Shown: positions 1 through 64,000 of the stretch, in pieces
Numbering within the stretch: the first letter of the stretch is position 1
Layout of the letters: every line of letters starts with the position of its first letter
NCBI GenBank assembly: GCA_004431415.1
Contig: QPMI01000638.1
Coordinates: 175,728 to 239,727 of the forward strand
Reading direction: 5' to 3'
Origin: Cyanophora paradoxa CCMP329
Taxonomy: Eukaryota > Plantae > Glaucophyta
Length of the DNA stretch: 64,000 bases
Notes under the pieces: model-generated
The model's database searches: none
Told to the model about the DNA's origin: nothing
Seen by the model: only the letters and a program-made list of their open reading frames with translations
Translations under genes and position numbers: made by a program

Positions 1-2025
1 AAGTGTTGCCGCAAGGAATGTCCTCAACAGCCTCGACGTAACGCCCCATCATGATAACGGTGCGCTGGATGTTCTTCACGAAGAGGTCATCCTGTTGATA
101 GGGTGAGACGCACTACAACCATTTTGCTTGAGCTGCACAAACCTTCTTGCCGGGAACGTAGTTGGGGCCCATGATGCGGGCCTTCATGCCGGTGCGAATG
201 GTTCCCGAGAAGACACGGCCGAAGGCGTAGAAGCGACCACGGTCGGAGGTCGGCACCATCTTCGAGACGTACATCATCAGGGGGCCCTTCGGGTCGCAGT
301 TGCGCATGCCAACCGCGCACTGAAATCGCGAGTGAGATTCTGTCAAAAAAGAAGGGGAAAGGAAGCATGTTACCTCGTCGTCAAGGGGACCCTCGTAAAG
401 AGTGTCCACACGGTACTTCTGGGCAATGACGGGCGACGGAAGGTGGAGCACAATCATATCCAGGAGCGACTCGGCGACCGGGAGGAACTTGGTCATGACC
501 GCCTTCATCAGGGCACGGCCTATCCATCTCGATGAGTCGAGATAGACACGAAAGCAGGAAAAAGCACGAACCAGTCAGGTCCTTCTCCTCCGTGGCGAGC
601 TTGATGTTCAGGGCCTTGAACATCTTCTCCATCTTCTCCTTGTCGACGTTCTGGACAGCCTGCAGCAGCTGGGCAAGCGGCTCCCAGATGAACTGGACGA
701 AAGCGCGCTTGAGGGGCTTGCCCTGCCGACCGCGCGAATGAGATTAGCAACGCTTCACGCTTCGGATCCAGGACGAAGCGCACGGCGGACGACTGGTTAT
801 TAGAAGTCCACTTCTTGCCCTCGGCATCAAAGTAGGAGTCACCCCAGAGGCGCTCGCACATCTTCTTCTCGTCGACGCCGAACTTCGCCGCGTACATCTT
901 GGCGAAGCGGTCGAGGGTGAAGCCCCACTGGTGGTAGCCCGAGCCGAAGCAGACGGTGCCCTGTCACACGCAACCTTCAACGACCTGGTAGGGCCCTCGG
1001 GAGGTCAAGCCAGTGCACCTTCTCCGGGTTGATCTGAATGTCGCCGATCGCGGCATCCATGTATGTTGCGATAATGACGTTGACGTTCTCGATGGTCTTC
1101 TTGAAGTTCTGCAAGGAAGACCGACCCATGAGCGGCACGATCGCGCAAGCGATCGTGTCGCAAGTCGAACCTGGAACGCCTCCTCGCCGTCCTGCTGAAG
1201 CTCGAGGAACGCACGGTCCACCTTGTTGACCATGAGCACCGGCTTCACACGCTCACCGAGCGCCTGGCGGAGCACAGTCTCGGTCTGGACGCACACGCCC
1301 TCGACGCAGTCGACGACGACGAGAGCGCCGTCCGTCACACGCAGAGCGGCCGTCACTTCAGAGCTGAAGTCGACGTGCCCGGGGGAGTCGATGAGGTTGA
1401 TCAGGAAAGAGTTGCGCTGGCCCTCCTTCAGGTGGGTGCGCTCGCGGTCGACCTCGTAGTAAAGCGACACGCCGGTGGACTTGATGGTAATACCGCGCTC
1501 CTGCTCATCAGCGCGCGAGTCCGTGAAGCGCATGTCGCCGGCCTTGGCCGACGCGATAATGCCGGCCTTGCACACGAGCGAGTCCTGCGAGCCGCAGAGT
1601 CACGGCGACGCGCTAGCGCTGACAAGCGCTGCTCGGACTTGCCGTGAGGGTCGACTTGCCGTGGTCGACGCTGCGAGCCCGCGCGTCAGGAGGATCGCGG
1701 TCATCGGGATCATGGGGGCGGCGAGGCGACGCACTGCGCGATCACCGACATGCATCGGATGTTGTCGCGGAAATCCATGATCTCACGGATCTCTGCGGGG
1801 GCGTCAGAATGGGGACGCCGGGGACGGCGCGAGGAACTCACGATCGACTGCGAGGACGAACGCCGAGGGGGAGGAAGACATTCGCCAGTATCAGTCCATG
1901 CATAGGCTTCGCAAGCGCGGGCGAAGCGGGCGGGAGGGCACCTGAGAAGTTCACCTGCGAATCGCGCGGGGGCGGTCAGCGTGGATCCGGCGAGGGGCGC
2001 GCGCGTGCCCAGCGAGACGCACCAT
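1..2025 (-). CDS. EEF2: Eukaryotic translation elongation factor 2 (5' part; continues beyond the window start)
   Basis: Spliced reading M|VNFS|VD|[20 protein letters not shown]|VDHGKSTLT|[11 protein letters not shown]...[12 protein letters not shown]...[28 protein letters not shown], later [15 protein letters not shown] at 2025; many ~50-nt introns and micro-exons. Confidence 0.98.
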
Positions 2026-2189
2026 CTTGACGGATCCTCCTTCTCACACGCTCACAAGGGAAGCCCGAAGATGGGCTGGGGGGCCAACTAGGGCCGATCG
2101 AGTGGTCCGGTTGTTAGAACCGGAGAACAGGGGGTCGGGCACTGACGATCGCAGATCGCAGTACCCCGGGCCGGGGATCAGCTGAGTCA

Positions 2190-3297
2190 GCTGGCAGCCG
2201 CGGCTGCAGCAGCTCCTAAGGCAGCCGGTCGTAGTTCCTCTCCCGAGTTCTGGGAGGCGAGGAAGGCGGAGTGGGAGGCGGAGTGGGAGGCGGGGCGGGA
2301 GGAGCGGAAGCGAGCAGCCAAGGCCGCAGCCGAGGCCGCAGCCGAGCTCGCAGCCGAGGCCGCAGCCGAGGCCGCAGCCGAGGCCGCAGCCGAGGCCGCA
2401 GCCGAGGCCGCAGCCGAGACCGCAGCCGAGGCCGCAGCCAAGGCCGCAGCCAAGGCCGCCGAGGCCGCAGCCAGGGCCGCAGCCAAGGCCGCCGCCGAGT
2501 TCACGGAGTCCAAGGCCAGAGCCAAGGCCAGAGCTGAGGCCGCAGCCAGGGCCGCAGCCGAGACCCCAGCCGAGGCCGCAGCCAAGGCCGCAGCAAAAGA
2601 CTTCATGCGGGAGATGTGCCGTGGGAGACCCGTCCCCCCCGGAAGTGATCTTGCGCTCAGCCGTAGACACATGTTGTCGTAGACGGGAAAAAAATGAACA
2701 TCGTCCATCGACTACATCAAGCTCGGGCGCGCGACGCCCCGCCACCGCAAGGAAGCGCTCGCCGCGCTCCTTCCGCGGGGGGATCGCCTCTTGCCTGCGC
2801 CCGGCCTCCCCGCTCGCACGCCCCCGCCGGCGCCCGACCGCAAGGCGCCGGACGAGCTCGTTGTTCGCCATGTTCTGTTTCGACTCTGATTCGACTTGCA
2901 CAGGTCAACAATTGGATTGTGGCGGAGGACGCACGCGAGGCAAAGCGGGAGCTCGAGGAGCGTGCAGCGGGAGGCGAAGCAGCAGGAGCGGGAGGCGAAG
3001 GAGCGGGAGCGGGAGGCGACGCAGCAGGAGCGGGAAGCCAAGAAGCGGAAGCGGGAGGCGGAGCGGGAGGCGAAGGAACAGGAGCGGGAGGCGAAGCAGC
3101 AGGGGCGGGAGGCGAAGCAGCAGCGGGAGGCGGGAGGCGGGAGGCGAACCCAGAGCTTGATGAGATTTTTGACCTTCCTTCATAATCGATCTCGCCCTCG
3201 ATACTCTGTTGCCAAACTTGCTGGGCTGGCGACTTCAGCTACCGCTTATTCTAGCCTAGTAGCTCAGCAACTCACGCGCTCAGGCGGCTATAGCTAA
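2190..3297 (+). pseudogene. Low-complexity helical/coiled-coil ORF remnant (AAEA and QQEREAK repeats), frame-disrupted
   Basis: + frames read PEFWEARKAEWEAEW...(AAEA)n, then VNNWIVAEDAREAKRELEER shifting to (QQEREAK)n. No clear ATG; stop and frameshift present. Confidence 0.35.
2313..2595 (+). repeat. 12-bp tandem repeat (GCAGCCGAGGCC)n, reading AAEA
   Basis: About 20 imperfect copies visible directly. Confidence 0.9.
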
Positions 3298-4460
3298 AGC
3301 TTGGGTCATCGGGTCGGACTTCGATTTGGAGGGGCCCAACTTTGATTTAATTTGGACTTGCTGAGGTTTTAACGGCGACTTTGAATTCTTGCGACTTCAA
3401 TATTTTGGGCCATGGGGTCGCCGAGTCGGACTAGTTCGCGAGGGGCGGAGGCTAACTCCATGTCGGGCCCCTGCCAGGCCGCCACTGCAGCCGAAGCGGC
3501 CACTAGACACGATGCTGCACCCGCCATGCGGGCACCTGCATGTCTCAACTTGGCAAGGAGGCGCATCACTCCCCTTAAGCTTAGGCCTTGGGCCAGCCCG
3601 TGGCCAGTTTGCAATTGCAATGTTACTTGCTGGTTGGCTGGCCCCACGCGTATACGTACGTGCACGCGTACGGGCGGCAAGCGCTATATATAGCTAGCGC
3701 TGCTGCAGTGTATACTTAAGCTTAAGCTTACATCCCACACTTGTATACGTATACGTACGTAAACGTTAACATGTATACTCTTGCTTGATTGCAATTGCAG
3801 AAGCTCTAACCAACATGTACAGCAGCTTCGTACCCCAGCGGCCACTAGCCATGGCCATGGGCCATGCCCCAAATTGTGGCATGGGCACCTGTTTACGTAT
3901 ATTACGTACACGTATACAAAGCTATATATAGCTATATAGATAGCTAGCTGTACGGTAGTGTCTGCCAGGCTGCCGCAATGTGCATCATGGCATTACTCTC
4001 TTAAGGCCGTGGGGCTAGGGGGCCACCGGGCCACGCAGGCCTAGGGCCCAGCCCGGGGCCAGCACTGGCCAGCTTGCAATTGCTGCCAGGCTGATTGGCT
4101 GGCCGGCGCCTGTGGCTGCTCAGCGGCTCTTGCCGCAGGGTACATCCCTCACTTTTAAGCCGGGGCTTGCGTTTCAAGAACACTCTAAATGCTGGTGTAA
4201 ATGAATGCGAACTTCGGAACACTGCAGCAGTTCAAAGTGGGGCCCCAAAATCAAGCTCGTGGCAGCCTGGCAGAGAAAGACCTTTGGACCAATCACGAGT
4301 TCCCCAAGGCTACCCCGACGTCGACTTGGCGAATAATAAGCTGAGCATCCCATTCAATGATTCCAGCTTGCCTTGTGCCACCCTGCCACACCCTATCTCC
4401 CTCTCACACGTGCACGCCTGTGGGAGCGGGGGAGGCTGTATTCCCGTTTCTCTTTCTTAG

Positions 4461-4751
4461 TGGCCCGGCCCTTCATGGCGGCGAACGGCCGCAGCCCAGG
4501 GGAGCCCTCGCCGAGTCGGGCAAGGCCCGCTCGTGGCCCTTCGTGGCGGCGAACGGGCGAGCCTTCAGCTCCCGCAGTGCAGGCAAGGCCCGCTCGCTTG
4601 GCCTGGTAAAGCAATAGAAGACTTCGATTTCGACCCCTCGCTTTCAACTTCCGAGTTGCCTATGAGAGCCCATGGATTGCTCAGCGAACACTGCTAGTCC
4701 GAACAGCTACTGGTCTAGTCCAGATATCGCGTGTGTCGTATCTGAAATGCA
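4461..4751 (+). repeat. Dispersed repeat family A, copy 1 (ends ...gtcgtatctgaaatGCA)
   Basis: Near-identical to 9768-10098, 27471-27696 and 29973-30173. Confidence 0.9.
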
Positions 4752-4893
4752 ATCCGCCACAGTGCTAGCTATCCATGATCAAAAAACATTGAACCCTACA
4801 CCACCCCAGAAACCAAACAAATTCGCTTTTCAAGCTTGATTAAATATAAGTATTCTCTCACAGGGCGACTCTCACAGTACTGTAATTCAACTC

Positions 4894-6532
4894 TCATCGC
4901 CTGTATCGATCGCGAGAACGGGAGCGTGAGCGTGATCGCGCTCGACGATCCCTGTAGCGATCTGCGAAAAAATAGCAAGACACAATAAGCAGCAACATAA
5001 CGTGTTTATGTACGTAGAACACATACCTCTCCTATCCCGGTCATAGTCTCTTGATGGCGACCTCGACCGGCGCCTGTAACGATCATCATAGCGCGGACTG
5101 CGATCTCGGTCCCTTCGGGGCGACCTGCGGTCTCTGTGGCAAGTCAAGACCACGTTCCGCATGTGCCCGCGCAAGTTCAGATGCAACGTACCGATCCATT
5201 CCACGTTGAGGCAGCCGCGTGCCCATGTACACGCCCGGGGTTGGGGAGTGAGCTTTTTTGGTGACCTGTGACGTCAACGTTAGATGTGCAGTTTCAGGCG
5301 GGCAGCAAATTGGGCTAGATTTACCGAAAAGTCGACACGAATCGGCCTCCCATCAACTTCCTGCACATCAGGTTGGCTAAATTGACACTTGTTGCGCGGG
5401 AACAAGAGCACCTTGCCGTGGAGTTTTTCCTTTGCCTTAGCGGCATCCTCAACTGATTTGAAATACACGAAGCAAAACCCCTTCATCTTGTTCGTCTGCA
5501 GAAGCCGACATCATCTATCAGAGTCGGAAAACATAGGAACTAGGTCTGGCTATTTAAGAGTCGAGTTTGCTAGCCCAGAAAGCATCTAAAATAGCAGAAT
5601 ATCGTCCCGCGGCACAGCAAAGCGCGATGCATCGTGCCGACGCCCTGCTGTTTAAAGCGAGACAAAAATCTCGCATCGCATGTAAACTACATGTGGGCAT
5701 CGAAGCGGCCCAGTGTAGGGGTAGCGATGCGTTTGACGCAGTGTTTTGCCTTACTAGACGCAGGGGGCATTCATTAAAGGCGAGGGGATTTCTCGATCGA
5801 ACCTGGCGGTCATATATAAAGTGAATCGAATCGAACCCGTCGCAGGCCTCGCACATTCCGCGGACCAGCCCTTCATCTGTGGAAGGGGGAAGACCAAACA
5901 TCCCGAGGCATCGGTCTGGTTGCGGGGCCTCCCGCTGCGCAGGGATGCCCCCGCTTTGTTACCATTCGCGAACAAAACGCGGGCGAAAGGGAAATTTCGA
6001 CGGGGAAGTGCGATTATGCGTTTCCGCTCCGTGCAAAGAGGCAAGGGCACAAGCCGCCCGTGACTCGTTCGAAGAGCGTTCAATATGGCATCCGTGTAAT
6101 GCAGTGGAGGCAGAGAATGCCCCCGCCGATTCGAAAGATACGGATGCGCTGGCGCATCCCAGAGAAAGCACAAAAGCTCTCACCGCGAATCGACTAGGAG
6201 CGGCTGGCCGAAGAGGCGAGCGCCTGCAAATCGATGAGCTCGGGGAAGTAGAACGGTTTTGGACGTCGCTGCAAGCACACCGAGGGGATTTCGAACGACT
6301 TCGGCTCCGACGAATCCTCTTCGGGGACGGAGAGCGATCACGATCCCGCTCCCGCTTTCGGGTGGGCGACGCGTCGTGCCTGCGCGAACGTCGGCGCGGA
6401 AGGAGAATAACGCGAGGTGATCGAACCTGGACGACGCAGTCGCGTGCACGGGAGAGCGATCTCGGGACTGCGATGAATGACAATGAGATTCGAGATTTAG
6501 GTGGCGAGACACCCATCGCGCACGTCGCTCAT
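4894..6532 (-). CDS. TRA2: Transformer-2-like SR protein (RS-RRM-RS)
   Basis: N- and C-terminal RS tracts; RRM with KGFCFVYF and EVDGRPIRVDFS, followed by the TRA2 linker TKKAHSPTPGVYMG. Confidence 0.9.
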
Positions 6533-6789
6533 CGACAACCACGGCTCGGAAATGCTCAGGCTATCCGCAAGGGCAAAGCTGGATTGTGGTCTGGAACTTT
6601 TCTCGCCCTGCTGTCCCCTCGCAAGGCTGGATTGGGGTTTCAAGCTTTTCTCAATTATGTATTGTACCCCGCAAAATTTTGTAATGTACCCCTCTTCGTT
6701 GCCTGTACGTACCCCTGGACTCAAATGGGAAGTCCGACCCCAAGACTCGAGCCCGCGACGGCCCGGGCCGGCGCGGCGGAGCTTATAAT

Positions 6790-7145
6790 TCAATGATTAG
6801 GTCGGACGTCCTTGACTACGATTACCGTAGTACGATTAGCTAGGGGGTTGGGCGCCGGCGACCGAGCTCGAGCTTAGGTCGGATTTCGACGTCCAACACG
6901 TATGGTCCTTGTAGTGCAATTGATTATGATTACGATTCAATGATTAGGTATAGGGGGCTGGCCATGGGCGAACGTCCTTGATTACGAGTACGATAAGCTT
7001 TAAGGGGGTTGGGTGACGGAGCTTAGGTCAGACGTCTTTGATTACGATTACGATTAGGGGGTTGGGCGACTGAGCTTCGCAGAGTCGGTCGGACGTCCTT
7101 GATTACGTATACGATTACGATTAGCTAGCGCTATATAGGGGGTTA
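6790..7145 (+). repeat. Repeat module family E (ggacgtccttgattacgattag...ggggttgggcg), tandem degenerate units
   Basis: Similar gattacgat / ggacgtcctt units at 12218-12550, 25125-25270, 25885-25965, 34598-34640 and 51527-51610. Confidence 0.8.
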
Positions 7146-7430
7146 CGAGACGCGATGCCACACCCGCAGTGCACGCGGGTATACGTACATATAGTTTTAG
7201 CTAGCTAGAGTGTCCACGGCCGCGGGGAGGTGCATCACTCCCCTTTAGCTGAGCTATAGAGGGCCACGCGCGCAGGGCCCCGCACCGGCGCCAGCCTGGC
7301 AGGCCTGGTCGGCCAGTTGAAATTCGCTGGTGGGCTGGGCCCGCGGCCACAGCGGCCGCAGTGTACATTCCCACACGTGCACTTGTAGCCCGGACTTGTG
7401 GTTTGAATTCGTGTCCAAATGCTGTATGTA
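7145..7430 (+). repeat. Dispersed repeat family C (gacgcgatgc...gtgtacattcccacacttgtagcccggacttgtggtttgaattc)
   Basis: Matches 13065-13260; reverse copy at 25290-25390; degenerate copies at 3505-4200, 29165-29197 and 51483-51502. Confidence 0.85.
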
Positions 7431-8026
7431 CCCAGAACCCAAATCGAAGTCCGACCCCAAAGCTCGAGCCCAATTCATGCAAGTCCAAATCACCCCATGA
7501 TCAGCTGCAGGAGTGATCTGTCTCGAGCCCAAGCTGAAGTCCAAATCAAATTCCCAAAGATGCAGCTGGCCGCTAACGTACACAACGGCCGCTCTCTGCG
7601 ATTTCGATCTGCCATAAGACTTCGATCTGGATCTCGGAGGTATTGATATCGATCTGACCCGGCGACTGCCCACAGTTCCGCGACCCTCACAGATCGCGAC
7701 GGCCACAGTTCCAGCGCCACCCCTTTCACTGAGTCAGACGCAGTGTAATGCAGCTCCACCTTTTGCGCCCCGTGCGGGAACGGGAACGTTTCAACTGAAC
7801 GGAGTTTGCGTCACGCCCCGCCATTGTTAACTTCTTCCGCCAATGAAATTAGCCCAGCGCAAACTGAGCTCGAACTTGGCTCGTACACAGTGGCGTACAC
7901 ACCGGCCACAACGTCACAGTAACGGTCAGCAGGCCGGCTTGCTAGTCAGCTTCCTCGGCTAGGCCGACTAGCTAGCTTCCCGCCATCGCGCACGCCCGAG
8001 CGCGAGCATTCCTGCACGCCGCGTGC

Positions 8027-9389
8027 ATGAAGCAGTCAAAGCGAAGAACCAGCCTCTGGATGACGGCTTCGACGAGGCCGACGTCGGCACGCTGGCACGC
8101 AAGCGACCCGACAGCAGCAGCTCGTGGCCGCAAGGGCAACATGAAGCGTGTCAACAAGATCACTCAGCAGGCGCGCAAGCGAAGAGCCCAAGCTCCTGAC
8201 CTCGACATCTCAAGGCGAGCACCCCGCGGCAACGGTCCGCTGCCTGGACACCAGCGGCCGCGCCTACCACGTTCGCCTTGGCGACTTCGTCATCTGTTCA
8301 GTTAGCTCAGACACCCAGCTGTGTCCAGAACTCAGCGTCGTTCGCCCGAAGCCCTTCCATTTCCCGCGCCCAGGTGAAACGATTTTGGCGCGAGTCGAGG
8401 CGAGTTCCCAACACAGACGAAGGCGAAGCGCGGCGACTTCAACTACTCCGTCAACGGCGTCATCCTTCGGCGCTTCGTGCGCCCGGAGGACTCCGATGTG
8501 AAGGACTGCGGGCTCGGCAGCGTGATCATCAAGGCAGACGGGAGCAGGCAGCCGTGGCCATCGCAAACCACCTCATCTACTACTCGAACGTGACGGTCCG
8601 CCCGCCGCGCCCGCGCCCCGTTCCAGCGTCCGATGCCCGTGCGCGCAGGTTCACGCACCCGCGAAGGTGGTGGCCGCGGACGAGTACAAAGCCCTCAACC
8701 ACGCCGATCCCCACATCTACGTCTGTAAGCAAATCATGACGTTCCCGGGCGACGGCTCCTTCCAGTTCGACGTCGCCCTCGCCTTCAACGCGAGCTCAAG
8801 CGAGTGGCGAAGAAGAAGATGGCGTGCTTCCTCCGCCGCTGTCGAGGCCGGAGGAGCGCGTGGAGGCGATTGGCTACCTTCAGGACGCCGCCGCGAACGC
8901 CCTCAAGCGCCGGAAGACCGGGACGCAGCTTGTCAACGTCAAGATCCCGGTGGCCGGGCCGGCAATGTTGGTCTGCGGCTCTTATGACTCGTTCGAAGTT
9001 CTTTTTCCTATCCTCTAACGGTGCGCATCGCAGGAGAACATCGTGGCGCAGGTCGCGCACGTCGCCACGCCATCGACCCGAAGACGGGCCAGCCGATCCC
9101 GGTTGACAAGCTGCCGGCGGCGAATCGCTTCGTTATCGAGCTTCCGGACCGCGAGACCGCTGCTGGTGGAAGCCGCTTCCTTTTTCCCGCTCGCTGTTCT
9201 TTTTCCGACCTCTTTGCAGCTGTTCTCGGTCCTCCGGCGTGGCGCAAGCGTCCAAGCGCGTCCAAAGCTGCGTCGCCAAAGTCGTCTGGATTCACGTCCT
9301 CGCCGAGGTCGTCCTGGCTGCCGCAGGTGCTGCCGCCAATCTGGCCGTGCGCGGCCTGCCATCGCTGGCGCCGCCCAGCCACGCTCTAA
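8027..9389 (+). pseudogene. Frameshifted gene with a BAH-like domain
   Basis: Pieces VRLGDFVIC...ETILARVE / VILRRFVRPEDSDV / NHLIYYSN / VVAADEYKALNHADPHIYVCKQ resemble BAH motifs but lie in different frames, with no intron to restore them. Confidence 0.5.
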
Positions 9390-9767
9390 TGGAACCGAAC
9401 GCTGAGCCGACCTTGGCAGACAGCACAGAGAGCGGCATCTCGATCGCGAACGCTAAGCTATAAGCGCTTTTGCTTTTCCGCGCAAGTCCGTGGCTGGCCG
9501 CAATCTAGCTGCAGCTGGCCGTGCTTGGAAGGGGGGAGATGGCTTGGGGGGATATAGAATTTGGTCTAGCCAGCTCGAACTCGAACTCAGCCGGCTGATA
9601 GCCGCCGTGACACGGCCGTGTTCAAAATTCAATTCCATCCATTGTTAAAGCTCGCGAACTAGCGGGATGTCCAAAAGTCGCGCCGTTTTCGGCCGTCGAG
9701 GTCCGTCCGGGGCCGTCTGCGACATGCGAAACAGCTCCTTACGGAAGCTGTATTCCTTTCCTTTAGC

Positions 9768-10098
9768 GGCCCTCAGTGGCGGCTAACGGGCAAGCCCTCC
9801 GGCAAGGCCCGCATGCCTAGTCCAGTAGAGCAACAGAAAGGCTTAGATTTCGATTTCGACCCCTCGGTTTCGACTTCGATCTTGACGTCGAGTTGCCTAT
9901 TCGAGAGAGCCCGTGATCGCTGTGTGTGCATGTGTGTGTGTTCGATTTCGACCCCTCGGTTTGGACTTCGATCTTGACGTCGAGTTGCCTATCCGATGAT
10001 CTGAGAGAGCCCGTGGATCGCACAGCGAACACTGCTAGTCCGAACATGTACAGCTACTGGTCTAGTCCAGATATCGTGTGTGTCGTATCTTAAATGCA
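9768..10098 (+). repeat. Dispersed repeat family A, copy 2 (with internal duplication)
   Basis: Sequence identity to the other A copies. Confidence 0.9.
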
Positions 10099-10108
10099 CA
10101 CCGTGTCT

Positions 10109-11878
10109 TTATACACAGAGCAGCTGATCGAGAATGACATGAAGCGGAACTCCAGGGAAGGACACAGATTTGCCTCCATGAGTCTGCACATTCACCGGCG
10201 TCTTCTCTGACTGAAATTCCTTGGGTAGCTGCAAGAGAAATGGCAGGTCCGGTACTGTTGTTTCACAATCACTCCTTGCAGACAGATCTCCTGTTATGGA
10301 AGATCACATAAAGGGCGCGAACGGCACAGCACATTGATCAAAAAACAATCACCACTTTGTGGACTGCCAGGCAGAATTGCATCGATGTGCGCAATCAGAT
10401 CTTTATATGCCCCCAGAAGCGCCCCAGCAGACACATTCGCAAGTGATCCAGTCTCCTCTAAGCTTCGACTGGGGTTCTGCATTTGATGTGCAATGTGCCT
10501 GATTGTAACAGTGAGTGTACAGCAATCCCAAGAAAAAAACGCGCTCACACTACTGCCACGGATGTGACCATGGCACGATGAGAGCCACACAACTTCTTGG
10601 TGAAAACTTGTTCGGCTATATGAAGTGCAAGATTCTGGGTGTCCCTGTCCATTTGCAGCAGGTCACATGTTCGCTGCACAAGCGAAGCAAGGCTTGATGA
10701 CGACGTTGAAGGAACCGACTGGCTCCACAGTGTCAATGTTCTAAAGCACGGTGAGTCATGGTGTCACATCAATGCAGATTGGAAGTACCGGATGTGCTGA
10801 GCAATTTCTCGTTGAGCGATCCCAGACGCAAGCTGGATCTCTTGCATTCTGTTAGGTACTGTGCACACAATGCAGGCGGCTGCCAATGCCGGGATGTTCT
10901 TGTTGGCAAGAGACTTGTGTTTGGCAAAAGCACAGAACCTGCAGCCCGATATTGGGACGTCCTCTCTGCAAGGCGAGCCCAGAAAAGTTTTGCACTTACT
11001 GTTTGAAGGCTTCCTCAGCGACATTGGAGTCCAAGCCAACTTCGTCTCGAATGTCTTGGATCTGGACATACCCGTGAAGTATGCTGCAAAGATCAAACTA
11101 ACCGAATGCTCAGTTTAAACATGGCTTCAGCACAGAGGAGTGTGACATACTTCAGTGGACTTCATCTCGTTATGCCTTGCAGGCTGCTTGGAATGCAGCT
11201 GGCCGAAAGGCCGCATGGATTGCTCTTGCTTGATTGCAGGAGCTCCAAGCGAACCAAAAGCATCATCTTCGGAAAAAAACAGTCCAAGAAGACGCTCTAA
11301 ATCGGCCAGCTCTCCTGGGACAGTTCTAAGGCGAGTTCGTCTGGTCAGAAATTAATTCGTCAATGTCAAAGAATGCTTTCTGACCTCGACGTGGAGACAA
11401 ATGCACTGTCATTGTGAACACGCATTTGAGAGAATGCAGTGATGAACCCTTTTGAGAAGAATGGGTCATCCGGTATCTGTCAAAAAAATTTCGGAGTCGT
11501 CACAAGCGCCAAATCGAGCAGCACGTGCAGCTCACCTCCCCCTCGTCAAATTGAAAGAGATCTGAGAGATCGGTCGTGACGAGGCAGAGAGGTGAGTCGT
11601 GTTGCGACGTGACTTGCGTTGTCCTCAGATCGATGTAACGTTCCTCAAGGACCTGTTGACATTGCGCACACGAGATCGTGCTGGCGCCGCGGCTGGAAAA
11701 CCCGGAAGTCAGATGGGTGCCGTGTGTACTCGCAGCAAGATCAGATCGTAGGAAGTTAAAGAGCTTCGAAGAAGACGCGTATGTATACGAGCGCCCTCGT
11801 GGTCCAGTAAGACTCGAAGCGCGCTCACCTGAGGGATTCTGAAGAGCAAGCCGGACAAACGCGAGTGGATCCTTTCAT
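10109..11878 (-). CDS. PBRP1: Plant-type TFIIB-related protein (pBrp-like)
   Basis: Zn ribbon CPAC...CAQCQQVLEER, then pBrp-type motifs HDSPLCLVTTDL and DPFFSKGFITAFS, then cyclin-fold repeats (ALAAACIVC; AEQVFTKKLC). 3' end approximate. Confidence 0.8.
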
Positions 11879-11953
11879 GTCACGGTGGCGGTCGCGTGTC
11901 GCGAGCTCCCGGGCGGGTCGCGGTCTCGCGCGCGGCGGCGGTGGCCCGCGCTG

Positions 11954-12091
11954 CGCGGGTGGCGCCGGCGCTTCCGGCTAGCTTTGATTGCGAATGTAAG
12001 CAAGGTATCCTAGAATGGTCTCCGCGGGTGGCGCCGGCGCTTCCGGCTAGCTTTGATTGCGAATGTGAGCAAGGTATACTAGAATGGTCTC
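11954..12091 (+). repeat. 69-bp direct tandem duplication upstream of PBRP1
   Basis: cgcgggtggcgccggcgcttccggctagctttgattgcgaatg...tagaatggtctc occurs twice with 2 mismatches. Confidence 0.9.
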
Positions 12092-13064
12092 CGATTCGGA
12101 GCGCCCGTCTTAGCTCCCGTCACGGTTGGTGTCGTGCAGCGGAAAACGGGGCGTGCGAGCTTCGCAGATGCCGCTTAGATCCCGCGGGAAAGCGTCCGGA
12201 ATGGGTACAGGTACGCGACGTCTTAGCTTGATCTGCGCGGTTAACGTTAGGGCGTCCTTGATCTTCTGCGATTACGATCATAATAAGGACGTCTTAGCTT
12301 TGATCTGCGATTGCGATTACGATTAGGACGTCCTTGATCTGCGATTACGATCACGGGTTGGACGAAACTTGAAAGTTGGACGAAAGTCGGACGAAACTAC
12401 AATATACAATTGGAAGAAAGTTGGACGAAAGTTGGACGAAAATTGGACGCCTTTGTTTTAGAGATCTGCGATTACGTATACGATTACGAAGCTAATTATA
12501 TAAGGTTGGACGTCTTTGATTGCGCATGCGATTACGATTATTAGAGGTTGAACGGAAAGCTCCCCGAGGTTTTGCGATTTGCCCGAGGTAAGCAGCCAAG
12601 TAATAATTTTACTGAACGCCGTGTGACGCTCAGCGGCTGGCTACCGGTGCCCCGCCCCCCCGGCCGCACGGTGGGTGCGGCATCACCAGTGATATTACTG
12701 TGATTGGCCATGGAGTCATTATTCCAAGCCGCACTCTTCCAAGCTTTCGTCGATGGCCGAAGCCAATTTGCTGGTCGCCGCCTGCATCACCGCCTTCCCT
12801 GCATCAAGCGCGGCTGCCAGCTGCAGGGAGGACCACATGTGGACGAAAAAGACGAAAGTTGGACGAATTAAGTATCAATCGGTCGAAGTAGTAAAGTGTT
12901 CCGCTGAACGCTGAAGGCAACTTGTGACACATACCCCCCCCCCCCCCCCCCCTCCCGGGCCCTCCCCCCCCCCCCCCCCCCCCCCTCCCGGGCCCTCCCC
13001 CTTGAAGCCTGAAAAAGCCATTCCAAGCCTGACCCGCCACCACCCGGACACGGCCCCCGCCGCC

Positions 13065-13260
13065 ACAAGACGCGATGCCGCACTCGCCGTGCGGGCACAT
13101 GTAGCTCTAGCTAGCTAGAGTGTCCGTGGGGACACTGGCCACGCAGGGCCCGGTTGGTCAGTTCGCTGATGGGCTGGGCCCGCGGCCGCAGCGACCACAG
13201 TGTACATTCCCACACTTGTAGCCCGGACTTGTGGTTTGAATTCGTGCCCAAATGCTGAGT
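13065..13260 (+). repeat. Dispersed repeat family C copy
   Basis: Matches 7145-7430. Confidence 0.85.
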
Positions 13261-13284
13261 TTACGCCGAACACACTAGCTGGGC

Positions 13285-15318
13285 TCAACTTTCGTCAGAG
13301 TCCTCTGGAGGTGCAAGATCTGATGGAGACCCCTTTGTTGGCGTAATGAAGCACTCCGGGGGTATAGCATCCTGATGCCGCGGGGTCCAGTTGCAGGCAA
13401 AGAAGAGGTCTGGTCGAGCGTAGAAGTTGAGAGGCGGGCATGCAATGATTTTTCCAGCCTCGAAAATCACTGGGAGCCCCCGGCGAGCAAGGTGCGGAAG
13501 CCATCTGAATGCATGAAGAAAGGTGAGGGAGGAGCACGCAAGAAGTCTAAAATCTGCACTCGTACCTTAAGCCTTTGATCCACGGAATCTGTGCTTTGAC
13601 TGAAAGCCAGTCATTAGGGGACATTTGTCTTATGGTGAGGGGTCCACAGGAAACGGGTGTCTGGGTCTTGGCATGAGGAGAAATTCGAACGAGCCACCTT
13701 CACCAACCGTCAGCCCGTCTGATCTCTGCAGATGAGAGGCGGAAACTCACCTCCCATCCCAAAGCAGCGATTTCCCCAATGTGGTTGGTTCTTCTGCCGA
13801 ATCTCGTGGGTTTTCAGCGTTTGGCTGGTGCTCTTCACGAGTCACAAGGATCGCCTCCTTCACTTTAGTGAACGACTGGAGTTTGCAGCCCCCTGGAAGA
13901 TGTTTAGGAAGATGTTTAGGAAGGCACAACGACCTATGGACAACAGGAGCGCACCCAGGGTCGTTCCAGAATTGAGACCACCCTCATCACAAATCCTGTT
14001 CGAAAAATCACAAACAGAAGGCAGCAGCGGGGAAGCACCAACCTCTGCAACAATCTAGAGACCTGGTCTGTGTCAGGGGCGTATTGCATGCCTCCAATGT
14101 TCAAAAGAACTCGTGTCAGAACCCTCATTCCGACCTGCGATATTAGACAGCATGGTTACACTCAATTCCTTGAGAGCAGGTTGGGGGACTCACCGACTGG
14201 GGAAGATTGCGGAACTCTTCACCGGCATTGAAAAAAGCATACCCGTACTTCGGAAAGACACGACATGACGTCTTCAAGAATTCCGTGGCTTTTTCGTTCA
14301 GTGCGTCCCGGTGCAGCTGCATGTGGTGGGCAGTAGTTGCGAACTGCTGGACTACTGAGCTGCTCGCAAGCTGTACAGAAGACTCTCTTCCGAGTGAGTC
14401 GGCCAGTCCCCTCGAATCGATGGTAGACAACGTGTGTCGAACGCGAGCCCTGTAGAATGCCTGGTTGCCATTAGAGGGGTCTTCAATCCATTCCTGGCCT
14501 CCCTCAGAACAGACATTTTGCAGATCGCCCTGTACATAAACTTAGAATATAGAAGAGTGAAATCGGGGAGGAGGAAGATAGGGGTGCTGGCCTTCGTTTC
14601 ATCAAGGATGGGCCGGAGGAGCTTCACACTATCCGCAAGGCTTGTAACTGGTGACATGCACGCGAGCCCGTCCACCCCACTTGCACGTGAGAAACGAAGC
14701 ACGAGAGTCTCAGCCTACGGAGCAGGAGAGATGAGTCGTTCGCATGACGGCATCGCGGATACGGACCTGGTCCTCGATTTGGTGCCCCGTGAGAAGGAAG
14801 CGAATACGATTCGCGAGGCAAAAATCGCGAAGCATGTCGTATCGCTTTTCGCGGGCAGCTTTGAGCATTCGCGCGGTCGAAGGCGGTCCGCCTGGCCAGG
14901 AGACGGTGAGTGTGTCGTGAGGGATTCCTGCGCCGCGAAACGCAGCGTAAGCCACATAGCAACATCGACACGCATAACTTCGCTTTGCTTCACCTCGACT
15001 CCGCATCCAGTCGCGCACGCGCGCGGCCTCGGCCGAGCTCTCGGGCCGCAGGCCGTGATCCACGGTCACGGCGCGAATGCGTACGCGGTTCTCGCGCGCC
15101 CACTTGTGGGCCAGCAAGCAGAGGGCCATGCTATCCGATCCACCGGAAACCGCGACGGCTGCAGGATGCGTGAGCTGCGCTCGCAACCACCGGAGCAGGG
15201 ACGGCGAACCGACAACATGCCCCGGTTTAACGGCGCCAGCCGCAGTCAAATTGCGCGCGAGGGATGATCTTATGGCATCCGCAGATCGCCGAGCGGTGGT
15301 TCCAGCGCTTGCCTGCAT
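13285..15318 (-). CDS. tilS: tRNA(Ile)-lysidine synthase, probably organellar
   Basis: PP-loop AVAVSGGSDSMAL, VDHGLRPES, AREKRY, LLTGHQIEDQ|AETLVLRFSRASGVDGL, LLRPIL; N-terminus resembles a targeting peptide. 3' end approximate. Confidence 0.88.
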
Positions 15319-15740
15319 AGCACCTAGACCGACGGGGTGTAATCGCGACTGCAGCGCTAGCTGCGCCCGCAGTTCAGCGGCGGTTCACACGCCGGTAACG
15401 CGGCCGGTTGAACCCGGTTCTTGCGAGGGGGTACGGCGCCGGAAGCGCAGTTCGCCCTCGTGCGGCGACTCGCGGGAGCGCCGCTTTGATGGCGGGCTTT
15501 GAGTTGATGGTAAGCGTGCAGCGATGTCCTCCCTGCTTCTTCATCCAACTCCTTGCGTTTAGGAGACGCTGAGCCTTCTCGCGGCTACGAAAAGCAGCCT
15601 CGGCGCCCTCTCGAGCGCCAAACGCAACCACGTTCATGGGCGCTCGTGCTGTCATCACACGGTGAGTTCAGATCCCGTCCGTGCCCGCATTACAAATCGC
15701 CCGGACGCCCGCGCGCCCGCCCCGGCGTGTGCGCTCGGCA

Positions 15741-18700
15741 ATGCCGCGTGATCTCGCCATCACTATCTAGAACACTGTTATGCAGCCGCGCTCCGAGGAC
15801 GCATGCGGGGTCGGCTCTTGTTCAGGCCGCCTGCGCAGGATCACAAGCGCCTTGGCGAGTTCTGGTCACTTGCATCTCCCGCCGACCGCAAGAGCAGCAG
15901 CCTCATTGATCTCTCCGTGCGTTCGCTGCGCATCCGTCCCGTTGCGCTGCCTCACTCCTGCTTTTCGGGCGCCAGTTCCTTTGCAATACGCTCCGTCAGA
16001 TCGGGTTCCCGTCTGCATTTCTGTCTGAGAGCCTAGACACTCGGAGGCGAGAGTGGCCGAAGCGCGTCGTGGCCACGATTCCGCCCCCTCTGTACGCTGC
16101 ACGGGAGATCCTGGCGTTGCTGCGCTTCGAGGTCGAGGTCACCACAGTGCAGGTTCGGGTTTGTTCGCCGCTCTGTGTCGAGACCACGCCCAGTCTGATC
16201 AGCTTCTGTCCCGTTGAAGTACTCGACCAAGGAGTTTGGAGAGACCAGAGTCATTTGCAAGCGCCCCTCTAAAGTTGATCTTGGGCCGGGCATCCTCCAA
16301 GGCCCGGGGGAGGGGTGCCTCCCCCCGGGAAAGTCTCTCAATGTTGTTTGCCAAGAGTCCCTGGGTGAATTTTCGGGAAGCACCTTGGACTCATTATCTG
16401 GAGACGATCGACTGAAGAATATTTACGTTAACATCACATTGACGGTCTCCGACGAATCGCCAAGCTCGGAGCGGGCTGTTGTGTATCGCAACTCCCAGGT
16501 TGTTCTCATGTGGGAGTTCCCACTCTCGGAGTTGTATGGGTTCGTTCTTCCTCCCACCTCGCCATTCATTCCGGTTGTGACCATTTGTTTCATTCGCAGG
16601 GAAATTGTCGAGCACAATTTTCAGCCGGCTCTTAAGCAGGTTGGTGAGTCGTTCACGCGAGACCTGCATGCCGTTACGAAAGGCAAGGTCACATCCGATG
16701 GTCTGCAGAATTTCTGGGGGGCCCGGTTCGTAAAACCCCACTTTTGTGAGGACATACATATTTGTCCTAATGGTTCTCGAGCAGACTCGACTGCTGGTGC
16801 TCAAAGGATGGTAAGAGTAAGGGCTCTTGCGGAAAGGCACCAAAGGAGAAGAAGGGTGGCGCTTGCGACGGCCGCCCGAAGGTCTCTGTAGACTACATCC
16901 CAGGTCGAGATATCTATTCGCTCCGTAGCTTCTCAGTGCGCCTGTGGGTCTCTTTCTTCCGTCACCGCATTTGAACTGGACGGCAGGTTACTCTGTCTTG
17001 GGGGCAGATCGATCGGCATCTATTTCATGACGTCAAGAATGTGAAGGTGCAATCACCGTGTCATTCAGCACTGTGGTTCTTTGTGACCTCGGCCTTGAAG
17101 ATGGTGTCTCCGAGCGCCCATGAGCGTGTACTGCGGACGGGCCTTGCCATATTCTCGTCCCAGGAGGCGCTGGAGTCGGGTGTCAACGAGCTCTGTGTAA
17201 CAGACAGCACAGCGTCTTGGCCTTCGTTGCTCAACGCTTCAAACCCGGAAACGCGCGTGAAATTAGAGGACATTTTGCAGGCTCGTTTTTTTCCCGCGTC
17301 TCAGCTTTCGCTCATGTCCACATCTAATGTGCTTTGTAGGCTGGTGAAGCAGCACCCTCAATTTCGGAGGCCGTGAAGTGGAGTGTCGACGAGTACTTGA
17401 CGTCCGTATTGATTCTTTTACGATTAAATCAGCAGAGACCTGACAGGCTTACAGAGCTGCCGATCTTCGTCTAAGCCCTCTTGCCCCTGCTGCCTCGAAT
17501 CCATCGCTCGAGAGCGATGACAGCACGTCTGCGACCTCAATGCCCTTAGCAAACAAGCCAAAAGCTCCCATCGCAAAGGAGAAAGATGACAGTAAGGACG
17601 ATGTCGAAGGGGTGAATCCTTTCGGCACTGGAGCTCTAGAGCATGTCTCCCGGGAATACGACGCGCTTGAGAAGAGGTGGGCCTCGTGTTCACTTCCCAA
17701 GACGTCATGCAGATGATGGGAAATTGCATCAGATTGCTTGAGCTGCATCGCAAAGATCGGGCGCTGGAGGCTCGCCTTCGTGAGATCGATGGGGCGTTGG
17801 CTGCGATTGAGAGCCGCATTTTTCCCGCAGCAGGAATCGTGAATTCGGCTGGAACTCCGCTGCTTGACTGTCCGAAACCCCCCTTATTTTACTCCTGCTG
17901 TGTCATTCCAGGCTCACGTATTCTCCAGCACACAAGTGTCTGGAAGGAAAGGCCGGCCTGCTGGGGGAGTCTAGCGGCACTGTTCAGCTCCCAACGGGCT
18001 CATCCTACTTCGTCAGGGTTTATGAGCTCACTGTTGGCACCGATGCATACCACCGGCACAGGTGTGCAGCGGTTCCCACTTTCTGTAATGATTCTTCGAA
18101 CAATGTCCCTAGGAAATCAACATCGGTCATCCGTGAGAAGGCAGAGAAGCAACATCAACAGCAGTCATCAAGTTCACCCGCCGGCACTTCTGCCGTTGCT
18201 GCCTGTGGAAGCTCGTCGGGCTCCGGATCAGCTTCTTGTGCAGCATCGAAAGAAGGGGTAGCACAGGCTCTTGCAGCTGCTGGTGGAGATGGCATAGTAG
18301 ATGCAGAGGTCGCCCTCGGTGCTCAATGCAGAAGAGAAGCTGTCAAGGTACAGTGGCCTTGAGAGATTGCACTTTGTACTCTGATTGTCCATTTTGGAAG
18401 GTCCATTGCCGCAACTGGTCTAGGGAAATGCTCCATGCGAAGACCAACCAACAACCGAAAGGTGCACACAATAGCCAACAGTTTCCACTTGATTGGTGGT
18501 TTGAAAATTCTTACACGTGCTCCAGGCAAACGGGTCATTGCAGGCTATGCCCAAAGCTGGCTTGACCCCTGGCTGGGTGTTGCGAAAGTTCAAGGGGAAT
18601 TGATGGATGCAGCGCTTCGGTATGTTATCTTGACAAAAGCTGCCCCCGTCGTATCGTATACAGCTTACCTGCAAACCAGCTACCTCGAGCTCGATTCTGA

Positions 18701-20352
18701 GCGCAGTGATGTGGATGCTGAAGCTGCCAGGTGCAAGGACGCATTGCATTGGTTTCGGTAAGTCTTGTAAAAGACACTGCCCGTGTTTTCTGACGCATAC
18801 CACAGTGAGCAAGAGTCCAGAAGGCGCCAGCTCGTACGTGCTTACATGCTGTCCCGACTTCGGGATGGCTCTCATTGCTCGCATTGCAGCTCGACTCTGG
18901 TGTGGTTCTTATTGCTTCAACGGCGGCGGCTGTGTTTCTACACAAGCTGATGGACTGTCAATCGGCTCATGCGGACCGTGTCCTTCATGATCTTCTCCAG
19001 GAGGAGGAGGCCCAGGCAAAGAGCGAGAAGAAAAAGGGCAAGAAGGCATCATCATCAGCGAAGCTGAAGAAGAATGCGGAAGTGGAACGGGAAAGCCCAG
19101 CAGTGAGTTCAGGCAAGGAGGAGCATGCCGTTCTGCCAGCACCAGTGCCCACACAGAAGCCTGCCAAGGCTGGCAAGATGGTGAAGCACAACCCCAAAGG
19201 GCCCGATGCAGGGAATGGCAATCCTGCACTTGTGCAGAGGTCGATTGAGAATCCGGCAAGCACTCCTTCAGCAGTCACCACTCGGCCAGGACAAACAAAA
19301 GCAGCTGCTGTGGCACCTTCAAGCTCTCAGGCAACTTTGCAGAAATCCGATCCTTGTGAAGACTCAGTGAGCACACCTGAACAGCCAAGGAGGAGCAACC
19401 GAGAAGCCCGCAATCTTCCAACAGTCTGCCACCCGTCGCAGCCTCGGCCTCCTGATCCATCACCTTCCACCCCCGAGCCCTCGACTCCACCTGCCAAAGC
19501 TACAGGTTCGTCGAAGAAGGCATCTCAGCACAAAGCAGATGCCTTCTTTGTCGAGAGGAGTCTGGCTGAAGAAGCTGTAGTAGCAACGGGGTCAGCAGTG
19601 AGCAGCATGGATGCTTCAGCAGGGGCCTGGTCTGATGAATCAGGCCGGTCAACACCATCTCCTCCTCGGCAACGTGCAGCCCACATGGGTGAGAGGGTAG
19701 ATGTGCAGCCGCAGTCTCAGCTTGAGGAGCTCCAGCAGAATTGGGCCAGTCTGAAGGTCAGCCACGGCAAGCTGCAGGCCGCCCAAAGTCGAGCGGAGGC
19801 AGATGCACGCCAAGCGAAGGAGGCGCTGGAAGTGGCTCTCGGTGAGCTGTCTCAACGAGACGCAGCTTTACAGGCGGCATACCAGCAAATTGCGGCCTTC
19901 CAGGTTCTCCTTGAGCAGCAGCAGCAGCAGCTAGAGGCATCGGAGAGAGGTCGAAGGGAGGCAGAGCGTAACGTTAGGCTTTTGGGTGGAGATCAAGAAC
20001 AGCTGCGTAGTCTCCGGTACAACGAGGTGAGTCCTGCAATGTTTGGCCGTCACAAAGCTAACTTGTCAGTAGCTGGAGTTCATTGAGGCGACCCTCAAGG
20101 CTGCGTTGGAGAGGACGATTGCAACCCGGATATGCGCAACACAATCTTGGAGCCTGCTGCGTTGTATGATCTGCAATGCCGCCGAGGTACGAGCACTGTG
20201 TGACACATGTCTCATGAGCTCATATGTGTGACCACGATTAGGCGACTCTTGTATTTGCCCCGTGCGGACACAAGGCTTGCCCCAACTGCGGATCACACTG
20301 CGAGGCTTGTGCTAATTGCGGATCACATGTAGAAAAACGTGATGTTCTATAG
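15741..20352 (+). CDS. Large protein with low-complexity and coiled-coil regions and a C-terminal C3HC4 RING; 5' end uncertain, could be two genes
   Basis: Last exons CMICNAAE|ATLVFAPCGHKACPNCGSHCEACANC...DVL*; long exon 18875-20026 with coiled coil; spliced exons upstream to about 16 kb. Confidence 0.6.
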
Positions 20353-21158
20353 CTTGTGAAACGGATCACATGAGGAAAAAACGCGACTAGGACGTCGCAG
20401 GTTTTTTTGCAGACGATTACGATTAGACCCTAACCCTAAACGTAAGACGGGGGTCGTCGGTTTGCCGCCGTGATCCGCTGGATTGTGGCTCAGGCGGGCC
20501 AGCACTGCTCTAGTATGCCCCTAAGGGCCCGGTGCATGCCGGCTCAAGCCTTTGAAGCTCGTGCGCGCCCAGCACCATGACGACCAGCACCATGGCGCGA
20601 CTCGGCGAGCTTGAGGCCACAAGCTGTGTGGCCCACTGGGGGCCAGTTAGCGAAGGGGACCACTTTACTGTCATGACTCTCATGACTCTCATGACTCTAG
20701 TGATTAGGCTCCGAGACTGATCATGATCATGAGTACTAGTGGAGCCAGCAAACCGTTGAACGTTAACGTTACGTTGAATGCACAAGCGCGCCACTTCCCC
20801 ACAATTGTAGCTAGCTATCGCCTTGCAATTGCAGGCCGGGCCTCTTGAGGCACATATGTACATTTATAATGCAATAAAGGACACACACGGAGCTGGTCCG
20901 GATCCCTTCATGTTCGCACATATATATATGGTGTTCACAAATATTGGATTTAAGTGCTAAGGATTCCGTGAGCCTTGGCGCGGCGAGATGGCATGCGTAA
21001 TTGTTGTGAAACGTGAATGATCTATCGATTTGGTGGCCATGTGAGCTCGAGGAAGTCGGCTTTGATTAGGATTTGGGACACAGGGCTGGACAAGCTGTGA
21101 ATAGCTAGAGATGCATGCGCAGGAAGGGAGCTCGCCCTCTCCGGGACGGGACTGGGTG

Positions 21159-24100
21159 TCAGGTGACGCGGGTATTGTAAGAGGCGCAGTGGCCACAGCG
21201 GTGGTAGAGGAAGTGGAAACGGACGGTGCTCTTCTGCTCGCAGTCATTGCAGTAGATGTGGGAGGTGCGCCCTGCGTACTCGGCTGGCAGCACATCGTTT
21301 GCCACAAGCGTGTCCTGAGGAAGTCAAGAAATCAATGCCATGAAACAAACTATGTTGGAAAATATTATCACGCATCACCAACTGCGTACCAGCTGTGCGA
21401 ACAGAGCAGACATGTCGCCGAGTGATTTCAGACATATCGGACATGTGTACTGGTTCTGGACGTACGATCTGATCAAAGATCAGCACAGGAAAAAACTTCA
21501 AAGGGTCAGATCCATGGACCGAAAGCAGTCTGTATGCATGTAGTGCCCACAGCGAAGCATTTTAACCTGAGGGGCCGGTGAGAAGAGGTATGTGCCTGTG
21601 TCTGAACTGACAAGCCGACCTGAGTAGTGGAGGTGAACATATACTGATTACATATGGGGCAGTTTGACTCAAGAGAGTTCTGGAGGCAGCGGTGTTCTCG
21701 AAGAGACATCGCCATGCACGCGTTGCAGCGCATGCAGTGGAAGAAGTCGATTCCAAGGCCGCGCCCCATCCGGCAGATGTTGCAGAACGGGCAGTGGTAT
21801 ATCCACTTGCCGCCGTCATCATCAAAGAACTTGCCTGCTCTACAAAGTCAGCGGCGTTGAGCAGGCCCCACTGGGCAGGTGGGAGGGGGCGGACAGATGT
21901 GGCAGTAGTAGCGGGCGAGGGGCCGGCCGCAGCAGACGGGGGAGCGGCAGGTGGGCCCGACGGGCTGCACAGTACTGCAGCGCATGCAGAGCATCTCGCG
22001 GGTGGCGTATCTGGAGGGCCGTCAAGCGGGCACGGTGGGCGAGCGGGAGGATGCGGGCGCACCGGTCCATGGTGTGGTCCGAGGCGTCGTCGTGGCACAC
22101 GCGGCACGTGAAGAAGCGCCCGCAGCACGCCGCCCGCAGCTTGCACGACCTCTGGTAGTGCGCGCACCCCAGCACGCCCCGCTCTGTGCTCTGCGCGCCC
22201 CTCAGCGGAGGCGCCTGGCTTGGGGGGGCCAGGGGGGCGGACGTGGTAGGTGGGGTTGAGGTCAGTCCCGAGAGGATCCGAAGTAGAGCTAGAAGTGGTA
22301 GCCCCACAGGCTTCCAAATGCCGATCAAGAGCACCGACCCTGTTTGGAGAATGGTCCCGACCTTGGCGCCACCGCCGCGTCATCAGCGCCTGGATGCGGG
22401 CCGTCTTGGCCTGCACGTCGATGCTGGGGTCCCGTGCCACCGCGCGTATCGCCGCCTCGACGTCCTCCGCGCTCCCCGGCCCCTCCTCCTCCATCGCTCC
22501 CTCACCCTCCACCCCTGCCCCGGTGCCGGCGCCGTCGCGCAGGGTGGCGGCGGGCCGCCCTGTGCCCTCTTCGTCCTCCGGGAAGACCCACCAGCACGAG
22601 AGCCACTTCTCGAACATGGTGCCCATCGTGACCTGCGCCCATCCTGCTCGCGCCACCCCGGGCTGCAGTGGGCAGAGAGTGGCGCACCTTGCGGATGTGC
22701 CTCATCATGTTCCTGCTCTCTGATTCACTCAAGCTCTGCACCATCCATGGGAGCATCTGTTCCAGCATCGCTGATGGACGGTGCCCAATGATCCGGCCCA
22801 TCAGCGCCTAAACCAAGCATGAGCATGCGAAGGTAAAACCAAAGCTAGTGGGGCAAGCCTCCTGTTCTTCTTGAGAAAAAAAACTGCGTAGCTGGGGAAG
22901 GATTTCTCGCTCCTCCTTCAAAAGATGCAATGCCAGGCTCTCGACTAACGTCGAGGATCGAACCTTGGAGCAGAATAAGAAGAGGTTCAACAAAGCTCAA
23001 CATATAACGAGGGCAAAAGCACACTCGGATTTCTGACAACAGCTCTTCGCGTTCACGGGCTGCCACTTCTGGAGCCAGCGCCCGGTGTATGAGCTTGTGG
23101 AGTTCTTCAAAGAGGTGGCGCTCGCAATCATGCTCCATCTCGAAGCTCTTTGAGACCGCCAGCTGGAAGGAGCTTCTCTGTCAGTGGCTGCAAAGAGGGC
23201 AGCGCAGCCATAATGCAAACCTCGCCACGCTGGCGTAGCCGGGCATCCAGAGCAGGGAAAAACACACGATCCTCCCCTTGGCTGTGGTCCTTCACCACGT
23301 TCCATAGCGTGTGGAAGCGTTCCGCAAGTGCGGCCACCTGCAAGATGTACAAGATGTGTCATTGTGAGGAAGGGGACGTTTGTTGGAGGGGAAAGAAGTC
23401 AGCGCTTTCGAACCTCGGTGTCACGAGCAGGGTCAACCCGGCGAGATGCGAGTTCAATGTCTTTGAACTCCCCCCGGATCGCCTCGTGTATAACACAAAT
23501 AATGTCAACAGGGTCGACTATCCTCACGGTGCCAGCGGCGTGAACGCGTAGCATCCACACGGAGGGGATTGTCTTCGACACCTGGTCTGCTAGCTGCAGC
23601 TGCTCTTGGTGGGTAAATAGCTTTCGCATTAGCGGCAGGAGCTCCTTCTCCTCGCGGCTCAGGTGGAAGCCGAGGTTCGTGTCGAGGACGGTCAGCTTGT
23701 GCACCGCCTGCGCCACCAGCTGCGCCCGCACGCTGAGGTCCGCTGTCACCAGTGTGCTCTGGAGCAGCTCCGCTATAGCGCAGAAGAAGCGGTCCTCGTT
23801 CTCGTGGTCGCAGCTGTACGGCGCCGATACTCCATGCTGGTCGGGCTCCGCTGGCTGCGGAGGAGTGTGCACGTGGTGGTCGCCATGCACTTCGAACTGC
23901 TTTGCCAGAGACCGCAGACGATTGGTCAGCGCAGGCAAAACTATCTCGTCTTCCGCCTTGCTGTGGTCCTTGAGCATCGCCTCGAGAAAACTGAATCGAC
24001 TCTCGAGGGCTCGCAGCTTGCACTCGTCGAAAGGGCCCGCCAGCTCCATCGCCGATGCCTCCAAATTCACCAGCTCCATACGGATTACCTTGTGCATATG

Positions 24101-24298
24101 TACGAGCTCTGTTATCGGCCCATCGTCGGCCTGCGCACGCGGGTCGGCACCACGGTATTCGGCCCGGCGACCAGCTACAGCTACAGCCCCGTATGAATGG
24201 GGCCAACACGCGCTAGCTGATATCGCGTGCCGCATCAACACGCAAAGTAGATCTAGGAGGTCAGGGGGCGGCGCGCGTACCTCGACATCGTCTTCCAT
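21159..24298 (-). CDS. BTS: Hemerythrin + CHY/CTCHY/RING/Zn-ribbon E3 ligase (BRUTUS/HRZ-like iron sensor)
   Basis: Repeated hemerythrin motifs (HKVIRMEL, DHSKAEDEIVLPAL, HLSREEKELLPL); CHY GCAHYQRSCKLRAACC; RING CPICNQYMF; terminal YCNDC...CGHCASYNTR. Confidence 0.93.
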
Positions 24299-24610
24299 AA
24301 GAGCCCCGCGCTGAAAACTGCGCAGGGGGTCGGCAACGTGCGGCCGCCCCCCGCGCGCGTGAAGTGTCCAGCACGAACCGGCGCAGCGCTCGATGCGCCC
24401 GTTGAGCGCTCCCGTCGGTGGAGCTCTGCTCAGAGTGCGCGCCGGGGCTACGCAGGGCGGCCGGCGCTGAGTGGCTGATGCACAGAGTGGCAGAGAGTGC
24501 GGCACCGGGGGTACAGAGATACAAAGAGGTTGAACCGCCATCCCCGCGCGCGAGCCCCAGTGCGGCTCTCCCCAAGCGAATCGTACCGTACACAGCCGAC
24601 GTGATGCGCG

Positions 24611-24905
24611 ATGCATCACGTTGAGAGCGTCCGGCGGCTGTGCGGACGTAGGCTGCGCATGCAGCTCGCGGATTCTCGATCGTTCACGGGCCGGCTCCTG
24701 TGCTTCGATCAGGTAATACACGCGCGCGTCCCGCCATTGCAGCCCTCGTTGAGGGGGCTTGCAGCAAGGGAACATTCTTTTACGGGACACCGAGGAGGTG
24801 CGGGCAATCAGCGGCGGGCCAGCTTCGACAAGATTCGTTGGGCTGGCTGTCGTTCCTCTGAGAGCCGTCGTGCAGTGCGAGGCCCTCGTCTCCGCGGACT
24901 CGTAG
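24611..24905 (+). CDS. NAA38: Sm/LSm-domain protein, NatC auxiliary subunit-like
   Basis: LRMQLADSRSFTGRLLCFDQ|QGNILLRDTEE...RFVGLAVVP; one intron. Confidence 0.75.
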
Positions 24906-24909
24906 AAAT

Positions 24910-25125
24910 TGCGCTTTCTACGCTACGGGCGCGAGCCGGACCTCCTACCTCAGCGCTTTAACTATACCCGTGCTGTTAGGGATGAGAGCATAACCCGCAG
25001 GGACTGGTGCCCTGATGGAAAAAAGGGGATCGGAGCCTAGTTGGCTACGAGCCGAGCAGGCGCTTCGCGTCCACGCCCGTGCAGTAGCGGATGAGGCTGC
25101 TCCTGCGGGAGGTTTGTGCGATCAG
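24910..25125 (-). repeat. Dispersed repeat family D, copy 1 (end ...cccgtagcgtagaaagcGCA)
   Basis: Matches 25678-25881, 25960-26173 (inverted) and 42953-43110. Confidence 0.9.
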
Positions 25126-25524
25126 TACGATTATGACCACGATTAGGGGGCTACTAGGCTAGGAGGCGAGCTCTGGCCAACTGAAAAATTACGATTACGA
25201 TTATTAGGGGGCTGGGAGGCTAGCTCTGGATTACGATCAGGGGGCCAGGAGGCGAGCTCTGGCCAACTCCGCGGGCTCTTGGAAATCGAATTTTAAGCAT
25301 TTGGGCACGTACTAATTTCGCAAGTCCGTGCTACAAGTGTGGGATGTACACTGCGGCCACCGTGGCAGCGGGCCCAGCCCACCAGCAAGCGAGGGCCGCA
25401 CCTTCCTACGCGTAGCCCAGACAGGCGTAGTACACAGCTAGCTAGCTCTGTCTAACGCTGAACGCAATCATTATGGTTCAACACTGTGACAGGGCATTTC
25501 AAATTAAAAGAGTTTCCTACGCGC

Positions 25525-26326
25525 ATGCTTATTCATGATTTCGCTCCGAGGCTCCGTAGTTATAGTCATTTCCGACCTGTCTGGATAGATATCGGCGCAA
25601 GCTCAGGCCTAGGGTTGGCCCAGTTGCAAAACTTGAAAGATCTAGAGGCCCGTGCAGCGCGTTAAATATATACTAGTTGCTCTTTCTACGCTACGGGCGC
25701 GCCGGACCTCCTTCCTACAGCGCTTTAACTGTACCCGTGCTGTTAGGGATGAGAGCGTAACCCGCAGGGACTGGTGCCCTGATGGAAAAAAGGGGATCGG
25801 AGCCTAGCGCTAGCTATAGCTACGAGCCGAGCAGGCGCTTCGCGTCCACGCCGGTGCCGTAGCGGATGAAGATGCTCCTGCAAGAGTACGATTACGATTG
25901 CGATCGTAATCGCCGCCCGATCGCGATCGTAATCGTACTGATCGCGATCGTAATCGTACTGATCGCACAGACCTCTCGCAGGAGCATCTTCATCCGCTAC
26001 GGCACGGGCGTGGACGCGAAGCGCCTGCTCGGCTCGTAGCCAACTAGGCTCCGATCCCCTTTTTTCCATCAGGGCACCAGTCCCTGCGGGTTACGCTCTC
26101 ATCCCTAACAGCACGGGTACAGTTAAAGCGCTGTAGGAAGGAGGTCCGGCGCGCCCGTAGCGTAGAAAGAGCAACTAGTATATATTTAACGCGCTGTACG
26201 GGCCTCTAGATCTTTCAAGTTTTGCAACTGGGCCAACCCTAGGCCTGAGCTTGCGCCGATATCTATCCAGACAGGTCGGAAATGACTATAACTACGGAGC
26301 CTCGGAGCGAAATCATGAATAAGCAT
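25525..26326. repeat. About 800-bp inverted repeat with ~350-bp arms, each containing family D
   Basis: 25525-25881 is the near-perfect reverse complement of about 25979-26326. Confidence 0.95.
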
Positions 26327-26544
26327 ATTGCAAGATTTATTCCGGGCCATGGCCAGCTTGCTGCATGCAGCGCCGTCGCTGCAGTGTACGTATCGTACTA
26401 GTATACGCACGTGCGAACGTTAACGTAGCTTATAAAGCACACGCAACACGCATACATTGAAGTGTACCCGTCAACGGAACCCTCGGCGTCCGGGATCCGC
26501 TGCTGGCCGTACGTAAAGCACTTTCGACCTCAAACGCGCGTAGG

Positions 26545-27378
26545 ATGGCATCCAGGGGCGTGGCCTCGTACGCGGCGGCGTTCGCGGCAGGTGCTGGCGT
26601 CTACTACGTGGCCCGCAAGCTCCTGTTCCAAGGCGGGTCCTCCAGCGTCGAGTGCGAGTGCGCGGCAAGATCCTTCTCGCAGCGCTCGCGTTTACGCAGG
26701 CGCTCAGGTCGGCGGGTACCGGTTGCTGCAAGGCGAAGGCCAGCGGTGACGGAGCCCCAGCTGCGGGGTGCTGCATGGCGCAGTCCAAGCAGGGGGCCGG
26801 CGCCGGCGCTGCAGCGGGTGGCTGCTGCATGTCCCGTCAAAATGCAGCGCCGCGGCTCGAAGACGCCGAATTGGAGGCGAAGATTCTGCAGCTCGTTGGC
26901 TCGCATCGCATTATGATCATGATGAAAGGAAGGTGAGCCTTTCGTCCAGCCAGGCGTAACGTATTTGGTAATCTTCTGCAGCCGCGAAGAACCCAAGTGT
27001 AAATTCAGTCGTGCTTTGATGGAAATCCTTAAAGAAGCCGACGTCAGCGAATTCGGCTCCTATAATATTTTGACTGGAGATCAAGCAATCCGAGAGGTGA
27101 GATTCGTGCAATTCAACTAGGCCTTGCGGGCCTAATCGTAACCCAGGGCTTGAAAAAGTACTTCGACTGGCCGACCTACCCAATGGTCCATCAAAGCTTA
27201 ACAGTACTATTAACCAAGATGTCTGAAATCGAAATCAGGTCATTGTCGGTGGCAAGCTAATTGGTGGCGTCGATATCTGCAAGTACGTGCATTTACATGT
27301 TCTTGTGAAATGCATTGTTATTCTCGAAACAGGGAGCTTCATGCGGCTGGGGAGCTTCGAAGTGCTTTTGGTCTCTGA
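26545..27378 (+). CDS. Monothiol (class II) glutaredoxin with an N-terminal extension
   Basis: IMIMMKG|SREEPKCKFSRALMEIL...GLKKYFDWPTYPM|VIVGGKLIGGVDICK|ELHAAGEL. Confidence 0.9.
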
Positions 27379-27470
27379 GATCAAGGATCGGCAGTGGCGG
27401 CGGTGAAGCATTCTGGCCTGCTTGACAGCGTCATTAGACCGAGTTCCAAGCCAGTTCCATGCCAGACGAG

Positions 27471-27696
27471 TGGCCCTTCGTGGCGGCGAACGGGCGAGCC
27501 CTCGGGCAAGGCCCGCACGCCTAGTCCGGTAGAGCAACAGAAAGGCTTAGATTTCGATTTCAACCCGTCGGTTTCGACTTAGATTTCGACGTCGAGTTGC
27601 CTATCCGAGGGAGCCCTTGGATCGCACCGCGAACACTGCTAGTCCGAACAGCTACTGGTCTAGGCCAGATATCGTGTGTGTCGTATCTGAAATGCA
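27471..27696 (+). repeat. Dispersed repeat family A, copy 3
   Basis: Identity to the other A copies. Confidence 0.9.
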
Positions 27697-27719
27697 CAGG
27701 CTACTATCAAAATAGAAAA

Positions 27720-28293
27720 CTAGCTGTTCACAGACCATTTGTGTCTGCGACAGTGTGAGTCGACTTAGTCAAATATGCTTTGTGCTGAAGGCATGGAAAA
27801 CTTTCGAACCTGCACTTGATGCATTCGTAGAAGATCGTTTGCCCCTCGTCTGCGGAACGTAGCTGTGCCGTCGTGAAAGAAACCACGTCGTTCTTACAAT
27901 TGGGACACTCCTCCCGCACCTGAGGCACCACAATAGCGCTAAGCAACGGGTGAATGAGAAGCTGCGTGGTCTGCGCACCGTGGCACGTTCCTTGTGCTTC
28001 TCGTTTTCTCCTTTTGGCGCACTGTGGTTTGCGGCCTTGTGCTGACGTGCGCTCATGGTCACGATGGGCTTTGAGATGAGCTCTGCGAAAACCTTTTTTT
28101 AAAAAATAGATGCAGACTACTGGCTTTCACTCAAGTGGACATGCGCACCAGAGACGTCATTCATAATCCCGCACCGATCGCATTTGACCTCGTCCGAGGC
28201 GCCTGGTGGGTCCAGAATCGTTCCACAGTCCGAACAGAAAGCGATCGAGCCGGATAGGACGACGGCATGCAGTGCTGTTCGATAGGCCGCCAT
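27720..28293 (-). CDS. RPA12: RNA polymerase I subunit RPA12
   Basis: FCSDCGTIL...CDRC; C-terminal EECPNC...TAQLRSADEGQTIFYECIKC. Confidence 0.93.
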
Positions 28294-29972
28294 CGTGAAT
28301 GCGACGAGCGCTAGCTCGATGGTGCCGATCAACAAGCGAGCTCGGCTACGCAGCGAGATCGAGGACGTTCGCAGTGCGCCGGAGCGCCGGGACCGACCCA
28401 ATTCCAGGCCGCAGCGCTTGCGCTCTCGATCGAGCTGAGCGAGCTTGGCGATGCGTGCCGCGTGCTGCGTGCTGCTCAAAGACCGGCTGGCGCGGCTCTA
28501 CGTATACGCGCTGAAAGATTGGCTGGCGCGGCTCGGCGTGCTCGAAGTGAATGCTTGCCGCCGGGAGTGCACGTACCCCAATTAGGCGAACGGAAGGGCA
28601 CCGTATTTCGAAGTGAACATTCTTCGTTATCGCGAGCTCGTGCATATGCATGTGATCACGTACAAATTCAAATTCGAAGGTCTTCGCGTTCCTGTAAGCC
28701 TGCGCATGCAGCTGGCTGGCACATCAAACACGTCACGGCATTGCATGTGCACAAGCGCTAGCATGAGCACATGTACATGTACATGTACATGTACATGTAT
28801 ACGTATACGTATACCGTAGTTCATACATGGATATCGACGCACCGCACACTATAGCTAGGCCTAGGCCTGTTCTTCTCGTTCAATTCCTGTTGGAGTTTGG
28901 GAATAGGGGGGTAGATGTGAAGTTCCAGGAGCGCCCCGCTCGTTAGCTGGTTGATTAGCAGTGTTCGTATCTTATCTTGCCAAGTTGAGAGATGATAGAC
29001 AAAAGAAGGCCGCGGGCAAACCTGGCAAGCACACCATATTCTGAACACAGGTGGCACGATTGCTGCAAACACAGCCCCGCTGGGTCCGAAGGTCTAGTGC
29101 ACCACAGTACATCTGTGCACCTCTTGTCTCGTCCCTCATGATCACGATCACGTACTTGAAAACGCAAGTCCCGGGTCCGGGCTACAAGTGTGGGATCATC
29201 AGGATCAAGGTGTCGCCTAGTACGTAGCATTTGCAGGTCGTGATCACTTGCTGAGTCACCACTGGGCCAGCAACATGCACGCGTTCCACGGTGCTTGCAA
29301 CCGTGGTTGAAAGCTCATGATCATGCAGCTGATGAGATCCGATGATCTTGAGTTTCGGAGATTTAGGGGCCTCTGTGGTGCTGACATCCCCTATCACCCT
29401 GGTCCACGGGCGCCCCCGCGGCTTGCAATTGTCATCTACTTCATCTCTCTCACTCTCTCTCAGAGCTCGCCGAGTCGCCGAGTCGATTTGCAATTGATCA
29501 TGAGCGATTGGACCGTCGGACTTGTTTGATAATACTGTTTGGACCGTCGGACTCCGGATCCCAACCGTTGAACCCCTTCGCCAAACTTGAAATGGAATCA
29601 AATCTGGATCGAGTCCCGAGGAATGAACCCCTCAGGGCCTTGGCTTTTCCGAGTTCGATCTCAGAATCTGGGGGTAACCACCGTGCGAGTAACCTGTGCG
29701 CATGCATGTAGCCAGCGTCTGTGTCGATCCAGAGGCGCATTACTCCTCAGGGCCTCAGGGCCTCACGGACATCATAGACATCTTGCTGTACCGTAGTACG
29801 TGTCACACAGTGCACTTGACTCGCTCTGCATCTATCCGTTTTTGCATATATTATATATATTATCCTTGGCCCATAAATAAATTATTCTGTCTCCGCCGGG
29901 CGCTGTAGGTAATACCGGGTTAGAGTAGCCTACAGTTTTTCTCAGCGTGCAGGCTGCCTTCCCTCTCCCTTA

Positions 29973-31009
<1,037 letters not shown>

Positions 31010-31247
31010 GCGCGCCGCCCGCTAATCGATCAGAAACGACGGCGACTCTCGAAGTCGTTCGTTTTGACTGTATCTGTCTACGCTGAACGCAGCTAGTCCG
31101 CGACCGACGCCAACTACCCCGCGCACCGAAAAAAAGGGCGATCAAATTACGTGCCTCGAAGTTGTGGATCTCGTTGGCGAGCTCAGTCTCAGGCAGGGTA
31201 GACCTCAGCGGCTTTCAGAAGCGGGCTCGCTCCCTGGGCTCTGCGGC

Positions 31248-32550
31248 ATGTCGCACGAGCTGGACGAGTTCCGGGAGCTTCTCGGCGCGGAGATGTGCGT
31301 CGCTTGCAGCGTTCAGTTTCGCCGTGCGTACGCTTACTGCGCGCTGGCAGGTACGTCGAGATGGACCGGGTGCGTCATGCCTGCGAAAAGTAAGGAGTAT
31401 CTCGCCCGCTGACCCGCAGGCAGCTCCGGACAGCTGCGCGGCATGGCATCCCGAAAGAGGTTCGAGGGGAGGTTTGGAAATATTTGCTGGACGTCTCCAA
31501 AGCAGACCGATGTGCGCGCATTGCGTATCAAGGGAGCGCTGGTCTAACGTCGACCTTGCAGCTGAAGAGATGTCACAAAGAAAGCGCATCAAGGACGACT
31601 ACAAAGATTTCGAGAAAGGCAATTCCGAGGTCCTCAAGCAAATCAAGGGCGAGGTAAAGCGTTACCAAAGCCGATCCGAAAACTCCAAGCGGGATGAACT
31701 CATTGACGAGCTTTTCCGTGATCCAAATCTCCAAAGACGTGTCGAAAATGTACTCCTTGCGTACACGAACCACAACTCCGACACACCATACCATCATGGC
31801 ATGATCTACTTGATGGCACCTTTCGTTTTGAGTCTGTCGAAGGTACAAATTGACAGAATCACCAGTATTGTGTCGCATGGGTCGCTCATACTTGTCCAGG
31901 AGCCCGAAATTTTCTTCTGTTTTCAGACACTGATGACAAAGCTTGGTGTGCTCCTCCCTGAAACGAGATGTGATGTCTGCCTTTTAAACTCAAGTACACA
32001 GAGGAGCTGCATGGGCCAGGCGGCATAAATCGTGCTGTTGCTAATTTCATGGTTCTTTTTCGGACAGTGAATTCTGAATTGTGTGTCAATTCTTTTCGTG
32101 GCCGTGTGACAAGTCTCCTCATAGTTGGCGCAGGTACAATCATTTTGAGGAAGAAGAACTGGAGGCAAATGAGTGGGCTTTGTCATGGTCGAAGTACCTG
32201 CTTGGAAAAGAGCTGCCAATGCAGTGTGTTCTCCGGTTGTGGGATACCTACTTTTCGGCATGTGAGGGTTTGCAGTTGCACGTTTATGCATGCCTAGGTG
32301 TGTACTGCGTGTGTCTTTTTATAGCGTCCACACTGATATGTCGGTTTCAGCTATACTTGAGCACTGTCAGGAAGAGCTTCTGGAACTCGACCACGCAGAG
32401 CTCATTGGTTTTTTGCAGCACCTGCCAGTCATGGACATGGATCAGGTGCAACGAAGTCTATTTTTACGTTCGAGCACAGCGAGCCTAACAGCGCTCCAGA
32501 TCATAAACAAAGCTTACAGAATTAAGGACGAGGTTCGAAATATTATCTAA
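31248..32550 (+). CDS. TBC-domain (Rab-GAP fold) protein
   Basis: HGIPKEVRGEVWKYLL, YHHGMIYLMAPF, VLRLWDTYF, LHVYACL|AIL. Confidence 0.88.
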
Positions 32551-32643
32551 TTTGCTCGGCGACATCTGCCATACTTAGACAACATCAAACATCACGTAGA
32601 CAGCCAGCATCACGTGTCATGTGCTCTCTAGGCCTGCCTGTGC

Positions 32644-32815
32644 ACCACGATTAGGCGACTCTTGTATTTGCCCCGTGCGGACACAAGGCTTGCCCCAACT
32701 GCGGATCACACTGCGAGGCTTGTGCCAATTGCGGATCACATGTAGAAAAACGTGATGTTCTATAGCTTGTGAAACGGATCACATGAGGAAAAAACGCGAC
32801 TAGGACGTCGCAGGT
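32644..32815 (+). repeat. 172-bp copy of the RING gene's last exon and 3'UTR (20231-20402)
   Basis: Direct match with one mismatch. Confidence 0.95.
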
Positions 32816-32959
32816 CTTCCCCTTTGAGGGCAACGCAGGGGTCTTCTGCGATTACGGTTAGGGCGTCCTTGATCTTCGAATCAGAGTCAAAAAGTGTCGA
32901 AAACAGAGTCTAGTTGAAACTGAAAGCTGAACATCGAATGGAATGAGCTTTGTTGGCTT

Positions 32960-33167
32960 CCCGTAGGAACTCCCACCGCCCAAGAACGATGACGCGATGC
33001 TGCGCACGACACGCGCGCGGCCGAGGCCGTGCGGGGGTGGAGCGTTACTCCCCTTTCGGGCCTCGGGGGGCAACGGTCGGGCCGGCAACGGCGAGGGCCG
33101 CACCTTCCTACGCGTAGCCCAGACAGGCGTAGTACACGGCTAGCTAGCTCTGTCTACGCTGAACGCA
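32960..33167 (+). repeat. Dispersed repeat family B (ends ...ctgtctacgctgaacGCA)
   Basis: Reverse copies at 34767-34825, 37559-37682 and 56796-57005; same-strand pieces at 25390-25466, 31074-31091, 51698-51714 and 57684-57700. Confidence 0.9.
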
Positions 33168-33363
33168 AAGAGGCCGGATCAATTGCCTTTAAGTACGCAA
33201 ACTTGCTTGCAAGTGTCCGCGGAGGGGCACATGAGAAATACTCCCCTTTGAGGGCAACGCAGGGCCCAGCTGGTCGAGTTTGCGCTTGGCAACAGCACCT
33301 CAGTGCACATACCACACATGTAGCTCGGTTAGATCGTGTCCAAATGCTACGCTGCGCCAAATG

Positions 33364-34568
33364 CTACTTTTTGGGTGGGCGAAGAGCTATGGAGAACTTC
33401 GTTCCACAGGTCGAGCAGATGGGAGAGAAGGTGCAGAAAACTGGATGCACACGGGAGTTCAGAACGGTGGAGCATCTCAAAAAAGTGGAAAGCAATGCTC
33501 ACTCGACAAGCAAACGGAGCACACGAAGCCAAGGTCGACAATCTTTCGATGGCAGAAGCATGTGCTCCTGCATGGCATTTAGAAAAGAAAGCCAAAACCA
33601 GGAAGATTGGTCACCGGAAGTCAACTGTGTGCTGAAACGCCGACTGCGCAAACCTTCGACTGAACCTATCCAAAATGCTCGTTCCCTGCTCCTGATAAGG
33701 GGCAAGCAACCTGTCTGCACACGACACCGTTTACGGACCAACAGATGCTGCAGAAGAACCGCCTGACTTCCAAGCCGTGAGTAATATCCCCCGGTGATGT
33801 GCGATGCCTGCTGAAGGAAGACCGAATCTCTAGGAGCCAGCACACAGCTGTCAATCGGAACGCCCTGAAGCGCAACTTAGAGAAGAAAAGAATTGGATAA
33901 TGCGTTGTTTCAACATTTTTCTGGGCGCAAAAGATGGCGTTCATGAAAGCGATGTACTGCGCCGGAACGTCCAATGAAACACTGATGACCAGAAGTCTTG
34001 GGTTGAGCGAGGGCTGCTCCTTCGCGATCCGGTTGCAATCTGCCGCCCCAGATCAATTCAATCCTGCAGCATGGCGGGCGGTCGCACAGCATAGGGCCAT
34101 CGACATTGCTGCAGCTACATTGGAGCCTGCGCTTGTTGATTCGTGCACGGGAGCTGTGAACGAGTCGCTTGTGCGGGAAGCGAGCCCGTCGGACTGCGCG
34201 GCGTCCACTTGGCGTGGCCTGGCGGCGAGCGCGAGATCCGAGAGTAGACGTTTGGATACGTCCACGTTCGCCGCATGACCGCGGCCGATCGGGGAAGGGA
34301 CATGCGACCTACGGATGTGAACGACGAAGACACGAGCAAGCAAGCATGCGCACGCTCGGTTGGAAGTCGTGGTGGTGACAGTGAGCTGATTCTCGCGATG
34401 AAGGAGACCGAAGCATCGCACAAACACGATGAGATGCTCCAAGAACCGGCCAAGGTCTAGGGCAGCGCCCGGCGCATCCGTGGCCGGCTCGCGCGACCAA
34501 ACGAAGGGATTCATATCGACTACGAGCGCTAGAAAGCTGGCGTCGTGCGCCTCCTCGGCATCGGCCAT
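33364..34568 (-). CDS. TFB4: TFIIH subunit p34/Tfb4
   Basis: LALVVDMNPFVW, QYIAFMNAIFCAQK, FLQQASHITGGYY, VDFR|ASCFCH, GFVCSVCLS, CSTCG. Confidence 0.93.
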
Positions 34569-35269
34569 CGCTAATCGGCCATCGATGTTCGACGGTTGCG
34601 ATTACGAGGTTGCGATTACGATTGGGGTACCGGTGCTTGCGGTCGATGTTGCGATTACGATGCGTTCAGCGATCGCACGTGAAAAAAGCATGCGTTCAGC
34701 GATCGCACGATGCGTACGATGTTGTTTCGTGAAAAAAATGCGATCGCAGCGATCAAATGTCGTACGTGCGTTCAGCGTAGACAGAGCTAGCTAGCTGTGT
34801 ACTACGCCTGTCTGGGCTACGCGTAATTAAATGTATAGCTATAGGGTTGCCATGGCCACTTACGACTTACGTATACAGAATTACGCTTGCTATAGGGTTG
34901 CCATGGCCACTTACGACCACTTAAAAGTAGCGTAAAAGAGATCACCGCTTGCATCCGGCCTGATCGCGTCGTCGTACACAACTCGTTGTCGAACTACGCG
35001 CTTTTTCCGCAGCGTCCGCCGCAGCAGACAAAATTAATTTACAGTGGGCGATGCACATTTACAGTGGGGCAATTCGGCTTCTAAATGCTCTAGTGTATGA
35101 TACAGCTGCTCGTGGCCATCAACATCCATTTCCTCATGCTCTGGCGTCGATGTCGATGCCAGAGCATGAAGAAAGTACAGAGGTCCAGGTAACACCACAT
35201 GAAGATTAAAATTCTCCCACCAATGACTGGACGCAAAATAAGGAATGCTTTTAAAGTCGTGTAAGAGAC

Positions 35270-36097
35270 TTACACATTCTGTGGAGAAGGCAAGAGATCA
35301 CCGCTTGCATCCGGCCTGATCGCGTCGTTGTACACGACTCGTCGTCGAACTACGCGCTTTTTCCGCAGCGTCCGCCGCAGCAGACGCTCTGCTTCAACCG
35401 CCTTCGCCTCTGGACTGCATTGTGGACACGGCACCATCTTGGCCCCTTCACACATTGTACACACTGGACGAACGTCAGCACGATCTCACAGACATCGATG
35501 CTGGCACTTACAGATACGCTCAAATCGCAGAGGAAACACCCCTCTTCCATCCGGTCCCCAGAGTGAGGCCCAGTTTGCCGCCTGATTCTTCAGTCCTCCC
35601 AGCGGTCTCCAGTCCCAGACGCGACCATCATCCAGACAGACGGCACACGCAACAAAACCAGCTCCTGAAATTTGGGGCGTAAGGCGGAGCATATACGACT
35701 GAACAAAATAGATTGACTCACCCTCACAGCAGGGGCACTGCGGCGGCGTTACAGGCGCCGGCGGCGTCGGGGGTGGTTCTTGAGCTTTCAGCTGTAACGA
35801 CGCCGCTGCGCCCGTGTCGCTCTGTTCAGCAACCACCCGAAGCGTCCGTGGCTTGAGTCCTCCTGACTGCAATGCGGGAACCATGCGCGCCGCCGGGACG
35901 GAGCTGGCTGAAAAATGCACAGAGTCTGATGGCCAGGCGGGCCGCGAAGAAGCGCTGATATTCTGGGGGCGTTTCGATGCTTGAGGGCGTGCTATCTCAG
36001 AGGCTGAACCGGGCGCCAGCGTCATCGGCGCGCAGCAGACGACGAAGCATGATGCCTGATATGTACGTCGCAGATCTAAATTTGAGCCCGCAGCCAT
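35270..36097 (-). CDS. DnaJ-like zinc-finger (CxxCxGxG) protein, probably plastid-targeted
   Basis: CPCCE|GAGFVACAVC...CTMCEGAKMVPCPQC after a Ser/Ala/Pro-rich transit-like N-terminus. Confidence 0.7.
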
Positions 36098-36353
36098 CGC
36101 CGCCGCGCGCAACTTCAACTAGAATCCGTCGCCGCCGCACGAAGTGGCTGAACGAGCTTTAACGATGCACTTCCGTACGGCTGCCGTGCCCCGGCGACGC
36201 GCAGTGCCGGATTGGGTCGGCACGCACGGTTGTTTCACGTGTACCCCTCATACTCGCTGTTCTCGCGGGACCACAACCAGATCCACTGAGCAGACGCTGA
36301 GCGTGTCGGGCTAGTTGAGGTGGCTCAGAACGTCGCGCGGTTTGGCTGCAAGA

Positions 36354-37346
<993 letters not shown>

Positions 37347-37558
37347 GCCCTCCTTTGTCTATTTGATTCGTTGGCATTTGGATATTCTACGACAGCACTA
37401 ATTGCCTTCGTTTTGTGATTGGGGGCTGCATTTCGCGGCTGCATGGCGGCTGTATGCGATGCGCACATGGGCTGTGGCTGAATGGCGGCTGTATGCGGCC
37501 CGCGGCTTGGGACTAGGGCTAGTATTTTGGACTTGATTGGACTTGGTGGCACCTTCAT

Positions 37559-37682
37559 TGCGTTCAGCGTAGACAGAGCTAGCTAGCTGTGTACTACGCC
37601 TGTCTGGGCTACGCGTAGGAGGGTGCGGCCCTCGCCGTTGCCGGCCCGGCCGTTCCCCCCCGAGGCCCGTAAGGGGAGTAAA
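37559..37682 (-). repeat. Family B copy
   Basis: Reverse complement of the 33030-33167 part of family B. Confidence 0.9.
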
Positions 37683-38134
37683 GCGTCGCCCGGCCGCGGG
37701 GGCGGCCGCCGCCGTTTGCTGATGTCCTGCGCGCGCCCCGGTGCACGTGAGCCGTCTTAGGCAAAGGGCGAGGGTGGAACTGGGAAAACACCTTTTCGAT
37801 GCTGGACGGAATGTGACCGCGAAACCAGTCTTGATCATGACCTGCCTTATACTTGGTTCATAATGCAACGAGGAGTGGGGGGGGGGGGGGGGGGGGGAGG
37901 GGGGTGGGGGCCCGGGGGTATTGTACAGTGCCATTAGCTCTAGCCAGTGCAGCTGCTGCAGCTGAGCTCCACACTATGAGTCAATTTAAACTTGATCATG
38001 AGAAGAAGTGCACTGCGGCAGTGCACGCCGGCCGGCGCCGCGCGGTGAATCGCCTTTTAATTTACCCCCAGAAATTTAACAACACAGTACCCGCGCCGTG
38101 CCAGCCGAGCACGTTCTTCCAGCGTTTTCCAGCG

Positions 38135-41100
38135 ATGGCGACGCTACGTAGATCGCTCACCGAGCACGACTCGCTTGCCATGGATGGGGCGTCATTCGAC
38201 TCCGTCAAGTTGACAGTGCCCTGCAGCTGCCGTCATTCGTTGAGGACCCGCACGCGCGCTGACGAGTGTGCAGATCCAGAACCTCGCGAGACACCACACC
38301 AGCATGCGTACAGAGGCCCACACGACGGTGCGCCTCGCCATTCGTCAAATTGATCCAGATCCTCGATTCGAATTCCTTTCCCGAGGCGAGGCGGCCGATC
38401 TTTGCGAAATAGAAACAAGAACGGATTCTATACGATTTTATAGAGCTCGCTGGCGGGGACAGACCCCAGTTTCCGCACCTCTAGATCGCGCGCGCGGAGT
38501 TCGCAAATACGCACTGTGGGCCGCGCGCGCGGCTCACACCCGTTTTGTGTTTTGCGGGAGTTTACGGGACCCGTTAATCCGTAGAGTTTTAGAGCTTCTT
38601 TCTTGTCGCCTGCAGTTGTGCGCACTCACCGTTGGTAACAATGCAGAACGAGCGTCTGAGAGAAGAGGCTGCTCTCAAGTCTCAGCTTGAGGCTGAGCTT
38701 CGGCGAATGACGAACGAAAAGGTCGGGATTTTTAAGTTGTGAAGGTCTATTCGCTCATTCCTCTGTGATTGCTGAGAATTTGCGAGCAGATTGCGCTCGC
38801 AGCAATCATAAAGCGAAATGATGAGCGCTGGAAAGGGTTAGCTGCTTAAGTAGCTGAGGTGGAATATTTCTGTCAGTCTAACCTGATCCGCCCATCTTTC
38901 AGGACCGAGTTTGCAATCAGCACTGGCAGAATTCGGGATGCTTCGATCACCGAGATCATGTCCAAGGTAACATGTCACTGCAGAATCACTGCACATGTCA
39001 TTCCATCATACGAGCTGAATCGCTTTCTCGACTTGAAGATCGATTCACAACTCTCAGCCGGTTCGCTCATTGATTTGATGCACACTTCATCCGATCCACA
39101 TCAGTCAATAGCTAGCAAGATTTATTGAGACTTGGCTCAGGCGAGTGTTCGAGAGTCGGCTTGCAGCGGCGTGTGGAAAGTCTGGAGGGGCTTGCCGAGA
39201 AGGCTGCTTCTCGCATTAGTGAGCTGGAATGCGCCACCGTTGATCGAGACAAAAGTGAGGCTCTCATTGCTTTCACAGCACATCAGTCTGCACTAAACGC
39301 CTGCCCCCAGTGCTGAGGCAATCTGCTGCTCTGGAAAACGAACTCGGCAACATGCGCCAAAGATTATCGACTCTGGAGCAGCAGCTCCGATCTGCAGGAG
39401 ATGACCACCGTTCGTTTGCTTTCAGAAAACCACTTCGCAATCACAATAATCCTGAACACAGAAAGAGTTGTTCAACTAAAGGACAAGGAAATATCAGAGC
39501 GAGCCGCGGATGTTCAAAGACTGATGGCTCAGCTTGCCGCAACAGGGCGTGAGGCATCCGAGAAGGATGTCTCGGTCCAGGACCTGGTGCACCCGTCTGA
39601 ATGATTGTAATCACTGTCTTAATCATTGTGACAGCAAGTCCAAGCCAGTGCTTTGCGAAACGAGGCCGACAAGCTCCAACAATGTCTTGCAAGCAAAGAC
39701 ATTCTTCTCTCGGAGCGTACTACAGAATTGAAGTCCATGCAAGAGCTGCTGCACCAATTGCAGATCCGGTGCTTCGTTTTTCTGTTGTTTTGATCGTGTG
39801 AACCGCTCACTACGTGCTAGCACGAATGAATCGAAAGTGGCAGCAGAGGCAGAGAAGAGCAAGCTGCTGCAAGCGCACCAGGAGCAGATTGATCATGCTC
39901 GCCAGCTGCAGAGAGAACTCGAAGCAGCCCGCGCTGCTGTCGCCAAGCAAGAGTTGGAGTGCAGAGGTGTAATATCCGTGAAGATCTAATTTCTGTCTCT
40001 CAGCTTGCGGCAGGACTCTCAGTATCGCTGGACGCTATGAAGTCGGCGAGCAGCGAGCAGTCTTCCCTTTTTGCGCAGGAACGACAGCAGCACCGCACAG
40101 CGATCGAATCAATGGCTAATGCTCTCGAAGAAGGTCGTACAGAGCTGGCCAAAAAGGTTCTTGGGAATTGCCGCAATGATCGTCTCGTGGTCTTAAGACG
40201 GTGCATCACAGAGTCAGGAGGTGACTCGATTGAATGCGATGAAGGCGGAAGCGGATGAGATGTGTAGAAAAGCCATTCAAATGAAGTCGGCTCTGCAGCA
40301 GGAGCTCGAGCAGCTGCAGGCTACATTGCACCAGGAGAGGCAAATGCATGCAATGGAACAGAAGTCCGTTGGACAGGATTTGACGAGACTGACACGACTT
40401 CCAGAGCTGGAGGTAGATCTTCTGCGGTTTTTTCCTTCTGTGCCAGCCTTCTGAATCTCGTAAGTTGCAACTGCGACAAGCTTGCAAGAAAATCACCGAG
40501 CTGGAGAATGAAGCTTCATCTTCTTCCAAGGCGGCAGCTGGGTTCGAGAAACAAGTACAGCAGTTGCAGGTGCGATGAGTTCTATTGAAAGTGCATTCAT
40601 TCATCGTCAACTCTCTTCCCCGCCAGGCGCAAGTCCGGGAGCTATCTACGGAGCTGGAAAAGACCTCCAGACAGCTTGCTTGCTCTAAAAATGAGAAAGA
40701 GGGAGAGTGCCAGGCCCTTCAAAACTCCCTGAGGTGCATTTGAATAGATTGTCAACGCGTGCGGCATCGTATTGAGTTTTCTTCTCTGCAGCACAGCGAC
40801 GAAAACAATGGAGGATCTTCAGCAGACGAACTCGAACATTTCTGCATCTCTTGAGGCAGCTACGGCAAAGGTGGGGAATGTGCACCTATATACAATCGGA
40901 ATCTTCGTGTGATGCCGTGCCTCAGATTGCGGCGCAACAGAGCGAGTTGGATCAAAGTGCCAAAACCTTGAGCGTCCTGGAGGCTAGCGTCAAAAATGCC
41001 CAAAGCAGAGCGGAAGCCGACTGTGCTGAACTTCGGGAGACTCTCGAGAAGTTGTACCTTTCAAAGGTATCCGTTTGCGCTTCTATTCATTGCACGGTCG

Positions 41101-42313
41101 CTGATGCGCTCTTGCCCAGCTTCGAGAGTCCTCGAAAGAAGCGAAGGAGAGCATTTCGAAAGCCGCGCTCGAATTCAAGAGTTTCCAAGGTCTGCTTCAG
41201 GCGTGAGACTGCCGACCTGCGTTCACAAGCTGTTTTGTTGTGCAGTTTGCATGGAGGAAGAGCACGCAAGGAAACTTCTGCAGTTGCAGAACAGTTACGA
41301 GCAGAAGCTGAGTTTGTTGGAAGATCAGCTCGCGGAGAAGGTACGGACATTTGGAACTCCTGAATTGTATGCCAGTGGTTTTATTCCCGTCTCTCAGGAG
41401 ACTGCCATTTCAGCTCTTCAGAAGGCTCTGACTGGTGCCTGGTGGCCTGCCTCGTGGCATATGCATAAGCTTGTTTTCTGATTCTGGAATACTTCAGATG
41501 CCGCTCTGAAGTCGAATATTACTGCCTCAATATCAGACAATGTATTATTCTTCGCAAGCCACTCATTCGTTTTTCCTTCCGAATCAACCGATTCACAGAC
41601 TGCAAGCAAGGCTGTGACTTCGAGCAAACTTCTGGAGTCTGCCCATGGCCATGGCCAGGTTTGCCACCCCTGAAGCAACAACCATTGCTGGGAATAATAT
41701 CTGCTCAGATTCAGAAAACCGAGCGGAACCACGCAAATGTTCTTGATGCCGGCAGAAGCGCATCCTCGCAGAAACGCTTGAAGGTTGTTTTTCCCACCAT
41801 GACTTCCTTCCAGTTGTGGGCTGATCTTTGCAAGACAAAGGTTGAACCCACAACTGAAGTTTCTGTTTTACCAGAGAGCTGCAATGCCAAGCCCACGCTG
41901 AAGCAGGTCTGTGGGGAGAAGCTGTGTGATCAGTATTGTGCTGACGCTTGCAGAAGTCGGCAGCTCGCAAGGGCGTTGTTTCGTCTACACACAGGGAGGA
42001 TGCTTTGCCCCGAGAAAGCTCCATGTCGAGCAAGAAACGGCAAGCTCAGGGCCAGATTTCTTCGGATTCTACTTCGAAGAAGGCATTTGATGTACGCATC
42101 TGTTGCAGCAACCTGCATAGGAAAATGGAATCATTGAACACATCCCTCCAGACTTTTGACAGCACTGGTCCATCACGCCGGTTCGGTTCTGCAAGCGCCA
42201 GCAAGGGTGGACGTGAGGCAAAGGGGAATGTGAGCCGTGTGGCAGCTCGAGCAACTACCGCTGGTTCTCTGTCCTCCGATGACCTCTTTGACGATTTCGG
42301 CTTCAACGAGTAG
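38135..42313 (+). CDS. ZYP1: Long coiled-coil protein resembling the synaptonemal-complex transverse filament ZYP1
   Basis: Spliced N-terminus ASFDSVKLT|IQNLARHHTSMRTEAHTT|NERL...LEAEL...NEK|IAL...WKG aligns without gaps to recalled plant ZYP1; central heptads; basic S/T tail ending GSLSSDDLFDDFGFNE. Confidence 0.7.
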
Positions 42314-42952
42314 TCGGCCCTGGGAAAAGATACGCCATTATGTTGGTGCCTGTCCTGTCACTGGATTCAAAATGCGAACATCATCTAAACGCCTCTCTGC
42401 ATCTGCTGCATGCGTTTTGACGCGACACACGTTCGACACTGGTCTCGAGCTCTGGGCCGCAGGTCATCATTGATGACTGATCACGACAGTGATTTCTGAT
42501 TTGGATCTGAGAGGCGCCAGGCTTAATTAATTATATAAGGCTTTGATTTGTGTCTTATGCATACTCTTCTTCTTCTTTTTGATCATCGGATTTGGATTTG
42601 GACCCTTTCTTGATGGCGATTTTGATTTGGATCTTGAGGCTGGCAGAGTCTGAGTTGGGGCGCGCGCGGCGGGGCCGGGCGGAGGCTTTGTTTTGGATCT
42701 CAGAAGCGCCAGGCTTACGGCTTTGACTATGATTTTGATTTGGACCCTTGTTAGATTTGATCCGATGATCGCGACTTTGATTTCAATGTTTGGACTACGT
42801 GTATACCGTAGTACCTCATTTGGCTTCAATCTAGCCCTGGTGTAAATCACATATGCATACGCTATGTCTACTACTCTGATAAGCTAGACAATATCGAACA
42901 TTGATATTAAGTGTCTACAGTGAACGTTAACACTTCTGATTTTGTCAAGGCG

Positions 42953-43110
42953 TGCTCCTTCTAGGCTACGGGCGCACCAAACACTCCTAGCCATCAGCGC
43001 TTTAACTATACCCGTGCTGGTCGGGATCTGAGGGGAGGAGAGCCCTGTCTGGTGGAAGAGGGAGTTTATCTAGCTACGAGCTGAGCAGGCGCTTCGCGTC
43101 CACGCCCGTT
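42953..43110 (-). repeat. Family D, divergent copy
   Basis: Conserved ends (ctacgggcg; gagcaggcgcttcgcgtccacgcccgt) around a divergent middle. Confidence 0.8.
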
Positions 43111-43252
43111 GGGACCAGCTGGGACCAGTTCTGACCACGGTTGGAAGCTCCGTGCGCAGTCCCCGATGAACTCGGGACAGCAGCAGCTCGTTGAGTAACT
43201 CGAATCACAGTATTGAAATCATTACGAGCAACCCTCGTAGGGGATCCTGTAC

Positions 43253-45916
43253 CTAGAATCCTTTGCCCCTCTTGACCTTCTTCTTTGGTTTCTCGCTAGC
43301 CACCTCTGGTGAAGGTGCAAAGGGGTTGGCAAAGTTTCCCATCCCACCAGGGCCTTGACCCTGTGCCTGGACAGTGAGGGCTATGAAAACGAAAGGCACG
43401 GTGTCACCGTACCTGCATCATCCGCTTGCTCATCGTGGACATCATCTCACGCATCCGTTTGAAGTCATTGATCATACCTGTGCAAAGGTCATCAACATTT
43501 CATCTACGACCGCAAGAAAAAAACACACTTGTGACCTCTTCCTCTGTCCTGCCAGATCCTGATGCGATTCGACGCCTGTGGTCTTGTGAGTCCCTATGGA
43601 CCAAGAACCCTATCCATGAAGACGTACCTCCTTTGCGGACTTTCCTTGTCAGTGAGGAGCAAGTCCGGATCAACACGCTCCTCTTTGGTCATGGCATTTA
43701 TGATGGACTCGTACATTTTCAACTGATGGTGCCGAACGAATCAGTACAGCTGCACAACTGCAAGGAGTTGTGATATCACAAAGCTCTCTAAGCAGGTCAC
43801 CTTCGTCTCGCCGGCACGAAGCTGGTCTGCAGGAATCTGCAATCGAAAAGCTTCAATAGACGCTCTAATTGACACAATGAGCATTTCACCTTGTTGAAGC
43901 CAGGGATCATTTTAAGTACACCACTCACGGTCCCCATGCCACGAACAAGACGCATCTGCGTATTGCTCGCCCAGATGTCCGAGAGTCCTCATGCTGTGTG
44001 CACCTGATTCATGAAGTCATTGAAATTGAATGTGCCATCCATCATCTTTTTCATGTTTTGCTGTTTTGCGAATAAGTTTGCAAACACAAAAAATGAATGG
44101 GAACCTGATCACTCACCTCTGCCTCATCAACGGTCACGAGTTCCTGAGCTTTCTCGACCTGGAGGTAGAATGAGGAACATCTGCGAGCACAGCGAAAAGA
44201 GAAAATTTGGAGACCAGCGAGACAATGTCTCCCATTCCCAATATACGGTTCGCCATCCGATCCGGATAGAAAGGCTGAGATGACCGCTCAGCGATTGGAA
44301 ACTACACACGTGCATGACCGTGGTACCTGCAGAGAGTCCATCTTCTCGCCCACTCCGACAAATTTGATCGGTTTACCAGAAACCTATGCAAGCCCACTCG
44401 ACACCATGTGTTCGCTTCTAGAACGGGAGCTTCAATACCTCACGAATCGATAGCGCAGCCCCGCCTCGGGAGTCACCTGGGCTGAGTTGAGCAAGGCTCG
44501 ATTGCGTTGCTCGATCAGAAAAAATCCCGAACCATCAAGCTTGGTGAGCAGAGCACCCGTGATTCCGATCTCATCGTCAAATCGCTTCGTGAGGGCAGCA
44601 GCCTCCTGACCTGTGCCCATGCCGATGAGCGGAGTTCAAACCAAAAAGTTAGCTGCATTATCAACTGACCTGTCATGGCGTCTACAACCAACAAAGTCTC
44701 CACAGGCAAAACGGCGTTCTTGATCCGCTGGAGTTCGAGCATCAAGTTATCGTCGATCGCGAGCCGCCCTGTGTGCACCAGTAAGAAACTCTCATTTTTC
44801 AGCGATTGCCCAGAGCTTGCCGGCAGTGTCGATGATGACAGTGTCGCAACCAAGGGATGTAGCCTCCTCGATGCCTTTCTTTGCGATTTCGACAGGGTTT
44901 GCTCCTTCAAGGCTGAATACGGGGATGTCGATGCTCTGCGGTCAACTCTCTCAGGATCCTTCGTGGCTGATCGCATCGAAGGGAGGGGCACCTTCCCCAA
45001 AATCTTCAGCTGTTCAACCGCTGCAGGCCTATAAACATCCGCAGCAACAAGAAAAGGTTTCTTGCCCTGCTTGTTGAGATAGAACGCCAGCTTTCCAGTG
45101 GCAGTTGTCTTACCAACACCCTGCCAGTGAAAAGTCAGCTGCAAATTATATTGAGAGGGGAGTCCTTTTGAGCAAGAACCTGTAAGCCAGCCATCAGAAT
45201 GACCGTCGGTCCGTTCCCAGGGGGTGCTTCGTTCAACGGGACCATTTCCTCGCCCATCACTTTCTTGAGCTCATCGTGCACAACTTTAATGAACATCTGC
45301 AGACCGGCATTATTTCTTGCTTGTGACTGGCTCTCATGGCTGAACCCGCCTGCTCGGGAGTGACGCCGGAAACAACCGCGGTCCCTAGTGCTTTCTCCTC
45401 GACGTCCGCAACGAACCGCTTGACCACGTCTAGATTGACGTCTGCGTCAAGGAGAGAGAGCCGAACCTGCGACCGGAAGCGTCAGATCGGGCTGCGCGCA
45501 AACCGCGTCCCGAGTCAAACCTCACGCAGCGCCCCGCTGACGTTGTCCTTCGTGAGCTTCCCGCTCCCGATCTTCTTGACGGCGCTCTCGATGTTCGCTG
45601 CGAGGAACTCGAACATCTCGCTGCGAGGGCTGACGTACAGGCCAGGAAGAGGAACTTCAGATGCATCTTTCCTGCAGAGCGCCAGGCTGGACGATCCCAT
45701 GAAGAAGCCGCGAGCATACTCGAAGCGTGCGCTTGCGAACTCCGATCTCGGTTCAAAGCGCCGCACGTCCACCGGAGAGCGAACCCACCCGCGCGCATGT
45801 GCACGTGCGCTCGTGCGGCTGCAGACGGAAGGGCTAGCGAGCTCGTGCAACCCCAAGTCCCTGCATAGAGACAGCGCGACGCCCGCGCCCGCCGAGAACG
45901 CTGGTCCGCCGATCAT
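43253..45916 (-). CDS. ffh: Plastid signal recognition particle SRP54/Ffh
   Basis: About 100-aa extension before MFEFL; ILMAGLQ|[46 protein letters not shown]; M domain; ends KGF*. Confidence 0.95.
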
Positions 45917-46419
45917 CCTGATGGCGTGCGTACCCGGCGGTACCCTCGGTTTTGGTTAAGATCAAATTTGTTCTGTCAGAGGGCGAATGCCGAATCCGGC
46001 TGCGCGAGGCTGATCTCCGGGCTGGAATAACGATATTGTAACTGGCGGCGCAGGCGCAGATCATCGGCCCGTCGGCGGGTGGGCCCTTGTTCGCGCCGTA
46101 CCCCGCTCGTTCTTGCCCCCCGGCCGCAGATTTCAGCCAGGTCCGTTCTCCTCGCCCCTCCCCGCTCGTAGGATACGCTCCTCTTTCCTGCGAGCTGTAA
46201 TTCGAACGGCAAGTCGAGTCTAGCTCCCGCGTCCCGACCCCTGTCTCCGATCATAGCGGCCGCGGGGCGGGAGATCGCTTAAGAGTTCGCGAATCTCGCA
46301 CGTCGCGTCGTTGGCATGTGTTTGAAGCGGGCGTTTCACGGCGGCCCACACTCAAGGAATCCCGTCCACCGCCCGTCCGCTTTCGATTCCAATCCGGGGC
46401 GCAGGAGTAGTTCACGGAG

Positions 46420-48543
46420 ATGGCGTGCCAGATTATCACCTCCGATGGCGAGTTCAGGTGCGACCTACGTTGCTCCGTCGCCTGCAAGCGATCACGGACG
46501 CGCAAGCACAGGGCTGGCGACGACTCGTTCCAGAGCATCGAGACGGCGATCAGCGGGAAGGAGCTCATCAGCGTGGCGATTCTGGGCGCCCAGAGCAGCG
46601 GAAAGAGTGTGCCGCTCCATGCGCGCGGGTTTCGGAAAACCTCACGGTGCTTCAGGCACGCTCCTGAACGAGCTCTTCGGCACGGCTTTCGCGGTTCACG
46701 GTCCCGGCGCGCCTTCCACGAAGGGCGTTGCGCTCAGCGCTGTCCCGATGGATGACACGCACGATTTGATCGTGCTCGACGTCGAGGGGAGCGACAGCCG
46801 GGAGCGCGGCGACGGCGCCAAGGTCGACGCCTTAGTCTGGGTCCCTGCTGGGCGTACTTTGACACGGCAATTGCAGGTCTTCGCCAAGAAGACGGGTCTT
46901 TTCGCGCTGCAGCTCTGCGACGTGGTCATTGTGAACATGTGGTTCCACGATGTGGGCCGCTCCGATGGGAATGCGTCGCTTGTCCGTGGCCTCTTCGAGG
47001 AAGGCCTCAAGCTCGCCGCTGCAAGGTATATTCCGTGCCTCGTAGAGACGGGCCCCTTCTAAGTGTTGCGCAGCGAGAACCCCGCAAAGACGCACATCCT
47101 GTTCATCGTCCGCGACCAGGATGAGCAGGTCTGCGTGCGAACTTCTGAAGTGTTCCGTTCGCTTGCTGAAAGCGAGTAGGTGTCTGATGATGACTTGCGG
47201 TCGGCTGTCCTCGGTGAGGTTCAGCAGCTTTACGCAGAGGCCCCGAAGGTACGTGTCCTGGACAGAAGCAATCCTTTCGTCTGATCCGGCTTCCTTCAGC
47301 CTTCGAAGCTGGTCGCCGCACCTATGTCCTCCTTCTTCGACTTCTCTGTCTATGGCCTTCCCCACCTTCGCTACGCGCGCGCGCAATTCTCTCAGAAGAT
47401 CTCGGCGCTTCGTGACCGGTGCGCGATCTCTGCACGTGCTGAAGTGATGCGAAGTTGATCGTTCCGCAGGTTCATGCTCAACACCGGCGACTGCTTCTTC
47501 TCGCCGGAGATTTCGAAGCACGTTCCCTCGGCCGATTTCTTCCAGTTCGCCGGCCAGTCGTGGGTTCGCAGCAGCGAGAGATTGTCTGTGGCAGTCGGTT
47601 TCTAACCCCGCCCGGCAGGATGCCATCTCTCGTCAGTCGATCGAGGCTGGCCCCAACGCATCGGACCTGCAGGCCGCGTACAAGTGCGACCAGGTGTACG
47701 CGGACCTGTTCCAGCAGTTCACCGCAGCCGTCAAGCCCTGGAAGACTTTGACGGACCAGAAGCTGATGGACAACTTCGGCAAGCGCGGCCACGAGCTGAT
47801 TCAGGCTTACCTTGGTGTGCGGCGATGTTCTTTCTTCATTAATCGATTTAACCCCGCCTACAGAGAAGTATGACCGCGAGATGGAGCCCTTCCGTGCTCT
47901 CGCTGTCTGCTCCAAGAAGCGTGCCGACTTCCAGAAGGCCATGCTGTCGGATTTGCACTCGATTTTTGTGAAGCTCATGCCACGGATTCGTCAAATGGCT
48001 CTTGCTCGCTTCAGGTCATCTCTCTCTTCGCCATTCCAGGCGCGTTCCCCGTCCCCGTTCAGCCCCTTCGCCATTTGAATGTGTTTCAGGATCTCGACGA
48101 TTTCCTGGACGCGGCAGAGCGCGAAGCGAAGACGCAGGAGCTCTTCTTCCTTCAGAAGGCGAATGGTCTGTCAAAGGTCTTCATGGTGCAATTCTTCAAG
48201 TCGCTGACTTCACCGTACAGCCTGTGTTGTGCCCACAGCCCCGTGGTCATATGCCAATGAGCGCATGGAGCTTCAGGCCCTCATCCAGGAGTTTGCCGAG
48301 GAGAAGAAGGCGGCGATTGTCCAGATCCAGAAGGCGAACGCTCAGCTTTCTCAGAGGTATCATCAGTATTCTCTTCGAAATTAGTTCTTTTCTGACGCGA
48401 TAGCAGCGAAAGCCGGCAGCCGAAGATGACGAATTTGTACGTTTTTTTGTGCTCATCGTGTTTTGCTTTTGTGCTGATTGTGCAATCTCCGCAGCAACTT
48501 CTCCTTCGGCTTTAACTTTCAGTTCGGCCCTGGTGGATATTAG
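46420..48543 (+). CDS. SEY1/RHD3-family dynamin-like GTPase (short form)
   Basis: VAILGAQSSGK|STLLNELFGTAF, TKGV, LIVLDVEGSDSRERG, LFAL, NMWFHDVGR, LFIVRD. Confidence 0.85.
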
Positions 48544-49101
48544 AGCTCATTGACAGTTGTTGACTGTTGTCTTGGATGCAATTATAGTTCGCCAATGCTC
48601 TCACCCTCTCTCGACAAGCTACGTGAAGGCCCCCCTCCCACACGGGAAGGCCAGGCCCTCCTGCGAGGCTGACTCTCGCGGCCAGACTCTCACTGAGCAG
48701 ATGATATATTTATTATAAAAGCCCAACTGGTATACGTACTGGGGCGTGGACAGTGACCATAGGCTTCTGTTTTAATGCAACGGGAGGGGAGAAAGAGGGG
48801 GACATGGAATGGCTTACAAGTTAAGCTTACAGTTAAGCTTAAGCCCAGCTAGCTGCGCATCGAGCCCGGCTGGCCCAGCCCGCGGCCGAAGGGAGCTAAG
48901 CTTGAGAGTTACGATTACGATCACTTAGTCAGCTAGATCTAGACGCGCGGGCTCTCTCTCTCTCTTTATCCTGCTCTCTCCCGGGCTCTCCCTCCGCCGA
49001 CAAAGGTCTCCTTGCTCGCGCGCGCGCCCCTGGCTAGGCGGCTCTCGCTCACGAGGAGGTGGAATGGGTTCAATGAATACTGCAGGACGGACTTCCTAAA
49101 A

Positions 49102-50974
49102 TCAATCTTTCTTCCCAGTTGACGATCCAAGCCACGACTCCCAGTCCTCCTCTCCATCCGTTTTTGGTGGCTTTGGAGAAGGTGAGGGCTGCTTGGTAGG
49201 GGCAGGGGTAAGCTGCTCTTGAGACTTCGCTTCGTCCCCCCAGCTGCCCCAACCATCCGCTTGATTCACAGGAGGGGAAGACCGGCCGACGTTCGATGGT
49301 GCAGACTGCCAGCCATCAGAAGAAGAGTTCCAGCTGCCACCAGCGAATCCATCCATGTGCTTTGTTGTCTGCACACTCATAAGTAAAACGTGTTGCACAC
49401 AGCTGAGGCGCACATACATTGCTTTTCAGGTGGTCAAGATCCCCTCGTGCTGAAAATTCGAGGCCTTTAGATACTCCAGACATTGCACTTTGGGCGGATT
49501 TCGCTAGACTTGTAGCCAAGCTTGCTGCTTCATCCATGATGTGCCCTTCCCTCACCTACGCCAGAATCAGCAGCCTTGCTAGAAATTGGAAACCCATCCT
49601 TACAACCTTGGATGCAACTGTTCGACTCGTCTCAGCGGCCACTGATGCAGCTGCAGCGGCCACGTTGGTAGCTGCAGTCGAAAGCTTGAAAAACCCATCC
49701 TTCAAAAAGCCGATCTGCACATGTGTAAGTTTTCATACATTCCTGGGCATTTGAAAAGTGAAGGAAGCACAGCTGCATCCGAATTTACACCGCGAAGGAG
49801 CTGACCACCAAGCGCTGTCGCACTGCTGCTTGATGGTGGACTTGATCGACCCCTGAGGACATGTGACTGGGGTTCTAGAAGGAAACCAAAACCATCCTGT
49901 ACCCGCTCTTCTCGTAGTATTGGTCCGAGCTCAGGCTGATCGTGAAAAACAAATAAGTACTCCAGTTAGCTGCCAAGGTAAGAACCGCCCTCACCTCCAG
50001 GTTTCGATCTTTTTGGCACCAGACGCTGCTGGGAAGCTGCTTGGAGATGGTGATGGGTTCTTGGGAGGAGCGCTACTAGCATCGCCCCAGCCCCAGTCTC
50101 CGTCTGTGGTCAATTTCTTTGTCGTTGATCCCCCAACAGAGGGTGTGCTTCGACCACTACCACTCGAAATTCCTGGGGTTAGAGCCCGCCCCTGCATGAA
50201 CAGTGAGAGTCATACAGCGTTGCCAAGGGCATCAACGAACAGGCTGGGCTGCCGGGGGGGTGTACGAGACGGTGCCATTCGGCGGTGGAAACCACGCTTT
50301 CCCCTCGACAATGCTCCGAAGCTTTTCGCGATAAAGTTCCGCGATGTTCGATTTGTACTTCATCTGGGGCAGCGTCACTGAGGGATGCAATGCGCGCGGG
50401 AGGAAATGCAAATACTTCGATGCTTGCGCTCTCGGGCACCCCGTACTCTTTGAAAAAGGCGATGAGCTTCTCGTTGCCGCCCGCCTGCCGCAGACGTAAT
50501 TCAGAGCGAGCTACTTGAAAAGCGAAACTGCAGAGCTGTAAGCAGGCGACCTGCATCGAGCGCAGCTGGCGCGCATTCCAGGCATCCATGGTCAAGGACC
50601 GAACGAAGCTGGCGCATGGTCAGGGCGGATTGGGTCGAGGGCGCCGGCGAGCCAACCTGATGTGGACGCCGAGGGATCTGTGGATGCCAGAGCACTCCAG
50701 GCAAAAGAATATGCCAAGATTGACTGCGGCGCAGCTCAGGGAGCGTCGGCTGTCATCATGCGCATGGCGCGCCTGAGGCCCACTGCGGATTGTTGGCCTT
50801 GCAGTCGACGCACACCTGTGGTCAAGCGGGAGTCAATTCGTTGCGAGCGGCGGCCCTACGACGTGCGCGCGGCCACTGACGAGCGCGCGAGGCCCAACGA
50901 ACCTTGTTTTCCGGTACGAGCTTCATCTGCGTGAACAGCTCGCCCGCTGACATTCCGAACTCTTCGGCCGCCAT
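49102..50974 (-). CDS. ARFGAP1: ArfGAP1-type GTPase-activating protein
   Basis: NK|VCVDC...NPQWAS|VNLGIFFCLECSGIHRSLGVHI|SFVRSLTMDAW...GGN; Trp/Gly/Asp-rich tail. Confidence 0.9.
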
Positions 50975-51728
50975 CGTTGAAAACTAATACCGTACCCCCA
51001 CCGGCAGCACTGGCCATGGGCAGCCACTAGTACTAGCTGCGCCCGGCCGTTGAAGCTATATATACGGTCGGATTTTCATCCAGGGTCCGATTTTGATCTG
51101 CGGTCGGATTTTGCTCGGCCTTTCACAGATCAGGGGCAGACCATTCCCAGTAACCGGCCTCATGGGGAAACCGTGACCCGTAACCCCCGGCCCATGGCCG
51201 GCCCCCGTGTACGTAGATCACTGAGTCACAGATCATCGGATGCATATGCATGCGCAGCTAGCTAGCGCTAGCCGTCAGCGCACATTGAGTTAACTTTGCA
51301 ACTTGGCAATACTCCGTACTTTAAAATTTGCAATTGCCAGCAGCTAGCGCTAGCCGTCGGCTGGACTCTGTAAATAATTCTCGAATTCGAACCCCTCATA
51401 TGATCACTGAGTCAAACTTCAAAATCAATAACTCAAATCATGATCACGCTGGCACGTAGTTTTACAAGCAACCCCCATGATCACAGTCCGGGCTACGAAG
51501 TGGCGATTTCAAGGCATATCATTATTGTAATCGTAATCGTAACTGTAATCCCCTAGAAGCGCCAAAGCTTGAGCCATGCTAAGATGAGCCACGCTAATTG
51601 TAATCGTAACCGCAAAAGCAACGTACTGCTAGAGCTTGCATTTCAGATACGACTCACACGATGCAGCTAGATGTGCTAGCCGCTAGTGTATATCACGTGT
51701 CTACGCTGAACGCAGCGTGTATCTCCCT

Positions 51729-54700
51729 CTACATCTCAAAATCCAAATCAACATCCACCTCCACGAAGTCAAGATCGCACTCCTCGGCAGTGAGGACCTG
51801 CCCGAAACGCTGCTCGAGCAACTGAAGGAGATGTTAGTGCAGGCAATTCTCCTTCAATGGGAAGGCACCAACCTCGCTCATTTGCAGTGCGTCGTCCTCC
51901 TCGGTCTCCTCCACTGTCGTGCTAGCGCTGGCATGCACCGGGGCTTCCTGGGCTTCCTGGATTTTGATCTCAAGAGCCTGAATGCGAGCAGCCAGATCTG
52001 CAACCGCCTTCGTAGTCGCGAGAAGTTGCGAGGAGATCCGAGCATCGGAGGTCGAGGCCGTCTTCATTGCTGCTGTCGCCAAGTCGTTTGTTGTCTTTGA
52101 ATTGGCCTCCAGGTCTTCCAGACGGTCGGCAATGGAGTCCATTGCTGTGGCCTCCCCCTTCAAGCCAGCGAACTCGCTCCTCATCTGCTCAATAAGAGAA
52201 ACAATTCTGGTCAAGGTCTCCCTCATCTGAGACACAACAACAAATATCTCACAGTCTCCAGCGCGGATGCTGTCGCCGATGCAGAGCTCTGAACGGTCGT
52301 TGAGATTGCCTTCAGCTTGTCGGCATTGCTACAGCGGGAAAGTTGTTGGTGGAAGGGCAGTCCTCAAAAAAATTTCACGTGGCACTCACCTCGCGATCGC
52401 GATCTCCAGCGATTCATCCTTTGCAGAGAAGTTTTCCTCGGCAGAGAAGAATTTTGCAGAAAGATCCTTGAAGTCTTTCGTGAGAGCAGTGATAGATTCC
52501 TCGTGTGACTGAAGTCGCAGAATTAGGCACTGCCTGTTGCCAGAACAAAATCATCAAATGCCTGACCTCGTCTGCACTCTTCAGAGCAGCCATGTCTGCA
52601 ACCGCGCCATCGATCTTCAATTCAAGCGCACCGGACCGCATGCTCGCCTCCTCCTGTGTGGCTTCCAAGAGTGCGTTGATCGATTTGTCAGCATCAGAGA
52701 GAGCTGCATTACGTGAATACAGTTGTCAGCTCTTGTCTCCATTCGTGTGCTATAAGAACTTACTTGTAAGTGCTGCTCCGACTGAACTGAGCTGTTGGCC
52801 GATTTGAGCCTTGGATCCAGCGAAGTCGTCCTGCTGCTGATTGATTCGAGTCTCCAATTTCTCCAGACCATCCTGGAGCTCGGTGCGAATTGACGACCGC
52901 TCTGCAGCTGCTGCAGAAGATGCCTGCTGAAGCTCCTGGTCGCGGGCGTGCAGCGCCTCGGCAGAGCTCTTCGCGGCCTGAGAGATCGATGACAAGTCCT
53001 TCTGGAGCCCGGCAATCTGACCGTTGATGCCGCTCTTAACGCCATCCAGCGACTTCATTGCGTCGGTGCGGAAAGCGGACAGCGCGCCGTTGGTCAGGTC
53101 AATGCTGGTCTGGAGGGCGGCAGCCTTGTCCAAAATCTGAAATGAAGAGACGTCAGGCGACGCCAAGTCGCTACGCGGCGCATAAAATCACCGCATGGTC
53201 TGCTGCATCCAACTCTGCACGGGCCGATTCAACCTTCTGATCAGTCGCTTTGATGGCCTTGTCGAGAGTTTTGTCTGCGTGTGCGTAGCAGGATTTCAAC
53301 TATAATTAGAAAAGTGACAGATGGGACCAGGCCTATTCAACGCACCCGCTTCGGAGAGGGCTGAGAGAGCCTTCCCTACTTGCTCGAAGCGTTGGGCGTT
53401 CTCCGCCTGGGCAGACGCAAGACGAGTAGTTGCATCCTCTGCAATTTTATCGGCCTTGGTTGTGATGGTCAATGTCTCTGCGGCCAGTCGATTCTCGAGG
53501 CCTTTGATGATTGCATCGGTGCGGGCACTGTTGTTTGCAGCCTCAAGTTTGAGGGCCGCAATTTCGTCGTGCAAGTGCTCCGCCGTGGACGAGATTTGAG
53601 CGCCCACCCCCTCGAAAGCACGAGCGGCACTTGTACGGGATGCGTCGAGGTCGGTCGCGAGTTTCGTAGCCCCATCGCGCAGTTCTGCAATCCAGGTAAG
53701 GTGTTGTCGCTTAAAAAATAGGAAGGAAACAGTGCACCTGCCAACTGCTTCTCCACGACTGATGTGCGGCCGGTAAGATCGAGCTTCACTGTATCGATGG
53801 CGCGGGCCAGCACGTTATCCGCCGCATCCAAAGCTGCAACTTTCTCGTTGTGTGTCTGCTTAACGTCGTCGAGATCCTTCGTTATGACCTTCGTGACCTC
53901 ATCAAAACCACGAGCAGCCACGCTGAGCTGTTGCAAAACCTGGGCAAGGGGAGGATATATGTGAGTGACCTCTCTGCGGCTGCCAGCCACAGGAAGGAAG
54001 CTCGAGAGCGAAACACACTTCCGCCTTGCTGGTGTCAATGGCCTTCGCTGTTGGAAAAGAAATGTGAGAAGGGGAAAGAGAAAGCAACACCGACAAGAAT
54101 CCGAGTCCGCACCTAGGACTTCATCTGCAGCATCCAGGGATGTTTGCTTGTCCTCAAGCGCGGATTTCGTCGCTAGCATGCTAGTCTGCACATCCCCAAG
54201 CTGCTTGCTCAGTGCGCTGTGGGATTCAGAAAGCGCGCCACCAAGCTCGGCCTTGGTCTGCTTCAGAGCTGCATCGAGGGCTCCGTCCCGGGAACTGAGA
54301 TCCGTGAATTGAGCCGCGACATCGGCACGCGTGTCTAAGCGGCAGTTACGTCAACGGCTTCCTTTTAAAGTCGCACAAAAAGGCCTACGGTCAATGATCT
54401 CCCCAAGCGTCTTCCCTGTCTTAGCGATCGATTCGAGGAGGGCTTGATCAGCCGATTGAAGTTGTGCTGCGCAACAGATGTCGGAAAGCGCAGAGTGCGG
54501 TTCGGGAAGATTATGTGATGGCCGACGCGCTGCCGGCGTCCCCCGCACCGATGCTGGTGGCGTTGGCATCTGCCTTCGCTTCGATCTGGTTCGCCCGGGC
54601 GTTGAGCTGATCGCTGAGCGCGTGATTTGAGGTTCGGAGCTCAGAGGCGACAGTTTGGAGGTCCGACGCGCTCTTCTGCAGGCCGTTCGACAGCGAAAGG

Positions 54701-54996
54701 ATGCTATCCGAGTTCGCCTCGATCTGAACGGACGCAGAGATTCGCTGAGGTCAGTATACGTAGGGTTCGGTCTGCGGCTGCGACCTGCGGTCTACCAGCT
54801 CGCTGTCAACGGAAAACTGCACCGCGAACCTTGGAGAGCAGAGTAGCTCCAGTCTGCGAAATCACGTGGTCTAGCGCTGCGAGGCAAGCCGAGCTGAGCG
54901 GACGACCGCATGCGAAGTGGCAACGGCTCGGTAACAGCCGGGTGCTTAACGGCTCTGCTCACCTTCCAGTTTGGACTGCACTTGCGGCGACGCCAT
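51729..54996 (-). CDS. Large Ala/Leu-rich coiled-coil protein with an acidic C-terminus, function unknown
   Basis: Multi-exon heptad-rich frames from MASPQVQSKLE to DLDFVEVDVDLDFEM*. Confidence 0.75.
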
Positions 54997-55301
54997 TGTC
55001 AAAGCCGCAGAATAGTGCGCTAGACCGAGCCACCGGACACCTCCGCCGGTGTACCCCTATGTTCTTGGTCCTTGGTCCCTAAACTGCTTAATTTCAAGCG
55101 CGACCAAGCTGCGTCCTACGTGGTGTTAGGTCGTTGACCTCAACCGCGGCTGGACTTATGCAGCTTGAGGTCACTGACGTGCGATCAAATCACGTAGGGC
55201 TTGATGTCAGAAGGCCCGCGGCTCACTCTGCCGCGGTCTTCTTCGCTGCAAGAGAGGAATGCCGCGCAGGGTGAGCGAGGCCCAACGACCGGCATCGCCA
55301 C

Positions 55302-56773
55302 ATGCGCTCAGCGCCACCCGGCTCAAGCAATAGATTCCTGCACCTGTTGAACTCACACGGCCCGGCAGTACTGACGGCCAAGCTTGAGCTATACCGATCC
55401 AACGCAGAGGAACGGAAGGCGCTCGAGCAGCGCATCTGTACGATGCTTCGGCCTATCGAGCAGCAAGCGCCGCTTTACGCTGACAACATTGCAGTGCGCG
55501 AGCGCAGGAAAAAATCACAGGATATCATCTCGCGCAACATACAGCGCGCCGCAAGCCTGACTCGTGAACGCAAACTCGAGGGTCTTGCTGAAAGGGTTCA
55601 CACTTCCATTCCTCTCTTCATTCGTGCGCCAAGCGGGTAGAGCAGGCGGCATCGCGCTCAGCACGGCGGTGGAGCAGCGAGGGATCCTCGAATAGCGACC
55701 GTGGAGAGCAACTGGAGGAGCTGAACGCGCCCCCGTCGTTTCAGAGACCTCCGGGTCTTCGTCAAGATGTCTGGGTCTTGCGTTTGTGGCTCACCATCAT
55801 TGCCCTCGCGTCCAGAAGTGCGTAAAACGTCTATGTGGTTTAGCAAACCTAATTGCCATTTTTTTCTAGGTCACTTCTTCGAACAGTGCTTCATAGTGAG
55901 TCCGAAGGCTGCGAAATCTGCAACTCTGGTATATAAGCATGCACACAGGATCAGAAGATGCAGACGGCGGTATCAATCATCCAACGTGCCTACCGAAGTT
56001 CAGTTCATCGACAGCGAGCAAAATCGTTGCGCAAACGACTACATTTTCTGCTCCAGAACTTTCCAGGCAACCGTCACTATGCGCTCTATGTATGCACTGT
56101 GTTTTTCGTCGAAGAAGCTTCAAGCATTGCCTTGATTTGCGTTTTGCAGCGCTATTTCGGACTCTTCAAGACGGGGCTCCCGGACTTCTCAACTGAACAG
56201 AATCTTGTAGAATCGCTCTTTCTAGAACTTGCCCTCGACGAACGCCCACAATGTGCTGTCGAGGTTCTCCACTGTTTCTTGATTGCGTTTTCTAATGCCT
56301 AAATGGCCTCACCAGACATCCATAGAGGGAAAAGGCGTTTTTGCCCTCCTTTCAGACGGAGGAAAACGTGGAAGAAACTTCGAGGATTTGCTCAAACGGG
56401 ATCTCGTGAGTTGTTATTCCTTTTGAAATGCAAATAAAGCAGTATTCCAACCAAGCACAGGATCCGCCGGACTTGCAAACGGTTCTTGCTGGCTCATTGC
56501 TTCCAGCACCTGAGTTCGCATTTTAGCACCTGAGTTTCACGCTGATGGCAATCTTAATGTTGATTCGATTTGCTCAGGCCATGCAAAGCCGGACCATCAG
56601 GGGCTGGTGTCGCGGCCGGAAAAGCTGGCACAGCCCCATTACGGCACGTACAGCCTCCACCTGTTGCCGGTGCAGCAAAGAAGGTTGGTGTAGCAAAACT
56701 TCCCGTCTTCCCAAGCGAGAGAAGGAAGCACTCTATCGATTCCGACTCAGACTGTGACGTAGTTTTCGAATGA
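55302..56773 (+). CDS. Unknown protein with an IQ-like motif
   Basis: Spliced exons; AVSIIQRAYRSSVHR; ends DSDSDCDVVFE*. Confidence 0.6.
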
Positions 56774-56795
56774 GTCGTACAGGTAGCATGTAGCT

Positions 56796-57005
56796 TGCGT
56801 TCAGCGTAGACAGAGCTAGCTAGCTGTGTACTACGCCTGTCTGGGTTACACGTAGGGAGGTGCGGCCCTCGCCGTTGCCGGCCCAGCCGTTCCCCCCCGA
56901 GACCCGTAAGGGGAGTAACGCTCCACCCCAGCACAGCCTATGGCCGCGCACGTGTCGTGTGCAGCATCGCGTAGTCGTTCTTGGGCGGTGGGAGTTCCTG
57001 CAGGC
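56796..57005 (-). repeat. Family B copy (may extend to about 57340)
   Basis: Reverse complement of 32960-33167. Confidence 0.88.
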
Positions 57006-57343
57006 CCGGCGGGGCCGGGACCCGTCGGTAGCCTGCGCGCGGGGGGGCGGCGCACGCGCGGAAGGGGGTCAGATCGGAATTGAAGCGCCCTGAAATCGAA
57101 ATCGAAGGCACGCACTCGGGGAAAGCGCGAAAGCGTGATCCCTCCCTGGTCGATTCTGCAGGGCGGCGGAAGCGCGCAGAGGGGGGTCAGGCAGCGCACG
57201 CGAGATCGGACTTCGGGAGGCGGGGCGGGCACCCAGGGGTTCCAATCCACGCTCCGCAAGGGTAGATTGGCGGGCCTCCCAGTGCGAGTGCCTGCACGCG
57301 CGGGGTTGACCCGAGGGCATTCCAACGCGAGGGCATTCCAACG

Positions 57344-57847
57344 CGGCTGGACTCTGTAAATAATTCTCGAATTCGAACCCCTCATATGATCACTGAGTCA
57401 AACTTCAAAATCAATAACTCAAATCATGATCATGCTGGCACGTAGTTTTACAAGCAACCCCCATGATCACAGTCCGGGCTACGAAGTGGCGATTTCAAGG
57501 CATATCATTATTGTAATCGTAATCGTAACTGTAATCCCCTAGAAGCGCCAAAGCTTGAGCCATGCTAAGATGAGCCACGCTAATTGTAATCGTAACCGCA
57601 AAAGCAACGTACTGCTAGAGCTTGCATTTCAGATACGACTCACACGATGCAGCTAGATGTGCTAGCCGCTAGTGTATATCACGTGTCTACGCTGAACGCA
57701 GCGTGTATCTCCCTCTACATCTCAAAATCCAAATCAACATCCACCTCCACGAAGTCAAGATCGCACTCCTCGGCAGTGAGGACCTGCCCGAAACGCTGCT
57801 CGAGCAACTGAAGGAGATGTTAGTGCAGGCAATTCTCCTTCAATGGG
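57344..57847 (+). repeat. 504-bp direct duplicate of 51358-51861 abutting the telomere
   Basis: Direct match with one mismatch (gatcacgctg vs gatcatgctg). Confidence 0.97.
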
Positions 57848-58067
57848 TTAGGGTTAGGGTTAGGGTTAGGGTTAGGGTTAGGGTTAGGGTTAGGGTTAGG
57901 GTTAGGGTTAGGGTTAGGGTTAGGGTTAGGGTTAGGGTTAGGGTTAGGGTTAGGGTTAGGGTTAGGGTTAGGGTTAGGGTTAGGGTTAGGGTTAGGGTTA
58001 GGGTTAGGTTAGGGTTAGGGTTAGGGTTAGGGTTAGGGTAGGGTTAGGGTTAGGGTTAGGGTTAGGG

Positions 58068-58106
<39 letters not shown>

Positions 58107-58583
58107 GGTTAGGGTTAGGGTTAGGGTTAGGGTTAGGGTTAGGGTTAGGGTAGGGTTAGGGTTAGGGTTAGGGTTAGGGTTAGGGTTAGGGTTAGGGTTA
58201 GGGTTAGGGTTAGGGTTAGGGTTAGGGTTAGGGTTAGGGTTAGGGTTAGGGTTAGGGTTAGGGTTAGGGTTAGGGTTAGGATTAGGGTTAGGGTTAGGGT
58301 TAGGGTTAGGGTTAGGGTTAGGGTTAGGGTTAGGGTTAGGGTTAGGGTTAGGGTTAGGTTAGGGTTAGGGTTAGGGTTAGGTTAGGTTAGGGTTAGGGTT
58401 AGGGTTAGGGTTAGGGTTAGGGTTAGGTTAGGGTTAGGGTTAGGGTTAGGGTTAGGGTTAGGGTTAGGGTTAGGGTTAGGGTTAGGGTTAGGGTTAGGGT
58501 TAGGGTTAGGGTTAGGGTTAGGGTTAGGGTTAGGGTTAGGGTTAGGGTTAGGGTTAGGGTTAGGGTTAGGGTTAGGGTTAGGG

Positions 58584-58624
<41 letters not shown>

Positions 58625-59676
58625 GGTTAGGGTTAGGGTTAGGGTTAGGGTTAGGGTTAGGGTTAGGGTTAGGGTTAGGGTTAGGGTTAGGGTTAGGGTT
58701 AGGGGTAGGGTTAGGGTTAGGGTTAGGGTTAGGGTTAGGGTTAGGGTTAGGGTTAGGGTTAGGGTTAGGGTTAGGGTTAGGGTTAGGGTTAGGGTTAGGG
58801 TTAGGGTTAGGGTTAGGGTTAGGGTTAGGGTTAGGGTTAGGGTTAGGTTAGGGTTAGGGTTAGGGTTAGGGTTAGGGTTAGGGTTAGGGTTAGGGTTAGG
58901 GTTAGGGTTAGGGTTAGGGTTAGGGTTAGGGTTAGGGTTAGGGTTAGGGTTAGGGTTAGGGTTAGGGTTAGGGTTAGGGTTAGGGTTAGGGTTAGGGTTA
59001 GGGTTAGGGTTAGGGTTAGGGTTAGGGTAGGTTAGGGTTAGGGTTAGGGTTAGGGTTAGGGTTAGGGTTAGGGTTAGGGTTAGGGTTAGGGTTAGGGTTA
59101 GGGTTAGGGTTAGGGTTAGGGTTAGGGTTAGGGTTAGGGTTAGGGTTAGGGTTAGGGTTAGGGTTAGGGTTAGGTTAGGGTTAGGGTTAGGGTTAGGGTT
59201 AGGGTTAGGGTTAGGGTTAGGGTTAGGGTTAGGGTTAGGGTTAGGGTTAGGGTTAGGGTTAGGGTTAGGGTTAGGGTTAGGGTTAGGGTTAGGGTTAGGG
59301 TTAGGGTTAGGGTTAGGGTTAGGGTTAGGGTTAGGGTTAGGGTTAGGGTTAGGGTTAGGGTTAGGGTTAGGGTTAGGGTTAGGGTTAGGGTTAGGGTTAG
59401 GGTTAGGGTTAGGGTTAGGGTTAGGGTTAGGGTTAGGGTTAGGGTTAGGGTTAGGGTTAGGGTTAGGGTTAGGGTTAGGGTTAGGGTTAGGGTTAGGGTT
59501 AGGGTTAGGGTTAGGGTTAGGGTTAGGGTTAGGGTTAGGGTTAGGGTTAGGGTTAGGGTTAGGTTAGGGTTAGGGTTAGGGTTAGGGTTAGGGTTAGGGT
59601 TAGGGTTAGGGTTAGGGTTAGGTTAGGGTTAGGGTTAGGGTTAGGGTTAGGGTTAGGGTTAGGGTTAGGGTTAGGG

Positions 59677-59717
<41 letters not shown>

Positions 59718-59875
59718 GGTTAGGGTTAGGGTTAGGGTTAGGGTTAGGTTTAGGGTTAGGGTTAGGGTTAGGGTTAGGGTTAGGGTTAGGGTTAGGGTTA
59801 GGGTTAGGGTTAGGGTTAGGGTTAGGGTTAGGGTTAGGGTTAGGGTTAGGGTTAGGGTTAGGGTTAGGGTTAGGG

Positions 59876-59916
<41 letters not shown>

Positions 59917-60379
59917 GGTTGGGGTTAGGGTTAGGGTTAGGGTTAGGGTTAGGGTTAGGGTTAGGGTTAGGGTTAGGGTTAGGGTTAGGGTTAGGGTTAG
60001 GGTTAGGGTTAGGGTTAGGGTTAGGGTTAGGGTTAGGGTTAGGGTTAGGGTTAGGGTTAGGGTTATGGTTAGGGTTAGGGTTAGGGTTAGGGTTAGGGTT
60101 AGGGTTAGGGTTAGGGTTAGGGTTAGGGTTAGGGTTAGGGTTAGGGTTAGGGTTAGGGTTAGGGTTAGGGTTAGGGTTAGGGTTAGGGTTAGGGTTATGG
60201 TTAGGGTTAGGGTTAGGGTTAGGGTTAGGGTTAGGGTTAGGGTTAGGGTTAGGGTTAGGGTTAGGGTTAGGGTTAGGGTTAGGGTTAGGGTTAGGGTTAG
60301 GGTTAGGGTTAGGGTTAGGGTTAGGGTTAGGGTTAGGGTTAGGGTTAGGTTAGGGTTAGGGTTAGGGTTAGGGTTAGGG

Positions 60380-60420
<41 letters not shown>

Positions 60421-60726
60421 GGTTAGGGTTAGGGTTAGGGTTAGGGTTAGGGTTAGGGTTAGGGTTAGGGTTAGGGTTAGGTTAGGGTTAGGGTTAGGGT
60501 TAGGGTTAGGGTTAGGGTTAGGGTTAGGGTTAGGGTTAGGGTTAGGGTTAGGGTTAGGGTTAGGGTTAGGGGTAGGGTTAGGGTTAGGGTTAGGGTTAGG
60601 GTTAGGGTTAGGGTTAGGGTTAGGGTTAGGGTTAGGGTTAGGGTTAGGGTTAGGGTTAGGGTTAGGGTTAGGGTTAGGTTAGGGTTAGGGTTAGGGTTAG
60701 GGTTAGGGTTAGGGTTAGGGTTAGGG

Positions 60727-60767
<41 letters not shown>

Positions 60768-61037
60768 GGTTAGGGTTAGGGTTAGGGTTAGGGTTAGGGT
60801 TAGGGTTAGGGTTAGGGTTAGGGTTAGGTTAGGGTTAGGGTTAGGGTTAGGGTTAGGGTTAGGGTTAGGGTTAGGGTTAGGGTTAGGGTTAGGGTTAGGG
60901 TTAGGGTTAGGGTTAGGGTTAGGGTTAGGGTTAGGGTTAGGGTTAGGTTAGGGTTAGGGTTAGGGTTAGGGTTAGGGTTAGGGTTAGGGTTAGGGTTAGG
61001 GTTAGGGTTAGGGTTAGGGTTAGGGTTAGGGTTAGGG

Positions 61038-61115
<78 letters not shown>

Positions 61116-61261
61116 GGTTAGGGTTAGGGTTAGGGTTAGGTTAGTTAGGGTTAGGGTTAGGGTTAGGGTTAGGTTAGGGTTAGGGTTAGGGTTAGGGTTA
61201 GGGTTAGGGTTAGGTTAGGTTAGGGTTAGGGTTAGGGTTAGGGTTAGGGTTAGGGTTAGGG

Positions 61262-61295
<34 letters not shown>

Positions 61296-64000
61296 GGTTA
61301 GGGTTAGGTTAGGGTTAGGGTTAGGGTTAGGGTTAGGTAGGGTTAGGGTTAGGTTAGGGTTAGGGTGTTAGGGTTAGGGTTAGGGTTAGGGTTAGGGTTA
61401 GGGTTAGGGTTAGGTAGGTTAGGGTTAGGGAGGTTAGGGTTAGGGTTAGGGTTAGGGTTAGGGTTAGGGTTAGGTAGGGTTAGGGTTAGGGTTGTAGGGT
61501 TAGGGTTAGGGTTAGGGTTAGGGTTAGGGTTAGGGTTAGGGTTAGGGTTAGGGTTAGGGTTAGGGTTAGGGTTAGGGTTAGGGTTAGGGTTAGGGTTAGG
61601 GTTAGGGTTAGGGTTAGGGTTAGGGTTAGGGTTAGGGTTAGGGTTAGGGTTAGGGTTAGGGTTAGGGTTAGGGTTAGGGTTAGGGTTAGGGTTAGGGTTA
61701 GGGTTAGGGTTAGGGTTAGGGTTAGGGTTAGGGTTAGGGTTAGGGTTAGGGTTAGGGTTAGGGTTAGGGTTAGGGTTAGGGTTAGGGTTAGGGTTAGGGT
61801 TAGGGTTAGGGTTAGGGTTAGGGTTAGGGTTAGGGTTAGGGTTAGGGTTAGGGTTAGGGTTAGGGTTAGGGTTAGGGTTAGGGTTAGGGTTAGGGTTAGG
61901 GTTAGGGTTAGGGTTAGGGTTAGGGTTAGGGTTAGGGTTAGGGTTAGGGTTAGGGTTAGGGTTAGGGTTAGGGTTAGGGTTAGGGTTAGGGTTAGGGTTA
62001 GGGTTAGGGTTAGGGTTAGGGTTAGGGTTAGGGTTAGGGTTAGGGTTAGGGTTAGGGTTAGGGTTAGGGTTAGGGTTAGGGTTAGGGTTAGGGTTAGGGT
62101 TAGGGTTAGGGTTAGGGTTAGGGTTAGGGTTAGGGTTAGGGTTAGGGTTAGGGTTAGGGTTAGGGTTAGGGTTAGGGTTAGGGTTAGGGTTAGGGTTAGG
62201 GTTAGGGTTAGGGTTAGGGTTAGGGTTAGGGTTAGGGTTAGGGTTAGGGTTAGGGTTAGGGTTAGGGTTAGGGTTAGGGTTAGGGTTAGGGTTAGGGTTA
62301 GGGTTAGGGTTAGGGTTAGGGTTAGGGTTAGGGTTAGGGTTAGGGTTAGGGTTAGGGTTAGGGTTAGGGTTAGGGTTAGGGTTAGGGTTAGGGTTAGGGT
62401 TAGGGTTAGGGTTAGGGTTAGGGTTAGGGTTAGGGTTAGGGTTAGGGTTAGGGTTAGGGTTAGGGTTAGGGTTAGGGTTAGGGTTAGGGTTAGGGTTAGG
62501 GTTAGGGTTAGGGTTAGGGTTAGGGTTAGGGTTAGGGTTAGGGTTAGGGTTAGGGTTAGGGTTAGGGTTAGGGTTAGGGTTAGGGTTAGGGTTAGGGTTA
62601 GGGTTAGGGTTAGGGTTAGGGTTAGGGTTAGGGTTAGGGTTAGGGTTAGGGTTAGGGTTAGGGTTAGGGTTAGGGTTAGGGTTAGGGTTAGGGTTAGGGT
62701 TAGGGTTAGGGTTAGGGTTAGGGTTAGGGTTAGGGTTAGGGTTAGGGTTAGGGTTAGGGTTAGGGTTAGGGTTAGGGTTAGGGTTAGGGTTAGGGTTAGG
62801 GTTAGGGTTAGGGTTAGGGTTAGGGTTAGGGTTAGGGTTAGGGTTAGGGTTAGGGTTAGGGTTAGGGTTAGGGTTAGGGTTAGGGTTAGGTTAGGGTTAG
62901 GGTTAGGGTTAGGGTTAGGGTTAGGGTTAGGGTTAGGGTTAGGGTTAGGTTAGGGTTAGGGTTAGGGTTAGGGTTAGGGTTAGGGTTAGGGTTAGGGTTA
63001 GGGTTAGGGTTAGGGTTAGGGTTAGGGTTAGGGTTAGGGTTAGGGTTAGGGTTAGGGTTAGGGTTAGGGTTAGGGTTAGGGTTAGGGTTAGGGTTAGGGT
63101 TAGGGTTATGGTTAGGGTTAGGGTTAGGGTTAGGGTTAGGGTTAGGGTTAGGGTTAGGGTTAGGGTTAGGGTTAGGGTTAGGGTTAGGGTTAGGGTTAGG
63201 GTTAGGGTTAGGGTTAGGGTTAGGGTTAGGGTTAGGGTTAGGGTTAGGGTTAGGGTTAGGGTTAGGGTTAGGGTTAGGGTTAGGGTTAGGGTTAGGGTTA
63301 GGGTTAGGGTTAGGGTTAGGGTTAGGGTTAGGGTTAGGGTTAGGGTTAGGGTTAGGGTTAGGGTTAGGGTTAGGGTTAGGGTTAGGGTTAGGGTTAGGGT
63401 TAGGGTTAGGGTTAGGGTTAGGGTTAGGGTTAGGGTTAGGGTTAGGGTTAGGGTTAGGGTTAGGGTTAGGGTTAGGGTTAGGGTTAGGGTTAGGGTTAGG
63501 GTTAGGGTTAGGGTTAGGGTTAGGGTTAGGGTTAGGGTTAGGGTTAGGGTTAGGGTTAGGGTTAGGGTTAGGGTTAGGGTTAGGGTTAGGGTTAGGGTTA
63601 GGGTTAGGGTTAGGGTTAGGGTTAGGGTTAGGGTTAGGGTTAGGGTTAGGGTTAGGGTTAGGGTTAGGGTTAGGGTTAGGGTTAGGGTTAGGGTTAGGGT
63701 TAGGGTTAGGGTTAGGTTAGGGTTAGGGTTAGGGTTAGGGTTAGGGTTAGGGTTAGGGTTAGGGTTAGGGTTAGGGTTAGGGTTAGGGTTAGGGTTAGGG
63801 TTAGGGTTAGGGTTAGGGTTAGGGTTAGGGTTAGGGTTAGGGTTAGGGTTAGGGTTAGGGTTAGGGTTAGGGTTAGGGTTAGGGTTAGGGTTAGGGTTAG
63901 GGTTAGGGTTAGGGTTAGGGTTAGGGTTAGGGTTAGGGTTAGGGTTAGGGTTAGGGTTAGTGTAGGGTTAGGGTTAGGGTTAGGGTTAGGGTTAGGGTTA
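57848..64000 (+). repeat. Telomere (TTAGGG)n, more than 6.1 kb
   Basis: Continuous TTAGGG array to the window end, G-rich strand running toward the end. Confidence 0.99.

What the first reader, a model, noticed from the sequence alone, without database searches (positions are those of the whole stretch)
4461..57700. Three unrelated repeat families share a fixed GAA(N)GCA end that docks just downstream of stop codons
Seen: families A (...tctGAAatGCA), B (...gctGAAcGCA) and D (...taGAAagcGCA or taGAAagaGCA) differ internally. All keep one precise GCA end, while the other end is variably truncated (about 17-330 bp). In 9 of about 16 copies the GCA end points at the stop codon of an adjacent gene, antisense to it. 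Approximate distances: NAA38 4 bp, SIW14 8 bp, PBRP1 10 bp, coiled-coil gene 14 bp, IQ gene 22 bp, RPA12 23 bp, TRA2 140 bp, TFB4 200 bp, Rab6 210 bp. Several therefore probably lie within the 3'UTR. Exceptions include 25466, 25678, 26173, 31091, 34767, 42953 and 51638. Inference: non-autonomous elements mobilised by a common machinery with one-ended chemistry (TPRT-like or HUH rolling-circle) that targets Pol II 3' ends, or elements domesticated as portable 3'-processing cassettes. No poly(A) tail, TIR or target-site duplication was evident, so I cannot assign them to a known class.
Basis: partly seen in the sequence, partly recalled or inferred. Interest (0 to 1): 0.85.

Follow-up and report, generated by a model that had tools for sequence, protein, structure and literature searches.

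The report
Short mobile repeats behind stop codons
In the alga Cyanophora paradoxa, several short jumping-DNA families sit with one fixed end a few letters behind genes' stop codons, pointing back at the gene, and now form the tail of those genes' messages; whether they aim for gene ends or merely survive there is still open.

Summary
Observation confirmed. The window is a Cyanophora paradoxa chromosome end. Families A, B, D keep a precise GCA end. Of 15 independent copies, 6 face a stop codon within 25 bp (4, 8, 10, 14, 22, 23; expected 0.3-0.8, P about 3e-7 to 3e-6) and 9 within 250 bp. Spliced RNA contigs run into the elements, and SIW14 coverage ends inside A. Corrections: A, B and F ends are homologous over about 17 nt, so not unrelated; only B is a graded truncation series. 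No TSD, tail, pol III B box or ribozyme; no autonomous partner or empty site reachable. Best reading (0.4): tail-less retroposons primed from the coding strand's 3'-OH near gene ends; one-ended Helitron2-like rolling-circle elements are close (0.3). Active targeting versus survival next to genes is untested genome-wide. This scan noted the same kind of docking on two other pieces of this genome (s1-509663, s1-517778).

The parts
4430..4751 (+). Family A copy with 68-bp duplication of the far hairpin unit; GCA end 135 bp from TRA2 stop (4887-4889, -)
9735..10098 (+). Family A copy with internal duplication; GCA end 10 bp from PBRP1 stop (10109-10111, -)
27472..27696 (+). Family A copy filling the spacer between convergent genes; GCA end 23 bp from RPA12 stop (27720-27722, -), far end 34 bp from the stop of the + gene at 26545-27437; covered by a spliced RNA contig
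29950..30173 (+). Family A copy; GCA end 8 bp from SIW14 stop (30182-30184, -); SIW14 RNA coverage ends inside it
51637..51662 (-). 26-nt family A terminal stub, joined back to back to a B variant at a TCACA(C)GAT overlap
51655..51714 (+). About 60-nt family B variant; GCA end 14 bp from coiled-coil gene stop (51729-51731, -)
   Evidence: (loose end X15 25426)
25389..25466 (+). Family B copy, 79 nt, joined back to back to an inverted F copy; does not face a stop
31073..31091 (+). 19-nt family B terminal stub in the divergent SIW14/TBC promoter, 154 bp from the TBC start
32965..33167 (+). Family B copy, about 205 nt; GCA end 196 bp from TFB4 stop (33364-33366, -)
34767..34825 (-). Family B copy, 59 nt, 198 bp upstream of the TFB4 start; preceded by two 11-nt B-like starts at 34661 and 34691
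37559..37684 (-). Family B copy, 127 nt; GCA end 212 bp from Rab6 stop (37344-37346, +)
56796..56999 (-). Family B copy, at least 205 nt (GC-rich sequence continues to the duplication junction at 57343); GCA end 22 bp from IQ gene stop (56771-56773, +)
24910..25146 (-). Family D copy; GCA end 4 bp from NAA38 stop (24903-24905, +); spliced NAA38 contig runs 110 nt into it
25678..26173 (.). Two family D copies back to back inside a local inverted duplication (arms 25525-25886 and 25973-26326, including 153 bp of unique flank)
42953..43109 (-). Diverged family D copy (about 72%) keeping both end blocks; GCA end 639 bp from the nearest facing stop
13162..13274 (+).
7323..7441 (+). Family F copy ending GAACCCA; does not face a stop
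20227..20405 (-).
32639..32818 (-). Family E copy, 98% identical to 20227-20405, 88 bp from the TBC stop (32548-32550, +)
57623..57700 (.). Copy of the A/B pair 51637-51714 inside the subtelomeric duplication 57344-57847; not an independent insertion

Best explanation
A, B, D (and probably F and E) are non-autonomous, one-end-anchored mobile elements. Shown: the GCA end is precise and is joined to the coding strand of a gene just behind its stop codon, so the mRNA reads stop, a few bases, then TGC..., and the element becomes the 3' UTR. Inferred: they are tail-less retroposons whose RNA ends in GCA; a borrowed reverse transcriptase recognises the last 17 or so nucleotides and a stem ending 7 nt from the end, starts at the exact RNA end from a free 3'-OH on the coding strand (a nick or a broken end, hence no target duplication), and often stops early, giving 19-205-nt B copies and back-to-back inverted pairs joined at microhomology. 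The pile-up within 25 bp of stops is best read as a preference for DNA just past coding regions (open chromatin or R-loop at gene ends), sharpened by survival of copies next to coding sequence; I put active preference at about 0.5 and filtering alone at about 0.5.
For: Precise end in window and in other loci. Docking statistics and replication in E/F. Graded B lengths like PLE/LINE 5' truncation (Chlamys inserts median 128 bp, PMC9977147). Back-to-back inverted partners (51637-51714 with an 8-9-nt overlap; 25296-25466; 25678-26173), a PLE hallmark (PMC8557442) and like twin priming (my knowledge). Shared terminal motif of A, B and F with unrelated interiors, as in SINE/LINE 3' sharing. Stems ending 7 nt from the end in A and B, 6 nt in F. 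RNA contigs inside the elements. Weak hints of a nick or break site: TAG within 7 nt of the junction in 7 of 16 (background 6.7%, post hoc), palindrome ending at the junction in 5 of 15 (P 0.07).
Against: No poly(A) or repeat tail and no TSD even in 95-100% identical B copies, whereas other retroposons in this genome are noted with tails and TSDs (s1-511190, s1-569537; unchecked). No pol III B box, hammerhead core or Rfam hit. A and D keep a conserved second end, more like two-ended DNA elements. No PLE was noted in this genome. Stems are not energetically unusual (z between -2 and +1.5). No autonomous partner and no empty site seen.
Confidence: 0.4

Rival explanations
1. Non-autonomous rolling-circle (HUH, Helitron2-like) elements. 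The precise end with its stem is the end the Rep protein nicks; single-stranded element DNA is joined to a 3'-OH on the displaced coding strand at gene ends, and the far end is variable through one-ended transposition.
For: No tail and no TSD. Stem at a fixed distance from the precise end. Conserved ends with variable interiors and a B/A chimera. In D a 7-bp ACGGGCG/CGCCCGT repeat encloses the conserved core. GATTAC-type arrays beside far ends resemble satellite-carrying Helentrons. Precedent: one-ended, 5'-truncated Helitron2 families CRe-1/2/3 share only short 3' ends (PMC3627910). Helitron2 families are noted in this genome (s1-512864, unchecked).
Against: T|T target not met: T precedes the TG end in only 8 of 15. 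No 5'-TC or hairpin-CTRR end. The D inverted repeat (7 bp) is shorter than the 8-15 or 11-18 nt described (PMC3627910, PMC11417382) and A and B have none. Truncated CRe copies carry 7-19-bp TSDs; none here.
Confidence: 0.3
2. No targeting and no one-ended chemistry: two-ended DNA elements with TG...CA termini (A, B, D, E as alternative ends) inserted at random; heavy deletion turnover of intergenic DNA erodes the exposed side, while ends next to coding sequence are shielded or ratcheted towards the stop by end-mediated deletions, and kept when they give a usable 3' UTR.
For: Four outward-facing pairs in single spacers (D24910-B25466, A51637-B51714, D25678-D26173, E32639-B33167). A and B ends read like an imperfect TIR. 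Two exceptions face start codons at 154 and 198 bp, plausibly a promoter boundary. Intergenic DNA is full of excision-type scars (s1-511127). SIW14 transcript ends in A.
Against: No consistent TSD around any pair. Copies far from genes also keep the GCA end and lose the other. Random deletion should often cut into the GCA end, yet all tightly docked copies keep it. Young B copies are already docked at 14 and 22 bp.
Confidence: 0.2
3. Terminal fragments of a larger element of another class in this genome: tyrosine-recombinase split-repeat (Ngaro/DIRS) units, or right ends of Fanzor elements (omegaRNA region).
For: Such elements make no TSD (YR) or leave tail-end copies (Fanzor); both classes are noted in this genome (s1-517608, s1-511082, s1-515208; unchecked). 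T. cruzi SIRE, derived from the YR element VIPER, sits in 3' UTRs (my knowledge).
Against: No short repeat shared by both ends of any copy; no stable fold as expected of an omegaRNA; no coding remnant next to any copy (for the B extension); graded lengths down to 19 nt do not fit solo repeat units.
Confidence: 0.1

Closest known systems
Non-autonomous Chlamys Penelope-like elements of Chlamydomonas (MRC1, Chlamys-N4; PMC8557442, PMC9977147)
   Same: Very short 5'-truncated copies, no poly(A) tail, similarity between families confined to the 3' end, inverted partner at the truncated end
   Different: Chlamys insert in (C)n microsatellites in introns and form pLTR tandems, usually with TSDs; here no microsatellite target, no TSD, no pLTR, and copies sit behind stop codons; no GIY-YIG/RT partner found
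One-ended Helitron2 families CRe-1/2/3 (PMC3627910) and HLE2 in general (PMC11417382)
   Same: One intact end with a subterminal stem, other end truncated, short shared end between families, no tail
   Different: CRe insert after TTTT and truncated copies have 7-19-bp TSDs; HLE2 insert at T|T with 8-18-nt asymmetric TIRs; none of these is met here; no gene-end bias described
Leishmania SIDER1/2 (PMC2689281) and T. cruzi SIRE
   Same: Short non-coding retroposon remnants concentrated in 3' UTRs with an orientation bias, part of mRNAs
   Different: SIDERs are extinct, sense-oriented, anchored by a 5' signature, in polycistronic genomes, and not piled within 25 bp of the stop; family B here is 95-100% identical (young)
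Stringent SINE/LINE pairs sharing a 3' stem-loop (e.g. L2/CR1/RTE partners; my knowledge)
   Same: Unrelated interiors, shared 3' terminal motif with a stem
   Different: No tandem-repeat or A tail, no tRNA-derived head, no TSD
Bacterial REP/BIME elements moved by RAYT HUH transposases (my knowledge)
   Same: Short non-coding repeats often lying within about 15-25 nt of stop codons and forming mRNA 3' ends
   Different: REPs are 20-40-nt palindromes in bacteria; no sequence or demonstrated mechanistic relation

Membership tests
SINE / LINE-mobilised retroposon | Precise 3' end with 5' truncation | tested here: met
   Family B lengths 19-205+ nt with one fixed end; A and D only partly truncated
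SINE / LINE-mobilised retroposon | Poly(A) or tandem-repeat tail | tested here: not met
   at most one or two A after GCA
SINE / LINE-mobilised retroposon | Target-site duplication | tested here: not met
   No direct repeat above chance size within 2.5 kb
SINE / LINE-mobilised retroposon | Pol III promoter (A and B boxes) or tRNA/5S/7SL head | tested here: not met
   No B box in the cores; ARAGORN and Rfam blank
SINE / LINE-mobilised retroposon | Autonomous LINE sharing the 3' end | not testable with these tools
   No other Cyanophora DNA could be fetched
Penelope-like element (non-autonomous) | Inverted 5'-truncated partner at the truncated end | tested here: met
   51637-51714, 25296-25466, 25678-26173; could also arise by deletion between neighbours
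Penelope-like element (non-autonomous) | Partial tandem (pLTR) structure | tested here: inconclusive
   Only short B-like starts at 34661/34691 before 34767
Penelope-like element (non-autonomous) | Hammerhead ribozyme or reverse-telomere repeats near the 3' end | tested here: not met
   (Naiad/Chlamys may lack canonical hammerheads, PMC8557442)
Penelope-like element (non-autonomous) | Partner with PLE-type RT and GIY-YIG | not testable with these tools
   None in window; none noted by other readers
Helitron1 (HLE1) | 5'-TC start, hairpin plus CTRR end, A|T target | tested here: not met
   Ends are TGC/GCA; flanking base variable
Helitron2/Helentron (HLE2) | T|T target | tested here: not met
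   T before the TG end in 8 of 15 only
Helitron2/Helentron (HLE2) | Short asymmetric TIRs (8-18 nt) plus terminal hairpins | tested here: inconclusive
   7-bp repeat in D, none in A or B; stems 7 nt from the end in A and B
Helitron2/Helentron (HLE2) | RepHel partner with the same ends | not testable with these tools
   No access to other loci
MITE / TIR DNA transposon | Paired terminal inverted repeats with a TSD | tested here: not met
   Outward-facing pairs exist but without consistent TSD
Replitron | Short direct repeats at both termini | tested here: not met
   paper reports no Replitron proteins in glaucophytes (PMC10288648)
DIRS/Ngaro/Crypton (tyrosine recombinase) | Same short motif at both ends, precise on both sides | tested here: not met

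The most novel reading that the evidence does not exclude
Cyanophora has a mobile-element machinery that inserts several tail-less families into the coding strand within about 25 bp behind stop codons of housekeeping genes, so that a large share of genes (8 of about 21 gene ends in this window within 25 bp, 12 within 215 bp) have had their 3' UTR replaced by element DNA that supplies the mRNA end.
Probability: 0.3. Interest if true: 0.85.

Novelty: new variant of a known kind. Interest (0 to 1): 0.56.

Why it matters
Known targeted elements aim at promoters, tRNA, rRNA or snRNA genes, telomeres or microsatellites; my searches found none that aims just behind stop codons. If real targeting, it is a new safe-harbour strategy and points to a molecular mark of coding-region ends at the DNA level. 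If filtering, it still shows 3' UTRs of a compact eukaryotic genome being rebuilt from mobile DNA. It also names some of the 11.5% unclassified repeats reported for this genome (PMC6704402).

Tried and rejected
Other Cyanophora DNA could not be fetched: metagenome scans gave nothing for the B end and five GC-rich bacterial-like hits without further D homology; six viral hits were 17-mer chance matches; gene look-ups found no contigs. Protein searches with the NAA38 ORF and the IQ last exon were blank and say nothing. Per the operators' note I searched spliced genes only by reference (single exons or stop-free ORFs) and left out joined models, so PBRP1, IQ, TilS, TFB4, TRA2 and coiled-coil stops rest on hand reading of introns. 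Structured RNA: rejected (z -2 to +1.5, little covariation). Splice-acceptor reading of the TTTCAG/TTCAG just inside the A and B ends: no RNA joint uses it at NAA38, RPA12 or SIW14 and D lacks it. cDNA recombination after a template jump onto ribosome-protected mRNA ends: rejected because docked genes keep their last introns (RPA12 last exon is 25 bp). Assembly artefact for the 25525-26326 palindrome: rejected, both T and C variants at 26197 occur in runs. Poly(A) signals AATAAA/TGTAA are absent from the gene-sense strand of the elements.
Full report
Setting. The window is the last 64 kb of a chromosome: gene-dense DNA with short introns up to about 57.3 kb, a 504-bp copy (57344-57847) of 51358-51861, then TTAGGG repeats. 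Earlier scan notes named the genome as Cyanophora paradoxa. I confirmed this: the window's Rab6 exons are identical to EukProt tig00021464_g21756, the naming used in Price et al. 2019 (PMC6704402), which reports a mean intergenic distance of 770 bp, many overlapping UTRs and 11.5% unknown repeats.

The repeats are real. Self-BLAST and alignments recover family A (five copies, long ones 76-90% identical), B (seven, 92-100%) and D (four, 70-93%), each with a sharp end in GCA beyond which flanks do not align. Contigs from other loci in public runs diverge at the same B and D ends (loose ends at 25454, 25677, 25678), so the end is precise outside this window too. Summed contig depth over D and over the B/F stretch is tens to about a hundred times the single-copy level; the tool warns this is no copy number, so I take it only as 'multi-copy'. 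Two pairs are not independent: 57623/57700 lie in the subtelomeric duplication, and 25678/26173 lie in a local inverted duplication that includes 153 bp of flank.

Docking is real. With a hand annotation of 22 genes, 6 of 15 independent GCA ends face a stop codon within 25 bp (NAA38 4, SIW14 8, PBRP1 10, coiled-coil 14, IQ 22, RPA12 23) against 0.30 expected for random intergenic placement or 0.76 within the same spacer (P 2.6e-7, 2.6e-6). Nine face a stop within 250 bp (adding TRA2 135, TFB4 196, Rab6 212; P 4e-4, 1.4e-3). Counting only the three RNA-verified stops, P is 0.003-0.018. No GCA end is within 25 bp of a start and no far end within 25 bp of a stop. Of the 12 ends facing a stop within 250 bp, 8 are in the first 25 bp (P 4e-6 against uniform), so this is a pile-up at the stop, not just a 3' location. 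Other readers noted the same kind of placement on two other pieces of this genome (s1-509663, s1-517778); these notes are unchecked and may concern the same families.

The elements are in mRNAs. Spliced RNA contigs run from NAA38 110 nt into D, from SIW14 into A, and from the gene at 26545-27437 through nearly all of A27472-27696 (tables 5 and 8). SIW14 contigs have depth 726 and 74 in two runs, while just beyond A's far end RNA depth is 3-4 where DNA depth is normal, so the SIW14 message most likely ends inside A. Contigs are unstranded and give one depth each, so this is suggestive. Neither DNA run shows a joint skipping an element, so no empty site was seen.

Anatomy and corrections. The families are not wholly unrelated. 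The last 17-18 nt of A and B align (about 1% of random GCA-ending 18-mers score as well, a figure inflated by the copies themselves), and the F end matches B (0.3%); D matches neither beyond GAA..GCA. A contig joining a B interior to an A end exists in both DNA runs (joint 25439-27660). A and B carry a stem that ends 7 nt before the terminus, F one ending 6 nt before, but none is energetically unusual. Only B is a graded series (19, 59, about 60, 79, 127, 205+ nt). Three of four long A copies reach the same purine-rich far motif after GC hairpins, and the 72%-identical D42953 keeps both end blocks around a changed interior. The unit 51637-51714 is a 26-nt A stub joined back to back, through an 8-9-nt overlap, to a B variant whose interior matches a loose end from another locus. 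There is no TSD within 2.5 kb, no tail, no B box, no hammerhead core, no Rfam or tRNA hit. Junction context gives weak hints only: T before the TG end in 8 of 15 (P 0.01), TAG within 7 nt in 7 of 16 (background 6.7%, chosen after looking), a palindrome ending at the junction in 5 of 15 (P 0.07).

Mechanism. Shown: the precise end is joined to the coding strand just past the stop. In both target-primed reverse transcription and HUH strand transfer this means that the coding strand's 3'-OH is the acceptor, so polarity cannot separate the two (inference). I favour tail-less retroposition from nicks or broken ends (0.4) because of the B series down to 19 nt and the inverted partners joined at microhomology, features described for Penelope-like elements (PMC8557442, PMC9977147); the missing tail and TSD count against it. 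One-ended Helitron2-like transposition is close (0.3), with a published precedent of 5'-truncated families sharing only short 3' ends (PMC3627910), but the T|T target and asymmetric TIRs (PMC11417382) are not met. Random insertion of two-ended elements followed by erosion and selection (0.2) explains outward-facing pairs and the two ends 154 and 198 bp from start codons, but not the intact ends of all docked copies. Fragments of YR or Fanzor elements (0.1) have little support. On why they dock, I split about evenly between active preference for DNA just past coding regions and filtering.

Comparison and novelty. It works like a short 3'-anchored retroposon or a one-ended rolling-circle element and ends up like Leishmania SIDERs in 3' UTRs (PMC2689281), but fails at least one defining test of SINE, PLE, Helitron1, Helitron2, MITE, Replitron and YR classes, so I file it under none. 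Literature searches found no eukaryotic element piled within 25 bp of stop codons (the library is incomplete). I rate it a new variant of a known kind: the one-ended, tail-less anatomy has precedents, the stop-codon pile-up across several families has none that I found. It has been noticed before in this scan; new here are the multi-family statistics, the shared A/B/F terminus, the RNA evidence and the junction anatomy.

Limits. One window, hand-read stops for several genes, no autonomous partner, no empty site, no genome-wide count. Spliced models were searched exon by exon by reference; the joined-model step was left out.

Noticed in passing
window 57344-57847, then telomere: The chromosome end is a 504-bp, 99.8% identical copy of 51358-51861 (tail of the coiled-coil gene), cut at a TGGG seed and capped by TTAGGG repeats; a 16-bp tandem repeat (57312-57345) sits at the duplication junction. 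Looks like a recently healed end.
   Followed up: partly
window 25525-26326: Local inverted duplication, arms about 360 bp with 283 bp fully identical, centred on a GATTAC-type palindromic array; both arm variants are present in public runs. Its outer edge happens to read GAATAAGCA.
   Followed up: partly
window 24910 and 37559: D and B carry the same 8-mer (TCTACGCT / AGCGTAGA) at positions 8-15 from the end but in opposite orientation; unexplained.
   Followed up: no
window 6790-7140, 12210-12560, 25120-25250, 32840-32880, 51520-51600: A GATTAC/TACGAT-rich degenerate satellite family, often with TTAGGG-like words, fills spacers and abuts the far ends of D and E; two CCCTAA units follow E at about 20428.
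   Followed up: no
window 10044, 25806-25822: Triplet-flipped-triplet insertions inside A and D copies, matching the excision-scar pattern noted elsewhere in this genome.
   Followed up: partly
window 4430-4462, 9735-9766, 29950-29972: Three A copies begin (GCA-last reading) with a pyrimidine tract ending in TTAG just before the GC hairpins, like a splice acceptor; no RNA joint seen at 29972.
   Followed up: partly
window 2200-3297: Broken-looking reading frame with 12-bp (AAEA) and 21-bp (EREAKQQ) tandem repeats upstream of EF2; possible pseudogene.
   Followed up: no
window 34936-35029 and 35292-35385: 94-bp direct repeat, 97% identical, 356 bp apart; also a 69-bp tandem duplication at 11954-12093 and paired poly-C/poly-G tracts with CCCGGG at 12931-13001 and 37870-37921.
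   Followed up: no
window 36480-37028: Three consecutive Rab6 introns keep the frame and have no stop, so one ORF reads through them.
   Followed up: no
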